Shown here: in pieces, positions 1-50,201 of the stretch
Layout: each line of letters begins with the position of its first letter
Position numbering within the stretch: the first letter of the stretch is position 1
Virus record (IMG/VR): IMGVR_UViG_3300025875_000618
Span: 1-50,201 of that record
Source of the DNA: a virus
Taxonomy: Duplodnaviria; Caudoviricetes
Strand: one strand, 5' to 3'
DNA: 50,201 nt
Translations under genes and position numbers: made by a program
The notes under the pieces: generated by a model
Database searches by the model: none
Told to the model about the DNA's origin: nothing
The model's input: only the letters and a program-made list of their open reading frames with translations

Positions 1-1532
1 CGGGACCTCTCCAGGTCCGCGGGCAGCACCGCCCCCACCCGGCGGGCCGGGGGTGCAACTCCAGTGGCAGCGCGCGGCCCACGCTCCAAGTCCGGGGCCG
101 GCCCAGCTGGCGAGAGCTCCAGGGCGGGCAGGGACTGCCGGACCCGCTCCAGGTCCTGCCGCACCGCGGTGGCAATCTCCTGGGCCCGCTGCGCGTCCCC
201 CACCGCCACGTGCGCGTCGTGCAGCGCCCGCGCCATGTTCGCCAGCTGCCGCAGCAGCACCGCCTCCGCCACCGGCCCGCGCCCGCCGTGCGCCGCGGAC
301 GCCAGCAGCAGCGCCGCGCCCCGCGCCGTGGGCCCCACCCGCCGCTGCCCCCGGGTCTGCCACGCCGGCACCTGCGCGGACCGCGCCAGGGCGTCCGCGG
401 TGGCCGCCAGCGGCCCCGGGGTGTCCTCCACCCGCCGGGACCAGGCCGCGAACGCCCCAGACGTCTCCCGGGCCACCCGCGCCCACTCCGCCACGTCCTC
501 CACCGGCACCCGCCGCAGGTACTCCCGCACCTCCTGCAGCTCCGCGGACACCTGCTCCCAGGCGTCCGGCTCCGGCACCACGGTCTCCCGCCCGGGCGCG
601 GCCGGCCGCCGCTGCCGCCGCGCCGCCTGCCACTCCGCCACCGCCGCCTGCGCGCTCTCCGGGGTGTCCGGCCAGTCCTCCCGCAGCCGCGGCAGCGTCA
701 GGTCCTTGGCCAGGTGCCCACCGCCGTACCACACCGGCCGGTCCTCCCGGGACGCCGGCCGCGCGGCCACGGAGTACCCGGCCACCACCTGGTCCGTCCC
801 GGCGGCGTACCGCGGCCGCACCAGCAGCCGCTCCGCCCGCAGCCGGCGCACGAACTCCGCCTCGTCCCCGGACGCCGCGGCCGCGGCGCGCACCGTCCGC
901 GCCAGCGTCTCCCGCACCGTCTCCGGGGCGCCGGTGCGCCGCTGCTCCTCCAGCTCCGCTGGCTTCACCCCGCGCTCACCGCGGCCCCGGGACCGGGACT
1001 CCAGCACCTGCAGCCCGTACCGCTGCTCCAGCTCCCCGCACACCTTCTGCGCCCGCGGCTGGTCCCGCCACACGTCCGCCTTGGTGCCGTCCTCCCGCAC
1101 CAGGTTCACCACCAGGTGCACGTGGTCGTTGCCCGCGCTGGACAGCCCGTGCCGGACCGCCACCCACCGGCACGCCGCGCGGCCGCCCTCCGGCTCCTCA
1201 CCGCCGCCGGAGAAGCCCATGCGGTCCACGAACTCCTGCGCGATCTCCGCCCACCGCCCGTCCGTCTGCTGGCCCTCCTCCGCCCGCAGGGACAGGGAGC
1301 AGTGCCACACGTGCCCGCCCGGCACGTCCACCATGAACGCCCGCCGCGGGTGGTCCAGCTCCCGCGCGATGCTCAGCGCGGCGTCGTGGGACAGCTCCGT
1401 GTCGTCGTGCCACGCCATGATCGCGGGGTCACCGGCCACCAGGTGCGGGTCCGTGTGCTCGTTGCGTCTGCCTGGCCCCACCAGGTACGCCATGAGCCCG
1501 GACATGCGCGTGCCCCGGCTGATGTTGGGCAT
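1..1532 (-). CDS. Relaxase/mobilisation nuclease (MOB_P-like), 3' end beyond the window edge
   Basis: Manual translation from ATG at 1532: MPNISRGTRMSGLMAYLVGPGRRNEHTDPHLVAGD...VWHCSLSL...NDHVHLVVNLV. It has the catalytic Tyr motif and HUH motif of actinobacterial relaxases. Absent from the ORF track because it runs off the edge. Confidence 0.9.
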   Translation of the reverse strand, partial: MPNISRGTRMSGLMAYLVGPGRRNEHTDPHLVAGDPAIMAWHDDTELSHDAALSIARELDHPRRAFMVDVPGGHVWHCSLSLRAEEGQQTDGRWAEIAQEFVDRMGFSGGGEEPEGGRAACRWVAVRHGLSSAGNDHVHLVVNLVREDGTKADVWRDQPRAQKVCGELEQRYGLQVLESRSRGRGERGVKPAELEEQRRTGAPETVRETLARTVRAAAAASGDEAEFVRRLRAERLLVRPRYAAGTDQVVAGYSVAARPASREDRPVWYGGGHLAKDLTLPRLREDWPDTPESAQAAVAEWQAARRQRRPAAPGRETVVPEPDAWEQVSAELQEVREYLRRVPVEDVAEWARVARETSGAFAAWSRRVEDTPGPLAATADALARSAQVPAWQTRGQRRVGPTARGAALLLASAAHGGRGPVAEAVLLRQLANMARALHDAHVAVGDAQRAQEIATAVRQDLERVRQSLPALELSPAGPAPDLERGPRAATGVAPPARRVGAVLPADLERS

Positions 1533-1885
1533 CACCCCCGGTCCACCCCCTGGCTGGAGGGGCCGAACAGGTCCACGATCCGCTGCAGGTCACGTCCCGC
1601 GGCGTCACCCACCAGGCAGTGCTCCCGGCACGGACCGCACAGCCGGTCCTCCCCGCTGGCCAGCTGGGAGCACCGCCGGCGGTCTGGGTGCACGTGCGCC
1701 AGCGGCCAGCCCGGGCAGACGCAGCGGAGCACCGGGTCCAGCAGGTCCCCCAGGTTGCTGGACAGCGGGGTGTGCCGGGACCGCCACAGCTCCTCCACGG
1801 ACTGCGCCGCCTGGCCCAGGTGCGCGGACACCTCCCGGTGGTCCGCGATGCCGTAGCGGTGAGAGAACGGCGGGCGGCCGCTCAC
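1532..1885 (-). CDS. Hypothetical Cys/His-rich protein
   Basis: GTG start overlaps upstream stop; stop overlaps relaxase start; CxC...HxH...CxxCxxHC. Confidence 0.65.
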   Translation of the reverse strand: MSGRPPFSHRYGIADHREVSAHLGQAAQSVEELWRSRHTPLSSNLGDLLDPVLRCVCPGWPLAHVHPDRRRCSQLASGEDRLCGPCREHCLVGDAAGRDLQRIVDLFGPSSQGVDRG

Positions 1886-2106
1886 TCCCGGTGCTCCAGC
1901 GCCCGCACCAGCGCGCAGGGCCACAGCTCCCCGTCCCGCTGGCACTCCGCCAGCCCACCGCCGTCCGGGTGCTGCCACGGCCGGTGGCCCTCCGCGTACG
2001 CCTTGGCCAGGCCCTGGGCGCGCAGCTCCCGCTGCACCGGAGACTCCGCCAGCGGGCGGCACAGCCACGCGGCCCACAGCAGCAGGCCCAGCAGCAGCCA
2101 GCCCAT
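1882..2106 (-). CDS. Small membrane-anchored hypothetical protein
   Basis: MGWLLLGLLLWAAWL N-terminus; C-terminal H...C...WPC motif common in actinophage proteins; coupled overlaps. Confidence 0.65.
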   Translation of the reverse strand: MGWLLLGLLLWAAWLCRPLAESPVQRELRAQGLAKAYAEGHRPWQHPDGGGLAECQRDGELWPCALVRALEHRE

Positions 2107-2324
2107 CAGGGCCCCCACCGGCGGAGCACCGCGCGGCGCAGCGTGGGCGCGTACTCCGGCAGGTCCACCTGCTCCAGCGCCACCACCTCCCACAGCCCCG
2201 CCGGCTCCACCGCGGCCAGGACCACCCCCGGCACCACCTCAGGGACCGCGGCCACGTCCGTCCAGGTGACAACCCGCCCGTCTGCCTGGCCTACCTGCCC
2301 CGTCCACCGCACCAGCAGGGTCAC
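2106..2324 (-). CDS. Hypothetical protein
   Basis: GTGA overlap at start, TGATG overlap at end. Confidence 0.6.
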   Translation of the reverse strand: MTLLVRWTGQVGQADGRVVTWTDVAAVPEVVPGVVLAAVEPAGLWEVVALEQVDLPEYAPTLRRAVLRRWGP

Positions 2325-2617
2325 GTCCGCTCCTCCAGCCCGGGGTGGGACCAGGCAGCCAGCGGCTGCTCCGCGGCCAGCCGCAGCGCCGCCGGCAGGT
2401 CCCACGCCCGCACCTGGATGGAGAACGGCTCACCCCACCAGTCCGCGTCCTGGTAGTCGTGCGGTGCCGCGTCCTCCGGGCCCATGATCCCGGAGGACAT
2501 GCGGGACGCCCCGGTGATGACCCAGGTGTGCCCGTCCTCCGGGGTCTGGCACAGGTGCTCACCCTCCGCCGGGTGCCACGCCTTGCACCGCCCGCAGTAC
2601 CGCTGGCTGGCGGTCAC
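2321..2617 (-). CDS. Hypothetical protein (CxxC...H...HxC)
   Basis: GTGA-coupled; VTASQRYCGRCKAWH... Confidence 0.65.
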   Translation of the reverse strand: MTASQRYCGRCKAWHPAEGEHLCQTPEDGHTWVITGASRMSSGIMGPEDAAPHDYQDADWWGEPFSIQVRAWDLPAALRLAAEQPLAAWSHPGLEERT

Positions 2618-3186
2618 CGGGCCGCCGCCCGCAGCTGCCCGGCGAACCACGACGCCGGCCCTGTCGCGTACACCTCCGCCGCCAGGTGGTACACCTGCTC
2701 CTCTCCCGGCCGGGACACCCGCACGACGTCCTCCTGCCACGGTCCGACCCACTCCACGGAAACGCCAGGCGCTACCAGCAGGCGGTCGTGCGGGTCCACC
2801 AGCTGCACCATCGGCTGGCTGGGCTGCTCAGAGCCCAGCCCCAGCGCCGCCCGCAGGTCCTCCAGCGCCACCTGCGGCACCGCGTCCTCCGGGTGCTCCG
2901 TGACCAGCGCCCGGACCCGCGCCAGCGTCCACTCCGCGTCCGCCAGCTCCTGCACGACGTCCCGCCGCTCCGCTGGCTGCGCCTGCTCCGCCACCACGTG
3001 GATGGGCAGGGTCACCTGCCAGTCCGACTGCGTGCCGTCGTCCGCCCGCACCGTGATGGTGGGCGCGGCCGCGTAGCCGACCACCACACCCTCCGCCACC
3101 GGCGGGTAGTTCCCCCGCGGGTCACACGCCGCGTACACCTGCACCCGGCGGCCCAGCCACCTCTCCGCCTCCGCGCTCACCGTCAC
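2614..3186 (-). CDS. Hypothetical protein
   Basis: 190 aa ORF, GTGA-coupled on both sides. Confidence 0.7.
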   Translation of the reverse strand: MTVSAEAERWLGRRVQVYAACDPRGNYPPVAEGVVVGYAAAPTITVRADDGTQSDWQVTLPIHVVAEQAQPAERRDVVQELADAEWTLARVRALVTEHPEDAVPQVALEDLRAALGLGSEQPSQPMVQLVDPHDRLLVAPGVSVEWVGPWQEDVVRVSRPGEEQVYHLAAEVYATGPASWFAGQLRAAAR

Positions 3187-3395
3187 GCCCGCCCCTCCGC
3201 TCGGTTCCTCAGGTCCTGCCGGTACATGTCCAGCGGACCGCCCACGTCCTCCCCGTGCAGCCAGCCCATCACCTCCGCGATGGGCGCGTGCCCGGGCGGC
3301 ATGTCACACACCCCGTGGTGGCCGAACGGCTCCCCGCACAGCCCCAGAGACCGCGCGTGCGCCACCACCAGCGCCCGCCGCTCCTCCGCGCTCAC
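3183..3395 (-). CDS. Hypothetical protein
   Basis: GTGA-coupled; C...C...GH...H pattern. Confidence 0.6.
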   Translation of the reverse strand: MSAEERRALVVAHARSLGLCGEPFGHHGVCDMPPGHAPIAEVMGWLHGEDVGGPLDMYRQDLRNRAEGRA

Positions 3396-3946
3396 GCCGG
3401 CCCCCGCAGCAGCTGCAGCACCCGCTGCGCCACGAAGTACCGGGCGGCCGTGGCGTCGGCCACCGCCGCCTCCTCGCTGCCCTCCTCCGGGTGCTCCGCG
3501 GGCAGCTCCGCCATGCTGCGGGCCCGCAGCTCCCGGCAGTACTTTCGCACCCGGTCCACCGCCGCCTGCGCGTCCTCCGCCGGGTCCTCCGGCCCGTCCA
3601 GCTTCTGCTGCAGCAGGCACAGCTCCAGCTCACCCGCGCCGCCCGTCCCCGGCCAGCACCGCGGCATCTGCGCCCCACCGTTCGTGCCCCGCGTGTCCCA
3701 GCTGCAGCCGATCACCTGGCACTTCCGCAGCGGCGCGGACTGCCACACCTCCTCCTCCGTGCGCTCCCCGTCCCGCCGGCGCATGAGCCGCACCGCACCC
3801 CCGGCCGGGTAGCCCTCCGCGAACCGCGCCGCCTGGTGCCTGGCGTTGGACGCCCCGGGCCGCTGCCACGTGGTGGCCGCCTGCCACACCTCCTGCCCTG
3901 GCCGCCGCACCTGCACCTGGTACTCCGCGTCCTCCACCGTGCTCAC
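3392..3946 (-). CDS. Hypothetical protein
   Basis: 184 aa ORF, GTGA-coupled. Confidence 0.7.
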   Translation of the reverse strand: MSTVEDAEYQVQVRRPGQEVWQAATTWQRPGASNARHQAARFAEGYPAGGAVRLMRRRDGERTEEEVWQSAPLRKCQVIGCSWDTRGTNGGAQMPRCWPGTGGAGELELCLLQQKLDGPEDPAEDAQAAVDRVRKYCRELRARSMAELPAEHPEEGSEEAAVADATAARYFVAQRVLQLLRGPA

Positions 3947-4371
3947 GACCCCACGCTCCCCACGCCCTCAGCTGCCAGCGCGTCCAGCGCCTGGTCGATC
4001 CGCCCACCCGGGCCAGCCACGTCCCTCAGGTGCACCAGCAGCTCCCGCACCTCCACCACCGGCAGGTCCCGCGTGGTGTTCGCCTGCCGCGCCAGCTGGT
4101 TGAGGTTCGTGGCCACCCCCGCGCACTGCCGGCGCAGCGCGAACAGGTCACGCATCGCCTGCCGCCGCTCCGCCGGCACCTCCCGGTCCGCGGCCAGCGC
4201 GGACTCCACCAGCAGCCGCTGCACCGACACCCCCAGCCGCCCGGCGCGCAGCAGCAGCTCCGCCTCCTCCTCCGGGGACGTCCGCACTTTCCGCACCCCC
4301 GGCCGCCCGCCCGGTACACCCTCCCGCCGGGACCGGCCCAGCAGCTGCCCCGGCGTCCGCTCCCCGCTCAC
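3943..4371 (-). CDS. mobC: MobC family relaxosome accessory protein
   Basis: RHH-like N-terminus (KVRTSPEEEAELLLRAGRLGVSVQRLLVESAL) and the diagnostic NLNQLARQAN motif. Confidence 0.9.
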   Translation of the reverse strand: MSGERTPGQLLGRSRREGVPGGRPGVRKVRTSPEEEAELLLRAGRLGVSVQRLLVESALAADREVPAERRQAMRDLFALRRQCAGVATNLNQLARQANTTRDLPVVEVRELLVHLRDVAGPGGRIDQALDALAAEGVGSVGS

Positions 4372-4535
4372 GTGGCCACCGCCGCAGCCGCCCGGCACTC
4401 CGCGCAGTCCAGCTCCTCCGGGCGTGCACCGCGCTGCCACCGCACGTAGTCCACGGAGCACAGCCCACCCGTCCAGTCCGGCCCGAACAGGCCCACCAGG
4501 TCCTCCGCCCGCACCGGCCGCGGCGTCTCCGTCAC
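4368..4535 (-). CDS. Small hypothetical protein
   Basis: GTGA-coupled; DLVGLFGPDWTGGLCSVDYVRWQR. Confidence 0.6.
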   Translation of the reverse strand: MTETPRPVRAEDLVGLFGPDWTGGLCSVDYVRWQRGARPEELDCAECRAAAAVAT

Positions 4536-4840
4536 GCTGCCCACCCCTCCACGATCAGCCGCACCATGCGCGCGCCCTCGTCCAGCTCCGTGGTCTCCTT
4601 CGGCGGGCGCACCAGTGCCAGCCCGGACTCCGCCACCGTGGCCGCGAACTCCCCGCGCACCTGCGTCCACCACATGCCCTCCATCACCGGCAGCCGCCTG
4701 GTCCACTCCGCCCCGATGACAGCGCGCACCGCGGTCACCCGCTGCCGGGACAGCCCGCCGCAGTCGCAGTCCACGTGGTCCCAGCCGGAGTCCGCCGGGC
4801 AGTCCGCTAGGTGCTCACGCCGGGGCCCGGGAGCGGTCAC
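4532..4840 (-). CDS. Hypothetical protein
   Basis: GTGA-coupled; H..DC...CDC motif. Confidence 0.6.
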   Translation of the reverse strand: MTAPGPRREHLADCPADSGWDHVDCDCGGLSRQRVTAVRAVIGAEWTRRLPVMEGMWWTQVRGEFAATVAESGLALVRPPKETTELDEGARMVRLIVEGWAA

Positions 4841-5643
4841 GGCTCCGCGGTCCAGTAGCCCAGGTGCGCGGCCGTGGACCACGTGTTCACCGCGTCCAGG
4901 TCCGGGTGCTCCGGCAGCGGCGTCCGGCCGTGCCGCAGCAGCCACTGCAGCTGCGCCGCCCGCTCGTCAATCAGCAGCAGCACCTCCCGCAGCGGCACCT
5001 CCCCACGCTTCACCGCCAGCACCAGCTCCCGGTCCTCCTCCGGCAGCGGCAGCGTCAGCCGGCCGGCCTGCACCACCTCCAGACCCTGGATGCACAGCCG
5101 CAGCGCGTGGGAGGCGTACTTGGTGTCGAAGCCGTGCGCGGCCACCAGCTCCGGCCGGTTGGGCGTGTGCCGCGTGTCCTGCCCCGTCACCCGCTGCCGC
5201 TGCGCCGTCATGTACCCCAGGAACCGCCGCCCGGCCTGCTGGGACAGCAGGGTGGGCCCGAACAGCCGCAGCTGCTCACCCAGCGGCGTGGACACCAGCA
5301 CGTGCTCCCGCGGCGCGAACAGCGGGAGCAGCGCCGTGGGATTCCCCGTGGCCACCAGCGCCAGGTACTTGCGCAGGGCGTACAGCGTCAGGTCCGTGTC
5401 CCCATGCCGGGACCGGTGACCCTCCGGCACCGTCCGCGCCACGTAGTGCTGCGCGTCCTGCGCGATGCCCAGCACCTGCTGCGGGGACTCCACGTACACG
5501 CCCATCTCGTCGTGGTCGTCCTGGCCCTCCAGCGCGATCCCGTGGACCCCGGAGCCCACCACCGTCCGCAGCACCTCCCGCTGCGGCGCGCTCCTGTCCC
5601 CGTTCTCCGTCAGCCACAGCCGCGTGGCGTCCAGCTCCGTCAC
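4837..5643 (-). CDS. Pol-beta superfamily nucleotidyltransferase (RlaP/YcgL-like)
   Basis: VVGSGVHG...DDHDEMGV (GS + DxD), GNPT, FDTKYASHALRL motifs. Confidence 0.85.
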   Translation of the reverse strand: MTELDATRLWLTENGDRSAPQREVLRTVVGSGVHGIALEGQDDHDEMGVYVESPQQVLGIAQDAQHYVARTVPEGHRSRHGDTDLTLYALRKYLALVATGNPTALLPLFAPREHVLVSTPLGEQLRLFGPTLLSQQAGRRFLGYMTAQRQRVTGQDTRHTPNRPELVAAHGFDTKYASHALRLCIQGLEVVQAGRLTLPLPEEDRELVLAVKRGEVPLREVLLLIDERAAQLQWLLRHGRTPLPEHPDLDAVNTWSTAAHLGYWTAEP

Positions 5644-6104
5644 CTCAGCACCTCCACGTAGGCGTCCGGGAACGCGCCCGTCTGACCCGACGCCGGCAGG
5701 TACACGGTCAGCCCGATCACCTCCGCCGACGTCACCCGCATCACCGGCGGGGCCTCCGCCAGCGCCGCGTCCATGTCCCGCTCCCAGGCCGCCAGGTCCA
5801 GCCGCGCCAGGTCCAGCCCACACGGGTACCGGCCCGGCGCGATGTTGTCGCACGTCCCAGACAGGATCACCTCCAGCGGGTCCAGCCCAGACGGGTACAC
5901 GCTCACCCGGCCCACCAGCGTGGCCCCCGCGTGACCCCCCGGCCACGGCCGCGTGTACAGCGCCATGAGCGGCACCGTCGCCACCCCGCTGAGCGCACCC
6001 GCCGCGATGCTCCGCCGGTCCGCCGTCTCCCGTTCCATCCACCCCGCGCGTCCCCGCACGGAGAACGGCTGCCGCAGCAGCACACCCGCCCTGTCCTGTG
6101 GCAC
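5640..6104 (-). CDS. Stand-alone prohead-protease-like domain protein (paralogue of domain in 31494-34166)
   Basis: GGAGGAG RBS before GTG 6104; TADRRSIAAGAL...PLM...GGHAGATLVGRV aligns by eye with TGDGRIFKVGSL...PLL...GHDGSIVVGRI. Confidence 0.6.
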   Translation of the reverse strand: MPQDRAGVLLRQPFSVRGRAGWMERETADRRSIAAGALSGVATVPLMALYTRPWPGGHAGATLVGRVSVYPSGLDPLEVILSGTCDNIAPGRYPCGLDLARLDLAAWERDMDAALAEAPPVMRVTSAEVIGLTVYLPASGQTGAFPDAYVEVLR

Positions 6105-6214
6105 TGGCTCCTCCGCCTGTCGTCTCTCAGCCCAGCGCAGCGATCCCCGCCAGGGGAACCCCCGATGTACGCCAGGGTCGCACAGCGTCACCGCAGCGTC
6201 CAGCGGCAGCCCGC

Positions 6215-6250
6215 CGTTAGGGCCCCTTGCCCTCTAGCTTGCTCACCCCC
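6215..6250. other. Candidate oriT / nic site
   Basis: CTAGCTTGCTC at 6234-6244 resembles MOB_P nic cores (ATCCTG/C, GCTTG/C). It lies in the intergenic gap at the head of the operon containing mobC and the relaxase. Confidence 0.4.
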
Positions 6251-6331
6251 ACTCACCCACAGGGTTTCCCCCACCTGTGGACAGACCTGGGTGGGGTGGC
6301 AGTGAGGGGAGGGGGCGCTACTCTCCGTCGC

Positions 6332-6637
6332 ATGGCTGAGACCCCGACCCCCGCGCAGTACGTGGACAGAGCCCAGGCGCTCCTGCAGGACCGGCTGGAC
6401 GTGGTGCAGGACCTGGTGCAGACCAGGCTGGCCGTGGAGGCGGCGCAGGCCGCGCTGGCGGAGGCGCAGCGGGCGGACGCGGTGGCGTACGCCGCGGCCA
6501 CCCGGAAGGGGTGGACGGAGCAGGAGCTGGGCCTGGTGGGCATCGCTCCGCCGGCGGTGCGCGTCCCGGGCCGGCCGCGCAGCCGGGGCAGCCGGGCGCG
6601 GGGCGGCCAGCAGGGACAGGAGCAGCAGCAGGAGTAG
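6332..6637 (+). CDS. Small coiled-coil hypothetical protein, plasmid-type
   Basis: MAETPTPAQYVDRAQALLQDRL...YAAATRKGWTEQEL; divergent from the mob operon and followed by a hairpin. Confidence 0.75.
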   Translation: MAETPTPAQYVDRAQALLQDRLDVVQDLVQTRLAVEAAQAALAEAQRADAVAYAAATRKGWTEQELGLVGIAPPAVRVPGRPRSRGSRARGGQQGQEQQQE

Positions 6638-6651
6638 CCCGGCCGGGACAG

Positions 6652-6688
6652 CAGAGGGCCCCCACCGCACCGCGGTGGGGGCCCTCTG
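6652..6688. terminator. Hairpin terminator between convergent genes
   Basis: Perfect 17-bp stem CAGAGGGCCCCCACCGC / GCGGTGGGGGCCCTCTG. Confidence 0.8.
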
Positions 6689-6697
6689 TGTGTGGGG

Positions 6698-7246
6698 TCA
6701 GGAGGCGGCGGCCTCCTCCTCCCCGAACCGCTGCAGGTACTGCACCAGGGTGACGCGCTCCCAGCCGTGCTCCGTGGCGGCGGGCTCCAGCTCCCGGGTG
6801 ACGCCCTGGGTGCCCCAGGTGACCCACACGGCGTCCTCCTCCAGGCGCACGCCGCAGCTGTACAGGCCCAGGCCGGAGAAGGCGCGGCCGCGCATCCCGT
6901 GCAGCTCCTCCAGCTCCCGGCGCTGGTCGGGCTGGGAGTACCGCTGCAGCTCCTTCTCCAGGCGCTTGTTGCTGGCGCGGGGGCGGATCAGCTGTGGGGT
7001 CTTGACGGGGCGGAACCAGCCGCGGGGCAGGTCCACGCCGTCCGGCCAGCCCAGGCCGGAAAAGCGGTGGCCCTGGAAGTAGGCCACGCGGGTGGGGTCT
7101 CCTGTGGGGACGCCGGCGGTGTCGTACAGGGCGTCCATCCACACCTGCCGCTCCTGGGTGGTCTGGACGTGGCGGGCCTGGACGTCCGCGGCCCAGGCCA
7201 GCAGCTCCGGGGTGCTGTTGCGGTAGACGAGCGCGGGCACGGTCAT
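6698..7246 (-). CDS. Hypothetical protein
   Basis: 182 aa, GAGGAG RBS, ATGA overlap. Confidence 0.75.
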   Translation of the reverse strand: MTVPALVYRNSTPELLAWAADVQARHVQTTQERQVWMDALYDTAGVPTGDPTRVAYFQGHRFSGLGWPDGVDLPRGWFRPVKTPQLIRPRASNKRLEKELQRYSQPDQRRELEELHGMRGRAFSGLGLYSCGVRLEEDAVWVTWGTQGVTRELEPAATEHGWERVTLVQYLQRFGEEEAAAS

Positions 7247-7587
7247 GGGGTCTCCTCTGTGTCGTTGGGGTGCATGACGCGGCGGTGGTCGGTCAGCTCC
7301 TGCCGGGTGTGCAGGACCTCTCCGCAGGGGCAGGTGACGGTGGCCTCCAGGACCACCCAGCCGCGGCTGCGGAGAGCCCGCCAGCAGCGGCCCAGCAGGT
7401 ACCAGGCGACGCCGGCGATGGTCCCGGCCACCAGGACCCAGGCCAGGTGGCCCCAGCCCTCGTCCTGCGCGATGTGCCAGGTGTTGAGCAGCCAGCCGGC
7501 CAGGATGACCCAGTTGCCGTAGCGGGCCCAGTCCCGGCCCCAGCGGCGGAGGGCCCAGCCGCCGGCCATGAGCACCAGGGCGGTCAC
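7243..7587 (-). CDS. Membrane protein with C-terminal C2H2-like motif
   Basis: Hydrophobic segments; CPCG...HRRVMH. Confidence 0.65.
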   Translation of the reverse strand: MTALVLMAGGWALRRWGRDWARYGNWVILAGWLLNTWHIAQDEGWGHLAWVLVAGTIAGVAWYLLGRCWRALRSRGWVVLEATVTCPCGEVLHTRQELTDHRRVMHPNDTEETP

Positions 7588-7694
7588 CGGGGGTCCCTCC
7601 GGCCCCACGGGTTGCCGCGCTGCCGGCGGCGGCCCTGGGCGGCTCCCACCAGGAGTCCCAGGGCCACGCCGGCGGCGAGTGCCAGGGCGGTCAC
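7584..7694 (-). CDS. 36-aa membrane peptide
   Basis: GTGA-coupled both sides; VTALALAAGVALGLLVG. Confidence 0.5.
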   Translation of the reverse strand: MTALALAAGVALGLLVGAAQGRRRQRGNPWGRRDPR

Positions 7695-8266
7695 CAGTGG
7701 TAGTCCAGACCCAGGGCGCGGGCCAGGACGAGTCCGCCGGCGCGGGCGGGCTCGCACGGCCAGCTGGTGGTCCAGCCGTCTCCCCAGCAGACGGCGCACT
7801 GCCACAGGTGCGGGGTGCCCATGCCGTCCCAGACGGGCCGGTGGCACTCCGCGGGCAGCGCCTGCCGCTCCTCCGGGGTCAGCTCCTGGTACAGGCGCAT
7901 GGCGGCCGGCTCCGGGGTGCGGGTGCGGGGCTGGCCGGGAGCGTCGATCAGGTAGCCCAGGCGCTTCATCCACTGGAGGACGTGGGCCACCAGGGCGTCC
8001 CGGGCGCCGATGGGGAGCGCGTCCACGCGGGTGGGGTCCACGGTCTGCCCGGTGAGGCGGAGGAGCGCCCACAGCTCCTCCACGCTGATGACGGGCTCCA
8101 CGCCGCAGCTGGGCTCATGGGCGCCGGGGAATGGGCTGTCCCAGTGCCCGGCGCCGCAGGTGTGGCGGCCGGTCTCCAGGACCAGCCAGGCCCCGTCCAC
8201 GTGGAGCTGGCCGTCTGGGCTCTGCGGCTGCGGCAGCGGGGAGACGCCGGTGGGTGGTGTGGTCAC
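7691..8266 (-). CDS. Hypothetical protein
   Basis: 191 aa; CH.P...W.CAVC...WPC motif. Confidence 0.7.
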   Translation of the reverse strand: MTTPPTGVSPLPQPQSPDGQLHVDGAWLVLETGRHTCGAGHWDSPFPGAHEPSCGVEPVISVEELWALLRLTGQTVDPTRVDALPIGARDALVAHVLQWMKRLGYLIDAPGQPRTRTPEPAAMRLYQELTPEERQALPAECHRPVWDGMGTPHLWQCAVCWGDGWTTSWPCEPARAGGLVLARALGLDYHW

Positions 8267-8568
8267 GCTGGGGTCTCCTGGGTGGTGTCGGTGGCGGGCT
8301 CCCAGACCACGGGCTGGGAGCGTTCGATGGTGACGGTGGCGGCGGGCTCCACGCGGTACCCGCCGTCCTCAATGCTGCGGGCCTCCACGTGGTAGCCGGT
8401 GCGCATCCGGGCGGCGCGCTGGTGCGCGGCCTGGGCGGACTGGTAGTGGCGCACCACGGTGTAGCTGCGCAGCACGGTGCCGTCCGGGGCGCGGTCGGTG
8501 ACGTACGTGGCGGTGACCCGGTACAGGCGCTTGGTCCGGTTGGCGGTCAGAACGGCAGCACCGCCCAC
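8263..8568 (-). CDS. Hypothetical protein (start uncertain)
   Basis: Protein-like composition; stop coupled to next gene. Confidence 0.6.
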   Translation of the reverse strand: MGGAAVLTANRTKRLYRVTATYVTDRAPDGTVLRSYTVVRHYQSAQAAHQRAARMRTGYHVEARSIEDGGYRVEPAATVTIERSQPVVWEPATDTTQETPA

Positions 8569-9413
8569 ACGGCGTGCACGGTGCCGTCCGTCCCGCCGGC
8601 CACGTGCCAGGCGGGGTGGTCCTCACCCTCCAGCCAGGTGCACCAGTCGTGCTCCGGGGTGGGAGCGCCGGGGCTGGCCGCGTGGCAGTACCGGCGGCCC
8701 ACCGGGGCCTTGTCCAGCTGGGGCGTGGGGTCCGGGTCTCCCACCGCGTAGGGCGGCGGCAACTGCCACGGGTCAGGGGAGCCCGCGGGGGGCGTGCTCT
8801 GCTGGCGAGCCCAGGCCAGCAGCGCCAGGCCCAAGCCGGCGGCGGAGTGCTCCGTCAGGTCCAGCAGGCTGGTGGAGTCCGTCTCCAGGTGCACCGCGGT
8901 GCCGTACGGCTGGAGGACCACGGGGCCCTCCCCGTCTCCCTGGTCCGGGCCCACCCACAGCGGGCCGGGCAGCTCCGGGGTGAGGACGTGGCAGGCGCAC
9001 CGGCAGGTGTCCGGGTCCTCCTGGTCCGCGGCCCGGTCGGAGCACTCCGCGTGCCAGCCGATGGAGCACTGGCGGTTGATGCCCAGGGTGCTCCCGGTGC
9101 GCGCCAGGCGGTCCGTCCAGGAGTCCGCGGTCTCCTCACCCTGGGGGCCCAGCGGGGGGACGTCCGCAGGGGACAGGTGCACGCCGGCGGGCAGCGGCTC
9201 CTGACTGGTGGGCCACACGTCCGTGACGCGGCCGCGGGTGTCCGCGGCCACGTGCCAGTCCGGGTGCTCCGGGCCGGCGGCCCAGGTGCACCAGCGGGCA
9301 CGGCCGACGCCGGCGGGGTAGCGGACCGCCCAGCAGTAGGCGGCCGGGTCCTGCAGCTGCGGCGTGGGGTCCGGGTCACCCGGCGTCCACGGCGCGGGGG
9401 CCGGGGCGGTCAC
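8547..9413 (-). CDS. Hypothetical protein with duplicated Cys/His domain
   Basis: GDPDPTPQL...YC...WCTW...HP.WHVA at both termini. Confidence 0.75.
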   Translation of the reverse strand: MTAPAPAPWTPGDPDPTPQLQDPAAYCWAVRYPAGVGRARWCTWAAGPEHPDWHVAADTRGRVTDVWPTSQEPLPAGVHLSPADVPPLGPQGEETADSWTDRLARTGSTLGINRQCSIGWHAECSDRAADQEDPDTCRCACHVLTPELPGPLWVGPDQGDGEGPVVLQPYGTAVHLETDSTSLLDLTEHSAAGLGLALLAWARQQSTPPAGSPDPWQLPPPYAVGDPDPTPQLDKAPVGRRYCHAASPGAPTPEHDWCTWLEGEDHPAWHVAGGTDGTVHAVWAVLPF

Positions 9414-9916
9414 TGGGCTGCCTCCGTCCGGGCGGGCCGCGCCGGCGGTGCCCAGTCCAGCCAGGGCACGCCCACGTCTGGCTGGCTCAGGTCCGGGCGG
9501 GTCATGGTGGTGCCGCCCAGCGGGGAGCCACCGAAGACGGCGCGCTCCAGCAGCTGCAGGATGCCGTCCCGGGTCAGGCCCTTGGGGCGCTCACGGCGGT
9601 ACCGGGCCAGGTCCGCGCCGCAGCCGTCCTGCAGCAGCATGAACTCCCGCTGCTGGATGACCAGGGCGCCGGTGCACTCCCGGACGCGGGAGTGCACGGG
9701 GGCTGGGCGGTAGCCGGCGGCCTGGGCCCTCTCGGACACCGGGTTGCCGGGGTCGGTGGGGTGGCAGGACATGCGCTCACCGCGGCGGAGCTGCGCCCAG
9801 AGGCGCTGCAGGTTGGCCTTGGTGTACCAGCCGTCCGGGTGGCGCTTGCCCTGGTTGCTGGGCCGCCAGGGGCAGTGGACGCAGGGGGTAGGTGCTGCGG
9901 GGTCAGGCAGGGTCAC
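9410..9916 (-). CDS. DUF6283-like Cys-rich protein
   Basis: PCVHCPWR...MSCH...CTGAL pattern; GAGGAG RBS. Confidence 0.7.
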   Translation of the reverse strand: MTLPDPAAPTPCVHCPWRPSNQGKRHPDGWYTKANLQRLWAQLRRGERMSCHPTDPGNPVSERAQAAGYRPAPVHSRVRECTGALVIQQREFMLLQDGCGADLARYRRERPKGLTRDGILQLLERAVFGGSPLGGTTMTRPDLSQPDVGVPWLDWAPPARPARTEAAQ

Positions 9917-9965
9917 GGGGTGCTCCTCAGCGCGTGCGTGGGTGGGGTGGTGCGGGGCGGGGCGG

Positions 9966-10271
9966 TCAGTAGTCGGGGCTGTCCGGCGGGTCGGTCAGGG
10001 TCTCCGTGGTGTCCTCCAGCTGGGAGCGGGCCTCACCCACGCTGTCCACCAGCTCCTCCACGGCGTCCAGCCAGGTCTCCGCTGCCTCCCCGCGGGGGCT
10101 CTCCTGCCACTTCTCCGTGCGCTCCGCCCAGACCTGGCGGCCGTTGGCCAGCAGGTCCTCCAGCTGGCCGGACAGCTGCTCCAGGTCCGCCCGGGCGTCG
10201 GTCATGGTGTTGCGGGACTCCGTGATGCGCTCCAGGAGCGCGGCGGGGATGCGGAAGGGGTCAGCGGCCAC
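9966..10271 (-). CDS. Helical phage protein
   Basis: RTEKWQESPRGE motif within a coiled-coil; GAGGAG RBS. Confidence 0.75.
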   Translation of the reverse strand: MAADPFRIPAALLERITESRNTMTDARADLEQLSGQLEDLLANGRQVWAERTEKWQESPRGEAAETWLDAVEELVDSVGEARSQLEDTTETLTDPPDSPDY

Positions 10272-10686
10272 GGTGGGTCTCCTCAGGGGTGGGGCGGGTG
10301 GACAGGTCACGGTGCTGGGCCACCAGGTAGGCGCGGTGGCCGGCGGCGTGCCAGCGGGCGGCGGCCAGCAGCTGGCGGTCTCCCAGGAGGCGGGCGTCCC
10401 GGATGCGCTGCACCTGGTGGCGGTAGGCGGACAGGCGGGCGGCGCGCTCGTTGGCCTCCGTGCGCTGCGGCCGGTGGTACCAGCCGCCGGGCCACATAGT
10501 GGCCTCCCGGCCAGGGCAGGGCTCCTCCAGCGCGGAGCCGTAGTCCGGGCCGCCGGCGTTGAGCCCGGCGCGCCCGCAGCGGCCGCAGGTGTGCCGGTGG
10601 TGGCTGCCGTCCGCGTGGGGGCGGTGGCCCAGCTCCGCCATGCGCGCGGCGATGCGCGCGGTGGGGTCCTGCAGGCGGGTGCTCAC
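10261..10686 (-). CDS. Hypothetical protein
   Basis: GH...CGRCG...C motif; GTGA-coupled. Confidence 0.65.
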   Translation of the reverse strand: MSTRLQDPTARIAARMAELGHRPHADGSHHRHTCGRCGRAGLNAGGPDYGSALEEPCPGREATMWPGGWYHRPQRTEANERAARLSAYRHQVQRIRDARLLGDRQLLAAARWHAAGHRAYLVAQHRDLSTRPTPEETHRGR

Positions 10687-11030
10687 GGCTGGGTGGCCGC
10701 GGGAGTGGGGGCGTGGCGGGTGACCAGCTGCCGCAGCCAGTCCGGCGCGCCGGGGCCCTGCTCGCTGGGCTGCAGGAGGACGCCGGCGGCGGAGATGTAG
10801 CTGCGGCCGCTGGTCTGCCCGCCCGCGTAGGGGCGGCCGTCCGCGGTGAGGCGGGGGCCCTGGATGGACGCGCGGGTCAGCACGCCGTCCTCCCAGCGGA
10901 CGGTGACGCGGGTGGGCTGGAAGGTGCGGCCGGTGTGGTCCCGCATGGGCTCCAGGCCGGTCACGGCGGCGCGGAGCTGGGTGGCGGTGTAGGTGTGCAG
11001 CTGGGTGATGGTGGGGCTGGTGTCAGGCAC
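10683..11030 (-). CDS. Hypothetical protein
   Basis: GAGGAG RBS; IQGPRLTADG...APDWL. Confidence 0.7.
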   Translation of the reverse strand: MPDTSPTITQLHTYTATQLRAAVTGLEPMRDHTGRTFQPTRVTVRWEDGVLTRASIQGPRLTADGRPYAGGQTSGRSYISAAGVLLQPSEQGPGAPDWLRQLVTRHAPTPAATQP

Positions 11031-11090
11031 GGTGGGTCTCCTCAGAGGGTGGGGCCTGGCCCGCCCGGGGGCAGGGGGCGGGCCAGGCGG

Positions 11091-11396
11091 TCAGGGGGTG
11101 GTGTCAGGGCCGGGCGGGGGGACCTCCTCGTACCAGGTCCGCCCGCCGGCCAGCCGGTCCATGACGCGGACCAGGTTGGTGTCCTCCGCGTAGGCGTCCC
11201 AGTAGCCGCGGCACATCGCCTCTCCGGCGTCCGGGTAGGGCCCGTACGGGAGGGTGCTGTGGCAGGTGAGCACGGTGCCGGCGTCCCGGTTGCCCTGGAC
11301 CACCTCACGGAAGCGGCCCTCCGCCAGGTGCATGGGGTTGCCGGCGCGGAAGATGCACGTGCCGCACTTTTCGCTCAGGAGCCGCGGCTTCCTCAC
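11091..11396 (-). CDS. Second DUF6283-like Cys-rich protein
   Basis: CGTCIFR...TCHST...MCRGY. Confidence 0.65.
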   Translation of the reverse strand: MRKPRLLSEKCGTCIFRAGNPMHLAEGRFREVVQGNRDAGTVLTCHSTLPYGPYPDAGEAMCRGYWDAYAEDTNLVRVMDRLAGGRTWYEEVPPPGPDTTP

Positions 11397-11824
11397 TGCG
11401 TGTCCCCCGCCCAGGTGTAGGTGGTCTGCCGGGTCCAGTCCCCGTGGACCTCCCGGCTGTGCGGTGCGCGCTGGCCGCCGCGCACGGTGTCCCCGCAGGT
11501 GCCGCAGCGCCAGGGGCCGGTGCGGCACTCCTGGCAGGGCTCGTCCTGCGGGCGGCCGTGGGCGCAGCGGGGCTGCTCCGCCTCCGCGTCCGGGTACAGC
11601 TCCGCGGCCAGCGCGCTGCCGTCCTCCGTGAGGGTCCAGACCATGCCGCTGTGCAGCTCCAGGGCGCGCTGCGCCAGGCCACGCTGCTCCAGCCCGCGGA
11701 GCGCGCCAGCGGCCCGGCCGGGGGACAGGAGCATGTCCGTGTCGATGCGGTCCGCGGTGCGGCCGTAGCCGTCCATGAGGCACAGCAGGACCACCCGCTG
11801 GGTGGGGCCCACCCGGGCGCTCAC
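11393..11824 (-). CDS. Winged-HTH protein with C-terminal Zn-binding motifs
   Basis: Q..VL..L...ALRGLEQRGLA...WTLTEDG (MarR-like wHTH) followed by CAHG...CQEC and CGTC...H...H. Confidence 0.65.
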   Translation of the reverse strand: MSARVGPTQRVVLLCLMDGYGRTADRIDTDMLLSPGRAAGALRGLEQRGLAQRALELHSGMVWTLTEDGSALAAELYPDAEAEQPRCAHGRPQDEPCQECRTGPWRCGTCGDTVRGGQRAPHSREVHGDWTRQTTYTWAGDTQ

Positions 11825-12279
11825 CGGGCGCTCCAGGGGGCGCGGTGCGCGGACACCCGGGCCAGGCGCTCCTGGTCCTCCGGGGTGGCCGGGGTGGGGC
11901 AGCAGCCGCACGCCGGCCGGGGGGTGCCCCAGGTGAGGGCGGGCACGTGCAGGTCGTGCTCCAGGACCACGCTGCGCCAGGCGTCCAGCGTGGTCTGTGC
12001 GCGCTCCCGCGCCTCCGCGTTGGTGATGCGGGCGCCGGCGTACCGGGCGAAGCCAGCGGCCGCCTGGGCGTCGTTGATGAAGCCAGCGGCCAGCTGGGGG
12101 TTCCGTGCGGCGCGGACCAGGAGCTGGCCGCACTGCCGGGCGTTGGCCTGGCCGCCGTCCCGGTTGCGGTGGGTGTGCCCGCAGGTGGCCAGGGAGCGGC
12201 GGTGGCCCAGGCGGACCGCGGCCTGCCAGTGGCCGGCGGTGCCGATCACGGCCAGGCGGGGACCCAGGGAGGCGGTCAC
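11821..12279 (-). CDS. Hypothetical protein
   Basis: 152 aa; CGHTH...ARQC; GTGA-coupled. Confidence 0.65.
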   Translation of the reverse strand: MTASLGPRLAVIGTAGHWQAAVRLGHRRSLATCGHTHRNRDGGQANARQCGQLLVRAARNPQLAAGFINDAQAAAGFARYAGARITNAEARERAQTTLDAWRSVVLEHDLHVPALTWGTPRPACGCCPTPATPEDQERLARVSAHRAPWSAR

Positions 12280-12599
12280 AGCGCGGTCCCGGTGACCGGC
12301 AGGTCGTGCTCTGCGCAGTGGATGCCGTCCAGGGAGCTGGCGATGTTGACGGGGCGGCCGCAGTAGCAGCGGCGGCGGGGGTGCTGGACGGGTGCGGGGG
12401 TGGGCTCCTGCTCCGGGGCCAGGTTGGCGGCGTCCCAGCCGGCGGTCCAGGCGGACATGATGGGGACGGCACCGCCACCCACCGGCAGGCCCATGATCGC
12501 GTCGAAGACGGCAGGGTCCGTGGTGGGCAGGCGGCGGAGGCCGGCGGCGTGGGCCTGGCGGCCCACCTCCTGCCAGTCGGTGGGTTGGGTCTGGGTCAC
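12276..12599 (-). CDS. Hypothetical protein
   Basis: CAGCTGAGGAGC RBS element; C-terminal CYCG...CAEH. Confidence 0.7.
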   Translation of the reverse strand: MTQTQPTDWQEVGRQAHAAGLRRLPTTDPAVFDAIMGLPVGGGAVPIMSAWTAGWDAANLAPEQEPTPAPVQHPRRRCYCGRPVNIASSLDGIHCAEHDLPVTGTAL

Positions 12600-12604
12600 G
12601 GTGT

Positions 12605-12690
12605 GCTCCTCAGCTGGGGTGATCCTGCGTACATGGGGAGTGTACGGCACGGGCGGCGTGTGCGTCCACCCGGGGTGTACGGCGCGCCGG
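12605..12690 (-). promoter_or_regulatory. Promoter with two 17-bp palindromic boxes and conserved RBS element
   Basis: -35 TGGACG, 18-nt spacer, -10 TACACT; boxes at 12629-12645 and 12664-12680; RBS element 12605-12616. Confidence 0.75.
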
Positions 12691-12727
12691 GCCGGGCTCC
12701 GGTGTGGAGCCCAGCCCGGGCGGGGGG

Positions 12728-13183
12728 TCAGAGGGCGGCCAGCTCAGCCAGGGCGGCGGCCGCGTCCACGGTGAGGGCGGCGTACTGGGCGGCGCGCTCC
12801 ACCAGGGTGGCGGCGGCGGCGGCGCGGTCCTCAGCGGTGCGGGTCTCGTCCGCCGCCACCTGGGACAGGAAGGTCACGGTGTCCAGGTAGCTGGCGGAGC
12901 GGCGGGCCGGGGCGGCGGCGCGGGTCTCCAGCGCGCGGCGGCGGTCAGCGGCGCGGCGCTCAGCGGCCCGGGCCTTCTTCTGCTCCGGGCTGGCGGCGGT
13001 GGAGGAGGTGCCGGCCTGGCAGCGGCGGCAGGTCACGGCGTCCGTGGTGGGGGCGGAGAAGTGCAGCTCCGCCACCTGGGTGTTGCTCATGCACACGGGG
13101 ACGGGGCGGCCGTCTGCGTGGGTGCGGCCGGCATGGACGGTGCCGGTGTGGGTGGTGACGTTGGTGGCGGTCTGGGTGCTCAT
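12728..13183 (-). CDS. Hypothetical protein (H...C...VTCRRC)
   Basis: ATG with GAGG RBS; hairpin at about 12686-12721 after the stop. Confidence 0.7.
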   Translation of the reverse strand: MSTQTATNVTTHTGTVHAGRTHADGRPVPVCMSNTQVAELHFSAPTTDAVTCRRCQAGTSSTAASPEQKKARAAERRAADRRRALETRAAAPARRSASYLDTVTFLSQVAADETRTAEDRAAAAATLVERAAQYAALTVDAAAALAELAAL

Positions 13184-13235
13184 GGTCTTGGGCCTCTCAT
13201 GTCCGCGGGGGCGTCTCCCCCGCATGGACATGACT

Positions 13236-13290
13236 GTACACCCCCCATGCACAGTGGGCGTGCATGGGGGGTGCGGCGCGCCGGCGTGTC
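13236..13290 (-). promoter_or_regulatory. Promoter with palindromic boxes and GACACGCC element
   Basis: GTACACCCCCCATGCAC 13236-13252, degenerate second box 13260-13276, GGCGCGCCGGCGTGTC 13275-13290. Confidence 0.65.
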
Positions 13291-13495
13291 ACCCGGGCGG
13301 GGGAGCCAGCCGGCGGTCCACCTCCCGCAGCACCGCGGGGGACAGGCTGGCGCGGACCTTGGCCAGTGCGCGGTTGGCCGCCTGGGCGTCCCGGCGCGCG
13401 TGCCCCCCGTCTGGCTCGGCCGCCTCCTGCTCCAGGCGGTCCACGGCACCCACCAGCGCCAGGTACTCCGCCGCAGTGAAGCGGGGCGGGGTCAC
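13289..13495 (-). CDS. Small hypothetical protein
   Basis: GTGA-coupled 68 aa ORF. Confidence 0.6.
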   Translation of the reverse strand: MTPPRFTAAEYLALVGAVDRLEQEAAEPDGGHARRDAQAANRALAKVRASLSPAVLREVDRRLAPPPG

Positions 13496-13812
13496 CGGCG
13501 TGCGCGGGCGGCGGCCCGGCCCTCAGTGGCGGCCTGGCGGGCACCGGCCACTAGGGCGGGCGTGCCCAGCTGGTCTGCGCGGCGCCAGTTCACGCCGGCC
13601 CCCTTCGTGTTCGCCACGATGACACCGCGGCGGTGGAGGTAGGCGGCCAGGACGTCCCAGCCCTGGCAGACCGCGCGGCCGCGGGAGTCGTACAGCCAGC
13701 CGCCGGTGCGGGCGGTGACCCCGTTCTGGGCGGCCCAGGTGCGGGCCAGCTCCTGGGTGGTCATCTGCCAGGTGGGGACGTTGCGGACGCGGGCGGTGGT
13801 GGCGGTGCTCAT
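13492..13812 (-). CDS. Hypothetical protein
   Basis: GCTGAGGAG RBS; GGWLYDSRGRAVCQGW. Confidence 0.7.
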   Translation of the reverse strand: MSTATTARVRNVPTWQMTTQELARTWAAQNGVTARTGGWLYDSRGRAVCQGWDVLAAYLHRRGVIVANTKGAGVNWRRADQLGTPALVAGARQAATEGRAAARARR

Positions 13813-13849
13813 GGCGGGGGGCTCCTCAGCCGGTGTGGTGGGTGGGTGG

Positions 13850-14083
13850 TCAGCGGGCGCGGCGGGCCACGGTGTACGTGGTGTCCGCGGGGACGGTGTA
13901 CTGGCGGGGCCAGCCCAGCTCCTGGTCCGGCACGGCGGTCCAGAGGGTGACGCCGGCGGCGGTGACGTCCAGGTCGTACACCGCGTGCTCACGGTCGCCG
14001 TGCTCGTCCAGCACCACGTCTCCCATGCGCAGCTCAGCGGCGGTCAGGGTCAGCGTGGCGGCGGCGGCGGTGGTGGCGTCCAT
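13850..14083 (-). CDS. Small SH3-like hypothetical protein, probably leaderless
   Basis: AAELRMGDVV motif; -10 TACAGT 7 nt before ATG, overlapped by box 14094-14110. Confidence 0.7.
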   Translation of the reverse strand: MDATTAAAATLTLTAAELRMGDVVLDEHGDREHAVYDLDVTAAGVTLWTAVPDQELGWPRQYTVPADTTYTVARRAR

Positions 14084-14120
14084 GAGCAGTACTGTACACC
14101 CCCGGTGGACACATACGGCA

Positions 14121-14157
14121 GAGGGGGACGCGCCGGCGTGTCCGGCGCGTCCCCCTC
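14121..14157. terminator. Hairpin downstream of 14169 ORF, containing GACACGCC element
   Basis: GAGGGGGACGCGCCGG / CCGGCGCGTCCCCCTC 16-bp stem. Confidence 0.65.
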
Positions 14158-14168
14158 ACGGGTGAGGC

Positions 14169-14993
14169 TCAGCAGGTGCAGGGCGGCAGCGCGTCCTCCA
14201 GGGTCAGCTCCGCCCGGTCCGCCTCCGCGTGCCCGCACTCCGGCAGCTCCCACAGGGACTCCGCGTGCAGGCGCACCACGGCCTGGAGCACGTACCGGGA
14301 CAGGTTGGCCTGGCGGCGCTCGCTGCGCAGCCGGCCGATGCGCCGGGAGTCCTCCAGCAGGGTCTCCCGCCGCTGCGTGTACTGGTACAGCTGGGCGGTG
14401 CGCGCGCACGTCCACCGCACGTTCATGTCCCACAGCTGGCCGCGGTGGTTGACTCCGCCCACCGGGCCGCAGAGCAGCTGCGCCGGCGGCAGCCAGGCGT
14501 CCACCGCTGCGGTGTCCCGCGGGTCCAGGTCCTGCGGCAGCAGCCGCTCCACCAGGACGTCCACGTGGTCCGTGTCCAGGTAGTACTCCCGGTCCGCCCC
14601 GTCCGCCTGCTCCTCCGCGGTGGGGGTCAGGGTGACCTCCCGGGTAGCGGGGTCAGTGGTAACGGTGGCGGCGGTGATCCACAGCTCCTCTAGCGGCCAG
14701 GTGGCCACGCGCACGCGGTCTCCGTCCTGCAGGCCGGTCACCGGCAGCTTCACGGTCTCCCGGGGGCCGGCCAGGTCAAGCGCGGGCGCGGCGGCCAGCA
14801 GGTCCACCTCCCGCTGGGCCACCTGGGCGGCGTGGGGGTCGCAGGCCACGTGCGCCGTGCCGGCCACCACCACGGTCAGCAGGGTGGTGGCCCGGCAGGG
14901 GGTGCCGGCCTTCGTCACGCCGGTGCAGCGGCTGCTGGTGGCCTGGGCGGAGTAGGTGACACCGGCGGGGAGGGTTTGGGCGTACATGGTCAT
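14169..14993 (-). CDS. Hypothetical protein (N-terminal CTGxTKAGxPC motif)
   Basis: GCTGAGGAG RBS; 274 aa. Confidence 0.75.
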   Translation of the reverse strand: MTMYAQTLPAGVTYSAQATSSRCTGVTKAGTPCRATTLLTVVVAGTAHVACDPHAAQVAQREVDLLAAAPALDLAGPRETVKLPVTGLQDGDRVRVATWPLEELWITAATVTTDPATREVTLTPTAEEQADGADREYYLDTDHVDVLVERLLPQDLDPRDTAAVDAWLPPAQLLCGPVGGVNHRGQLWDMNVRWTCARTAQLYQYTQRRETLLEDSRRIGRLRSERRQANLSRYVLQAVVRLHAESLWELPECGHAEADRAELTLEDALPPCTC

Positions 14994-14998
14994 GGCGG

Positions 14999-15084
14999 GC
15001 TCCTCAGCGTGGTGGGCGGTGCGTACATGGGGAGTGTACACACACCGGCCCGGCGCGCGTCCACCCCCCATGTACGGGCGTGTC
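14999..15084 (-). promoter_or_regulatory. Promoter with two palindromic boxes
   Basis: TGGACG-N19-TACACT; boxes at 15023-15039 and 15059-15075; GGCGTGTC 15077-15084. Confidence 0.75.
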
Positions 15085-15454
15085 ACTCCTCCGCGGCGTC
15101 CAGCTCCTCCACCACGCGGCGCAGCTGCTCCAGCCGCACCTCCCGCTTGGTCACGCCCTGCCCGGCCGGCATGGAGTACCCGGCGGGGTAGGTGTAGCTC
15201 CGCCGGGACTGGCCGGTGCGGGCGTCGATGACGTCCCGGGCGATGGTGTGGCAGCGCGCGCACATCATGGTGCGGGAGTAGCCGGTGACCCGGCCGCTGT
15301 CGCTGGTCACGCGCCGCCAGGACCAGTCCGTGCGCGGGGGCCAGGTGTGCTGGACGTCCCGGCAGGCCAGGAAGTCTGGGGCGTAGTCCAGGAGGCGGGC
15401 GGGGTCTGCGGCTTGCTCAGAGTGGACACGGCGGGACTGCTCCTCAGCTGTCAT
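15083..15454 (-). CDS. Actinophage-type Zn-binding hypothetical protein
   Basis: LACRDVQHTW...CARC...YTYPAGY pattern; likely leaderless. Confidence 0.75.
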   Translation of the reverse strand: MTAEEQSRRVHSEQAADPARLLDYAPDFLACRDVQHTWPPRTDWSWRRVTSDSGRVTGYSRTMMCARCHTIARDVIDARTGQSRRSYTYPAGYSMPAGQGVTKREVRLEQLRRVVEELDAAEE

Positions 15455-15465
15455 GCCGCGGTACT

Positions 15466-15502
15466 GTACACTCACCGTGTACACACCCCAGCTGAGGAGC
15501 TG
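15466..15502. promoter_or_regulatory. Divergent promoter with palindromic box and RBS hairpin
   Basis: GTACACTCACCGTGTAC 15466-15482; CAGCTGAGGAGCTG 15489-15502. Confidence 0.7.
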
Positions 15503-15504
15503 CC

Positions 15505-15726
15505 ATGAGCACCGCCCGCACCGCCACCACCGGCCGCCGCCGCCCCGGCTCCGTCCGCTTCGACCCGTACTGGAAGGTCCAGGTGTGGGAGGACCGCTCC
15601 CTGACCTGGAAGGACGTGCAGAAGGCCCACCCGTCCCCGGAGCAGGCGTGGGCGGCCGCGCCCGCCGGGCAGACCGTGCGGCTGATGCACGTCTACCCGG
15701 GCGGGCGCGCCCCCGTCACTCGCTGA
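15505..15726 (+). CDS. Small hypothetical protein
   Basis: GAGGAG RBS; FDPYWKVQVWEDRSLTWKDVQK. Confidence 0.75.
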   Translation: MSTARTATTGRRRPGSVRFDPYWKVQVWEDRSLTWKDVQKAHPSPEQAWAAAPAGQTVRLMHVYPGGRAPVTR

Positions 15727-18223
15727 ACCCGTACTCCGGGCGCGGGCTGCGGTTGCCCACCACCCACAGCAGGTCACCCTCCTGCAGGAACGGCAGGCAC
15801 TTGGCCTCGTACCAGGGGTCCAGCTCCAGCCCGCCCAGGTCCGTCTCCGGTGCGGCCTGGTGGTAGTCCAGCCCGGACTCCACCAGGGTCACCAGCTGCT
15901 CCCAGCCCTCTGGGGCCCACTGCTGCAGCCGCTCCGTGGGGTCCGCGCCCACCCGCACGCCCAGCACCGGGACGACGAAGCCGGCGCGGCTCATGCCGTG
16001 CAGCACCCCGGACAGGCTCATGGCGGAGCCCACCGGCATGACGATGCGGCGGACCTCCAGCAGGTGCTCCCGCAGCGCGGCCACCTGGGCGGCGGTGGCG
16101 TCCACCGCCTGCTGGCACTCCATCCCGAACGGCACCAGGGTCATGCCCTGCGCCGCGGCGTCCTCCCGGGCCCGGGCCACGATCACCGTGTTGTACCCCG
16201 GCCGGTGTTCGATCACCTCAGCGCCGAACGCGCGGACCCGGGCCAGCGTCTCCGTGTCCTCCGCAGCGGCGGGCACGTGCAGCCGGGCGGGGATGCCCAG
16301 GCGCTGCGCGATGCTGGCCACGATCAGCGCCTGCGGTGACGTCCTGGAGGAGGCGGTCACCAGCCCGGTGGCGCCCTCCGCCAGCGTGCGGCAGGACCGC
16401 ACCTTGCCGCCGGCCTGCCCGGCGTACACGTACGCATCGTCCCGCTTCACCAGGTGCCCGCCCCACCGCTCCACCGGGGTCAGCTCCGGGGTGTGGTCCG
16501 GCAGCTCCAGCTCCTCCTGCGCCTCCACCTCCGGCACGGTGACGTCCACCAGGCCGCAGTCCCGCGCCGCCTGCATCCCGTCCCCCTTGACGAACACCAG
16601 GACGTGCTGGTGCGTCCGCCCCACCTTCCGCCCGGCCATGAACTGGCGGCCGGCGCGCACCGCCAGAGACCCCACCGGCGTCACGTAGATCATCTCGTTG
16701 TAGAAGCCGGCGCCGGCCGCTTCGAAGGCGTCGATGGTGTCCCGGATCAGGCCCAGGTACCGGCCGTCTCCGCGCTTGGAGCGCACGTCCCCGATGACCC
16801 AGACCGCGAAGCGGTTGGGGGCCAGCCGGTCCACCGCCTTGCGGATGACGTCTGCGTGGGCGGTGCGGAACTCCTCCGCGGAGAGGGTGGACAGGTCCTG
16901 CGGGTCGTCGGAGTACCGCTCCAGGTAGGCGTAGGGCGGGCAGGACAGCAGCAGGTCCGCCGGCCGCCCCGGCTCTGCCAGGACCTCCCGGGAGTCCCCC
17001 TGCGTCCAGGTCAGGTCAGCGCCGGCGGGCGCGATGCCCCGCTGGGCGTCGTTGGCGTCCACCTGCTCCTGGCGCAGCTCCACTCCCTCGTAGGAGCGGC
17101 CCAGCAGGGCGGTGACCAGGCCGCGCACGGAGCCGCCGGCGAAGGGGTCCAGGACGTGGCCGGCGGCGGGGGAGAACCAGCGCACGGCCAGCTCCACCAG
17201 CACCGGGTCGAAGATGGAGGTGCCGGAGGTGGAGAGGTTCTCGGTGGACCCGGAGGAGTCCAGGTGGTCCCGGGTGAACTCGTCGTGCGAGAGCTCCCGG
17301 CCCAGGCGGGCCTCCGCCGCCTCCTTCTGCGTGTAGTAGGTGGGGACCCGCCCGGACGCGGAGGCCACGGTGAGCGCCCGGCCCTTGGCGTACCCGGGGT
17401 CAGCTGGGGCGGTGGTGCCGTCCGTGCTGCGCCCGATCCACGCGCCGCCACCGCCGCCGCCCGGGTGCGGCCCGCCGGCCTTGGTGCTGCGGGTGGGGGT
17501 GACACCCCAGCCGCCCTGAATGTCCGCGATGCCCGCCTGGTTGGAGTGCGCCAGGCCCTCACCGCGGCCCAGCTCAGACTGGATGCCGTGGGCCAGCCAC
17601 TGCGTCTTGCGGTTGCGCCACGGGCCGGAGCGGGCGTCCAGGACGGAGAACGGGGGGACCACGAAGCGGTCAGCCAGCGTGGGCCGGGGTGCCTCCGGCT
17701 CTGCGGGCTCCGCCACCGGGGACTCCGCGTCCGGGCGCTCCCCGCGCTCCGCCGGGTCCCGCTCCTCCTGCTCCTGCTGCAGGTCCTCCAGGGAGCTGTC
17801 CCCGGCCATGCTGTCCAGCAGCGCGTCCAGGTCCTCCTCCGCGTAGCCGGTGCCCTCCAGGTCCGGCAGGTCCTGCAGCAGCAGCGCCAGCACCGGCTCG
17901 TCGTAGGTGCCCAGGTCCGCCGTGCGGTTGTCCACCAGCAGGATGCGCAGCGCCTCCTGGTCGTCCACGTCCAGGAACACCGCGTCCACGTACTCCCAGC
18001 CCAGGTAGCGGGCTGCCATGAAGGTGTGGTTGCCGGCCAGGACGTGGCCGGTGGACTGCTGCACCACGATGGGCCGGTACTGGCCGTGCCGGCGGAGGCT
18101 GTCCGCGATGGCCTGGACGTCACCGCGGCGCGGGTTGCGGGGGTGGGGCTCCAGGTTGTCCACCCGGGCGGAGACGGTGTGCTGGCTGGGCTCAGCGGCG
18201 GTGGGGGCGGCGGTCTCTGACAC
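15716..18223 (-). CDS. Fusion: ParB/Srx N-terminal domain + amino-DNA methyltransferase + fold-type II PLP-dependent enzyme
   Basis: ParB: LEPHPRNPR...PIVV...LAGNH...DNRT. MTase: VLDPFAGGSVRG, SCPPY. PLP: LTPVE...VKRDD...GGKVR...PVGSAMS...LDPWYEAK. One uninterrupted 835-aa ORF. Confidence 0.9.
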   Translation of the reverse strand: MSETAAPTAAEPSQHTVSARVDNLEPHPRNPRRGDVQAIADSLRRHGQYRPIVVQQSTGHVLAGNHTFMAARYLGWEYVDAVFLDVDDQEALRILLVDNRTADLGTYDEPVLALLLQDLPDLEGTGYAEEDLDALLDSMAGDSSLEDLQQEQEERDPAERGERPDAESPVAEPAEPEAPRPTLADRFVVPPFSVLDARSGPWRNRKTQWLAHGIQSELGRGEGLAHSNQAGIADIQGGWGVTPTRSTKAGGPHPGGGGGGAWIGRSTDGTTAPADPGYAKGRALTVASASGRVPTYYTQKEAAEARLGRELSHDEFTRDHLDSSGSTENLSTSGTSIFDPVLVELAVRWFSPAAGHVLDPFAGGSVRGLVTALLGRSYEGVELRQEQVDANDAQRGIAPAGADLTWTQGDSREVLAEPGRPADLLLSCPPYAYLERYSDDPQDLSTLSAEEFRTAHADVIRKAVDRLAPNRFAVWVIGDVRSKRGDGRYLGLIRDTIDAFEAAGAGFYNEMIYVTPVGSLAVRAGRQFMAGRKVGRTHQHVLVFVKGDGMQAARDCGLVDVTVPEVEAQEELELPDHTPELTPVERWGGHLVKRDDAYVYAGQAGGKVRSCRTLAEGATGLVTASSRTSPQALIVASIAQRLGIPARLHVPAAAEDTETLARVRAFGAEVIEHRPGYNTVIVARAREDAAAQGMTLVPFGMECQQAVDATAAQVAALREHLLEVRRIVMPVGSAMSLSGVLHGMSRAGFVVPVLGVRVGADPTERLQQWAPEGWEQLVTLVESGLDYHQAAPETDLGGLELDPWYEAKCLPFLQEGDLLWVVGNRSPRPEYGFSE

Positions 18224-18289
18224 GGGGGCTCCGGGGCGTGCGGCGTGGACGCCCGGCCCAGAGCCAGCAGCGCGCCCAGTGTTGCCGAG

Positions 18290-18880
18290 CTACGCCAGGA
18301 GAGCTGCCACCGCCACGCCCTGGGCAGCCAGGGTGACCGCGGCCAGGGCCGCCAGGACCACCAGGACCACGGCCAGGGAAATGCCCAGCACGGCGGGCGC
18401 GTCCCGCCACCAGCCGGCCCGGCGGGCGGGGTTGCCCGCGGCCCCCCAGCGCACCGCGGTCCACATGAGCCAGCGGGTGACCGGGCCCACGGCGTCCTCC
18501 GGGGTCTCCCCGTCCAGGCGGGAGCCCTCCCGCATGATGCGGCGGAACAGCCCGTCCGCGTCCCGGGCGGACACCAGCGGCGGCCGCGGGTGCGGGTACA
18601 GGGGCCGGCCGTTCTCGCTGCGCACGCGCAGGTACAGCTGCTGCTCCTCCCAGTACCGGCGCAGGTCCGTGCACAGGTAGTCGTGCAGCACCGCGGCCTC
18701 GTCCCACGGGCCGGTGCGGGGGATCAGGGAGGCGGTGAGCGCGGGCACGGAGGCGAAGTCCGTGCGGAAGCCGGCGGGCACCGTGATGGTCTCCCAGCGG
18801 CCCTGGTACACCAGGTCCTCCAGCAGCTCCCACCGGTCAGAGCCCACGCGGCGGACCGCCACGCGGGTCAGGAAGGGCAC
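18290..18880 (-). CDS. DUF1353 domain protein with C-terminal TM helix
   Basis: VPAGFRTDFASVP, AAVLHDYL, ADGLF motifs. Confidence 0.85.
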   Translation of the reverse strand: MPFLTRVAVRRVGSDRWELLEDLVYQGRWETITVPAGFRTDFASVPALTASLIPRTGPWDEAAVLHDYLCTDLRRYWEEQQLYLRVRSENGRPLYPHPRPPLVSARDADGLFRRIMREGSRLDGETPEDAVGPVTRWLMWTAVRWGAAGNPARRAGWWRDAPAVLGISLAVVLVVLAALAAVTLAAQGVAVAALLA

Positions 18881-18883
18881 GGG

Positions 18884-19288
18884 TCAGCCCCGGTAGGGCG
18901 GCCAGCCGGCGCCGCCGTTGCCCTCCGTGAGCAGCCAGCGGGACAGGGAGTGGTCCCGGTCCGGCTGGCCGTCCACGATGGGCCAGACGTCCACCAGCAG
19001 CCGGCCGTACTCGTCCCGGCCGTAGGAGTCCGCGCCCAGCAGCCCGTGGGTGCCCAGCCAGCTCACGGTGTCCGCGGTCCCCCGCGCCTTGCCCGCGGCG
19101 TCCGGCAGGTCCGCGGTGTTGACCCACACCAGCCGGCAGCGGGTCCCCGTGGGCTTGGACTGGCGCACCGTGTCCCAGTCCTCCCCGCGCTCCAGCCGGG
19201 TGAGGGCCAGCAGCGCGGTGTCCCCGTCCACCACCCGGATGCGCTGGCAGGTGTCCCAGACGGTGGCGGGCGGCGCTTTCACAGACAC
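18884..19288 (-). CDS. Thermonuclease (SNase-like)
   Basis: RVVDGDT, RLVWVNT, DEYGRLL; start uncertain. Confidence 0.8.
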   Translation of the reverse strand: MSVKAPPATVWDTCQRIRVVDGDTALLALTRLERGEDWDTVRQSKPTGTRCRLVWVNTADLPDAAGKARGTADTVSWLGTHGLLGADSYGRDEYGRLLVDVWPIVDGQPDRDHSLSRWLLTEGNGGAGWPPYRG

Positions 19289-19389
19289 GCACGCACCGTA
19301 GGCACGTGACCGCACCGGGTGGTGTAGGCGCGCAGACTGGTGCGGCTGCTGGCTGCGGGCCGGGCACCCCTGCAGCCCTGGAGCACGCC

Positions 19390-20301
19390 GTGGCAGACCG
19401 CCGCCACCTCATCCCCGAGATCGTCCGCCCCGGCCACCGCAACGGCCGGCACGTCAACCACGACCCGCGCAGCCTGCGCTACCTGGCCGCGCCCGCCGGC
19501 GTGCAGGTGACCCCCAAGTCCGTGCGCTGGGAGCGCCGCATCCCCATCCTGGACCAGGGCCAGCTGGGCTCCTGCACGGCCAACGCCACGGTGTCCGTGC
19601 TGGGCTGCGCCCCCTACTACGACACCCTCCCGCCGGAGGTGCAGCGGGCGCTGGCCGACGCCCGCACGGCGGAGGCGTTCGCCGTCCAGCTGTACCGGGA
19701 GACCACGGCCACCGACCCGTTCCCCGGCCAGTGGGAGCCGGACGACACCGGCAGCGACGGCCTGTCCGTGGCCAAGGCGGCGCAGGCCCGCGGCCTGGTC
19801 TCCGGTTACCAGCACGTCACCTCCCTAGCCGCCGCGCACGTGGCGATCCAGGCCGGCCCGTTCATCACCGGCACCGTCTGGCTGGCCGGCATGGAGACCC
19901 CCAGCCGGGAGGGCATCGTCACCGCCACCGGGGTGGAGGAGGGCGGGCACGAGTACGCCTGCACGGAGTACGACGCCACCCGGGACCTGTGGTGGTTCGA
20001 CAACTCCTGGACGGACAGCTGGGGCCGGGCCGGGCGGTTCGCCATGTCCTCCCAGACGTTCGCCACCCTGCTGGCCAAGGACGGGGACGCCACCCCGTTC
20101 GTGCCCATCACCGCGCCGGCGCCGCAGCCCAGCCCGGCGCCGGTCACCCCGCCCGGGCCGGTGTCCCCGGTGACGCCCACCCCGGCCGCTCCCACCGTGC
20201 CGTGGGCGCAGCTGCAGCCGTTCATGGACAGCCCGCACTCCTGGGCGAAGGCCACCACGGCGGCCCGGGTGCTGCGGCAGCTGCAGGCGCAGCAGCAGTA
20301 G
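19390..20301 (+). CDS. Papain-like cysteine peptidase (C1 family)
   Basis: DQGQLGSCTANA (Gln/Cys), GGHEY (His), DNSW..SWG (Asn); Pro-rich linker then short C-terminal domain; GGAG RBS. Confidence 0.85.
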   Translation: MADRRHLIPEIVRPGHRNGRHVNHDPRSLRYLAAPAGVQVTPKSVRWERRIPILDQGQLGSCTANATVSVLGCAPYYDTLPPEVQRALADARTAEAFAVQLYRETTATDPFPGQWEPDDTGSDGLSVAKAAQARGLVSGYQHVTSLAAAHVAIQAGPFITGTVWLAGMETPSREGIVTATGVEEGGHEYACTEYDATRDLWWFDNSWTDSWGRAGRFAMSSQTFATLLAKDGDATPFVPITAPAPQPSPAPVTPPGPVSPVTPTPAAPTVPWAQLQPFMDSPHSWAKATTAARVLRQLQAQQQ

Positions 20302-20312
20302 CCCAGCACGCA

Positions 20313-20348
20313 CAGCAGCCCCCCACCCGTCTGGGTGGGGGGCTGCTG
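20313..20348. terminator. Hairpin terminator between convergent genes
   Basis: CAGCAGCCCCCCACCC / GGGTGGGGGGCTGCTG 16-bp stem. Confidence 0.8.
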
Positions 20349-20361
20349 CCGTCTCCGGGTC

Positions 20362-20895
20362 CTACAGCTCCGCGCCGGGCGCCAGCTGGTCCAGCAGGCT
20401 GTCACCGCGGGACAGGTAGCCGCGCAGCAGGACCTCCTGCTGGTCGTCCTCCGTGAGCGCCGGCGCGTGCCCGGAGCCTCCCGGCCGGCCACCCACCCAC
20501 TCCACCGTGCCGCCGCGGGCCGCGATGCGCTCCAGCATCCACTCCAGCTCCTGGGTGTCCGGCCGCTGGTGGTAGCCGTAGCCGGCGTGCACCCGCACGT
20601 GGGACTGCGCGCGCAGCTCCTCCGTGGCGTGCCGCCCGGCCGCCCGCCACAGACCGCACCGCGGTGACGCGGGCAGCCCCAGGTCCAGCGCGGACGCCCG
20701 GGCCAGCAGGACGGACCCGGCCAGGATCAGGAGGACCGGCGCGGACGGCACGGGGGGTGGAGCCGGCCGGTGCGGGCGCTGCGGGCCAGCGGCCTCCGGC
20801 TCCGGGGACCAGCGCATGGCGTCACCGGACGTGGACCAGTCCGCCAGCGCCCCGTCGATGGACGCCAGCACGTGGTCCACGCCCGGCCCGCTCAT
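20362..20895 (-). CDS. Hypothetical protein
   Basis: ATGA overlap; IDGAL...SGDAMRWSP. Confidence 0.7.
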   Translation of the reverse strand: MSGPGVDHVLASIDGALADWSTSGDAMRWSPEPEAAGPQRPHRPAPPPVPSAPVLLILAGSVLLARASALDLGLPASPRCGLWRAAGRHATEELRAQSHVRVHAGYGYHQRPDTQELEWMLERIAARGGTVEWVGGRPGGSGHAPALTEDDQQEVLLRGYLSRGDSLLDQLAPGAEL

Positions 20896-21491
20896 GCCGC
20901 TGCCGCCTCCCTGAGCTGCGCTGCCAGCGCCAGCTCCTCCTCCGTGAGCTTGCCGTACCACTCCAGGCGGCCGTCCGCGGTGCGGTGCTTGCCGCGATGC
21001 CCGGTGAGGTACCGGCACTCCCGCAGCAGCCCAGTGGACAGGCCCATGTGCCACGCCTGCGGGCACGGCGGGACCAGGTGCAGCTCCAGCTCCGTGCCGT
21101 CCCCCACGTCGTGCTCCACCGGGTAGCGGCCCGGTGCGGTGGCCACGTACTGCGCGGCGTCCGGCAGCGCGTCGTGGCCGGCCACGTAGCACTGCGGCGG
21201 GCTCAGCCGGACCATGTACCGGCCGTCCACCCACAGGTGCTCCACGCCGTGCGCGTGGCTCTCCTGCTCCAGCTCCTCCCGGCGGTCCGCGCTGAGCCCC
21301 TGCCCGGGCACGTAGCAGGTGGGGCACTCGTCCCAGGCGTCACAGTTCCCGGACGGGCCCGGGCACTCCACGGTGTACTGCAGCTCCGGCTCCTCCTGGC
21401 AGTCCGCGCAGAGCCCGTCCGGCGGGCAGGCGGAGCACCGGTCCACGGTGACCACCAGGACGTGCGGCCGCCAGCTCCCCGGCCGGCTCAC
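20892..21491 (-). CDS. Cys-rich hypothetical protein
   Basis: Multiple CxxC; GTGA-coupled. Confidence 0.7.
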   Translation of the reverse strand: MSRPGSWRPHVLVVTVDRCSACPPDGLCADCQEEPELQYTVECPGPSGNCDAWDECPTCYVPGQGLSADRREELEQESHAHGVEHLWVDGRYMVRLSPPQCYVAGHDALPDAAQYVATAPGRYPVEHDVGDGTELELHLVPPCPQAWHMGLSTGLLRECRYLTGHRGKHRTADGRLEWYGKLTEEELALAAQLREAAAA

Positions 21492-21916
21492 ACCGGCACC
21501 CCGGCGTCCGTGACCACCAGCAGGTCCTCCGCGTAGCTCCACAGGTAGTTGTCCCCGTCCCACTCCTCCGTGATGACGTGGCGGCCGGCGCGGAGCTGCG
21601 GCGTGTCCTGGTCCTCCCCGGCGTAGGTGTCCCGCCAGTCCCCGGAGGCGTCCAGCCAGTCCACCACCCGGCAGGAGGACCCGTCCGGCGGCATGGGCTC
21701 CCACTGGTGCCCCTGCGCCGGTGCCTGCGCGATCAGCTCCGGGACGTCCTGGCCGGGGGACCACAGCCGGATGGGAGTGCCGTAGCACAGTTCCTCGCAG
21801 CCCTCCGCGCACCACTGGTGGCAGAGGTCGGCCGGGCCGCCGGCGCAGGTGAAGCGGACGGACTCCACCGTGCCGTCCGCGTCCAGGGTCACGTCCGCGT
21901 AGTGCACGGCGGTCAC
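21488..21916 (-). CDS. Cys-rich hypothetical protein
   Basis: FTC...CHQWCAEGCEELC; GTGA-coupled. Confidence 0.7.
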   Translation of the reverse strand: MTAVHYADVTLDADGTVESVRFTCAGGPADLCHQWCAEGCEELCYGTPIRLWSPGQDVPELIAQAPAQGHQWEPMPPDGSSCRVVDWLDASGDWRDTYAGEDQDTPQLRAGRHVITEEWDGDNYLWSYAEDLLVVTDAGVPV

Positions 21917-22383
21917 TGCCGGACGTCCAGCTGGTCCGCCACGTCCCACAGGGCGTCCACGTCGATGTGCGGCCCGAACACCCGGCGCTCCTCCCCGGCG
22001 TCCGCGTCCTCCGGGCGGTACATGAAGAACTCCCGCACTTCGTGCTCCTCGTAGGCCAGGGCCGCGCCCAGGAGGCGGCGCACCAGCTCCCCGTCCGTCA
22101 TGTGCGGGGACAGGTAGCTCTTGCCCCCGGAGCCCCACGCCATGTCCCCGGTGAAGGCGTCCGGGCGGTAGTGCTGCAGCTGGACAAACACCCGGCCCAG
22201 CGGGTCCTCCACGTCCACCTCCACCCGCCACCGGTAGGTGTCCGGGCGGTACACCACGCGGTCCACCACGCCCTGCACGTGCTCCAGCCACGCCGTCTGG
22301 CCCAGGTGCTGCTGCACCGGGCTGGGGCTGGAGCCGTAGACCCCGGGCCGGCGGTCGTCTGCGGTCTGCTGCGTCTCGGTCAC
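21913..22383 (-). CDS. Conserved phage-type hypothetical protein
   Basis: YLSPHMTDGELV...EEHEVREFF...VFGPH. Confidence 0.75.
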   Translation of the reverse strand: MTETQQTADDRRPGVYGSSPSPVQQHLGQTAWLEHVQGVVDRVVYRPDTYRWRVEVDVEDPLGRVFVQLQHYRPDAFTGDMAWGSGGKSYLSPHMTDGELVRRLLGAALAYEEHEVREFFMYRPEDADAGEERRVFGPHIDVDALWDVADQLDVRQ

Positions 22384-22757
22384 GCTGTCTCCTCTGTCGG
22401 TGCTGCCCCCGTGACGCCGGGGTGTCTGTGGCAGGCCGGCCACCAGGCGCGGACGTCTGTGCCCGGGCCCTTCGTGGCGGGGCCCAGGTCGCACTTGGGG
22501 TAGGAGCGGCCGGCGGACTGCCGGTGCGGGCAGTCCCCGCAGGTCCCCGCCTCCGGGTACGCGCGGCCGCGGGTGAGTGGGTGCCAGCCCAGCTCCACCA
22601 GCGTGTGCTGGCGGGCGGTGCGCCGGCGGTCCGCGGACGTCTCCGCCGGCGGCTGCAGCACCAGCGGGGTGCCGGGCAGCTGCAGGTCCGGCTCCGGGAA
22701 CAGGTCCAGCTGGTCAGGGATGGGCACGTACTCCACGCCGTGCTCCGGGCCGGTCAC
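22380..22757 (-). CDS. Actinophage-type Cys4 protein
   Basis: SADRRRT...HPL...CGDC...YPKC...TDVRAWWPAC. Confidence 0.75.
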   Translation of the reverse strand: MTGPEHGVEYVPIPDQLDLFPEPDLQLPGTPLVLQPPAETSADRRRTARQHTLVELGWHPLTRGRAYPEAGTCGDCPHRQSAGRSYPKCDLGPATKGPGTDVRAWWPACHRHPGVTGAAPTEETA

Positions 22758-22963
22758 TCCACCACCACCTCTCCGCAGCGGCCGCAGTGCCCCAGCTCCA
22801 CGGTCTCCCCGGTCAGGTGGTTGTGGCTGAGCCGGTGGCCGGCGTTGGGCACGAACCGGCCGCAGCCCACGCACTTGCCGGTGTACCGCGGCCGCGGGTG
22901 CCAGTCCTGCGGGTCTGCGTCCAGGGGCTCCGCGGCGGCCTGCCACAGGTCAGTGCGCTGCAT
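22754..22963 (-). CDS. Small Zn-ribbon protein
   Basis: CVGCGRF...CGRCG. Confidence 0.65.
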   Translation of the reverse strand: MQRTDLWQAAAEPLDADPQDWHPRPRYTGKCVGCGRFVPNAGHRLSHNHLTGETVELGHCGRCGEVVVE

Positions 22964-23354
22964 CGCGTCTCCCCGTGGGCAGCAGGCCAGCGTCCTGGAG
23001 GACCCGCAGCTGCTCCCCGAACTCCAGCAGCACCTCCACGTCCGCGTCCGTAGGCGTACCACCGCAGACGATGACGCCGGGGGGCAGCTGCGGCCGGGAG
23101 GCGCGCTCCCGGGCCTCCCGCTCCTCCTCCCGCACCAGGTGGTCCACCCAGGTGCGCAGCGCGCCGTTGACCGGCAGCCCGGTCAGGCGGTGCTCCAGCT
23201 CCGCGGCCTCCTGCGCGGTCAGCTGGTTGCCGGTGTCCAGGCGGCGGCCGGCGTGCTGGGAGCACAGGCGGAGCCGGTCCGCGCGCTCCGTGATGCCGTG
23301 CCGCGCGAAGGCCAGGACCAGGCGCTGCAGCTGCCTGCCGTCCGCGCGGCTCAC
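22950..23354 (-). CDS. Hypothetical protein
   Basis: RADRL...GR...QLTAQEA helical motif; GTGA-coupled. Confidence 0.65.
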   Translation of the reverse strand: MSRADGRQLQRLVLAFARHGITERADRLRLCSQHAGRRLDTGNQLTAQEAAELEHRLTGLPVNGALRTWVDHLVREEEREARERASRPQLPPGVIVCGGTPTDADVEVLLEFGEQLRVLQDAGLLPTGRRDAAH

Positions 23355-23917
23355 CGGGGCTCCGCGGGCTGGTCGTAGTCCATGTGCCAGGTGGGGTGCA
23401 CGGGGTGCTCCCCGGGCTGGCCGTCCAGCTGGAGGACCAGGTGCGGGCCGGAGAAGCCCACCACGGTGCCGGGCTGGCCGTCGAAGCGGACGCGGCTGCC
23501 GATGTGCGCGGGCACCCGGTAGGTGGCGCGCACCCACTCCCCGTCCGCGTCCAGCCGCACGATGCCGTCCCCGTCCATCGGGTCACGGGGCTGCGGCTGC
23601 GGCCGCTGCTGCGGGTCCAGGCCCAGCAGGCGCATGACGTCCCGCCAGGTCACCTCCCCGGTGGGGCCGGCCATGAGCTGGCGCAGCGTGTCCGAGTCCT
23701 GGTCCGGGCTTCCCAGCTCCTCCGCGCTCATGTCCGCCAGCAGCAGCGCCAGGGCGGCGGTGCGGCGCGCCTGCTCCAGGTCCTCCTGCGTCACGTGCTC
23801 CCGGTGGTACAGGGAGACGGTGGCCGCCAGGTGCGCACGGGCGTGGAACAGCGGGTCCGCGTGGTACCGCAGCCGGGCGTCCCGCTCCAGCTGCTCCACG
23901 CGCTCCCGGGCGCTCAC
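23351..23917 (-). CDS. Hypothetical protein
   Basis: RYHADPLFHARA; C-terminal WVRATYRVPAHIGSRV...HPTW. Confidence 0.7.
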   Translation of the reverse strand: MSARERVEQLERDARLRYHADPLFHARAHLAATVSLYHREHVTQEDLEQARRTAALALLLADMSAEELGSPDQDSDTLRQLMAGPTGEVTWRDVMRLLGLDPQQRPQPQPRDPMDGDGIVRLDADGEWVRATYRVPAHIGSRVRFDGQPGTVVGFSGPHLVLQLDGQPGEHPVHPTWHMDYDQPAEPR

Positions 23918-24069
23918 GCGCGCACCAGCTTGCCGGAGCCGGCGCAGGAGACGCGGGGCAGCTCCGGGTCCGGGTGCCGCCGGATCACGTGCCCCCTGCG
24001 CGCCCTGACGGTGCCCACCGTGCCCGGGCAGTCCGGGCAGCGGACGTCTCCACCCACGTGCCGCGCCAC
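23914..24069 (-). CDS. Small Zn-binding protein
   Basis: CPDC...RRH...CAGSG; starts right after the upstream TAG. Confidence 0.55.
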   Translation of the reverse strand: MARHVGGDVRCPDCPGTVGTVRARRGHVIRRHPDPELPRVSCAGSGKLVRA

Positions 24070-24360
24070 CTAGTCCTCCTCCTCGTCGTCGTCCCACGCC
24101 GGCTCGTAGTCGTCCGCGCCCTCCTCCGTGGCCTGGCGCACCTCCAGCTCCCAGGGGTGCAGGGAGTCCGCCACCAGGAGCGCGTCCCGGGCGTCCCGCT
24201 CCGTGTCCAGGTCCACCGCCACCCACTCCTGGGTGTGCATGTCCCAGACCCCCCAGGAGTCCTCCAGGGACGGGACCAGCCGCCCGCCGCGCTGCGCGGC
24301 CGCCTGCTCCACCTGCCAGGGCAGCCACCGGGGCTCCACCCTGCTCTCCGTGCTGGTCAT
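24070..24360 (-). CDS. Acidic hypothetical protein
   Basis: GGAGG RBS; 96 aa. Confidence 0.7.
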   Translation of the reverse strand: MTSTESRVEPRWLPWQVEQAAAQRGGRLVPSLEDSWGVWDMHTQEWVAVDLDTERDARDALLVADSLHPWELEVRQATEEGADDYEPAWDDDEEED

Positions 24361-24416
24361 CTTGGGCCCTCCGTAGATGGGTGCGGGGGCCCCGGCTGGG
24401 GCCCCCGCGGTGGTGC

Positions 24417-24734
24417 TCAGCGCCGGCCGGGCACGTACTCCTCCAGCACGCCGGCCACGTAGGTGACGCGCACCTCGTTGCCCTGGCGGCGCAGCTCCGC
24501 GCCGGACTTCCAGCTGATGACCTGGCGCAGGCCGGTGTCCCCGCCGCGCTCCTGGTAGGCGCGCAGGAAGTAGACGGCATCGCGGGGCCCGTGCAGCCAG
24601 ACGGTCTCCCCGCCGGTGGTGGTGTAGGACTGGACCTCCACCCGGTACTCCGTGCCCCGCAGGGTCACCGTGCCGGCGTCCGTGAGGGTGTAGTCCGTGC
24701 CGGCGGCGGTGTCCGTCTGGCCAGTGGTGTCCAT
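24417..24734 (-). CDS. Hypothetical protein
   Basis: RBS hairpin element; WLHGPRDAVYFL. Confidence 0.75.
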   Translation of the reverse strand: MDTTGQTDTAAGTDYTLTDAGTVTLRGTEYRVEVQSYTTTGGETVWLHGPRDAVYFLRAYQERGGDTGLRQVISWKSGAELRRQGNEVRVTYVAGVLEEYVPGRR

Positions 24735-24736
24735 GT

Positions 24737-24821
24737 CAGCTCCTCAGCTGGGGTGCGGTGCGTACATGGAGAGTGTACGCCAGCCGGGGCCCTACGTGCA
24801 CGGGGGGTGTACGGCGCGCCG
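24737..24821 (-). promoter_or_regulatory. Promoter with two palindromic boxes and RBS hairpin
   Basis: Boxes at 24762-24778 and 24796-24812; -10 TACACT; CAGCTGAGGAGCTG 24737-24750. Confidence 0.75.
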
Positions 24822-24899
24822 TGGCCTACCTGCCGTGACGCATCTGCCCGGGGGCAACTGTGGGCAGGCGCGGAGCAGCTGTCCACAGGCGGCAGCAGG

Positions 24900-25085
24900 T
24901 CAGAGCCGGGTACGCGCCCGCTCCGGCCCGGTCTCCCCAGCGTCGTGCACCGGCGGCCCGCCCTCCGGGAGCGCGTCCACCTCCTCCGGGGTCAGCGCCA
25001 CCCGCAGGTGACCCACCCGGCCCTCCGTGAACACCCACCACTCCCGCTCACCGCCCACGCCGGCCAGGAGCCGGACCGCGGCCAC
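24900..25085 (-). CDS. Small hypothetical protein
   Basis: 61 aa ORF with protein-like composition. Confidence 0.55.
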   Translation of the reverse strand: MAAVRLLAGVGGEREWWVFTEGRVGHLRVALTPEEVDALPEGGPPVHDAGETGPERARTRL

Positions 25086-25175
25086 CTCCAGTGGGCGGGT
25101 CAGGGTCAGGAACCGCCCGGACCGCTGGAGGGATGCTGAGACGTGCCAGACCGGCGCGCCGTTGTTGAGGCGGCC

Positions 25176-25328
25176 CTAACGGTCCACGGCCAGGATGGTG
25201 GTCAGGAGCCCGTGGCGCAGGTCCCGGGTGCGGCGCAGCGGCTCCAGCGCGGAGCGGCCCATGTCCGCGCGGGACATGGGCAGGGTGAGCGCCAGGCGCT
25301 GCCGGTCGGTCAGGTGCTCCAGGGTCAC
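25176..25328 (-). CDS. Small hypothetical protein
   Basis: GTGA-coupled 50-aa ORF (VTLEHLTDRQRLAL...). Confidence 0.45.
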   Translation of the reverse strand: MTLEHLTDRQRLALTLPMSRADMGRSALEPLRRTRDLRHGLLTTILAVDR

Positions 25329-25537
25329 CGTGCGCCCCCCGGCTGCTCCTCCACGTCGTACAGCTTGTCCACGGGCGTGCCAGTGATCGGCGCGAAGCCG
25401 TGGCAGGCGATGCGCACGCCGATGACCTGCCCCCCGCGCCTGGACGGGCTCACCAGGCGCACCGTCATGGGGCCGGCGGGCAGGCCCACGATGACGTCAC
25501 CGGGCTGCAGGTCAGCGGCCCGCTTCTGGATGCTCAC
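25325..25537 (-). CDS. Small SH3-like hypothetical protein
   Basis: AADLQPGDVIV motif. Confidence 0.65.
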   Translation of the reverse strand: MSIQKRAADLQPGDVIVGLPAGPMTVRLVSPSRRGGQVIGVRIACHGFAPITGTPVDKLYDVEEQPGGAR

Positions 25538-26016
25538 GGCTGCTCCGTCTCCTCCGCCTGCTGGTCCAGCTCCGCGGCCCGCTGGTCCGCCTCCTCCGCC
25601 ATGCGCCGGTAGTCCGCGGCCAGCTCCCGCTGGGCGGACGCCCGGATGCGCAGGAGGCCGGCGTCCGGCGGACGCGGAGCCCGGGGTGCCGGCCTGGCTG
25701 CCTGGCGCTCCTCCGCGCGCTGCCGCTGGACCGTGATGGACCGGAAGGCCAGCGCGTCCGGCGGCACGGCCACCCGCTCCGGGGACACGCGCTGGCCGCG
25801 CTGGTTGCGGGGCAGGTCCTCCGTGCCCACCAGGTACGAGACCTCCAGGGAGCGGCGGAACCGCTTGCCCACGTAGGTCACCACCCGCCAGTCCCCCTCC
25901 GCCCAGACGCGGAACTGCCGCACGGTGTCCCGGCGGGTGGCCTCCCCCTCCAGCCCGTACCCGCTGTCCAGGGTGACCAGGCCCTCCGGCGGGGCGGGGA
26001 CGGGGCGTGCGGTCAT
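25534..26016 (-). CDS. Hypothetical protein
   Basis: GAGGAG RBS; ATGA overlap. Confidence 0.7.
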   Translation of the reverse strand: MTARPVPAPPEGLVTLDSGYGLEGEATRRDTVRQFRVWAEGDWRVVTYVGKRFRRSLEVSYLVGTEDLPRNQRGQRVSPERVAVPPDALAFRSITVQRQRAEERQAARPAPRAPRPPDAGLLRIRASAQRELAADYRRMAEEADQRAAELDQQAEETEQP

Positions 26017-26411
26017 CGTGCGGTCTCCTCTGTGACGTGCTGGGCGTGGGCCTGCTCCACCGCGCGGCGTCCGCCGCTGCTGGGGGCCACGTTCACCCGG
26101 TGGGTCCAGCTACTGCAGCTGCAGCGGCCGGTGGTGCCGTACTTCATGCCGGCCGCGCCGTTGATGTGCGCCAGCGGGGTCTGGCCCAGCTGCGTGCGCC
26201 CCAGGTGCAGCACGTGCTGCTCTCCGCGGGCGGCCAGGCACTGCGGGCACCGCGGCTTGCTGGTGTCCGGCCGCCAGGTGCCCGCGGGCAGGGCGGTGGT
26301 GCCGCAGGCGGAGGTGGCCGCCCCGGCGCGGACTAGGTGCCGGTGCTCGGACACCTGGAGGTGGTCCGTGCGCGGCACGGTCACCCACCGGTCCGGTGCG
26401 GTCTCAGGCAC
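26013..26411 (-). CDS. Zn-binding hypothetical protein
   Basis: H...ACG...CPQC and CSC...H..H motifs. Confidence 0.7.
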   Translation of the reverse strand: MPETAPDRWVTVPRTDHLQVSEHRHLVRAGAATSACGTTALPAGTWRPDTSKPRCPQCLAARGEQHVLHLGRTQLGQTPLAHINGAAGMKYGTTGRCSCSSWTHRVNVAPSSGGRRAVEQAHAQHVTEETAR

Positions 26412-26760
26412 GGGCGTCCTCCTCTGTGAGCAGCTGCTGCGCGGTCAGGGTGACCACGCAGTCCCCGGCCTGCGCCTCCAGCCACACGCGGTGGCGGCGG
26501 TACAGGTCCGCGTCCGTGACCACTAGGCACCCGTCTCCGTCGATCACCACGGCGTCCGTGTAGGTGACGGGCCGGACGGGGCTGGAGGCGTTGTGCCGGT
26601 CCACCTGGTCCGCCAGCTCCAGCGCGTTGGAGCGCAGGGCGGCGGCGTTGTACTCCGCGGCGGACACGTACTCCGGCCCGCGCCAGGCGGCCGCGTCCAG
26701 CAGGGCGGCCGCCCGGGCGTCCACGGCCGCCAGGAAGGCGGCGCGGTCCTCTGTGGTCAC
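26404..26760 (-). CDS. Hypothetical protein
   Basis: 118 aa starting just after the upstream stop. Confidence 0.65.
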   Translation of the reverse strand: MTTEDRAAFLAAVDARAAALLDAAAWRGPEYVSAAEYNAAALRSNALELADQVDRHNASSPVRPVTYTDAVVIDGDGCLVVTDADLYRRHRVWLEAQAGDCVVTLTAQQLLTEEDARA

Positions 26761-26764
26761 GGGG

Positions 26765-26938
26765 TCAGCGTGCCGGGACGGGGGACAGGGCGGCGGAGAG
26801 GAAGGGGCCCAGCACCACGGTGTCCTGGGTGGGCGCCGCGTGCGTGGTGGCCGGCCGGGGCGCGGCGTGGGCCGCGATGAGGGAGGCGGCGGTGACGCCG
26901 GAGACGGAGGTGTGGCGGGACATGCGGTGTGCGGACAT
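26765..26938 (-). CDS. Small hypothetical protein
   Basis: Preceded by RBS hairpin and boxed promoter. Confidence 0.55.
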   Translation of the reverse strand: MSAHRMSRHTSVSGVTAASLIAAHAAPRPATTHAAPTQDTVVLGPFLSAALSPVPAR

Positions 26939-26944
26939 GGTGTG

Positions 26945-27027
26945 CAGCTCCTCAGCTGGTGGGTGGTGCTGTGTACATGGGGAGTGTACATGACTGGGTG
27001 TCCACCACCCGTGCACGGACACGCCGG
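26945..27027 (-). promoter_or_regulatory. Promoter with two palindromic boxes and RBS hairpin
   Basis: Boxes at 26973-26989 and 27000-27016; GGACACGCCGG 27017-27027. Confidence 0.7.
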
Positions 27028-27071
27028 GGGCCTGCTGGCCTCCGCGGCGCCGCCCGGACCTCTCACGCCCG

Positions 27072-27508
27072 GGCGGCACCGTGGGGGTCAGAAGACCAGG
27101 AAGCTGCCCAGGGAGGCCACGGCCAGCAGGACGGCGCCCAGCGCGGCCAGGGTGCGGGCCACGCCGCTGCTGGTGTCGATGTGCCGCGGGCGGTCGGGGA
27201 AGCAGTGGGCGCCGGTGAGGTGCTGCCCGGTGGGGCAGGACTGGACGTCCGGGGAGTCCAGGACGGGCGCGGCCTGGGCGGTGGCGGAGAGGCCGGCCGG
27301 GGCGGCGGAGCCCAGCAGCGCGGGGCCGGCGGTGACGCCCAGGGCCAGGGCCAGGAGCAGCAGGGGCAGGAGCAGGGCGCGGCGGACACGCAGAGACATG
27401 GGGGGTCAGCTCCTCAGCTGGTAGGTGGTGCGGGTAGTGCTGGTATCGGCAGCGTCTGGCTCCCGCGGCACCCGCCTGTGTCACGCAGGCGGCACCGTGG
27501 GGGTCAGA
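27072..27508. repeat. 21-bp direct repeat at the 3' ends of two adjacent genes (27072-27092, 27488-27508)
   Basis: GGCGGCACCGTGGGGGTCAGA, identical in both copies. Confidence 0.8.
27088..27399 (-). CDS. Small secreted/membrane-anchored protein
   Basis: Signal-like N-terminus, CPTG...HC, C-terminal TM. Confidence 0.7.
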   Translation of the reverse strand: MSLRVRRALLLPLLLLALALGVTAGPALLGSAAPAGLSATAQAAPVLDSPDVQSCPTGQHLTGAHCFPDRPRHIDTSSGVARTLAALGAVLLAVASLGSFLVF

Positions 27509-27743
27509 GGCCCCCGGCGGCCAGGGCGTCCGCGGCCTCCACGCTGGCCCGGTAGTCCGGGAGCCAGCTGCGCTGCGCCTCCAGGTTCTCCGCGGCCACG
27601 GCGTGGGACTGCTCCGCCAGCTGGAGCATGTGGCGCAGGGCCTCCACGCGCTGCGCGCGGTGCTCCAGGGTCAGCTCCGCGTCCGCCACGCGGGCCTCCT
27701 GCTGGGCCAGGTTGGCGCGGGCCTGAGCGGGGGTGGTGTACAT
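27504..27743 (-). CDS. Small coiled-coil protein
   Basis: RBS hairpin element upstream; box at 27796-27812. Confidence 0.7.
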   Translation of the reverse strand: MYTTPAQARANLAQQEARVADAELTLEHRAQRVEALRHMLQLAEQSHAVAAENLEAQRSWLPDYRASVEAADALAAGGL

Positions 27744-27899
27744 GGTCAGCTCCTCAGCTGGTGTGCGCCCGGCTCCCTGCCGGACACGTAGGACCGTACA
27801 CCCCCAGTGCACGGTGCGGGAGTACGTGCGGCGCGCCGGCGTGTCCGGTGGTACCCGGCGGCCGGGAGGGTCCGCGCCTCACCTCCCGGCCGCCAGGGC

Positions 27900-28394
27900 T
27901 CAGGACACCCGCCGGATCATGGCGGCGGTGGAGGGGAGCCCGGGCAGCGGGCCCTCACCCTCCCCGGTCACGGCGGGGTAGGGCAGGCCCTCTGAGAACG
28001 GCAGCGCAGCCACCCGCTCCTCCTGGTCCAGCGCCCGGACAGCTCCCACGAAGTCTCCGCGCTGGATGCGCAGGGAGCGCAGCGACGGGCCGGAGCGGGC
28101 CGCGCGGTCCCGGACCGCCTGCCACTCCTCGTCCGCCACCTGCGCCTCCCAGCACTCCCGCTCGTACCGCAGCTCCGCCACCTCCGCGGCCAGCCGGCGC
28201 GCGGTCTCCTCCGGGTCCGTGTAGACCCGCCACGCCTCAGCGGCGCGCACGCAGGCAGCCACCCGGGCGGGGGAGTCCGCGGGCAGGGCGTGCCACGCCG
28301 GGGAGCCGTACTCCGGGACGTCCGGGTTGCCGGCGTCCAGCAGGTGCTGCGCCCAGGTGGAGGGCTGGCCGCCCGGGTAGACGGGGTGGGACAC
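27900..28394 (-). CDS. DUF2742-like protein
   Basis: PEYGSPAWHALP...RVAA...AAEAW; GGAGGAG RBS; box at 28425-28441. Confidence 0.75.
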   Translation of the reverse strand: MSHPVYPGGQPSTWAQHLLDAGNPDVPEYGSPAWHALPADSPARVAACVRAAEAWRVYTDPEETARRLAAEVAELRYERECWEAQVADEEWQAVRDRAARSGPSLRSLRIQRGDFVGAVRALDQEERVAALPFSEGLPYPAVTGEGEGPLPGLPSTAAMIRRVS

Positions 28395-28463
28395 GGTGGG
28401 CTCCTCCGGTGGGGGCGGGGGGCTGTACACCTCTAGTGTACGGCACGGGGGCCGCGCTGTCAT

Positions 28464-28917
28464 CCTGTCTGTGCAGGTCAGAGGCCAGACCACCCTCAGG
28501 GCAGCTCCCCGTAACCAGCGCAGGGAGCGGCCAGCGGCGGCTGTCCAGGGCGCGGAGCGGCGCAGCGGACCCTGGACGGCCGGTGGTGGACGTCCCAGAG
28601 TTGGTGGAGGGGAGAGGCCCCACCGCAGGTAGGCTCCCGGCGCTGGGCAGCAGCGAGACGGCACCTGGACCGCGAGGCACCAGGCTGAGAGCTGCGGGGC
28701 CGCGGACGGTGGACGGGTCCAGGGGACCTGGACGCCGGGCCGGTGAGGGCGCAAGCCCGACACTCCCTGGGGTGCGACTCCCCACCTGCTGCCCAGCACC
28801 ACACGCACAGGGCCCGGGTGCCGCGTACGCAGCTCTCCCGGGCCCATGCACCACGCAGCCGCGTGGCGGCCGTCTGCCCACCGGCGTGAGTGGATGCCAG
28901 ACACCACCACGGACAGG
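28464..28917 (+). ncRNA. Candidate large structured non-coding RNA (unknown family)
   Basis: Intergenic. Terminal 10-bp helix, 12- and 13-bp internal helices, GCAA tetraloop, 10-bp and 7-bp pseudoknot pairings. Two G-U pairs and the tetraloop favour the + strand. Confidence 0.55.
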
Positions 28918-28925
28918 CGCTCAGG

Positions 28926-29141
28926 CTACCGCCGTCCCGCCGCCCAGCAGTCCGGGCAGACGTCCCGGGTGTTCCCATTCGGGCCGCGCGTGACGTGCCA
29001 GCCGTACTGCTCCCGGGCGTCTCGCCGCGCGGCTTTCACGGAGGACTGCCCCTGCAGAGAGCCGTCGCCGCTGGGCTCGCAGTCCTCCCCTGCGTCCTCC
29101 CCGGCATCGCAGTACAGCCACACCGGACGGTGTGCGGTCAC
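28926..29141 (-). CDS. Small phage Zn-finger protein
   Basis: CD...C...AR..A...GW...DVCPDC. Confidence 0.7.
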   Translation of the reverse strand: MTAHRPVWLYCDAGEDAGEDCEPSGDGSLQGQSSVKAARRDAREQYGWHVTRGPNGNTRDVCPDCWAAGRR

Positions 29142-29836
29142 TCCGTCCGCGCCACGGTGTACGTGCCGGTCTGGCCGCGCTTGGCCGGGCGGGTGTAGAC
29201 CAGGCGGCCGCCCGGGACGGACAGGCGGTGCAGCGCCGCGGAGACCGCACCGTGCCGCCGGCCGGTCTCGTCCTCCAGGCGCGCCGCGGACACCGGGCCC
29301 AGCTGGGAGACCAGGGCCACCAGCCGGTCCGTGAAGTGCGCGGGCTCCGGCTCCGGCTCCGGGGCGGGCTGCAGCCGGCGGGTGGAGGTGGAGGGGCGCT
29401 CCACGCCGTCCCGGCCGGTCACCTTGTCCGGCAGCTCCACGCCGGCGGCGCGGGCGGTGCGGCGGTCGGTGGACACGGTGGAGGCGGAGACGCCCAGGCG
29501 CTCCGCGATGGTGCGGGTGGGCATGGGCGGCTGGGCGGTGGACATGGACACCACCAGGGCCACGCGCTCCTGCACCGGCAGGGCCAGCTCCGCCAGGGAG
29601 CCGAACTCCTGCTCGCAGTAGTCGTGCCAGGTGGGGTAGCCCAGCGCCGCCCAGGCGCGCTGCTCCCGGGCGGTGGCCAGGCCCTCCAGCGCGCCGCGCA
29701 GGTTGCGCCGGATGCTCACGGTCAGCTCCTGCGCGTCCTCCCGGGACAGCAGGGACGCCGGCGCGCCGGCGGCGGGCAGCAGCTCACCCTCCAGAGCTTG
29801 GGTGGCGGTGTGGACCAGGTGCAGCTCAGCGGACAT
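29138..29836 (-). CDS. Actinophage-type HTH DNA-binding protein
   Basis: RAWAALGYPTWHDYC..EFG, then HTH TRTIAERLGVSASTVSTD, VTGRDG; possible second wHTH at the C-terminus; box at 29882-29898 upstream. Confidence 0.8.
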   Translation of the reverse strand: MSAELHLVHTATQALEGELLPAAGAPASLLSREDAQELTVSIRRNLRGALEGLATAREQRAWAALGYPTWHDYCEQEFGSLAELALPVQERVALVVSMSTAQPPMPTRTIAERLGVSASTVSTDRRTARAAGVELPDKVTGRDGVERPSTSTRRLQPAPEPEPEPAHFTDRLVALVSQLGPVSAARLEDETGRRHGAVSAALHRLSVPGGRLVYTRPAKRGQTGTYTVARTE

Positions 29837-29912
29837 GTGGGGCTCCTCAGCCGGGTGGTGCGGTGGGTGGGTGAGAGGACCGTACACCAGGAGTGTACGG
29901 CGGGGCCAGTGG

Positions 29913-30371
29913 TCAGGCCGGGCGCGTCCCGCCGTGGTCGTGGCACGCCGGCCGGCCGCGGAACCGGTAGGTGGTGGAGCGGCCGCACGCGCCGCCGTTG
30001 GCCTTGCTGCCGGTGCAGGGCAGCGCGTCACCGGCGGGCGCGGCCGCGGAGGGCGTGCAGCCCCTGCAGTTGCGCTCCGCCCAGCGCGCGTAGTGGCCGT
30101 GCGGGCACATGGGCGCGGGCAGCAGCACCCGGGCCGGGCACTTCGGGTCCAGGGTCCAGCCGGCGGGCAGAGCGTCCTCCCGCGCGGCCGGCTGCAGGTG
30201 CGCGTACTCCAGCTCCTTGGGCACGAACCGTCCGCCGCGGCCGTGGTGCGCGCCGTTGGCGTCCACCACGATGCCGTCCGCGGCCAGCAGCTCCTGCACC
30301 AGCGGGTGCTCCGGGTCGTAGAAGTCCACCGGGCCCGTCTGGGTCATCCAGTCCGGCAGGGTGGCGGTCAC
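29913..30371 (-). CDS. Cys/His-rich hypothetical protein
   Basis: CPHG...CRGC and CTGSKANGGAC...CHDHGG. Confidence 0.7.
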   Translation of the reverse strand: MTATLPDWMTQTGPVDFYDPEHPLVQELLAADGIVVDANGAHHGRGGRFVPKELEYAHLQPAAREDALPAGWTLDPKCPARVLLPAPMCPHGHYARWAERNCRGCTPSAAAPAGDALPCTGSKANGGACGRSTTYRFRGRPACHDHGGTRPA

Positions 30372-30652
30372 AGCAGGCCCCGGGCGTGCAGGTCAGCCAG
30401 CTGGGCGGTGGCCAGGCGGGCGGCCGCGGCGTGGGAGCCCTGGGCCTGCGCCAGCAGGGACTGCGCGCCGTCCGCCCAGACCACGGGGACGATGCCGGGG
30501 GCCTCCGCCTGCGCGGCGGTCAGGCCGGACTCCGCCACGTCCAGCAGGTCCACGGCGGTCAGCCAGACGATGACGGAGGCGGGGTGCTCCAGCACGCGGT
30601 GGATCAGGTCCGCGGTGACCCCGGGAGCAGCTGAGGTGGAGGTGGCGTCCAT
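30368..30652 (-). CDS. Hypothetical protein
   Basis: AGGAG RBS before ATG; GTGA-coupled. Confidence 0.6.
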   Translation of the reverse strand: MDATSTSAAPGVTADLIHRVLEHPASVIVWLTAVDLLDVAESGLTAAQAEAPGIVPVVWADGAQSLLAQAQGSHAAAARLATAQLADLHARGLL

Positions 30653-30714
30653 GCTCCTATGTACGGCAGCTACTGCCCGGAGCTTGACCCGACGCCGGAG
30701 GATCACCCGGACGG

Positions 30715-30755
30715 GGGAGAGCCCGGGCCCCGGAGTAGTGGGCCCGGGCTCTCCC
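30715..30755 (-). terminator. Terminator closing the head operon
   Basis: GGGAGAGCCCGGGCCC / GGGCCCGGGCTCTCCC 16-bp stem. Confidence 0.75.
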
Positions 30756-30775
30756 GGTGCTGGTGGAGCGGGCGG

Positions 30776-30931
30776 TCAGCCGACGGTGACCACCCGGTAC
30801 CCGGAGGGGGACACGGACAGCGCCGCCACCGCCTCCGTGCGGGTCAGGTACGTGCCCTTCACCGCCCCGCCGCCGTCCTGCAGCTGGTACCGCTTGGCCG
30901 TCCCGCCGCCACCGCAGTTGCATCCCGCCAT
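30776..30931 (-). CDS. Small head-module protein (MAGCNCG...)
   Basis: 51 aa; CxC N-terminus and TEA motif, as in the small gene that follows the protease gene in actinophages; GGAGG RBS. Confidence 0.7.
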   Translation of the reverse strand: MAGCNCGGGGTAKRYQLQDGGGAVKGTYLTRTEAVAALSVSPSGYRVVTVG

Positions 30932-30932
30932 G

Positions 30933-31139
30933 TCAGGTCCTCCTGTCCGGGCCCGGCAGCCAGCTGCCGGGCACCCCGTCTGCGCTGTACGCGGCCTCCA
31001 CCCGCTGGCGGCCGCCCTCCTCCGGCACGGAGAGCGCCGCGGCGCCCTCCGAGAGCTCCAGCACCAGCGCGTCCACCGGCGCGGTGCCGTCCAGGGGGAC
31101 GTAGCGCACCACGTCCCCCACCTGGGTCTGGCCGGCCAC
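30933..31139 (-). CDS. Small hypothetical protein
   Basis: VGDVVRY...ALV...GSW..P; resembles neighbour 31141. Confidence 0.6.
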   Translation of the reverse strand: MAGQTQVGDVVRYVPLDGTAPVDALVLELSEGAAALSVPEEGGRQRVEAAYSADGVPGSWLPGPDRRT

Positions 31140-31140
31140 G

Positions 31141-31497
31141 TCAGACCCGGGCCGGGAACGCCCAGGTCCCCGGCAGCTGCTGGTGGTCGATGCGGTCCTC
31201 CGGGTGGTCCTGCGGGACGTCGTACTCCGGGTACGAGCCGTTGACGTTCTCCGCCCGCCCGTGCGGGGACTCCACCAGGAAGTTGTCCGCGTCCTGCCGC
31301 TTCCCCGGCACGCCCGGGGTGAACACCTGCAGGTGCACGTGGGTGGGGGAGGACAGGTCCGCCACGTACCCGGCGTCCACCCCCGGCCGGTACAGGGAGT
31401 CCTGCGTGGCGGTGATGATCGCGGGCACGGAGTAGTTCCCCGTCCGGGACCGGTACACCACGGTGCGGCAGATGCTGGGCCGCTGGCCGGCGCTCAC
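31141..31497 (-). CDS. Conserved phage hypothetical protein
   Basis: PSICRTVVY...PAIIT...VHLQVF...GTWAFPARV. Confidence 0.75.
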   Translation of the reverse strand: MSAGQRPSICRTVVYRSRTGNYSVPAIITATQDSLYRPGVDAGYVADLSSPTHVHLQVFTPGVPGKRQDADNFLVESPHGRAENVNGSYPEYDVPQDHPEDRIDHQQLPGTWAFPARV

Positions 31498-34166
31498 CGG
31501 CGGACCTGCGCGGCCAGCTGCTGGACCCGGGACCGCGGGTCCCGCTTGATGGACGCGGCCACCCGCTGCAGCCGCTCCCGGCGGGCCTGCTGCTCCCGCT
31601 CCGCGCGCAGCTCCGTGCGGACCTCCGTGCGCAGCTCCGCCCGGACCTTCTCCGTGATGCGGCGGGTCAGCTCCTGCTGGGACAGCCCGGCCGGCCGGCG
31701 CCGGACCGGGGCCTCCGCGGGCCGCACGGACGGCGCGGCGGTGAGCGCGGTGCGCCCGGACTCGTCCGTGGCGAACCGGGGGGTGGGGAAGCCGGGGGCG
31801 TTGACGGACAGGACGCCGATCAGCTCCAGCTCACCGCCCACGCGCCGCCAGTCCCCGGAGACGGGGGAGCGCCGCAGGTCGTACAGCTGCTCCTCCGTCA
31901 CGCCCGGGGTGAGCGCGCCGGCCATCGCGATGCCGTACTCGTCCTCGTACAGGCGGACCACCGCGGTGCCCGCGCCCTGCACGTCGTAGTGCTCCACGGC
32001 GGAGCGGTAGGCCAGGCGCACGTCCGCGTGCCGGCCGCCCAGCGTCAGGTTGCCCACCGCCACCCGGGAGCCGTCCTCCGTGACCACCTCACCGGTGTGG
32101 AAGTAGGCGTACTTGCTGGGGGACTCCGGCGGGGTCACGCAGGTGTTGGAGAAGCCCACGTGGCAGGTGCCCCACACGGCCACGTGGCCGTAGACCCGGC
32201 CGTCGTCGGTGATCGTGCACGGCGTGGGCCCGGGGAGCTTGGGGTCCGCGAACCAGGCGGCCGGCGGGCGGAGCACCCCGGGGCCGGCCACCAGCGCCTC
32301 CGCGGCAGCGGCGGCAGCGGCGGCGACCACGGCGGTGGCCGCGTCCTCCTCCGTGCTGGCGGAGCTGGTGACGGTGCACGCGGACGGGGCCACCACCACC
32401 GGGTCACCGGCGGGCTGGCTGTCCGCGTCCAGCGGCTGCACCGTGACGGTCTCCGCGGTCTCGTCCACCGCGGTGACCTCACCGGACACGGTGCCGTCCG
32501 CACCCATGTCCACGTCCACGGTGTCCCCGACGACGATGGAGGTGCCGGCGGAGTCCTGCAGGGACAGGCTGGCCTCCCCGTCCGCGGGAGCGGCCACGGG
32601 GTCCAGGACGATGCGGGCCTTGGCGAACGCCGGCGTGGCCACCTGGGTGCAGGCGATCAGCTGGCCCTCCGCCACCTGCTCCAGCACCACGGGCTCCTCC
32701 CCGCGGTCCCAGGCGTCGAAGATGTCCTCCATCGTGACGGCGTTGCCGTCCTCGTCCACCATCTCTGCCACCACGCTGGCCAGGTCCACGGACACGGAGC
32801 CCAGGCCGGCCTCCACCAGCGCCAGCGCCTTGCCCACGGCGTCCTTGACCTCCGGGGCGTCCAGGTAGTCCCCGGAGGCCACGATGCCCTGGTCGGTGAA
32901 GTCCACCTCCAGGATGCGGCCCACCACGATGCTGCCGTCGTGGCCCATCGCGGAGGACTCCTGGTACAGGAGCGGCAGCGGCAGGTCCCGGGAGGTGAGG
33001 GACCCGACCTTGAAGATGCGGCCGTCCCCGGTGGCCTCCCCGAAGGGGGCCAGGAACGGGTCAGAGCGCCAGGTGCGCGGCATGGGCGTGCGTCCTTCGG
33101 GTGCGGCGGTGACGCCCGGCCCGGAGCCAGCAGCGGTGACAGTCTGCCCTGCAGCAGCAGGGGTGGCAGTGACGGACGCGGGGTCCGGCTCGTCGTAGGC
33201 GCGGACCACCGGGGGGTCCTGGTCCGCGCGGCGGTCGATCTCTCCCTGGACGTCCGCGGGGTCACGCAGCTGCCGGTGGGAGGTGTCCGGGGTCTCCTCG
33301 TCCGCCTCCAGGTCCAGCATGGTGCACCGGCAGTTGATGACCTCCCCGGCCGGGCCGGTGGGGTCCCCGGGGTGCATGAGCAGCGCGCTGCCCACGCGGA
33401 AGGGGCGGTCCATGCGGACCCGCTGGCCGTCCGCGCGGAAGTGGGAGTCCCGGGTGCGGGTGTCGATGGTGCAGAGCCACACCTTCTCCGTGGTGGCCCC
33501 GGTCAGCTCGTCCCGCGCCTGCCACGCGGCCAGGTGCCCGCCGTTGTACGCGCCGATGGTCTCCGTGCGGGCGATGGTCTGCGCCCGGTTCTCCCAGGTG
33601 GTCTCCCCCTGGGCGGCCAGCACCGTCTCCACCCGGTCCCTGATCTTGGGGATGGACTCCCCCAGGTCGATGCCGTCCTGGACCTCCGCGCGCACCACGG
33701 TGAAGGTGTCGTCCGGGACGCCGGACAGGCGATTGGCGACGGTGGCCAGGTACTCCTCCTGCCAGGGGCGAGCGGACAGCACCCGGTCCTCACCCAGGAG
33801 CGCGGCGAACACCTCACCCAGCAGGTCCTGCAGGGTCTGGACGATGGTGGAGCCCACGATGCGGTCCCACGCGGTGGACAGCGGGGGGATGACGCCGGGG
33901 TCCGGGGGCAGCCCGTCACCAGCGGCGGCGGTGACGGTGGACCGCAGCACGGCGGTGGCCACCAGCCCGGTCCACTGCTGCAGGGCGGAGCGGGCGGCGG
34001 CCAGCACCTGCGCCTCGTAGGCGTCCAGGCGGGCGGCGGCCTCCCGCCGGCGCTCCAGGTGCGGGTCTCCGGGCTCCGGCCAGTCCCCGCTCTCCGCGGG
34101 CGGGTCCTCCGTGGCGTAGGTGAGCAGGTGCGCGCCCACGGGGCCGCGGGTCCGGCCGCGGGTCAC
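31494..34166 (-). CDS. MuF-like minor head protein fused to capsid maturation protease
   Basis: MuF: RAQTIARTE, KVWL..D.RTR.SH, HPGDP...EVINCRC. Protease part: TGDGR...GHDG..VVG...VSVD...PAF, GHVAVWGTCH, SGDWR...VNAPGFP. Confidence 0.88.
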   Translation of the reverse strand: MTRGRTRGPVGAHLLTYATEDPPAESGDWPEPGDPHLERRREAAARLDAYEAQVLAAARSALQQWTGLVATAVLRSTVTAAAGDGLPPDPGVIPPLSTAWDRIVGSTIVQTLQDLLGEVFAALLGEDRVLSARPWQEEYLATVANRLSGVPDDTFTVVRAEVQDGIDLGESIPKIRDRVETVLAAQGETTWENRAQTIARTETIGAYNGGHLAAWQARDELTGATTEKVWLCTIDTRTRDSHFRADGQRVRMDRPFRVGSALLMHPGDPTGPAGEVINCRCTMLDLEADEETPDTSHRQLRDPADVQGEIDRRADQDPPVVRAYDEPDPASVTATPAAAGQTVTAAGSGPGVTAAPEGRTPMPRTWRSDPFLAPFGEATGDGRIFKVGSLTSRDLPLPLLYQESSAMGHDGSIVVGRILEVDFTDQGIVASGDYLDAPEVKDAVGKALALVEAGLGSVSVDLASVVAEMVDEDGNAVTMEDIFDAWDRGEEPVVLEQVAEGQLIACTQVATPAFAKARIVLDPVAAPADGEASLSLQDSAGTSIVVGDTVDVDMGADGTVSGEVTAVDETAETVTVQPLDADSQPAGDPVVVAPSACTVTSSASTEEDAATAVVAAAAAAAAEALVAGPGVLRPPAAWFADPKLPGPTPCTITDDGRVYGHVAVWGTCHVGFSNTCVTPPESPSKYAYFHTGEVVTEDGSRVAVGNLTLGGRHADVRLAYRSAVEHYDVQGAGTAVVRLYEDEYGIAMAGALTPGVTEEQLYDLRRSPVSGDWRRVGGELELIGVLSVNAPGFPTPRFATDESGRTALTAAPSVRPAEAPVRRRPAGLSQQELTRRITEKVRAELRTEVRTELRAEREQQARRERLQRVAASIKRDPRSRVQQLAAQVRR

Positions 34167-34531
34167 GCCGCGCTCCGGCGGGCGCGGGTCACCACGGCGG
34201 TGAGGTACCGGACGTCGTGGGCGGTGCCGGAGGTGAGGAGCCCGCCCACGTAGGACTCCAGCTCCCGGCGGAAGCGCACCGGGTCCAGCTGGACCATGCC
34301 GGCCAGGGACGGGTCGTCCATCCAGTCGAAGGCGCCGGCCAGCAGCCGGGGCAGCTGGCTGGCGTCCACCGGCACGTGCTGGTGGAGCTGCCGCAGGTCC
34401 CCGGTGTAGGTGCCGCGCACCGCCCGGGTCAGCAGCCGCTTGCCGGCCAGCTCCAGCGCGCGCTGGGTGAGCAGGTGCGCGCAGACGATCTCCTCTGAGA
34501 CCGCCTGCGGCTGCGGGGCGGGGGTGGTCAC
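34163..34531 (-). CDS. Portal-associated protein (resembles C-terminal extension of related portals)
   Basis: RALELAGKRL motif; GTGA-coupled to portal and MuF genes. Confidence 0.65.
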   Translation of the reverse strand: MTTPAPQPQAVSEEIVCAHLLTQRALELAGKRLLTRAVRGTYTGDLRQLHQHVPVDASQLPRLLAGAFDWMDDPSLAGMVQLDPVRFRRELESYVGGLLTSGTAHDVRYLTAVVTRARRSAA

Positions 34532-36054
34532 GCTGCCTCCTGCGCGGGTGCGCCGGAGCTGGCGCCCGGCTGGGTGGCGGGCGTCCCGCGGGTCTCGTCC
34601 GCGGACGCCCCGGGCTCTCCGGTGTCCGCGGCGGCGGGGGCTGCCCCGCCTATGGCGGCCGCGGAGGGCAGCGGCATGGTCTCCACCGTGCCGCCGGCCC
34701 ACAGGTGCATGAGGGAGGGCAGCAGCGCGGGGGCGGTGGCGGGGGCCAGCCGGACGGCGGCCTCCAGCAGGTGCGTGACCCGCTCCGCGTGGCTGGGGGC
34801 GTCGGAGTCCCCGAAGCCCATTGCGGTGCGCAGCGCGGCCGCGGACAGCTCCCCGGCGTTGTACAGGGTGGTGGCGTCCGCGGACCGGTCCGGGCGCTGG
34901 GTCAGCTCAGAGACGTCGTACCAGAGGGTGAAGGCGTAGGAGGCCAGGCCCAGGGCCTCCAGCGCCGGCTCGTAGTACGCCTCGTTGATCGCGGAGACCA
35001 CCGTGGTGAGCTTGGGGGCCACGTGCAGCTTGACCCCGGACTCCGCGATCTGCCAGGAGCCCCAGTGGTTGACGTCCCCCTTGCCCAGCAGCTCCTCCGG
35101 GGGCATGTCCAGGCCCAGGGCCAGGCGCCGGATGCACGCCTCCCGCGCGTCCTGGTTCTCCTTCTGCAGCTGGGAGGCGAAGGACAGGTGCTGGACCTTC
35201 TCCACCAGCTCACCGGGGACCCGCAGGACCATCGGGACCAGCCGGCTGGAGTCGCCCGGGTCCTCCAGCGGGGTGAGGGTGTTCTCCGCCAGGGACAGCA
35301 TGAGCGGGTCCGCGCCCGGGTTGGCGTCCAGCGCCTCCTGGGAGGGGGCGGGGAACTGCACCTCCATCGGCAGGATGAGCAGGCCGGCGCCGGCCAGCCG
35401 GGAGTCCATCTGCTGCCCGGCGACCTTGACCAGGGTCTGCAGCTCCCGGAGGACGGGGAGGACCGCGCGGACGGGGGAGTCCGCCTGCCACTTCTTCTTG
35501 GGGTGGGACTGCCAGACGCGGATGATGACGGTGCGCTCCGGGTCCAGCGGCCGCTTGCCGTTGCCCCGGTCGATCCACCAGCCGGACTGGTAGAACAGCT
35601 CGTCCGTGGACGCCACGTACCAGTCGTCGTCCGGGAGCGGGTCTCCTGCGGCGTCCAGCGGGGTCTCCCCGATGACGTAGCAGTCACCGGCGATGGTGAG
35701 GTGCACGCCGATCTGGGAGAGGATCTGGGACTGGCTGGACGGGCCGCCCAGGAGGTTGTGCGCGGCGGACAGCGCCGCGGCGTTCTCCGTGGGCGTGGCG
35801 GAGGGGGTGCCGTCCTCCTGGACGTCCGCGGCGTAGATGGAGGCGCGGGACAGGCTGTTGCCCATCCACTGCGCGGCCTGCCGCAGCTCCCCGCAGGAGT
35901 CGTAGAAGCCCCACGCCTCCTGCTGCCAGTCCTGCTGCAGGTTGGTGCGCGGCCGCTTGGTCAGGTCCAGCCGGGCGGCGGACGCGACCAGCGCGTTGGG
36001 GGCCAGGGAGCCCGGCTCCGGGTTGACGGCACGGCGGCCGCGGCGTCCAGCCAT
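34528..36054 (-). CDS. Phage portal protein
   Basis: WQQEAWGFYD..GEL, DSP, SRLAGAGLL, IRRLALGLDMPPEELLG...NHW motifs; position before MuF-protease; GAGG RBS. Confidence 0.85.
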   Translation of the reverse strand: MAGRRGRRAVNPEPGSLAPNALVASAARLDLTKRPRTNLQQDWQQEAWGFYDSCGELRQAAQWMGNSLSRASIYAADVQEDGTPSATPTENAAALSAAHNLLGGPSSQSQILSQIGVHLTIAGDCYVIGETPLDAAGDPLPDDDWYVASTDELFYQSGWWIDRGNGKRPLDPERTVIIRVWQSHPKKKWQADSPVRAVLPVLRELQTLVKVAGQQMDSRLAGAGLLILPMEVQFPAPSQEALDANPGADPLMLSLAENTLTPLEDPGDSSRLVPMVLRVPGELVEKVQHLSFASQLQKENQDAREACIRRLALGLDMPPEELLGKGDVNHWGSWQIAESGVKLHVAPKLTTVVSAINEAYYEPALEALGLASYAFTLWYDVSELTQRPDRSADATTLYNAGELSAAALRTAMGFGDSDAPSHAERVTHLLEAAVRLAPATAPALLPSLMHLWAGGTVETMPLPSAAAIGGAAPAAADTGEPGASADETRGTPATQPGASSGAPAQEAA

Positions 36055-36056
36055 GC

Positions 36057-36380
36057 TCAGTCCTCGTCCTCCAGGCCGGCCAGCAGTGCGGTGCCGTGGC
36101 TGTAGGCCAGGGCCAGGAGAGCGCCCAGGACCAGGGTGGGCAGCCACCAGGCCAGGCGGTAGGCGGGGACCAGCCAGACCACGGCGGCGGCCACCGGGAC
36201 GGACAGGTACATGGACACGCACCACCGGCAGTTGACCAGGTAGGCCACGGCGGAGGAGGGCCCCCAGCGGCGGGCCACGGCGCGCCGGAACGGCAGCATC
36301 ACGCGGTCCGCGGAGACCAGGCGGGTGAGGCGGGCAGTGGCCAGGAGACCGGCCAGGGTGGCGACGACGGCGGTGAGCAC
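36057..36380 (-). CDS. DUF1360-like membrane protein
   Basis: ARLTRLV..D...PFR...LVNCRWCVS; TM segments. Confidence 0.75.
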   Translation of the reverse strand: MLTAVVATLAGLLATARLTRLVSADRVMLPFRRAVARRWGPSSAVAYLVNCRWCVSMYLSVPVAAAVVWLVPAYRLAWWLPTLVLGALLALAYSHGTALLAGLEDED

Positions 36381-36472
36381 GGCGCGGACCGTAACCAGGC
36401 GTGTCCGCTTGACTACCGCCCGACGCGCCGTTACCCAACTACCGCCCCACGCACCACCTGGGAGCGCCTGCT

Positions 36473-36489
36473 GTGCACTGTGGCTGTAC
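36473..36489. promoter_or_regulatory. Palindromic box upstream of the portal operon
   Basis: GTGCACTGTGGCTGTAC matches GTVCA-N7-TGBAC. Confidence 0.5.
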
Positions 36490-36547
36490 GGTGAGCCGGC
36501 GGCGGGCAGCTCCCCCCGTGGCTGTCCGCCGCCCCACGCCGCGCCCA

Positions 36548-38020
36548 TCAGCCGGCCCGCGGGAGGAGCAGCTGGGTGTAGACGTCCGCCATGTACCCCA
36601 TGCCGCGGTCCGTGGGGTGGATGCCGTCACCGTGCAGCCCCAGCACGGAGGTGCTGTCCGTGGACGTGGGGTCCGGCATGTAGTCCCTCATGCTGAAGAA
36701 CAGGACGTCCTGGTCCGCGGCGGCGATGTCCTGGAGCACCTGGCCGTAGGCGGTCCACGCGGTGTCGTCCCGGCCGTAGGACAGCCACAGCAGCACCAGG
36801 ACGATGGAGCCGGTGAAGCCGCGGGCCCGCAGGGTGGCGATGATCGTGAGGTTGTCCGCCTTGAACTGGGCGGCGGTGCGGCCGCCCCCGAAGTCGTTGG
36901 TGCCCCAGACCAGCAGGGCGCCGGCGTAGCCGCCGGCCTGGCCGGTGGCCACCAGGCGGGCGCCGTCCGCCCACTCCGTCTCCGGCGCGAACTGGGACGC
37001 CCAGGACCCGGAGTGCGCCCCGTCCACCACCCGGATGCCGCGGGCCTCGTCTCCGTCGTAGGTGACCAGGCCCTCCGCGGTGACCACCTCACCGGTGGTG
37101 GAGGTGGCGTCCCGGGTGACCACCACGGTGTGCACGCCGCGGGCCAGGGCGGGGGAGGACCAGGACGCGGGGGAGGGCGTGGTGCCGGACTGGTAGGAGT
37201 CCACCAGGGTGGCCGCTCCGCCGTCGATGACGATGCGGACGATGCCGCCGCCGGTGCTGCGGGTGTAGATCAGCCGGCAGGAGGTGCCGGTGAAGGTGAA
37301 GGTGACGGAACCGGTGGCGTCCGGGAGGGACACCGCCCGCTTGCCCAGCCCGTACTGGTCGGCGGGGGTCCAGGTGCCGGCGCACACGGAGGGGCGCTGC
37401 GCGTACCAGTCCGCGCCCCAGTGGGCGGGTATGTACGGCCACTCCGCGCCGGTGTAGCCCAGGGCGGCCCGCAGGGACCGCTGCAGCAGGTTCTGCGCGC
37501 GGCGGGGGAGGACGGAGGCGCCCACGCCCTCCGTGATGGAGTCCCCCAGCATCAGCAGCTCCGCGGGCAGCGCCTCCCGGCCGCCCAGCCCGGCGTACCA
37601 GCGGCGCAGCTTCGTCAGGGTCTTGGAGCTCTTGGCCGCGTCCAGCGCGGTGAGCTGCGGCTGCACGGCGGCCTGCGCGGCGGCGCCGGCCTGGGCTGCG
37701 GCGCCGGCGGCGGCCTGCTCCGCGGCCGCGTTCGCTGCCGCGCCGGCCACGCTGGTGGCCACGCTGGTGGCGCGCTGGTTGACGGTCTGGGAGAGCCCGG
37801 ACTGGGGGTCCGCCAGCGCGGTGTTGACCGCGGACACCACGTCCGCGGGCGTGGTCACCAGGTCATCCGGTACCGGGTCCGCGGGCGGGGCGGGAATCTC
37901 GGAGAGGTAGCCCACGGCCAGCATGGACGCGATCAGGGGGGTGCGCTCCACCTGCTCCTCGGCCAGCCGCGGGCGGCCCAGCACGGGGACGTTCCAGCGC
38001 GCCCAGATCAGCTCAGCCAC
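36548..38020 (-). CDS. SGNH/GDSL hydrolase domain virion-type protein
   Basis: LGDSITEG (Ser), SG, WGTND (Asn), DGIHP (Asp/His), with an inserted beta-sandwich. Confidence 0.85.
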   Translation of the reverse strand: MAELIWARWNVPVLGRPRLAEEQVERTPLIASMLAVGYLSEIPAPPADPVPDDLVTTPADVVSAVNTALADPQSGLSQTVNQRATSVATSVAGAAANAAAEQAAAGAAAQAGAAAQAAVQPQLTALDAAKSSKTLTKLRRWYAGLGGREALPAELLMLGDSITEGVGASVLPRRAQNLLQRSLRAALGYTGAEWPYIPAHWGADWYAQRPSVCAGTWTPADQYGLGKRAVSLPDATGSVTFTFTGTSCRLIYTRSTGGGIVRIVIDGGAATLVDSYQSGTTPSPASWSSPALARGVHTVVVTRDATSTTGEVVTAEGLVTYDGDEARGIRVVDGAHSGSWASQFAPETEWADGARLVATGQAGGYAGALLVWGTNDFGGGRTAAQFKADNLTIIATLRARGFTGSIVLVLLWLSYGRDDTAWTAYGQVLQDIAAADQDVLFFSMRDYMPDPTSTDSTSVLGLHGDGIHPTDRGMGYMADVYTQLLLPRAG

Positions 38021-38119
38021 GGCGGGGGACTCCCAGGGGGTGGTCTCCGCCCGGCCCTCAGCGCAGCAGCGTCCCCGCCAGGCTACCGGCGGGGCGCTGC
38101 TGCTGCGGGGAGGCGCCGG

Positions 38120-39631
38120 TCAGCCGTTGGACGGGTGGAACTGGATGTTGATCTCCACGAAGCTGCCGGCGCTCATGGTGCCGCCCTGGAAGGTGACGGC
38201 GCCGGTGGTCTGGACGTCGAAGCGCAGCCCGGTGGAGGCGGCCTGGAAGGACAGGTGCGTGACGGTGGGGCGGAAGCCGGCGGGGAGGGTGAACAGGGTG
38301 ACGCCGAAGGCGGTGGTGGCCACGCACTTCATCAGGCCCTGCACGTAGATGCGGCCCTCCGCGGTCTTGCCGTACTTGACCCGCCCGAAGTTGGCGGGGT
38401 CCCAGTCCGTGTACTGGGCGGTGTTGGCCCAGGTGACCGCGGCGGGGGCCACGGCGGCGGACTGGGCGGAGGCGGGGAGCTGCGTGGTGGGCACCAGGCC
38501 GTTGGCGTCCAGTCCCGCGTAGCCGCCGGCCACGCCCTTGCCGGACGTCTGCTGCGCGCCGGTGATCCGGGAGTCGGCGCCGTCCGCGGCGGTGCCGGCG
38601 GTGGTGCCGATGACCAGGCTGGAGGTGCCGGCGCCCAGGGCGGTGCGGGCGGCTGCGGCGGTGGCGGCGGTGACCACGGACCGGCCGGTGGCCGTGGAGT
38701 CGGTCAGGTCCGCGGAGGACAGGGTGACCGCGCCGGTGCGGCCGGCCACGGTGGAGACCGGAGACGCCGGGTACGTCATCTGTCGCCAGGACGCCAGGGC
38801 GGTGGGGTCGTCCGCGATGAGCTGCCAGTCCGTGCCCAGGTCCGTGCGGGTGGCCCAGTCACCGCGCTGCCCGGTGAGCGCCAGCATGGCGGTCTGGGAG
38901 GCGACGGCGCCCAGGAACTCCGTGAGGGCCACGGCCGGGAGCTGCGCCTGGGGGATCTTGCCGGAGGAGTCCAGGGAGGCGTAGCCGCCGGCCGTGCCCT
39001 TGGCGGTGGTCTGCTGGGCGCCGGTGATCCGGGAGTCGTTGCCGGCGGCCACGGTGGAGGCGGCGGTGCCCACGGGGAGCTGCGCGTACGGGACCTTGGT
39101 GGTGGCGTCCAGGGAGGCCACACCGCTGGCCGCGCCCCGCTTGGAGTTGGACAGCAGGTTGGAGTACGCCCAGCCCTGGGTGGCCACGTCCGCGGCCGCG
39201 GACGGGTCAGCGGCGCGGAGCCGGCCGGCGGCGTCCCGGGTGGCCAGCGCGCCGGGGGTGGGGAGGCTGGTGGCCGCGGCCAGCAGGGCTGCCTCCGGGC
39301 TCAGCTCCGCGCGGGCCAGCGCCCGGGCCGCGGCCGCGGACGTGGGCTGGCCCAGGACCAGCGCCAGGCTGGCGTCGGTGAGCCCGCCCTGCGCGCGGAG
39401 GACCTGGGAGGCGTACGTGTCCGGGTCCGCCAGCAGGGCGGACAGGGCGTGGTCCACGTCCCCGGTGCTGTTCACCGTGTCCGGGGGCGGGACCACGGGG
39501 GCGGGGATGACGGTCCAGTACCCGACGTCGATCATGCGGGCGGCCACCCGCGCGGTGTCGTCCACCTGGAAGCGGGAGCCGTACGCGGCCAGGTCCGTGT
39601 TCGTGTTGGCCCGCACCCACACCAGCGTCAC
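38120..39631 (-). CDS. Tail-fibre / minor tail-like repeat protein
   Basis: Three (K/R)G.A.G(V/Y)A.LD....P..QLP repeats, two DSRITGAQQT, VSTVAGRTGAVTL, C-terminal LFTLPAGFRP domain. Confidence 0.75.
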   Translation of the reverse strand: MTLVWVRANTNTDLAAYGSRFQVDDTARVAARMIDVGYWTVIPAPVVPPPDTVNSTGDVDHALSALLADPDTYASQVLRAQGGLTDASLALVLGQPTSAAAARALARAELSPEAALLAAATSLPTPGALATRDAAGRLRAADPSAAADVATQGWAYSNLLSNSKRGAASGVASLDATTKVPYAQLPVGTAASTVAAGNDSRITGAQQTTAKGTAGGYASLDSSGKIPQAQLPAVALTEFLGAVASQTAMLALTGQRGDWATRTDLGTDWQLIADDPTALASWRQMTYPASPVSTVAGRTGAVTLSSADLTDSTATGRSVVTAATAAAARTALGAGTSSLVIGTTAGTAADGADSRITGAQQTSGKGVAGGYAGLDANGLVPTTQLPASAQSAAVAPAAVTWANTAQYTDWDPANFGRVKYGKTAEGRIYVQGLMKCVATTAFGVTLFTLPAGFRPTVTHLSFQAASTGLRFDVQTTGAVTFQGGTMSAGSFVEINIQFHPSNG

Positions 39632-39696
39632 GGGGGGCTCCTCTGCGTCAGGACGCCCGGCCCACAGCGCAGCAGCAGGCGCCAGGCTACCGGGGC

Positions 39697-39978
39697 TCAG
39701 GCGGTGGGGACGCGGAGCGCGCGGGCGGGGACGCGCAGTACGTCAGCGTCGTGCAGGTCCAGCCCGGGGGAGGCGGCCAGGCCCCACACGGGCCCGGGGT
39801 GGCCGGCGGGCCACAGCGCCACGGTGTCCACGGTGGCGGTGGTGTGGCTGGGCAGGGGCAGCTGCAGGTCCAGCAGGTTGGTGTGCCCGCCGCAGCCGTC
39901 GTCCTCCAGCAGCACGGTGAGCGGCGCGGGGGTGACGGAGCGGCCGTGGCCGTAGAGGCGGAGGCAGTAGGCGGGCAC
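39697..39978 (-). CDS. Hypothetical protein
   Basis: AGGAG RBS before GTG. Confidence 0.55.
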   Translation of the reverse strand: MPAYCLRLYGHGRSVTPAPLTVLLEDDGCGGHTNLLDLQLPLPSHTTATVDTVALWPAGHPGPVWGLAASPGLDLHDADVLRVPARALRVPTA

Positions 39979-40208
39979 GGGCGCTCCTGGCGCTGGAGTG
40001 CGCCCGGCCCGTGGCCAGCGGCGTGAGGGTGGGACCTGACCCGGCCGCCGGCGGGGGCATCTTCCCCATGCGGTCCCCGGGTGGCGTACCGGGCCAGGAG
40101 CCCGTCTGTGGTGCGCCGGGGCGGCGGGTGCCCGCCAGCCTCCCCCGTGTGGGGGCCCCACCTGGTGACCTCAGCCGGCCCCGGCGCGTGCACAGAGTAC
40201 GGGTGCGG

Positions 40209-40382
40209 TTACAGCCAGCCCGCGAGGATCGCCAGGGCGGTGAGGAACACCAGGGTGCAGAGGACCAGCACCGCGGTGGCCCAGAGGGGGCGGTCCGGCC
40301 AGGAGAAGGTCAGCCAGGTGGTGAGGCCCAGGCCCAGGTAGACCACGCCGGTGGCCAGGAGCCAGCCGGAGTCCCAGGTCAC
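40209..40382 (-). CDS. Small two-TM membrane protein
   Basis: 57 aa, two hydrophobic helices; GTGA-coupled. Confidence 0.6.
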   Translation of the reverse strand: MTWDSGWLLATGVVYLGLGLTTWLTFSWPDRPLWATAVLVLCTLVFLTALAILAGWL

Positions 40383-41032
40383 TTCCGCTCTGGCTCCGGG
40401 GCGGGCTGGAAGGCGCGGGCCCAGCGGTTGCGTGGGTGCACGGGAGCGCGGACCACCGGCGGCAGCAGGCAGGAGCTGCTGCCGGTGTCGTCCACGGGCT
40501 GGGCGAGGGCGGCGCGGAGCGCGTCCAGCAGGTGGTCCTGGCCGGCGGCCGGGGGGTGCACGGCGTCTGGGACGAGCAGCAGGCCGGCGTTGCCCCAGGC
40601 GGCGCGGCGGTCCTCCGCCAGCTGCTGCTGCAGCGCGGCGGACGGCACCTCCGGGTTGGTGCGGGCGTCCACCACGTGCGCCGGCGCGGTGTACCGCAGC
40701 TGCTCCGGCGGCACGTAGTTGCTGGGCTCCTCCGGGTGGGTGCTGGTGCACCACTGGACCAGGTTGCCGCCCAGGGCGTGGCCGTGCCGGGCGCCGGTGG
40801 TCCAGGCGGGGAGGAAGTCCGCCCGGACCGCCGGCGGGACCCGCTCCAGGGCGGCCGCCCACGTGCCCCAGGCCGGGGCGTCTGTGCAGGGCTGCACAGA
40901 CGTGGTGGGCTGCACGGCCGGCGGTGTCCGGTGCCGCTCCCACCGGCGGTACAGGCCCACCGCCAGCAGCACCACGCTGGACCCAGCGGCGGCGGCGCCC
41001 CCGCACAGGACGTCCAGCAGGCCGGTGTCCAC
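40379..41032 (-). CDS. Hypothetical protein with N-terminal TM
   Basis: TAGTG overlap; 217 aa. Confidence 0.65.
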   Translation of the reverse strand: MDTGLLDVLCGGAAAAGSSVVLLAVGLYRRWERHRTPPAVQPTTSVQPCTDAPAWGTWAAALERVPPAVRADFLPAWTTGARHGHALGGNLVQWCTSTHPEEPSNYVPPEQLRYTAPAHVVDARTNPEVPSAALQQQLAEDRRAAWGNAGLLLVPDAVHPPAAGQDHLLDALRAALAQPVDDTGSSSCLLPPVVRAPVHPRNRWARAFQPAPEPERK

Positions 41033-41217
41033 TACCGCTCCACCGCCAGCAGCTCCACCGGGGTGCCCACGTGCCCGGGGTCCACGGTGAGGAGGGCGCC
41101 TCCGGTCAGCCGGGTGGTGTGGCCGGCGGGGACCAGGGTGCGCACGCCGCACGCGCAGGACCGGACGCCGGGCCCGTCCGGGACGGGGTGCGCGCCGTCG
41201 CGCCCGCAGGACCTCAC
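41032..41217 (-). CDS. Small hypothetical protein
   Basis: GTGA-coupled; duplicated VRSC. Confidence 0.5.
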   Translation of the reverse strand: MRSCGRDGAHPVPDGPGVRSCACGVRTLVPAGHTTRLTGGALLTVDPGHVGTPVELLAVER

Positions 41218-41726
41218 CGGGCGCGCGCCTGACCGGAGGGCCCGGACGGGCCGCGGCGCGGCATCCCCGGTGGCCGGCTGGTGCCAGCCGGGCCGCGCGG
41301 GGGGGCGGAGGGCTCCCGGGTCTGCACCGGCAGGACGTGCGGGGAGCCGGTGGACCAGTCCCCGCCGCGCAGCCAGTCCACGTGCACCGGCACGTAGCCG
41401 GAGCCCCGCGGCCGGTACACGTGGCGGGAGCCGCAGCGGCACGCCAGGTACTGGGTGCCGTGGTCCCGCCGGACCACCCGGTGCCAGTGCAGGTGCGGCC
41501 GGCGCGGGGCCTGCCGGAAGCCCACGCAGGCCAGCCCGTCACAGAGCAGGCACTGCGCCACGTCCCGGCCGGGCAGCGTGTGGTGCTGGTCCCCGCGGTG
41601 CCGGCACATGCACCGCGGGGTGGAGCCGCGGTCCGCCACCCGCGGCGCGCTGCCGATGACCGGGGCCGCCAGCAGCGCGGCCAGCACCCAGCCGCCGCCA
41701 CCCACCACCCACCACCAGCCGGTCAC
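41214..41726 (-). CDS. Membrane-anchored Cys/His-rich protein
   Basis: TM then CMC.H...H...C..C...C..F and H.H...CRCG. Confidence 0.65.
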   Translation of the reverse strand: MTGWWWVVGGGGWVLAALLAAPVIGSAPRVADRGSTPRCMCRHRGDQHHTLPGRDVAQCLLCDGLACVGFRQAPRRPHLHWHRVVRRDHGTQYLACRCGSRHVYRPRGSGYVPVHVDWLRGGDWSTGSPHVLPVQTREPSAPPRGPAGTSRPPGMPRRGPSGPSGQARAR

Positions 41727-41983
41727 GGGTGCGGCCCGGTGTGCAGGGGCAGCGCCTCCAGGGTGGCGCAGTCCATGCGGGCCACCGTGTACGGGGCGCT
41801 CTCGTACAGGGCGGCCGGCAGCGGCCGCGGCGCGGACCAGCTGTCCATCAGCTTCCGCGCCGCCGCCTCCCCGCCGACCAGGCGCCGGTGGCCGTGGATC
41901 AGCTCCCACCACTGGCCGGTGTCCCCGCAGACCAGCAGCGTGTGCCGCTCCGGTCCGCCCATCAGCTCCGCCAGGCTGCTCAC
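41723..41983 (-). CDS. Hypothetical protein
   Basis: GTGA-coupled. Confidence 0.6.
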   Translation of the reverse strand: MSSLAELMGGPERHTLLVCGDTGQWWELIHGHRRLVGGEAAARKLMDSWSAPRPLPAALYESAPYTVARMDCATLEALPLHTGPHP

Positions 41984-42162
41984 CAGTGCATCCCCTCGTC
42001 GTCCGCGTCGTCCAGGCAGCCGGCGTGGACCCGCTGCCCCAGCTCTGTCAGCTCCGGCTCCTGGCCGTCCAGCTCCAGGTACTCCCGGCACCAGGCGCAC
42101 AGCGCCCGCCGGTGCAGCCGCCACGCCTGGACGGTGGCCCAGGCGTGGCGCAGCCACCTCAC
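41980..42162 (-). CDS. Small Zn-binding protein
   Basis: CAWC...HAGC; GTGA-coupled. Confidence 0.6.
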   Translation of the reverse strand: MRWLRHAWATVQAWRLHRRALCAWCREYLELDGQEPELTELGQRVHAGCLDDADDEGMHW

Positions 42163-42350
42163 CGGCGCGGGCCCAGCAGGCAGCCGGGCCCGTACGTGTG
42201 CATGGACCCGCAGCGGGCCAGGCACTGGGAGCCGCGGACCCAGCCGCGCACGGTGCGGTAGGACAGGCCGGGCCAGTCCACGCCGCGGAGGTGGACCAGC
42301 GCCCAGGTGCCGGAGCGCAGCCGGCGCACGCGGGGCAGGTGAGCGGTCAC
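42159..42350 (-). CDS. Small hypothetical protein
   Basis: CARC-type motif; GTGA-coupled. Confidence 0.55.
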   Translation of the reverse strand: MTAHLPRVRRLRSGTWALVHLRGVDWPGLSYRTVRGWVRGSQCLARCGSMHTYGPGCLLGPRR

Positions 42351-42496
42351 CGGGTCACCAGCCAGTGCACCAGCAGGACCAGGGCCACCAGCACCAGGAG
42401 GCCCATGCCGGCCAGGAACACGGAGGAGCCCTGGTCAGTGTCCGGCTCCCCGTCCACCAGGTCCGCGGGGGTGGGCAGGTCCTCCGGTTCGCTCAC
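42347..42496 (-). CDS. Small membrane protein
   Basis: Acidic N-terminus plus TM; GTGA-coupled. Confidence 0.55.
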   Translation of the reverse strand: MSEPEDLPTPADLVDGEPDTDQGSSVFLAGMGLLVLVALVLLVHWLVTR

Positions 42497-42801
42497 CACA
42501 GCGGGGTCACCCCCGCCCGGTGCGCGGCAGCCCACTCCACCAGGCTGGCGCGGGCCTCCAGCCCGGTGTCCGCGGCCGGGACGCCGGCGGCGGCGCGCTC
42601 CAGGTGCAGGGCCACGTGATCCCGCAGCCACTGCTCCCGCTCCGGGTCCGCGGCCAGGTAGCGGACCAGGGCGCGGCGGCGCTCCTCCACCGTCAGGTCC
42701 TGGGTGGGCACCCGCCGGATGCTGGCCAGCGCCGCGGTCGGGCCGGTGACCACCTCCGGCTGGATGGGGACGTGCGGCACCTGGCCGCCGGCCACGCTCA
42801 C
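42493..42801 (-). CDS. Hypothetical protein
   Basis: GTGA-coupled. Confidence 0.6.
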   Translation of the reverse strand: MSVAGGQVPHVPIQPEVVTGPTAALASIRRVPTQDLTVEERRRALVRYLAADPEREQWLRDHVALHLERAAAGVPAADTGLEARASLVEWAAAHRAGVTPLW

Positions 42802-43238
42802 CGCCGCACCGCGCGCAGGTGCCGGGCGGTGCGGCGCTGGTGCTCCGCCAGCAGGGCGTGGGTCCACTCCGCCAGCTCCACGTCCGTGAGGTAGCGCAGC
42901 GGTGGGGCGGTGTACCCCACCTCCCCCTCCGCGGTGCGGACCGGCAGGTGCCCCTCCGGGCGGGTGTCCTCCCGGTGGGCGGCCCGGCCCACCGGGGAGT
43001 CCGGGTGCGGGGCGTGCTCCGCGGCGCGCTCCCTCAGGTGCGGGCCGGGCGGCTCCGGCGGGGCGGGGACGGTGCCCGGCGGGGCGGGGTACGGGGTCCA
43101 CTCCGGGCTGGCGGTCAGCGTGACCGCGGTGAGGGTGGGCAGGGTCGGCAGGCTGGTGACGTCACGCACGGGGTGGGTCCGTTCTGCTACGGGCGGGCAG
43201 TACCGGAACAGCGCCGGTACTGCACCCACGGTGTACAC
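42798..43238 (-). CDS. Hypothetical protein (start uncertain)
   Basis: Stop coupled to next gene; degenerate box at 43220-43236. Confidence 0.55.
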   Translation of the reverse strand: MYTVGAVPALFRYCPPVAERTHPVRDVTSLPTLPTLTAVTLTASPEWTPYPAPPGTVPAPPEPPGPHLRERAAEHAPHPDSPVGRAAHREDTRPEGHLPVRTAEGEVGYTAPPLRYLTDVELAEWTHALLAEHQRRTARHLRAVRR

Positions 43239-43313
43239 GGTGTGTGCTTGATCGCATCCCCAGCGGGGATGGTGGTGCCCACGTTGACCAGGAGGCGGCT
43301 GTGTGCCGGCTGG

Positions 43314-43520
43314 TCAGAAGGCGGCGGACCAGGCGGCGTAGACCGCTGGGGGCGCGCAGGCCAGCGCGGTCAGGGCCAGCACGGACAGCCCGAAGCGGAG
43401 GGCCTGCCAGGTGCCGGCCCGGTGCTCCGCCTCCTCAGCCGCGGCGGCGTCCCGGCGCAGTGGTGCCTGCTGCGCCGCGTCCCGTAGTTGCGTGACCTTG
43501 CTCATGGCGTCCCCCGTCAT
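43314..43520 (-). CDS. Small membrane protein downstream of terminase
   Basis: ATGA overlap with terL; C-terminal TM. Confidence 0.6.
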   Translation of the reverse strand: MTGDAMSKVTQLRDAAQQAPLRRDAAAAEEAEHRAGTWQALRFGLSVLALTALACAPPAVYAAWSAAF

Positions 43521-45094
43521 CGTCCGATCCCTGGGCGGCGGACTCCTCCGCCGCCGCCCCCACCTACGCGCAGCCCAGTGGCTGAGCCGATCACTGCCTG
43601 ACCCACCAGGGGGGACACCACCAGGTGCAGCACCGCCTGGGTCAGCATGTCCACCGCGTCGTCGTGCGCCCCGTTGGGGAAGGCGGCGGCCTCCACCACC
43701 AGCTCCTCCACGTTGGGCAGCAGCTCCGGGTCCGGCAGGTGGACGTTCTTGGAGGCCACCAGCGGCGCCGCGGCGTTGGCCCGCGCGATCTTGCCGCCCT
43801 CCGGCTCCACCGGGTGCAGGCCGGCCACGCTCTTGCGGAGCATGTCCATGACGGCCGTGCCGTTGGCCTTGTCCTCCACCAGCTTGAGCGTCGCCTGCGG
43901 CCACCGGGCGGTGAGCGCGCGCACCGCGTCCAGGGTGTCGGTGAAGCTCATGCGGCGGCGCACCATGTCCAGCAGGTACAGGTCCACGCCCCGTTTCAGC
44001 CAGACCCCGCCCACCACGTAGTCCGCCTGGTCGTGGCTCTTGAACGCCATGTCCCAGGACTGGGCCAGCTGGTCCCCGGGGGCGGGCGGCACCCAGCGGG
44101 AGCCGTCCGCGCGCTCCACCCACAGGGGCGCGGAGTAGCGGGCCCAGGAGGCGCGCTTGAACAGGTCACCCTCAGCGGGGGACGGGTGCCCCTGGTACAG
44201 GGCGGTCCAGGTGTGCGCGGACCGGGCCTTGCGCTCCTCCCACTGGGCGGTGGTGCGGCCGCGGGCGCTCTCCAGGTACTCCCCGGGCTCCCGGCCCAGC
44301 GGGTCCGTCTCTCCCAGCTCCGGGCGGTGGTCCGCCTGCGCGGGGATGTTGAGGACCTGCCACTGCGGGCCCTCCGCGGACGCCAGCAGCCGGCCGGCCA
44401 GGTCGTCCTCATGCCAGCGGGTGAGGATCAGCACCACGGGCGCGCCGGGGGCCAGACGGGTGGAGGCCACGTCCGTCCACCAGTCCCACACCGCCTCCCG
44501 GTAGGTGAGGGAGTCCGCCTGCTTGCGGTCCTTGATCGGGTCGTCGATGACCAGCAGGTCCACCGGGCGGCCGGTCAGGGCGCCACCGATGCCGGTGGTG
44601 TACATGCCGCCCTCATGGCCGGCCAGCTGCCACTCATGCTGGGCGGAGACGTCCGGGCGGACGGACAGGCCCAGCTCCCCGGAGTGCTGGCCGATGTCGT
44701 CCCGGATGACGCGGCCCCAGCGGCGGGCCACCCGGTCCTCGTAGGAGGCCAGGGCCACGCGCAGCTCAGGGTTCTGCAGCAGCGCCCAGAGGGGGAAGGC
44801 GCGGGAGGCGCGCTGGGACTTCCCCTCCTGCGGGGGCATGGAGATGATGAGCTTGCCGTCCGGGGTGTCCAGCAGCTCCACCAGCGCGGCGTCGATTGCC
44901 TCCAGGGCGGGGGTCTGCACCACCTTGGGGTTGAGCGTCTGGGCGAGAGCTCCAGGTGTGCGCCAGCGGTCCCGGGGGCGGTCCCGGTTGGCGCGGTCAC
45001 TGATCGCGAACAGGGCGCGCGCCTCCGCCTCCAGCTCCTCCAGGGTCATGGAGGCTGGGTCTGCCAGGCCGGGGAGGACCGCGCCCGCGGTCAC
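43517..45094 (-). CDS. terL: Terminase large subunit
   Basis: Walker A MPPQEGKS, Walker B LLVIDD, TRWHEDDL, ALYQG, nuclease SWD, EDKANG, FPNGAHDDAVD. Confidence 0.95.
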   Translation of the reverse strand: MTAGAVLPGLADPASMTLEELEAEARALFAISDRANRDRPRDRWRTPGALAQTLNPKVVQTPALEAIDAALVELLDTPDGKLIISMPPQEGKSQRASRAFPLWALLQNPELRVALASYEDRVARRWGRVIRDDIGQHSGELGLSVRPDVSAQHEWQLAGHEGGMYTTGIGGALTGRPVDLLVIDDPIKDRKQADSLTYREAVWDWWTDVASTRLAPGAPVVLILTRWHEDDLAGRLLASAEGPQWQVLNIPAQADHRPELGETDPLGREPGEYLESARGRTTAQWEERKARSAHTWTALYQGHPSPAEGDLFKRASWARYSAPLWVERADGSRWVPPAPGDQLAQSWDMAFKSHDQADYVVGGVWLKRGVDLYLLDMVRRRMSFTDTLDAVRALTARWPQATLKLVEDKANGTAVMDMLRKSVAGLHPVEPEGGKIARANAAAPLVASKNVHLPDPELLPNVEELVVEAAAFPNGAHDDAVDMLTQAVLHLVVSPLVGQAVIGSATGLRVGGGGGGGVRRPGIGR

Positions 45095-45303
45095 GGGGTG
45101 GGGTCCTGCTCTGCGCGGGAGCGGCTGCAGGCCGGGCACAGGTCCCGGCCGTGGTGCTGGGTCCAGCCGGCCAGGCGGGCGGCGTGCTGCGCGCCGGCGG
45201 GCAGGGTCTCCGTGGTGGGCAGGGCGGCGCGGCACCGCTCCAGGGACACGGTGGGGCGGTCCGCGCGGGTGCCCTCGCACTGGACCAGCAGGCGCACGGT
45301 CAC
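45091..45303 (-). CDS. Small phage Zn-finger protein
   Basis: CEG...C...AAR.AGW...DLCPAC. Confidence 0.7.
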   Translation of the reverse strand: MTVRLLVQCEGTRADRPTVSLERCRAALPTTETLPAGAQHAARLAGWTQHHGRDLCPACSRSRAEQDPTP

Positions 45304-45446
45304 GGGTTCAGCTCCTGTCCGGCGGAGCCGCAGCGGGTGCAGTAGTAGTGCGTCCCGGTCCAGGCCGGCCGGTGGTCACGGAGGCGGCAGAGGAGCGTGG
45401 CCAGGGGGTACCGCGGGTCCCAGCGGACCCGGTACGGGGCCCTCAC
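45300..45446 (-). CDS. Small Zn-binding protein
   Basis: LLC...H...CTRCG. Confidence 0.55.
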   Translation of the reverse strand: MRAPYRVRWDPRYPLATLLCRLRDHRPAWTGTHYYCTRCGSAGQELNP

Positions 45447-45733
45447 CGGTGGCCCCGGGCCTTGCGGCGGGTGGTGGTGCGCAGCCGGTGCCGGTCCCAC
45501 GCCCAGCGGGGGCCCATGAGCAGCCGGCGCAGCTGGCGGGACGGGTGGAAAGCCACGGTGACGGTGGTGGAGGCGGGGAGCTGGTGGCGGGCCACGTAGT
45601 CCTCCGCGGCGTCCTCCAGGTACGCCGGGGTGAAGGTGACGGTGGCCGCCCCCAGCAGCGGGCCGGTGTCCTCCCACCGGTCACCGGTCCAGCGGTGGAC
45701 GCGCATGGTGGTGGCGCGCACGGGTGCGGTCAC
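45443..45733 (-). CDS. Hypothetical protein
   Basis: GAGGAG RBS. Confidence 0.6.
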   Translation of the reverse strand: MTAPVRATTMRVHRWTGDRWEDTGPLLGAATVTFTPAYLEDAAEDYVARHQLPASTTVTVAFHPSRQLRRLLMGPRWAWDRHRLRTTTRRKARGHR

Positions 45734-45857
45734 GGGGTGCTCCTCTGAGCGTCGGGGCTCTTGGTCAGGGCGTGGGCGCAGCGGCAGCGCCTGCAGCGGC
45801 CGCGCGGGGAGTGGGTGTGCCAGCACGCCCAGCAGTACGGGCCGGTGGGTGCCGCGG

Positions 45858-46076
45858 TCACCGGGGGTCCCCGCAGTCCAGCTGGCAGGCCGGGTCACCG
45901 CAGTGGCCGGCCTCGCACCCGGGGGAGTCCACGGCCGCGGCGGGCTCACCGTGGCCCTGCAGGGCGCGGGCCAGCTCCGCGGTGTCCTCCGGCGCCCAGA
46001 CCACGGCCATGCGCCGACCAGACCCGTCCCTCATGCGGACGCCGCGGAGGGGGCGGACCGTGCCGTGGTCAGCCAC
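45858..46076 (-). CDS. Small hypothetical protein
   Basis: GAGGA RBS; C-terminal Cys cluster. Confidence 0.55.
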   Translation of the reverse strand: MADHGTVRPLRGVRMRDGSGRRMAVVWAPEDTAELARALQGHGEPAAAVDSPGCEAGHCGDPACQLDCGDPR

Positions 46077-46359
46077 AGTCGTCCTCGTCCGCCAGGCCGC
46101 TGGGGTGCGGCGTGCCGGTGAACCAGCAGAGCGGCGGCAGGTCCCGGTCCAGGGAGCGGCCGCACACCAGGCAGGCCACGCGCCGCCAGCCGCGGTGGAT
46201 GATCTCGTCCCCGTGGACGCAGCGGACCTCCGGGTGCTGGCACACCCCGGGCAGCCACCGCTGAGCCCAGGTGCCGTGGGGGTGCTGGGTGCGGGCCTCC
46301 GTGTGCCGGTCCCAGAGGGCCTGCCAGGCGGCGCGCTGCTCCGGGGTCAGGTCACCCAC
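46069..46359 (-). CDS. Cys/His-rich hypothetical protein
   Basis: C.H...RCVHGDEI...CLVCG. Confidence 0.7.
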   Translation of the reverse strand: MGDLTPEQRAAWQALWDRHTEARTQHPHGTWAQRWLPGVCQHPEVRCVHGDEIIHRGWRRVACLVCGRSLDRDLPPLCWFTGTPHPSGLADEDDCG

Positions 46360-46987
46360 GGCGCACCGGGTACCAGGTGGTGACGTCCTGGAGGGCCTGC
46401 GCCCAGCTGGTGAAGCGGACGGCGCGGTCGTCCACCAGGGCCACCGCGGGCTCCTTGCGGTTGGTCACGCGGTAGGCGGGCCAGCCCCAGGCCAGCAGGG
46501 CGGCGCTGATCTGCGCGGCGTTGCGGGTGGAGAAGATGACCACCTCGTACCCGGCGGTGGTCAGCTGCTCCAGGGCGTGCTGCGCGCCGGGCATGGGGCC
46601 GCCGTACACGGAGCCGTCCCCCCACCCGTGCTGGTAGGTGTGGAGCACGCCGTCGAAGTCCACCAGGAGCTTGGGTCGGCGGGGGCCGGGCGGCTGGGTG
46701 TTGTCGGCCAGGCCCTGCTGGGCGGCGGACAGGGCGGTCTGGGCGTCGGCCACCGCCTGGGCGTACTGCACGGCGGCGGTCTGCTGCTCCTGCTGGGCCA
46801 GGGTGAGCGCGCGCTGCGCCTCGTCCACGGCGGCCTGCTCGCGGGACGCGGTGCGGGCGGGGGTGGCCGTGTGGCAGGGGCAGGTGCAGTGGGCCACGCC
46901 GCGGACGCCGGGGCCCAGGTTCACCAGGCCGCTGCACTGCTGGTGCTCGCTGGCGGTGCACAGGTGGCTGATGCGGTGCTCAGGCAT
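46352..46987 (-). CDS. HAD-superfamily phosphatase-like protein with N-terminal Cys/His motif and coiled coil
   Basis: VDFDGVLH (motif I), IFSTR (II), NRKEP (III), VDDRA (IV). Confidence 0.85.
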   Translation of the reverse strand: MPEHRISHLCTASEHQQCSGLVNLGPGVRGVAHCTCPCHTATPARTASREQAAVDEAQRALTLAQQEQQTAAVQYAQAVADAQTALSAAQQGLADNTQPPGPRRPKLLVDFDGVLHTYQHGWGDGSVYGGPMPGAQHALEQLTTAGYEVVIFSTRNAAQISAALLAWGWPAYRVTNRKEPAVALVDDRAVRFTSWAQALQDVTTWYPVRRG

Positions 46988-47300
46988 GGGGGTCTCCGGG
47001 CGGTGAGGGGTGGGCATCCGTACTGGCCAGTAACACTGGGCCGGTGGGCTGGTCGTCCACGGCGGCGTCGGCCTGAGCTGCGTGCATCCGGGCGCGCCAC
47101 TCCGCCCGGGACATGCTGGTCACGGCGGTGGCGCCGCGGCCGGCGGTGGAGGAGTCCCCGTGGACGGTGACCGCGGGCTGCGGGCCGGTGGCCGGCACCG
47201 GTGGGCGGGCGGCGATGCGCCGCACCGGGGTGTCCACCTGCGGCTCTCCCAGCTCAGCCACCAGGGAGTCCCAGACGGGGCCGGGGCTGCCGGCGGTCAC
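46980..47300 (-). CDS. Hypothetical protein
   Basis: GTGA-coupled. Confidence 0.5.
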   Translation of the reverse strand: MTAGSPGPVWDSLVAELGEPQVDTPVRRIAARPPVPATGPQPAVTVHGDSSTAGRGATAVTSMSRAEWRARMHAAQADAAVDDQPTGPVLLASTDAHPSPPGDPHA

Positions 47301-47551
47301 CACCGGACGTCCTGGCGGGGCTCCGGCTGGCAGTGGCCCAGGCGGCGGGTGACGTGCCGGTGCCACAGCCAGCGGGTCTCCGCCTGCCAGCGGGGCGTCC
47401 GGCGGCGCGGGCCGGTGCTGTACCCGCACACGCGGCAGGTGACCTCCAGGCCCGGGGTGGTGGCCTCCAGCCACAGGACCACGGCCGCGGTGCCGGTGGG
47501 GACGGTGAGCACGCCGGCCAGGAAGCAGAGGGCGCGGGCGCGGCGGGTCAC
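47297..47551 (-). CDS. Membrane-anchored Zn-binding protein
   Basis: TM then CRVCG...H. Confidence 0.55.
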   Translation of the reverse strand: MTRRARALCFLAGVLTVPTGTAAVVLWLEATTPGLEVTCRVCGYSTGPRRRTPRWQAETRWLWHRHVTRRLGHCQPEPRQDVRW

Positions 47552-47811
47552 CGGCCACCGCCGTGGCGCCGCTGCCCGCGGGTGAACTGGGCGTCCCAGC
47601 GGGGCTGCAGGGACGTGCCGTGGACGGTGAGCCCGTGGGCGTCCTCCCGGACCTGGACCTGCGCCACGGGCTGGGGCTGCAGGGTGGCGGTCCAGCGGCG
47701 CTCCGTCTCGCTCCACCGCCACAGGTGGTCCTCCTGGCCGGTGCAGCGGGACAGGGTGTGGTGGCCGCGCCGGCACAGGAGCTGGGCCAGGGGGCCCCGC
47801 CGGCGGCTCAC
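47548..47811 (-). CDS. Hypothetical protein
   Basis: GTGA-coupled. Confidence 0.55.
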   Translation of the reverse strand: MSRRRGPLAQLLCRRGHHTLSRCTGQEDHLWRWSETERRWTATLQPQPVAQVQVREDAHGLTVHGTSLQPRWDAQFTRGQRRHGGGR

Positions 47812-48023
47812 GGGTAGCTCCGCACGCGGGGAGCGGGCGCGGCTACCGGCTCCGGCTCCGGGTCCACGCAGTGCCAGGACGTGGGCGCGTACGCGCGGAC
47901 CAGGCGCTGCGCGAACACGTCCCCGTTGACCAGCACCAGGGAGCCGCCGGCGTCCAGCCGGTAGTGGTCCGCGGTCACCACCTCTCCGGGGTCGCCGGGG
48001 GTGATGCGCACGCGCCACCTCAC
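47808..48023 (-). CDS. Small phage hypothetical protein
   Basis: VTADHY...G.L.L...VRAYAP..W. Confidence 0.65.
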   Translation of the reverse strand: MRWRVRITPGDPGEVVTADHYRLDAGGSLVLVNGDVFAQRLVRAYAPTSWHCVDPEPEPVAAPAPRVRSYP

Positions 48024-48916
48024 TGGCCACCGTCCCGCCGGTACGCGGCCGCCTCGCGCCGGAGCCGGGCGGCTGCCCGCGCGTGGGCCGCGGCCTCTGC
48101 CTCCCGGTCCTCCGCCTCCCGCTGCCACTCCGGCCGGGTGTCCTCCGGGGTGAGCGGGCTGCGGGTGAGCCGGGCCAGCTGCCGGATGGTGGACGGCAGC
48201 AGCGGCACCAGCACGCCGTGGGTGCCGTCCAGGACCGGCAGGTGTTCCGTCACGGCACGGACCAGGGAGTCCGCCACGTCCTCCGGGGTCCCCGCCCACA
48301 CGTTGCCCACCGCGCCCGCGCCGTTCTCCGCGGTCCAGCGGCCCCACACCCGGTGCACCTCCACGCCGGTCACCCCGGACATGCCGTGCCGCAGGGCCTC
48401 CGCCAGCACGGGGTGCAGCGGGTGCTCCCGCGCCTCCACGTCCGGCACCGTCTCCGTCTGCACCTGCTGGCCCACCTGGTCCCCGTCCTGGTCTGCCTGG
48501 GGCGGGCCCGCCACCAGGGTGATGCCACCGGCCGCCAGCACAGCGGCCTGCACGTCCACCGGCAGCTGCACCAGCGGCTGCTGGAAGATCGCGTCCCGCA
48601 CTAGCTGGGCCACGTGCCCGGACCAGGACTGGCCCAGCTGCAGCTGCCCGCACAGGCAGCCCGCCACGTTCCCCGCCGGGCCGCGCTCCGTCAGGTGGTG
48701 CGCCAGCACGCCCGCCAGCACCTGCCACAGGTGGGCCTCCCGGACGTCCGCCGGCACGCGGCCCGCGTACTCCGGCTCCGGGCGCGGGGCCACCGCCGCA
48801 CGCAGCTGGGAGACGATGCCGAAGGAGGAGGACGCCGGGGAGTACCCCAGCCGCTCCAGCACCCGGCGCAGCAGCGCCCGCTCCACCGCCACCTGACCCG
48901 TGCCCAGCGCGGTCAC
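48020..48916 (-). CDS. Hypothetical protein
   Basis: 298 aa, GTGA-coupled to terS; H...CLCG...HVA. Confidence 0.7.
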   Translation of the reverse strand: MTALGTGQVAVERALLRRVLERLGYSPASSSFGIVSQLRAAVAPRPEPEYAGRVPADVREAHLWQVLAGVLAHHLTERGPAGNVAGCLCGQLQLGQSWSGHVAQLVRDAIFQQPLVQLPVDVQAAVLAAGGITLVAGPPQADQDGDQVGQQVQTETVPDVEAREHPLHPVLAEALRHGMSGVTGVEVHRVWGRWTAENGAGAVGNVWAGTPEDVADSLVRAVTEHLPVLDGTHGVLVPLLPSTIRQLARLTRSPLTPEDTRPEWQREAEDREAEAAAHARAAARLRREAAAYRRDGGQ

Positions 48917-49458
48917 AGGGCACCAGCCAGCGGCACGGCGTCCGGGTCACCCTGCGCGCGCCGCGCAATCTCCGCGGCCAGCGCACGCAGCCGGTCCCGC
49001 TGCTGCTCCGTGGACAGAGCCTCCAGCTGCACCGGGCCACCGTCCGGGCCGGACACCTCCGTGCGGTCCGCCTGCCCCAGCGCCTGCCGCTGCACCTTCG
49101 TCGTGATCTCCAGCCAGTACCCCAGGTCCCGCGGGGTCAGCTGGGACACGTCCAGGTCCGCCAGCCGGTTGACCAGCTGCCCCTGCATCGCGTTGGCGAT
49201 GCGGAGCTGCCGGCGCCCGACCTCCCGGCGGTGGCCCTGCTGCTGCGCACGCCAGATGCGGTCCTGCTCCTCGTCCCACGTGCCCACGCGCTGCACCCAG
49301 GAGTCCTGCGCGGACCAGCGTTCGATCAGGGTGGTGGACTTGCCCAACGCCTGCGCCACCTTGGCCAGACTCCGGTCAGGGCCCATGTCCCGGTAGCGGA
49401 CGAAGGCGGCGAACCGCTTCGCTCCCTCGCCTACCAGGCGCTCCCACGGCTCTGCCAC
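48913..49458 (-). CDS. terS: Putative terminase small subunit
   Basis: PWER..GE..K.F.AF..YRDMG..RSL...HTH...WV.RV..WD; C-terminal EVSGPDGGPVQ. Confidence 0.75.
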   Translation of the reverse strand: MAEPWERLVGEGAKRFAAFVRYRDMGPDRSLAKVAQALGKSTTLIERWSAQDSWVQRVGTWDEEQDRIWRAQQQGHRREVGRRQLRIANAMQGQLVNRLADLDVSQLTPRDLGYWLEITTKVQRQALGQADRTEVSGPDGGPVQLEALSTEQQRDRLRALAAEIARRAQGDPDAVPLAGAL

Positions 49459-49847
49459 TACTTCCCCCGCGTGTCTGGCCGGTTGTTCGGCGTCCTCACA
49501 GTGTTACGCACCGTGGCTGGGCGTGTGGGTTGGGTGGGGGTGGTGGGCGTGTCCTGCTGGGGGTGGGGTGCTACCGGCCGGTAGGCGGTGCACAGCTGGG
49601 CTGGTCCGGGGACCCTGTGCCGGTTGCGACGGCTGGGGAGGCTGCGTGGGCGTGGTGGTGGTTCCGCATGTGCTGTGGGAGCTGGGGGTGTGGCAGGGGG
49701 AGCCGCCGGTGGTGCCGGGGGAGGACCCGGGGGTGGACGTGGGGGAGCTGCGGCCGCTCACGCGGGAGGACCTGGTGGCGGCGCTGGAGGAGGTGGCGGC
49801 GGTGCTGCCGGACCCGGGGGGTGTGGTGGCCGCGGTGGGTGGGCGGC

Positions 49848-50126
49848 TCAGGTCCAGGGGGCGTCCGGTGCTCCGGGCTCCGGGGTGTCTGCTGGGTCTG
49901 TCCCGTGGCTGAGCCAGACCGTGCGGTGCAGCGCGTCGTAGTGCTCCGGGGAGTGGTGGCCCGCCGGGAGGTGGCAGCGCAGCAGGATGCCCGCGCCCGG
50001 CGGGTGGAGCAGGACCGTCTCCTGCTGGTGGCAGACCGGGCGCTGGCCCGGCGCTACGCCGGGGTGCTGGGTGTGGAGCCAGCTGGTGGGGTCGTCCAGG
50101 ACGAGGACGTGGGGGGTGTCCGGCAC
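49848..50126 (-). CDS. Hypothetical protein
   Basis: GGAG RBS; C...C.LPAGH...H motif. Confidence 0.6.
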   Translation of the reverse strand: MPDTPHVLVLDDPTSWLHTQHPGVAPGQRPVCHQQETVLLHPPGAGILLRCHLPAGHHSPEHYDALHRTVWLSHGTDPADTPEPGAPDAPWT

Positions 50127-50201
50127 GGGGGCTCCAGGGGGAGTGGGCGGGTGCCCCGCGGGGTGGTGTCCGCCGCGGGGCACCCGGTCAGGCGCCGGGC
50201 G

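Follow-up and report, generated by a model that had tools for sequence, protein, structure and literature searches.

Tailed-phage and relaxase-T4SS genes on one family of elements, likely plasmid prophages of actinobacteria

The window analyzed here is an entire record of 50,201 bp, one end of which cuts the relaxase gene. We consider it fairly probable that it makes up about one half of an element, probably circular and integrase-less, of roughly 90-95 kb, whose near-complete relatives encode a long-tailed particle together with a relaxase-T4SS system; such an element would likely be a plasmid prophage in an actinobacterium, likely spreading by mating and in virions. The initial annotation had placed packaging and mobilisation genes on one element. 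This is borne out by two near-complete relatives, G001 (94.6 kb) and G002 (87.2 kb), in which gene order matches that of the window and both gene sets, with their order, are inherited jointly. The window has the following features:

3..1535, minus: MOBP-type relaxase (PF03432, E 1.6e-12), about 15 C-terminal residues lost at the contig end
1532..3946, minus: seven small coupled ORFs, from mobC to the relaxase
3943..4371, minus: MobC relaxosome accessory protein (PF05713, PF21983); start read from the sequence, overlapping the upstream stop
4837..5643, minus: RlaP-family nucleotidyltransferase between mobC and the oriT-like motif (PF10127; phrog_388, E 1e-52); 88% in G001
5640..6083, minus: small ORF with weak likeness to part of a phage MuF-protease family (phrog_859 positions 388-527, E 3e-5)
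6130..6244, minus: oriT-like bipartite motif GAGCAAGCTA ... GCTGCGCTGGGC, where a GC-skew step coincides
6332..6637, plus: small gene pointing away from mobC, an arrangement also found in plain plasmids (tblastn)
6698..31497, minus: about 50 genes, small for the most part; for many, order kept in G001
12629..26988, minus: promoter-like motif TACACT(C)CCCATGTAC, four copies preceding small-gene clusters (minus-strand starts 12644, 15038, 24777, 26988)
31494..34166, minus: MuF/head-maturation protease fusion (PF04233, phrog_859, phrog_18402)
34163..34531, minus: portal, C-terminal piece, as its own ORF (phrog_776 516-618)
34528..36054, minus: portal, main piece (phrog_776, E 1e-129); matches 877 phage records
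36057..39631, minus: DUF1360-like gene and two fibre/minor-tail-like genes (GDSL esterase; repeat protein)
43517..45094, minus: terminase large subunit TerL (PF03237, PF17289, phrog_38); 90% to G001, dN/dS 0.20
48020..48916, minus: ORF whose homologue is divided across the two termini of G001, which makes the gene order of G001 circular
48913..49458, minus: terminase small subunit TerS (phrog_6299, E 1e-23)

The co-orientation and coupled gene chains described initially for TerS, TerL, portal, MuF-protease, relaxase and MobC are confirmed: 93 of the 96 genes called lie on the minus strand, and 4-nt overlaps occur at 43 of the 92 adjacent minus-strand pairs and, within the relaxase-mobC stretch, at 7 of 8 junctions. 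The claim of a shared codon style holds for GC3 (0.88-1.00), the sole codon trait common to packaging and mob genes, but not for G use at G/C fourfold sites, which is 78% (970/1242) in the genes of 3-6083 vs 46% (646/1394) in the packaging genes. The small genes said to be phage-type within the mob operon are present, three of the seven having same-place homologues in G001 and one in G002, but a single one has a PHROG match, and a weak one (E 0.0012), so that this label rests on the flanking RlaP gene and on gene style. The ORF at 5640..6083 also resembles the window's own protease (15/41 identical, E 0.002). The large region of small genes includes a ParB-methylase-PALP fusion (15716-18223), a DUF1353 gene, and a C1 peptidase on the plus strand. 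G001 has the promoter-like motif too, at 21,651 within the conjugation block and at 79,696 and 86,197 in its phage early region; the motif was not found in G002 nor in the sister phages G003 and G005. The portal split is common to the window, G001, and G002, while the portal of G003 and G005 is one ORF. The two large fibre/minor-tail-like genes lack a homologue among the called genes of G001. By family scans, the window's 96 genes include neither capsid, tail-tube, or tape-measure genes nor any for a coupling protein or T4SS.

The window relaxase is 53-59% identical to plasmid relaxases, with MOBP typing in four of six inspected records, and its residues Y16, H137, and H139 (catalytic Tyr and HUH motif) are invariant across 15 aligned rows. 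A frameshifted relaxase had been named as a finding that would count against the initial reading; a full-length twin, P0242 (525 aa), is instead identical to the window relaxase at 507 of 510 positions. The bipartite motif has one match in the window and none in 100 shuffles. It lies upstream of mobC in 6/6 plasmids and 3/3 hybrids, and elsewhere in IMG/VR it was found in G001 and G002 only. This position makes it a putative oriT, and it presumably resembles MOBP nick sites. The divergent gene at 6332..6637 is matched by tblastn at the corresponding position of G001 and, with E 1e-9 to 1e-11, of three of the six plasmids.

The capsid and T4CP/T4SS genes that the initial annotation proposed to look for are present in G001 and G002. 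More precisely, the phage set of G001 comprises TerS, TerL, portal, protease, major capsid (NF033847, E 3e-179), tail tube, adaptor, tape measure, and Dit, accompanied by endolysin, holin, RecT/exonuclease, and RusA. Its transfer set comprises relaxase, MobC, coupling protein (PF02534, PF12696), SCO6880, M23 peptidase, and a VirB4-like ATPase that scores below cut-off (NF045971, E 1.5e-5) and shares 62% identity with its Aeromicrobium plasmid counterpart. In G002, the principal phage and transfer proteins are 53-70% identical to those of G001, and the phage set is complete by homology; blastp found no G002 homologues of the cluster genes DUF6668 and ParA-like ATPase. A third copy of the T4SS-capsid junction, L117, is about 80% identical to G001 and also has T4SS channel genes. 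G001, G002, and L117 have one assembly prefix in common and are thus not independent samples. A near-identical relaxase and a coupling protein, each on a 17,515-bp contig, would connect the window with its other half, and near-identical copies of this coupling protein and of the L117 capsid recur in a second source. Hence, the window's own coupling protein and T4SS are linked to it indirectly, through these contigs and the relatives. With a coupling protein and a T4SS encoded by the family itself, conjugation is the predicted mode, so that the proposal of a mobilisable phage-plasmid holds for the two modules but understates transfer: the elements are probably self-transmissible.

The alternative proposal of a phage/IME hybrid is unsupported, since an integrase was not found in the window, G001, or G002. 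Scans of the 96 window proteins gave no integrase, recombinase, or transposase, the last as stated initially; tyrosine integrase/resolvase was absent in 4/4 records (no PF00589 in G000, G001, and G002; no PF00239 in G001 and G002; no PF07508 in G000 and G001). The best 20 by size of at least 60 direct-repeat families include no long att-like pair flanking 1-6700, and synteny with G001 is continuous across 1-11 kb, which speaks against the att-bounded insert that had been considered. An identity as IME, ICE, or phage-ICE tandem was rejected, an integrase not being found by these scans, nor att sites among the repeat families listed. As for circularity, contigs break at differing points along one circular gene order and the called genes include no host genes; terminal repeats are absent from G001 and G002, and the circle is deduced from gene orders at contig ends. 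The search for Rep/Par gave a mixed result: G002 has ParA and a ParB C-terminal protein adjoining the capsid gene, but no clear partition pair was seen in G001 or the window, and no plasmid-type Rep was recognised in either (G001 has an HTH_36 protein only).

The two modules have diverged in step. Synonymous divergence (pS) between window/L117 and G001 is 0.22-0.33 for conjugation genes and 0.18-0.30 for phage genes, and between G002 and G001 0.42-0.44 and 0.39-0.44, respectively. None of the 24 pairwise dN/dS values reaches 1 (range 0.18-0.71), although they are imprecise at a GC3 near 95%, and TerS, TerL, portal, and capsid are under purifying selection. The phage-linked relaxases form one group (8 of 39 rows, SH-aLRT 91; monophyly not starred), which a larger FastTree did not resolve, and the coupling-protein group takes in two rows without known phage link. 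Two more capsid/relaxase pairs, on contigs of equal size (38,270; 21,529), group with G002 in both trees. The capsid clade has 23 clusters at 90% identity. In GTDB loci, the protease gene shares its locus with the capsid gene in 67 of 80 cases and with conjugation genes in none, which indicates that the 46-kb block is in origin an insertion. The in-step divergence, the relaxase grouping, and the existence of sister phages lacking the block point to an old lineage, neither a chimera nor a recent fusion.

Can the particle hold such an element? The sisters G003 (51.8 kb) and G005 (48.9 kb) have the same head family and GC, with capsids 61-63% identical to that of G001, but in them at most about 2-3 kb separates the protease and capsid genes, where the elements have the block, and neither coupling protein nor oriT-like motif was found in them. 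The same head family occurs in cultured phages (Arthrobacter Pointis/Beagle, Microbacterium Hyperion, Gordonia Bakery; portal 34-37%), and cultured phages among the best 25 portal matches are 53-71 kb, so that packaging about 90 kb would require a putative larger head. A conjugative plasmid might keep a structural module with too small a head, package sub-genomic headfuls in the manner of transducing or gene-transfer-agent-like particles, and move by mating only. This is unlikely in our view. It is in line with the size of the sisters, with Rosebush, whose T=9 head holds 67.5 kb in the excerpted text of PMC7150772, with scaling by the exponent of PMC8814770, which gives T 10.8-11.4 for 87-95 kb, and with the tyPPing preprint, which argues that the head is usually outgrown by fusions. 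However, the four longest contigs of the capsid clade are 87.2, 90.5, 94.6, and 96.7 kb, the tape measure has 1274-1293 aa in the elements vs 901-913 aa in the sisters, the packaging and head genes remain under purifying selection, and four Streptomyces plasmids of 99-104 kb have the same head family. The capsid N-terminus gave no clean separation of size classes.

We find it quite improbable that the elements are temperate or pseudolysogenic phages first, in which the captured locus serves relaxase/oriT-primed replication, concatemer formation, or T4SS protein export/exclusion rather than self-transfer. In the window, G001, and G002, the largest GC-skew step falls on the oriT-like motif (0.30-0.35, at most 0.14 in two pure phages); such a step was not seen in six plain plasmids, whose flanks are mostly short; moreover, no plasmid Rep is recognised and the sister phages, too, lack an integrase. 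Yet the elements retain, jointly and in plasmid order, the set that DNA transfer requires, from relaxase, MobC, and oriT-like motif to coupling protein and channel genes, and G002 encodes ParA/ParB.

One further reading is very unlikely and already largely refuted: that an ordinary prophage and an equally ordinary conjugative plasmid recently formed a cointegrate, or that 1-6.2 kb is a discrete mobilisable insert. The block is an insertion in origin, the codon skew is distinct at 1-6.1 kb, and published fusions exist (p1002-1; pMT1 fusions), but the same junctions recur in elements diverged to synonymous saturation, the modules are interleaved (the block divides the head operon and small genes lie within the mob operon), the skew spans the phage-type RlaP gene and not the T4SS genes while plasmid relaxases are mostly without it (0.31-0.61), and no recombinase was found. 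Misassembly of a phage and a plasmid is hardly credible: GC is high, several related elements share the sample, and no single contig among those compared spans the window, but three separately diverged records have the same layout, the listed pieces have even depth in runs X1 and X2, and collinearity extends across the contig break of G001. In X1, possibly the source sample and hence not independent, near-identical pieces at depth 10.6-20.2 cover 886 to 39,811; in X2, at least 16 short pieces at depth 2.1-3.3 run from the relaxase through 37,873. Among the pieces listed, X1 has no joint at 98% in 20-40 kb, and none bridges 4,879-6,659; where pieces were listed, the coverage break considered initially does not appear.

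We return to the reading of a plasmid prophage with two routes of transfer, which gene content makes likely. If transfer follows the known MOBP scheme, the oriT-like motif would be nicked by MobC and the relaxase, and the strand, taken over by the VirD4-like coupling protein, would pass into the VirB4/SCO6880 channel, across a wall opened by the M23 peptidase. Upon induction, an enlarged head, scaled to roughly T 12-13, would be filled by the terminase, and lysis would follow through endolysin and holin. Historically, a 50-kb phage of the G003/G005 type may have acquired an actinobacterial conjugative plasmid backbone once, between the protease and capsid genes; the modules would then have merged, with small genes invading the mob operon, the tape measure lengthening, and the portal gene splitting. 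To a bolder version we lend about as much credence as doubt: an old, diversified clade (the 23 capsid clusters) whose members are at once tailed phages and fully self-transmissible relaxase-T4SS plasmids, with head and tail enlarged for about 90 kb, a switch between lysis and mating, and a strand-asymmetric mutational footprint left on adjacent phage genes by heavy use of the transfer origin.

Mobile elements are classed by a single horizontal route, virion or conjugation, and a 2025 review stated that the two combined, in elements spreading both in virus particles and from cell to cell, had not been found. A stable lineage with both would make directly testable the choice between host killing and mating, whether capsid size evolves to absorb a 40-kb plasmid, and whether conjugation lets a phage escape the limits set by its receptor. 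That the records studied here are filed as viruses shows how such elements can be concealed by classifiers that decide between phage and plasmid only.

Among known systems, the circular Streptomyces plasmid-phage pZL12 (NC_013420, 90,435 bp) resembles the family in its size of about 90 kb, phage genes, and ParA/ParB. Passages of PMC7157519 describe it as an extrachromosomal temperate phage, and passages of PMC3583192 as transferred conjugally. However, it has an integrase, and its transfer relies on an FtsK/SpoIIIE-like double-stranded-DNA translocase, with no relaxase, coupling protein, or T4SS annotated. In a relative of this type, NZ_CP109332 (102 kb), the window's head family occurs together with an 88% identical translocase, and PF03432 was not found. 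FtsK had no match among the 96 window proteins or 71 scanned G001 proteins, with a Pfam model that may miss diverged TraB; an identity with pZL12-type elements was rejected, the FtsK/SpoIIIE (TraB-type) motor being unmatched and relaxase/T4SS present instead. The phage-plasmids of Pfeifer and Rocha (P1, N15, SSU5; parABS cluster A mycobacteriophages) are alike in their full tailed-phage set, partition genes (G002), narrow size range, and in that no integrase was found. In P1-like elements, according to excerpts of PMC10879196, gain of mob/oriT mostly follows loss of phage genes. Arthrobacter/Aeromicrobium-type MOBP plasmids, predicted to be self-transmissible in excerpts of PMC6305408, share with the family the relaxase, the oriT-like motif, and the order DUF4913-coupling protein-ATPase-SCO6880-...-DUF6668, but virion genes were not seen in the stretches inspected, mobC adjoins the relaxase in 5/6, and the skew step at the motif is lacking. 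Finally, E. coli p1002-1, the pMT1 fusions, and the Streptococcus phage-ICE tandems also have phage and conjugation genes on one molecule; those are side-by-side fusions or integrase-built tandems with recognisable parents, whereas in the present family the modules are interleaved, lack an integrase, and have diverged together throughout a clade.

The window, which spans the whole 50,201 bp virus record, has a GC content of ~75% and encodes 96 genes called with a codon model. Almost all of them (93) are on the minus strand, where 43 of the 92 adjacent pairs overlap by 4 bases. Family scans recovered TerS, TerL, the portal, the MuF-protease, MobC and the relaxase at the places given in the initial annotation and detected no transposase or integrase among the called genes. 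Genes for a capsid, a tail tube, a tape measure, a coupling protein and a T4SS are all missing from the window, which also has no tRNA genes. The relaxase gene is truncated by the end of the contig, and its full 525-aa counterpart matches at 507 of 510 positions. Contig depth is even where listed, from the relaxase to ~39.8 kb, ranging from 10.6 to 20.2 in sequencing run X1 and from 2.1 to 3.3 in run X2. Run X1 is possibly the source sample, and no single contig piece covers the whole window. Variant contigs in this run at 5230-5611 (the RlaP gene) and 19356-19416 (upstream of a peptidase) indicate related elements within the same run.

Both the relaxase (80% identity) and the portal (76%) are matched on one IMG/VR contig, G001, of 94,637 bp. 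More than half of the window genes (60 of 96) have a match in this contig, with their order largely kept, and it carries the functions that the window lacks:

Gene order in G001
Downstream of the relaxase: DUF4913, VirD4-like coupling protein, VirB4-like ATPase, SCO6880, in this order
Continuing the same cluster: three proteins without family match, DUF6668, ParA-like ATPase, M23 peptidase
After the conjugation cluster: major capsid, tail tube, adaptor, neck, tape measure, Dit
After Dit: endolysin, holin, RecT/exonuclease, RusA, TerS

Each gene of the conjugation cluster has its counterpart in the cluster of a MOBP plasmid from Aeromicrobium, with identities of 35-62%. The two ends of G001 both lie inside the homologue of the window gene at 48020-48916, with a few hundred bases absent, so that joining the ends gives a circular gene order that includes no host DNA. 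A second relative, G002 (87,200 bp), has the same layout, with main phage and transfer proteins 53-70% identical and small genes between mobC and the relaxase too. Its T4SS block is in the opposite orientation, and a ParA and a ParB C-terminal protein adjoin its capsid gene. The 17.9-kb contig L117 provides a third instance of the T4SS-capsid junction. Since G001, G002 and L117 share one assembly prefix, they count as separate elements, not as separate samples. Gene content, gene order and the co-inheritance of both modules are thus observed in these relatives. The initial interpretation, that packaging and mobilisation genes belong to one element, is supported, and we widen it from mobilisable to probably conjugative.

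The missing half of the window's own element can be inferred, on circumstantial grounds, from further contigs. A relaxase nearly identical to that of the window is on a contig of 17,515 bp, and so is a coupling protein with 73% identity to that of G001, on a contig of equal length. A copy of this coupling protein (594/596) is on a 3,833-bp contig, a size close to the gap expected between the window end and L117, and a copy of the L117 capsid (591/592) is on a contig of 42,448 bp.

The protease gene lies within the capsid-gene locus in 67 of 80 GTDB loci and in 123 of 157 viral or metagenome loci, but is separated from the capsid by 46 kb in G001 and by ~36 kb in G002. So the conjugation region, together with its small genes, appears to have entered the head operon of a phage. 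Four genes separate the oriT-like motif from mobC in the window, and seven separate mobC from the relaxase; five of the six plain plasmids inspected have none between the latter two. A promoter-like motif is repeated within the conjugation block and in the early region of G001. All three hybrids (the window, G001 and G002) have their portal gene split in the same way, whereas the sister phages have an undivided one, and the split is kept across 60% divergence. The tape measure is ~370 residues longer in G001 and G002 than in these phages. The merger of phage and conjugation genes looks old.

Features of the window and positions of the split portal in its relatives
Window 34163-36054 (-), G001 9976-11858, G002 70891-72830: split portal, ~508 + 120 aa, 4-nt overlap
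Window 12644, 15038, 24777, 26988 (-): promoter/operator-like motif TACACTCCCCATGTAC, preceding small-gene clusters
Window 13237, 15060, 15467 (+): three looser copies of this motif
Window 15716-18223 (-): 835-aa protein in which a ParB-like domain, a DNA methylase and a PLP-dependent (PALP) domain are fused
Window 36548-39631 (-): pair of large fibre-like genes, one for a GDSL esterase and one for a repeat protein, flanked by TerL and the portal

At the place of the 835-aa fusion, a TET-associated glycosyltransferase and two genes with ParB domains are found in G001, with QueF-like and Vut_1-like small genes nearby, which suggests that this region holds interchangeable DNA-modification cassettes. 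The two fibre-like genes have no homologues among the called genes of G001; receptor binding or head decoration are possible roles. Three GTDB loci (L076, L098 and L114) gave no protease match in the 10 kb examined upstream of the capsid, and their genomes contain no close relative of the coupling protein (best 28%). Their head operons may have been rearranged too.

The oriT-like motif GAGCAAGCTA ... GCTGCGCTGGGC occurs once in the window, at 6130-6244, and never in 100 shuffles. It is found upstream of mobC in all six plain plasmids, and its position points to a putative transfer origin. We take it to resemble MOBP nick sites. The motif is not mentioned in the available parts of an oriT survey (10.1101/2024.01.30.577996). 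The largest GC-skew step coincides with it in all three hybrids (0.30-0.35, against at most 0.14 in the pure phages), and was not seen in the six plain plasmids, where flanks are mostly short. All mob-side genes (1-6300) prefer G-ending codons, as in G001 and G002. The codon style described initially as shared therefore differs between the two sides, with G at 78% of G/C fourfold sites on the mob side, the phage-type RlaP gene included, and at 46% elsewhere. This preference is absent from the T4SS genes and plasmid relaxases reach just 0.31-0.61, which argues for a positional rather than an inherited skew. A bidirectional origin was set aside as its source, because the effect is mainly a pulse of 4-7 kb on the mob side. 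Directly after the motif, a stand-alone ORF (5640-6083, minus strand) weakly resembles part of the head-protease family; its homology to a G002 ORF is unsupported.

The hybrids are a clade and not an accident. In the protein collection, the capsids make up 23 clusters that group together with a support of 99, and the sister group includes two phages with terminal repeats, 51.8 and 48.9 kb long, that have no coupling protein. Two clade capsids and two relaxases are on contigs of matching sizes (38,270 and 21,529 bp), and both the relaxases and the capsids group with those of G002, a circumstantial pairing. Relaxase trees were built with FastTree (121 rows) and with IQ-TREE (39 rows hand-picked from those 121). 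In the latter, five phage-linked and three unplaced relaxases form one side of a branch with an SH-aLRT of 91, not starred, and these eight adjoin relaxases named from Klenkia and Modestobacter. Hence, the host is probably an actinobacterium near these genera. Synonymous divergence is similar in the phage and conjugation modules, and dN/dS is below 1 in 24 of 24 values, which are rough with GC3 near 95%.

Searches of GTDB, phage records and PLSDB found no cultured carrier of the hybrid. The GTDB scan gave no match with a single capsid as query and 132 relatives with a capsid alignment; among the best 80 of these (35-51% identity), none has conjugation genes within 10 kb of the capsid. An order sample of 301 genomes gave 2 distant matches. 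The 50,697 phage records contained no match to the relaxase and three weak matches to the coupling protein, in short unannotated records. In PLSDB, 7 plasmids have the head family; none is typed as mobilisable, and PF03432 was not found in the five tested. In IMG/VR, G001 and G002 were the sole records recovered by profile scans for the relaxase and for the coupling protein, and likewise by a pattern scan for the oriT-like motif. Among 157 viral and metagenome capsid loci, three (L117, G001 and G002) have conjugation genes; the metagenomes were scanned in 48 of their 64 parts, with contigs of 96.7 and 90.5 kb outside this coverage.

We propose that the element would be maintained as a lysogen in a plasmid state (no integrase was found, and ParA/ParB are in G002 only), would transfer by its relaxase and T4SS, in line with established MOBP biology, and would be packaged into a larger head. 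Of these steps, packaging is the least secure. The head of Rosebush is presumably of the same family as that of the hybrids. Excerpts of PMC7150772 give it a T=9 head for 67.5 kb, from which scaling with an exponent taken from part of PMC8814770 yields T of 10.8-11.4 for 87-95 kb. Packaging into a larger head is favoured by the narrow size range of the clade (87-97 kb) and by four Streptomyces plasmids of 99-104 kb with the hybrid head family. A sequence comparison of the capsid with solved structures gave no match, and the capsid N-terminus, tried as a size marker, did not cleanly split the size classes. Overall, we find it reasonably likely that both routes, by virion and by conjugation, work.

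Our literature search found no description of this family, nor an earlier case of a stable, interleaved, integrase-less phage lineage with relaxase and T4SS. In the portions available of four studies (PMC10879196, PMC7969092, 10.1101/2025.11.07.687105, 10.1101/2025.08.29.673033), relaxase gain in phage-plasmids is treated as a sporadic event, as a sequel to phage decay, or as a result of fusion. The dual lifestyle is not categorically new, given pZL12, an extrachromosomal phage with conjugal transfer according to passages of PMC7157519, PMC3583192 and PMC4487206, p1002-1, presented in part of 10.1101/2025.03.14.643293 as a conjugative phage-plasmid produced by fusion, and phage-ICE tandems that co-transfer (sections of PMC13651849). 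Conjugative phage-plasmids are also mentioned in the accessible text of a single-cell preprint. The pZL12 record has an annotated FtsK-like gene. A pZL12-type translocase (88%) is encoded five genes from a terminase in a 102 kb circular plasmid of Streptomyces sp. NBC_01590 (NZ_CP109332, locus L297), whose head family is that of the window element, and at 77-90% in five further Streptomyces plasmids of 88-90 kb. This plasmid and its relatives are probably an unlabelled family of TraB-type conjugative plasmid-phages.

Follow-up and report, generated by a model that had tools for sequence, protein, structure and literature searches.

A phage protein uniting ParB, methyltransferase-fold, and PLP domains: a candidate enzyme for aminopropyl modification of DNA bases

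What reaction would be catalyzed by a phage protein that carries a ParB domain, a methyltransferase (MTase) fold, and a fold-type II PLP domain on one polypeptide? The window analyzed here, a stretch of 50,201 nucleotides from a groundwater phage record that is 78% complete, encodes such a protein of 835 amino acids on the minus strand (15716-18223, predicted GTG start; all features of the protein given below lie on this strand). The first-pass annotation proposed that the MTase fold passes a methyl or an aminocarboxypropyl group from SAM to a base, and that the PLP domain then trims it. Our results favor the aminocarboxypropyl option, with transfer to a base amine followed by decarboxylation to an aminopropyl base, a reading built on sequence and model comparisons to which we give a probability of roughly 0.55. 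Methyl transfer is not supported as the step on which the PLP domain acts, since no alpha-amino acid is provided by a methyl group.

The three-domain protein and its genomic setting

The domains are arranged in the order ParB, a conserved W-x-x-R-K segment, the MTase fold, and the PLP domain. Pfam matches above the curated cut-offs were obtained for ParB_N (aa 20-99, E 5e-8), N6_N4_Mtase (E 6e-8), and PALP (aa 615-764, E 5e-14), and the motifs named in the first-pass annotation are all there: DPFAGG (aa 359-364), SCPPY (427-431), VKRDD, GGKVR (K607), PVGS, and LDPWYEAK. The GC content at third codon positions of the ORF is 0.96. A single contig of run X1 matches 14500-18092 with zero differences and crosses both the ParB-MTase and the MTase-PLP junctions, although run X1 is possibly the source sample and its contig is therefore not independent support. 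Full-length collinear homologues were also found (P0002 with 59% and P0003 with 55% identity over 97%). With both junctions intact and the homologues collinear, an assembly artefact was rejected, and the fused ORF stands as it was first described. Promoter and terminator scans found nothing. The AlphaFold2 model of the protein has a mean pLDDT of 76 and a pTM of 0.44, and thus describes the individual domains, not their placement relative to each other. The conserved segment (aa 180-222; 17558-17686) accompanies the MTase even where ParB is missing, as seen in alignment A2 and in the domain maps of the loci, and is possibly part of substrate recognition. It is followed by a variable Gly-rich linker (aa 223-331; 17231-17557) that is mostly of low confidence, with pLDDT <50 over aa 221-288.

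The survey of triple-fusion frequency suggested in the first-pass annotation revealed that ParB-MTase-PLP fusions are frequent in uncultured phages and occur in three geometries. Among the best 120 matches, the PLP domain lies inside the MTase fold in 91, at the C-terminus in 21 (including our protein), and at the N-terminus in 5, and is absent from 3. A search with the MTase only gave 63 viral loci, 58 of them with a PLP gene inside or adjoining, these PLP genes belonging mostly to a second PLP clade and mostly to one 75%-identity cluster. A third, minimal PLP-fold partner was found with a different MTase clade. For phiCTP1 gp52, the PLP-fold assignment comes from an Atlas structure match and motifs, the profile comparison with the PLP alignment giving 0.7%. 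Against the coupling, some of the standalone PLP genes lack a CPPY MTase within 6 kb, for example those at loci L062, L064, L091, L092, L097, L099, L102, and L103.

Nucleotide-using enzymes of the ParB/Srx type, such as the ParB CTPase and the SerK/SbnI kinases, carry a G-x-x-R motif with a conserved Arg, and the serine-kinase chemistry of SerK/SbnI supplies O-phosphoserine. Since the first-pass annotation had invoked these kinases, we considered a ParB domain (aa 17-140; 17804-18175; also matching phrog_723) that hands O-phosphoserine to the PLP domain for beta-replacement onto a base. The fold-type II enzymes SbnA and CysM do have the same fold as the PLP domain (Z ~19.7). However, by motif comparison the ParB motif reads AGNHT, with Thr67 at the site of the motif Arg, and Arg is present in 51 of 104 homologues. 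ParB is also the least conserved domain, with a median identity of 38% (104 homologues) as compared to 52-69% (MTase) and 58% (PLP domain); it is missing next to 15 of 65 clusters of PLP-linked MTases, and is found as well with decarboxylase-linked and partner-less MTases. Moreover, one phage ParB partner can do without its NTP-binding residues when it activates a DNA-modifying enzyme (PMC13229309). A serine kinase was therefore rejected, given Thr67 and the ParB-free clusters, and is hardly credible here. ParB would instead direct the enzyme to DNA or activate it there, with no chemistry of its own.

The terminase large subunit is encoded at 43517-45280, ~25 kb from the ORF, which is thus not just upstream of terminase. 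The link to packaging genes drawn in the first-pass annotation fails at this locus but is borne out in relatives, 43 of 60 ParB-bearing ones being located just upstream of terminase. They resemble the ParB-terminase loci of Iyer et al., where ParB and an amino-MTase upstream of terminase were predicted to modify DNA at packaging time. According to the accessible portion of that work (PMC4738411), the prediction was plain adenine methylation, and a PLP or SAM-decarboxylase partner is not mentioned in that portion.

The PLP domain and the DNA-base decarboxylases

The compact fold-type II PLP domain (aa 578-826; 15746-16492) retains its Schiff-base Lys607 (16403-16405) in 116/116 homologues. The first-pass annotation had likened it to ACC deaminase and D-cysteine desulfhydrase, which are indeed the closest solved folds (Z 22-24) and share fold-type II; the model superposes on 1J0A with Z 24.1 and rmsd 3.1 over 252 aligned residues. 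As a function, however, the likeness did not survive. The scores are far under the family cut-offs (12.7 bits vs 289 for TIGR01275; 16.3 vs 429 for PRK03910), identity is 18-22%, and those enzymes have ~330 aa as compared to ~250 aa here. The substrate loop also differs, SPQ in this domain vs SN(H) in those enzymes and SNH in the solved desulfhydrase, and a metabolic ACC deaminase gene was rejected.

A different relationship emerged from the phage proteins ViI gp226 and M6 gp52, which have a homologous fold-type II domain with aligned Schiff-base Lys and share 1J0A with our domain as best structural template. According to the accessible portion of Lee et al. (PMC8989533), both decarboxylate amino-acid-base conjugates in DNA, with a free primary amine required. 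Profile A1 of the PLP domain matched ViI gp226 with 97.6% (E 3e-12, 157 columns) and M6 gp52 with 94.1% (E 1e-7, 230 columns), and K607 was aligned with K92 and K36, respectively. Matches to PHROG 3650 and 7093 are common to the PLP domain and the gp226/gp52 family, and the SPQ, GYN, and YEAK-like motifs are shared with ViI gp226. The homology is distant (22-23% identity), and against the PLP profile gp52 scored 33.9 bits, lower than D-cysteine desulfhydrase at 39.1 bits, under differing search settings. Vincenzo gp2, which adjoins a CPPY MTase, clusters with gp226 (local support 100, in a tree without cellular outgroup). Judged by these profile and motif comparisons, the PLP domain is homologous to the DNA-base decarboxylases, and its trimming step is likely a decarboxylation. 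The two systems differ in their partners: for gp226/gp52, an amino acid:DNA transferase provides the substrate by attaching Ser or Gly to 5-hmdU (same portion of PMC8989533), whereas the partner of our domain is a SAM-binding MTase fold.

In line with this difference, the absence of thymidine-pathway genes noted in the first-pass annotation was upheld: ADDT was found in 0/35 records with PLP and MTase, a set that includes 5 cultured phages as well as 7 viral records of at least 90% completeness, in a search that recovered the ViI and M6 controls and missed Montesquieu, one of three.

The MTase fold, its pocket, and its partners

The MTase domain (aa 332-560; 16544-17230) has the class I seven-stranded SAM-binding fold, as indicated by Pfam N6_N4_Mtase and by its structural match to TrmN (Z 17.1, rmsd 2.2, 179 aligned), with motif I preceding motif IV. 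The closest solved sequence is 2ZIE, a permuted relative (E 5e-10). DNA amino-MTases have the consensus FxGxG in motif I and (D/N/S)PP(Y/F/W) in motif IV, where PPY serves base stacking (PMC7544214). Motif I of our protein (DPFAGGSVRG, aa 359-368; 17120-17149) reads F-A-G-G-S, the last Gly of the consensus being Ser in 115/119 homologues, and holds Gly364 and Arg367; 2ZIE has Thr at the latter site. Motif IV is SCPPY as first reported (aa 427-431; 16931-16945), but it is not a canonical amino-MTase motif, since Cys428 occupies the catalytic D/N/S position, and CPPY is found in our protein and in 119/119 homologues.

Could the domain still be an ordinary or degenerate DNA methylase, with the PLP or SAM-decarboxylase partner doing something separate, such as draining SAM against SAM-dependent restriction? 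Pfam and PHROGs class it with DNA methylases, many copies have no partner, Ser to Cys is a mild change, and SPPY is retained in a few relatives. This explanation, however, leaves the insertion of PLP domains into the MTase fold unexplained, likewise the three separate PLP-fold partners, and gives no account of the matched pocket change, described below, where SAM decarboxylase is present. We regard it as unlikely.

Within 3 kb of 269 MTase ORFs, the partner was a PLP enzyme in 146, a SAM decarboxylase in 78, and both in 0. Whole-record checks found AdoMet_dc in 0/35 PLP records and the PLP profile in 0/20 SAM-decarboxylase records. Among cultured phages, Vincenzo, AlanGrant, and vB_EliS-R6L belong to the PLP group and ZRG1 and P2559S to the SAM-decarboxylase group, whereas for HCTV-2 neither partner was found. 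The partner is matched by the residues at sites 364/367, which are Asp/Phe in 78/78 decarboxylase-linked MTase ORFs and Gly/Arg in 141/147 PLP-linked ones, including ours, with Asp/Phe in none. Gly/Arg is also found in 30/33 MTase ORFs without a partner within 3 kb; for 8/9 checked records of such ORFs, no PLP match was found anywhere. By motif-I register rather than by ligand-bound structure, these sites correspond to D103/V106 of spermidine synthase. In the accessible portions of PMC3725402 and PMC6514230, D103 is described as the residue that holds the amine of the aminopropyl group and presumably keeps the SAM carboxyl away, and the exchanges D103I and V106T as contributing to conversion of the enzyme into a methyltransferase. 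Gly/Arg would fit the use of intact SAM and indicates only that, being compatible with methyl transfer too. A small number of seed queries supplied the loci, and the MTases with Asp/Phe fall into one clade (SH-aLRT 100 in a quick tree), so that partner exclusivity and covariation count as one evolutionary event.

The partner pattern also bears on where decarboxylation takes place. The PLP domain might decarboxylate SAM itself, after which the adjoining MTase fold would move aminopropyl to DNA with the same end product. Given that the partners exclude each other, the PLP domain would then directly take the place of SAM decarboxylase, and the site where it is most often inserted does separate the SAM-binding motifs of the MTase. 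Yet PLP-linked MTases retain Gly/Arg and never have the Asp/Phe pocket, and the characterized homologues work on polymeric DNA, as far as the accessible portion of PMC8989533 describes them, which leaves this order of events only a small chance.

The acceptor may likewise be questioned, since arm transfer and decarboxylation could serve a packaging polyamine, a free nucleotide, RNA, or a virion protein. A SAM decarboxylase together with an Asp-bearing motif I is a signature of polyamine synthesis (PMC6514230, PMC3725402, accessible portions), the structures that best match the MTase domain are those of tRNA guanine-N2 methyltransferases, and standalone copies are located among replication genes. 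On the other side, the base-stacking PPY motif (PMC7544214) is invariant, the domain is closest in sequence to DNA methylases, and both the PLP homologues and the ParB partners are directed at DNA. Furthermore, no spermidine-synthase profile was matched (Pfam Spermine_synth gave 0 matches within the window, with control genomes matched). A non-DNA acceptor therefore appears quite unlikely to us. The motif-I Asp of aminopropyltransferases is absent from this MTase, which has Gly364 instead.

Aminopropylation of DNA as the candidate chemistry

In the preferred reading, the MTase fold would move the 3-amino-3-carboxypropyl arm of SAM to an exocyclic base amine, with Arg367 holding the SAM carboxylate, and the PLP domain would then strip the carboxyl to leave a positively charged N-(3-aminopropyl) base (+57.06 Da) via a +101.05 Da intermediate. 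In SAM-decarboxylase-linked relatives, the carboxyl would be removed first and the same base made. As a first guess the target is N4 of cytosine, in view of SPPY-type relatives, with adenine N6 or guanine N2 as alternatives; word statistics of the genome gave no readable target base or motif. The modification likely serves to protect the DNA in part from host nucleases, or to neutralize charge for packaging. Since 11 of 33 well-expected 6-bp palindromes are wholly missing from this genome, many restriction sites are still avoided, and any modification would not be a blanket shield.

Several known systems resemble parts of this scheme. Transfer of a group other than methyl to DNA by a phage MTase fold is known from CmoX, and the CmoX/CmoA/CmoY system resembles ours in its SAM-type cofactor, an Arg for the carboxylate, a partner that makes the cofactor or does tailoring, and ParB as a frequent neighbor. 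CmoX, however, belongs to the C5-cytosine MTase family and carries carboxymethyl from Cx-SAM (PMC12783734), whereas the domain here is amino-MTase-like and would transfer the methionine arm. TapT and the tRNA aminocarboxypropyl transferases pass the same arm of SAM to a nucleobase, but act on uridine in tRNA, in the accessible portion of PMC12630136 without a decarboxylation step. Spermidine synthase and putrescine N-methyltransferase show that motif-I residues of a class I fold set aminopropyl vs methyl transfer (PMC3725402, PMC6514230, accessible portions); Asp at the D103 site is a feature of the decarboxylase-linked phage clade, whereas the present protein has Gly/Arg, and those enzymes use a polyamine acceptor.

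Neither the ParB-MTase-PLP or ParB-MTase-SAM-decarboxylase module nor an aminopropyl DNA base appeared in the full-text literature searched, which included few subscription papers, so that an earlier prediction, e.g., by Iyer et al. in 2013, is possible. To our knowledge, SAM arm transfer has so far been known only for RNA, polyamines, and small molecules, and its occurrence on DNA would be a new base chemistry. With ordinary SAM as its cofactor, an enzyme that adds a primary amine to DNA would in addition be a tool for labeling, and phage genes taken for metabolic ACC deaminase or SAM decarboxylase could be DNA-modification genes.

The scheme may extend to the whole phage family filed as DNA methylases. 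We see about an even chance that, judging from the domain and partner patterns, this family never methylates and instead writes aminocarboxypropyl or aminopropyl bases by two routes, with decarboxylation either on DNA by any of three PLP-fold enzymes or on SAM first, and with acetyl-, aminoacyl-, and hydroxyl-adding partners extending the amine. Many phage and prophage DNA methylases would then need re-labeling; at 50% identity, 502 clusters have matches to the PLP domain with E 1e-30 or better, and cultured phages of harmless hosts carry each route, the one with PLP and the one with SAM decarboxylase.

The ParB-MTase-PLP fusion and its relatives

The ORF at 15716-18223 on the minus strand encodes an 835-aa protein with strong codon bias (GC3 of 0.96), in which Pfam ParB_N, N6_N4_Mtase, and PALP each score above their own cut-off, and every motif that the first-pass annotation quoted is present. 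The suspicion that the fusion might be an assembly error was not borne out: collinear homologues of the whole fusion exist at 55-59% identity, and the fusion is therefore a real feature. A contig of metagenome run X1, possibly the source sample, spans 14500-18092 with zero differences, and the record sequence was found in two groundwater metagenome runs. The record is linear (50,201 bases, ~75% G+C, estimated 78% complete) and carries terminase, portal, and head genes; from its composition and its portal and terminase families we infer an actinobacterial host. A MobA/VirD2-like relaxase (3-1589, minus strand, E 2e-12) and a MobC/NikA-like gene (3943-4461, minus strand) accompany these genes, so the virus may be either a phage-plasmid or a phage that can be mobilised. 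A nucleotidyltransferase of the RlaP family lies at 4837-6042 (minus strand, E 9e-23).

A search with the full-length protein gave 1418 matches among 8000 scored candidates. In the best 120 of the 1418, the PLP domain is inserted inside the MTase fold in 91, C-terminal in 21 (the query included), N-terminal in 5, and absent in 3, and 502 clusters at 50% identity match the PLP profile with E up to 1e-30. Among cultured phages, Pam4 and Erythrobacter phage ZS04 have the inserted form, Vincenzo and AlanGrant carry the module as two genes and Mae-JY30 as three, and Alsa_1 is a further example. The reverse search, with the MTase only, found a PLP gene inside or adjoining the MTase gene in 58 of 63 viral loci, although 56 ORFs from this search form one 75%-identity cluster and thus represent few independent cases. 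At loci L006-L011, L030, L037, L042, and L114-L176 the gene often consists of two ORFs that adjoin or overlap, with the break following the W-x-x-R-K segment; these may be separate genes or a programmed frameshift. A 253-kb viral contig (L029:3917-8728) has three tandem ParB-MTase paralogues, with a PLP insertion only in the middle one.

The MTase domain, its partners and its cofactor pocket

The MTase domain has motif I ahead of motif IV, and its nearest solved sequence is 2ZIE, a permuted methylase. Each of the 119 homologues carries CPPY as motif IV; the amino-MTase consensus is given as (D/N/S)PP(Y/F/W) (PMC7544214). Searches with three other MTase seeds, together with profile mapping, yielded 269 MTase ORFs. 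Within 3 kb, 146 of these have a PLP enzyme and 78 a SAM decarboxylase, and none has both; 7 have a 165-aa phiCTP1 gp52-like protein as sole partner, and 38, of which 5 are close to a contig end, have no visible partner. In whole-record searches AdoMet_dc was found in 0 of 35 PLP records, and the PLP profile, which may miss other PLP clades, matched none of the 20 records with a decarboxylase and one of the 9 without a partner. In cultured P2559S and ZRG1, the SAM decarboxylase gene overlaps the 3' end of the MTase gene.

In the phiCTP1 gp52-like family an N-terminal Lys is invariant. The predicted structure, but not the profile comparison, gives a match to the PALP fold (TM 0.69), and these proteins resemble a minimal version of a fold-type II PLP enzyme. 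One locus carries such a gene plus a PLP gene. These proteins of ~165 aa (L112:4207-4722, L274-L280, L095) lack Pfam or PHROG matches, and their genes come after MTases whose motif I has Glu/Lys and whose motif IV is SPPY. For the archaeal virus HCTV-2 (L108:4326-4967) no PLP or decarboxylase partner was found, and a second small MTase follows.

Motif I of the query reads D-P-F-A-G-G364-S-V-R367. Residues 364/367 are Asp/Phe in all 78 decarboxylase-linked ORFs and Gly/Arg in 141 of 147 PLP-linked ORFs (4 unparsed, 2 deviating, none Asp/Phe); they are Glu/Lys in 7 of 7 of the phiCTP1 gp52 group and Gly/Arg in 30 of 33 partner-less ORFs. By motif-I register, obtained via primer sequences in PMC3725402 rather than by structural superposition, 364 corresponds to D103 and 367 to V106 of spermidine synthase, for which decarboxylated SAM is the known aminopropyl donor and an Asp in the glycine-rich motif binds the aminopropyl amine (PMC6514230). 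Junker et al. (PMC3725402) ascribe to D103 a presumed repulsion of the carboxyl group of SAM and report that D103I abolished aminopropyl transfer and gained trace methyl transfer, and that V106T, three residues on, improved SAM binding. Judged by this register and these roles, the decarboxylase-linked clade looks built for decarboxylated SAM, and the PLP-linked enzymes for intact SAM, with the Arg near its carboxylate. Since the Asp/Phe MTases form a single clade, this covariation is one event.

The PLP domain and the proposed base modification

The resemblance to ACC deaminase and D-cysteine desulfhydrase proposed earlier holds for the fold, the nearest solved structures being the ACC deaminase homologue 1J0A (Z 24.1), D-cysteine desulfhydrase, and ACC deaminase at ~20% identity, but not for the family: the family models score well below their cut-offs, and the substrate loop is SPQ rather than the SNH of D-cysteine desulfhydrase. 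Through a weak match to a gene of phage Montesquieu, one within that phage's thymidine-modification cluster, the comparison was extended to ViI gp226 and M6 gp52, PLP-dependent decarboxylases that act on amino-acid-modified thymidine in DNA and require a free primary amine (Lee et al., PMC8989533). The PLP-domain profile matches gp226 over 157 columns (97.6% probability) and gp52 over 230 (94.1%), and K607 lines up with the lysines proposed to form their Schiff bases, K92 and K36; the homology is distant. In a FastTree tree of 34 domains, with long branches and no cellular outgroup, both fall among the MTase-linked PLP domains and Vincenzo gp2 clusters with gp226. The Montesquieu gene is labelled an ACC deaminase metabolic gene in PMC9331655; it and a published ABC transporter gene sit in the hypermodification cluster (L003:6940-9450), where the former is a gp226 relative and the latter matches P-loop nucleotide kinase 3.

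The amino acid:DNA transferase, which provides gp226 and gp52 with their substrate, was detected in 0 of 35 PLP plus MTase records, in a search that scored the ViI and M6 controls and missed the Montesquieu control. Pfam scans of 71 and 93 frames found no other base-modification gene in the window, in agreement with the initial remark that no hmU/hmC pathway genes are visible. Thus, SAM is the only known supplier of a DNA-bound amino acid for this decarboxylase-family domain. We propose, with a probability of roughly 0.55 for the whole and with every catalytic step inferred, that the MTase fold moves the aminocarboxypropyl arm of SAM onto a base amine, releasing methylthioadenosine, and that the PLP domain then likely strips CO2 to leave an aminopropyl base; in the decarboxylase-linked clade, decarboxylation would come first. 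A reversal of decarboxylation and transfer seems quite improbable, given PLP-linked pockets that look suited to intact SAM. Plain methylation, with a separate role for the partner, is favoured by how common partner-less Gly/Arg enzymes are, but we consider it unlikely. A methyl group would offer the PLP domain no substrate. An acceptor other than DNA appears rather improbable: in its favour, the top structural matches of the MTase are tRNA guanine-N2 methyltransferases; against it, gp226 and gp52 work on DNA.

Counting against aminocarboxypropyl transfer and decarboxylation are the partner-less Gly/Arg enzymes, the distance of the gp226/gp52 homology, and several standalone PLP genes with no CPPY MTase within 6 kb. 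Restriction-site avoidance also counts against it. Eleven of the 33 6-bp palindromes with an expected count of at least 3 are absent from the record (AGCGCT, 0 versus 20.8 expected; TCCGGA, 0 versus 19.8), so the genome is still shaped by restriction, and a modification, if present, would probably be sparse or confined to specific sites. CGA/TCG occurs at about one third of expectation (517 versus 1446, both strands, whole window), and CAGCTG, CTGCAG, CCGCGG, and GCCGGC are tolerated. Standalone PLP genes on bacterial contigs (L092, L102, L097) lie near Eco57I-type methylases, in two Bradyrhizobium records, or near a BamHI-like restriction-modification pair with an integrase.

Phage DNA hypermodification is of a known kind and each single ingredient has precedent: MTase-fold transfer of a non-methyl group by CmoX (PMC12783734), PLP decarboxylation on DNA by gp226/gp52 (PMC8989533), and ParB-methylase-terminase loci (PMC4738411). 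The full-text literature searched, which did not include Iyer et al. 2013, yielded neither their combination nor any DNA with an aminocarboxypropyl or aminopropyl base.

ParB, packaging genes and additional domains

ParB is the least conserved part of the module; its motif Arg is missing in the query, and the domain is sometimes absent altogether. These features speak against the earlier idea of ParB as a serine kinase, and a kinase route is very improbable. A phage ParB activates a thymine dioxygenase on duplex DNA without its NTP-binding residues (PMC13229309), and by analogy an activator of the DNA-modifying enzyme would be the better model. The suggested link to packaging applies to ParB-bearing relatives, where the terminase large subunit starts <2 kb downstream in 43 of the 60 cluster representatives whose downstream DNA is long enough, but not to the query gene, which lies ~25 kb from the terminase. 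ParB-less copies are located among replication genes in larger phages.

In a few relatives, GNAT, aminoacyl-transferase-like, and 2-oxoglutarate hydroxylase domains are fused or neighbouring, and these few cases fit a free amine as a handle. Extra domains fused or adjacent to the module (proteins P0279, P0087, P0268, P0266, P0350, and P0355; loci L085, L093, and L284) comprise GNAT acetyltransferase, LPG-synthase-like aminoacyl transferase, Asp/Arg-type hydroxylase, DNA polymerase A, and inteins.

Follow-up and report, generated by a model that had tools for sequence, protein, structure and literature searches.

A conserved hairpin as a candidate single-stranded DNA promoter or origin in a relaxase-encoding tailed phage

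Introduction

The window analysed here (50,201 nucleotides, the whole stretch of the IMG/VR virus record IMGVR_UViG_3300025875_000618) contains a gene-free block at 28464-28917 that folds extensively on itself. A preliminary description made from the letters alone proposed a new large phage RNA of about 450 nt, with a closed terminal helix and a double pseudoknot, and named as main alternative a single-stranded DNA (ssDNA) origin used after conjugative transfer. Is this block an RNA or a DNA element, and which strand carries it? The evidence gathered here favours the alternative. A conserved core of about 120 nt is probably an ssDNA promoter or origin of the Frpo/sso type on the + strand rather than an ornate RNA.

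The carrier phage and its neighbourhood

The window has a GC content of 75.6% and represents a virus contig with terminase, portal and Mu-F/protease genes. The best 25 relatives of its portal protein belong to Arthrobacter and Microbacterium phages (35-37% identity), and the nearest genomic relatives of its relaxase are found in Kineococcus, Pseudokineococcus, Modestobacter, Aquipuribacter and Quadrisphaera. One relative, G001 (94.6 kb), shares long blocks of about 80% identity with the window and additionally encodes a major capsid protein, a VirD4-like coupling protein, a weakly VirB4-like ATPase, a ParA-like protein, an M23 peptidase, RecT and RusA. Both versions were found in sequencing run X1 and thus represent two lineages, maybe from one sample. 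A third phage (P0001) encodes a DUF2742-like protein that is 89% identical. Viewed over window positions 1-6640 and G001:C1:40800-60200, the carrier is a tailed phage (terminase, portal, capsid, tail) with relaxase, MobC, oriT, coupling protein, VirB4-like ATPase and ParA-like gene, in two lineages about 80% alike.

Two further observations concern the carrier. A ParB-methyltransferase-PLP enzyme fusion is encoded at window 15716-18223, and the matching place in G001 (C1:27900-33200) holds QueF-like and TAGT glycosyltransferase genes and two ParB genes; these are possible DNA-modification cassettes. Two ORFs (34528-36438 and 34163-34702) match the portal profile phrog_776, which means that the C-terminal part of the portal is encoded separately. 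G001 contains two ORFs arranged similarly to this pair (34163-36438).

The genes around the element lie on the - strand, and related non-conjugative phages are likewise one-stranded. Three features flank the element:

27900..28397, - strand: gene into which the hairpin would transcribe; its homologues carry DUF2742 (PF10888) in precomputed Pfam annotation
28435..28463, - strand: leftward site resembling an ordinary promoter (ATGACA, 17 nt, TACACT); it overlaps a palindrome that recurs in front of many genes
28926..29141, - strand: upstream ORF of 71 aa ending at the TAG of TAGCCT; an unrelated ORF of 74 aa ends at the same TAG in G001

The window protein 27900..28397 itself had no Pfam match, and a search for loci related by the downstream protein found none. 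The promoter scan returned one leftward site at 28435..28463, against 0.0 +/- 0.2 in shuffles, and its spacing is the same in G001. The palindrome, GTACAC-N5-GTGYAC, precedes many small genes between 8563 and 29898 (e.g. at 15466, 24796, 27796, 28425 and 29882), with 38 matches at two mismatches or fewer where 10 are expected. It overlaps the leftward -10 and is a candidate operator whose partner may be the HTH protein encoded at 29138-29839.

Folding of the gene-free block

The helices listed in the preliminary description were all recovered, i.e. a terminal helix of 10 bp (one G-T), a helix of 13 bp (one G-T), a perfect helix of 12 bp and five local hairpins, as were the 10-nt and 7-nt loop complementarities proposed as pseudoknots. 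A shuffle control confirmed that the block folds well. As RNA, the + strand of 28464-28917 reached -267.1 kcal/mol (z -4.57), a value matched by none of 100 shuffles, and the - strand gave z -1.94, with 5 of 100 shuffles as good. As DNA, the same stretch gave z -3.08 on the + strand (0/100 shuffles) and z -0.62 on the - strand (23/100). The wobble pairs of the element are G-T on the + strand and A-C on the - strand. For comparison, 23 tiles of equal length from across the window were scored on both strands (10 shuffles each); none fell below z -3.87, and the element reached -7.3 in that run.

The excess stability is due to a core of 123 nt (RNA z -6.8), for which the + strand is preferred as DNA (z -4.8 versus -1.9 on the - strand). 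This DNA-level preference supports a hairpin on the + strand. The remaining 292 nt on the 3' side only reached z -1.4 to -2.1, strands alike, compared with -3.6 to -4.1 for the 3' part of G001. Long perfect helices are nothing unusual in a sequence of 74% GC: the element has three of at least 9 bp, a number reached in 39 of 200 shuffles, and one of at least 12 bp occurred in 8 of 200. Of the pseudoknot matches, that of 7 nt is no better than chance (P 0.18); that of 10 nt has P 0.002, for a loop picked post hoc.

The strand, left unsettled by the preliminary description, settles on +. In TAGCCT, the -10-like hexamer of the - strand just beyond the 3' end, the TAG is in each phage the codon that terminates the upstream ORF; a - strand RNA starting there was rejected for this reason and for the poorer fold of that strand.

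Conservation in the related phage

The two phages agree on the core and disagree on most of the rest. Positions 28473-28637 are identical to the syntenic G001 site at 150 of 166 positions, against 56-76% at four-fold sites of four orthologous genes, and the hairpin at 28499-28620 differs in G001 by one compensatory and two one-sided changes. The 3' part comprises three features:

28638..28803, + strand: folded domain that varies between the phages, enclosed by the perfect 12-bp helix; without homology in G001, where different hairpins occur
28804..28845, + strand: hairpin with an outer stem shared with G001 (one compensatory pair) and a loop that differs; 31/44 identical
28872..28929, + strand: two short conserved 3' blocks, 28872-28890 and 28911-28929, each 17/19 identical

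The second of these blocks includes both the 3' arm of the proposed terminal helix and the stop codon of the upstream ORF. The 5' arm of that helix is not kept in G001 (13/31 identical over 28443-28472), and the expected number of end-to-end pairs drops from 15.8 in the window to 5.2 in G001 as RNA, and from 14.5 to 1.8 as DNA, which argues against a closed helix framing a 450-nt RNA. The domain closed by the 12-bp helix is unalignable (66/166 identical). For the double pseudoknot, the G001 loop finds merely a 7-nt partner expected by chance (P 0.39). The global fold and the pseudoknots of the proposed ornate RNA are thus not conserved in its single homologue.

Homologues of the whole element are scarce. 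BLAST against phages and plasmids found none, and a pattern scan of viral contigs returned G001 as sole homologue, the other hits (L001, L003-L011, L128, L130) not being homologues of the whole core. The same scan led back to the same contig among metagenome contigs and gave no hit among genome contigs. Two phage copies of the core were found in all, both in one sequencing run. A protein-coding reading of the core was not favoured: the core carries two single-base indels, and its relatives keep structure.

An RNA can still be formulated on the + strand. It would be a non-coding RNA of 160-450 nt, antisense to the flanking genes, made of a conserved rod and a variable 3' domain, and maybe a promoter mimic that binds RNA polymerase. 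The z-scores of the whole element and of its core as RNA fit such a transcript, as do the occurrence of G-U rather than A-C wobbles on this strand, one GNRA loop, and a TAGTGT at 28434-28439 that could serve as a + strand -10. This is nevertheless an unlikely explanation. Besides the lack of conservation of the terminal helix, the 12-bp domain and the pseudoknots, the promoter and terminator scan found neither signal for a + strand RNA. The absence of any RNase P, tmRNA or tRNA signature, already remarked in the preliminary description, was borne out: there was no Rfam hit at gathering score, nothing credible at E up to 10 (best E 1.4), and nothing with ARAGORN.

Anatomy of the core hairpin

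The conserved core folds into one long imperfect hairpin in which promoter-like boxes lie on the 3' arm and mini-hairpin sequences at the tip:

28473..28498, + strand: invariant 5' flank, which would be template just past the hairpin base; 54/55 identical over 28473-28527
28499..28620, + strand: conserved core, long imperfect hairpin, predicted ssDNA promoter/origin; same fold in the window and G001
28511..28513, + strand: template side of a 3x3 mismatch loop, opposite 28606-28608 in the fold
28552..28566, + strand: two GCGNAGC DNA mini-hairpin sequences in the tip loop
28573..28578, + strand: -35-like hexamer TGGACG on the 3' arm, pairing with 28541-28547 at probability 1.00 as DNA
28596..28601, + strand: -10-like hexamer CAGAGT, 17 nt after the -35

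The boxes are degenerate (4/6 versus TTGACA and 3/6 versus TATAAT), and the corresponding arm of G001 reads TGGAGG, 18 nt, CAGAGT. The -35 is paired, and within the -10 the fold places mismatches at particular bases. A-11 (28597) faces A28522 (C in G001), A-9 faces G28520 and T-7 (28601) faces G28518. Both A-11 and T-7 have a Watson-Crick pairing probability of 0.00 in both phages. These are the two bases flipped out by sigma-70 factors. The mismatch loop further down the stem is retained in the hairpin of G093 as ATA/GGA; within it, a leftward RNA would begin with an A copied from T28512, a start site placed from the fold. Since the complement of the 5' arm offers a -35 and no -10, reading the sequence suggests that leftward initiation would occur only once the strand is folded.

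The tip reads differently at the two levels. As RNA it contains G.G and A.A mismatches, and as DNA it makes two mini-hairpins. GCGNAGC sequences form very stable DNA mini-hairpins, the corresponding RNA hairpins being less stable; a tandem copy of a related mini-hairpin is described as binding SSB poorly, and such mini-hairpins are known at the G4, ssiA and N4 sites (PMC13037366). GCGNAGC occurs 79 times singly on the + strand of the window and once as a tandem pair, at the tip; in G001, too, the tip pair is the sole tandem on the corresponding strand. Counted over the whole element, the motif occurs five times on the + strand and never on the - strand (two and one in G001), which is not above background (7.5% of tiles).

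Relatives of the core hairpin

Model R1, built from the two phage copies alone, was used to search bacterial genome loci. It returned seven relatives with 27-36 bits, several of which match the hairpin from end to end, their outer stems exchanged and their TTGAC canonical; the relatives carry TTGACN at the -35 position. Six of the seven lie 0.1-0.35 kb upstream of a rolling-circle Rep of the REP_ORF2-G2P type, on the Rep-coding strand, the Rep being identified by Pfam for three relatives and by tblastn (80-89%) for three. Single-strand origins sit just upstream of the rolling-circle Rep on its coding strand. That relatives occupy single-strand-origin positions and keep TTGAC and the mini-hairpins also counts against the RNA reading discussed above. 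Five of the six Rep-linked relatives have a serine recombinase nearby, and the six probably form one element family. The seventh hit (L244, E 0.048) lies in coding sequence and was judged a chance match. In BLAST searches with the core, 40 of 158, 29 of 401 and 9 of 30 genomes showed weak matches, and R1 kept 3 of 32 of those loci.

Six loci (L235, L233, L236, L240, L241, L243) are small integrated elements with an HUH Rep (PF23343), mostly accompanied by a serine recombinase. Their variable cargo looks defence-related, with a NACHT-like ORF in L233.

The features of the core recur unevenly among folded hairpins. The -35 is paired in 17 of 18, and A-11 and T-7 are open in 12 and 11 of the 18, respectively. 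In the two closest bacterial relatives these bases are predicted to be paired (0.57/0.53 and 0.89/0.97).

The stem and mini-hairpin motif was also found at 69 viral loci, 63 of them distinct, with 27-73% GC. These loci (L131-L199) combine a GTCAAGGG stem, GCGNAGC tips and CCCTTGAC, often near microvirus, inovirus or rolling-circle Rep genes, and the motif is a candidate widespread complementary-strand origin. In a scan of the two longest ORFs per locus (111 ORFs), 14 loci had a rolling-circle Rep or ssDNA-phage capsid/scaffold gene at most 1.5 kb away, on the motif strand in 12 of the 14, and the two opposite-strand loci are near-identical to each other. No fixed -10 is evident in this viral set: NANNNT at a spacer of 16-18 occurs in 14 of the 63, versus 10 of 63 on the other strand.

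A TAGCGT-containing hairpin in L046 was dropped, as it lies inside an integrase-like ORF. Weak matches of the hairpin tip (E 0.01-0.04) were seen in unannotated stretches of Shewanella plasmids (H39, H41, H44, H45). The literature searched gave no relevant account of the stem motif or of an actinobacterial sso; its coverage of older work is poor, so that absence from print does not follow. Actinobacterial single-strand origins are described in older literature.

Relaxase, oriT and strand polarity

The phage carries genes for conjugative transfer at the left end of the window:

600..1532 (tested part), - strand: MOBP-type relaxase (PF03432, E 5e-13); the gene probably extends past the window end
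3943..4461, - strand: MobC relaxosome protein (PF05713 and PF21983)
6124..6244, - strand: oriT-like motif of the relaxase family (profile from 73/81 relaxase loci, E 4e-7), also present in G001

The relaxase is 82% identical to that of G001 and 56-64% identical to the best 30 plasmid relaxases. Unlike in plasmids, mobC is split from the relaxase and oriT by inserted small genes, and both phages have a gene for an RlaP-family nucleotidyltransferase between oriT and mobC (window 4837-6042 and 5640-6191).

On the + strand, the near-invariant core of the oriT-like motif is TAGCTTG|C, which puts the predicted nick at 6241|6242. PMC7755788 lists GCTTG|C as nick site of pRJ6 (MOBP7) and Tn1549, and this match makes + the predicted transferred strand. 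The accessible parts of PMC4993578, PMC5714925, PMC6098607 and PMC2920175 give no nick polarity. On the predicted polarity, the element lies 22 kb from oriT and the neighbouring genes point toward oriT; relaxase last is the usual polarity (PMC11541004).

The plasmids with the closest relaxases complicate this picture. Their hairpin has 24 full-length hits, 16 of them sequences used for training, and every one is found on the strand that codes for the relaxase, at 0.2-2.5 kb from oriT. These hairpins are opposite in polarity to the window element, so the transferred strand can carry at most one of the two sets. Two arrangements are conceivable: the plasmid hairpins act on the strand kept by the donor, or the nick is made in the opposite strand, in which case the window element would be the one on the retained strand. 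Model R2, trained on the plasmid hairpins, puts the core at the top of its window hits, though only at E 0.42, and the core is not among its 13 G001 hits; a sequence-only profile of the plasmid hairpin misses the core. In favour of the promoter/origin reading, the hairpin built by the motif across the 81 relaxase loci covaries (up to 9 of 16 sequences have spacer pairs in which both partners differ) and is followed by A at -11 in 15/15 and T at -7 in 73%.

Considered for themselves, these actinobacterial MOBP elements (L047-L127) combine a conserved oriT motif (73/81) with a covarying hairpin of promoter-like layout (24 full-length hits) located 0.2-2.5 kb upstream of oriT. It is on the predicted retained strand and may be a donor-side priming site. 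A small gene found ahead of the hairpin in several plasmids has a homologue at window 6332-6637 (35%), followed there by a terminator-like hairpin instead.

The opposite polarity of the plasmid hairpins is an argument for another source of ssDNA acting on the same DNA hairpin, i.e. the retained donor strand, RecE/RecT resection, lagging-strand exposure or cruciform extrusion. The hairpin would then prime donor or vegetative replication. The distance of 22 kb from oriT, the RecT and PD-(D/E)XK nuclease of G001, and the lack of a primase or polymerase among 30 G001 proteins scanned would all fit. We hold this to be improbable, about as much as the RNA reading, because the invariant oriT core fits the listed GCTTG|C sites on the + strand and the relaxase-last order is the usual one. 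Related phages without a relaxase also have no hairpin. The latter (G003 and G004, with neither relaxase nor oriT) are distant, with portals 48-49% identical, and their missing hairpin is weak evidence.

Proposed mechanism

The preferred reading, a + strand ssDNA promoter or origin used after transfer, can be laid out as follows. The relaxase would nick at 6241|6242 and the + strand would enter the new cell first. After 22 kb of transfer the core would fold, and the mini-hairpins would help keep SSB off it. Host sigma-A RNA polymerase could then bind the paired -35 and the pre-opened -10, and start leftward at T28512. The resulting transcript would serve as primer for the second strand, as message for the DUF2742 gene and the small genes pointing to oriT, or as both; both priming and gene expression are reported for Frpo/ssp1, and ssp2 is described as a structural roadblock (bioRxiv 10.64898/2026.01.09.698686). 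In duplex DNA the leftward reading retains a -35 and no -10; this start would therefore fall silent and leave transcription to the ordinary promoter at 28463-28435. The variable 3' part of about 290 nt may be an accessory folded block; being the side met first by incoming synthesis, it could act as a roadblock and possibly slow conversion like ssp2 of F, which is speculative. General background is found in PMC4595007 for sso and in PMC13478746 for ssDNA promoters.

Least likely of the explanations weighed is a captured single-strand origin kept as a protein-binding site or as a rightward duplex promoter (TGGACG-17-CAGAGT) whose RNA, some 300 nt long over 28608-28920, would be antisense to the upstream operon: the -35/-10 arm is promoter-like in duplex DNA also, the 3' part has conserved blocks and hairpins and no Rep gene follows the hairpin here, but this gives no account of the conserved 5' arm, the mismatch positions and the 54/55 flank, all upstream of the -35.

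A wider evolutionary scenario is only tentatively put forward and we rate it as rather doubtful. An undescribed hairpin family (GTCAAGGG stem, GCGNAGC tips, TTGAC arm) would be common to ssDNA phages, rolling-circle islands and actinobacterial MOBP plasmids, where it would prime donor-side synthesis on the retained strand. A conjugative tailed actinobacterial phage would have recruited such an sso as a leading-region promoter, with a folded block delaying second-strand synthesis.

Comparison with known systems

The large phage RNAs GOLLD and ROOL share with the block its length of about 450 nt, its intergenic position in a phage and a strong predicted fold. The block differs from these, and from RNase P, tmRNA, 6S and Ms1, in that it matches no Rfam 15 model and shows, with one homologue, no conserved multi-domain fold with covarying pseudoknots. 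A strongly folding gene-free phage block can thus mimic a large RNA and yet be a DNA-level element.

The mini-hairpins relate the core to the G4/St-1/alpha3 origins, RSF1010 ssiA and the N4 early promoters, which also have GCGNAGC at a site used as ssDNA (PMC13037366). Those sites recruit a primase or a phage RNA polymerase, whereas here the mini-hairpins cap a stem with sigma-A-like boxes.

The sso of rolling-circle plasmids and sso1 of ICEBs1 are likewise strand-specific folded DNA proposed to be read as a promoter (PMC4595007). The likeness extends to position, as the closest relatives of the core lie upstream of an HUH Rep on its coding strand (6/7). The window copy has no such Rep, and neither the Rep nor the serine recombinase of the relatives' family was found in the window or G001.

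The Frpo/ssp1, ssi and ssp2-3 sites of IncF/IncI1 plasmids are, like the core, long imperfect GC-rich hairpins holding a -35 and a -10, and they too are located upstream of genes templated by the predicted transferred strand and pointing to oriT (PMC11541004, PMC13478746, bioRxiv 10.64898/2026.01.09.698686; Masai and Arai 1997, as cited there). The core differs from them in its actinobacterial-type host, its tailed-phage carrier, its tandem GCGNAGC tip and its distance of 22 kb from the nick. Its downstream gene is DUF2742-like rather than ssb or psiB, and no AT-rich UP element is evident. Among 72,556 plasmids, no significant BLAST match linked it to Frpo/ssi (best E 0.01, no record covering 80%). 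The carrier itself is uncommon, a tailed phage with relaxase, oriT and coupling protein; conjugation domains are described as only sporadic among phage-plasmids (bioRxiv 10.1101/2025.11.07.687105).

ssDNA promoters have been tested mainly in enterobacterial plasmids, and sso in rolling-circle plasmids. The core adds a compact actinobacterial candidate whose motif can be searched for across ssDNA phages, islands and plasmids. As best read from its sequence, it would work like Frpo/ssi and sso, while standing outside the known Frpo set in sequence and outside the Rep context of sso.
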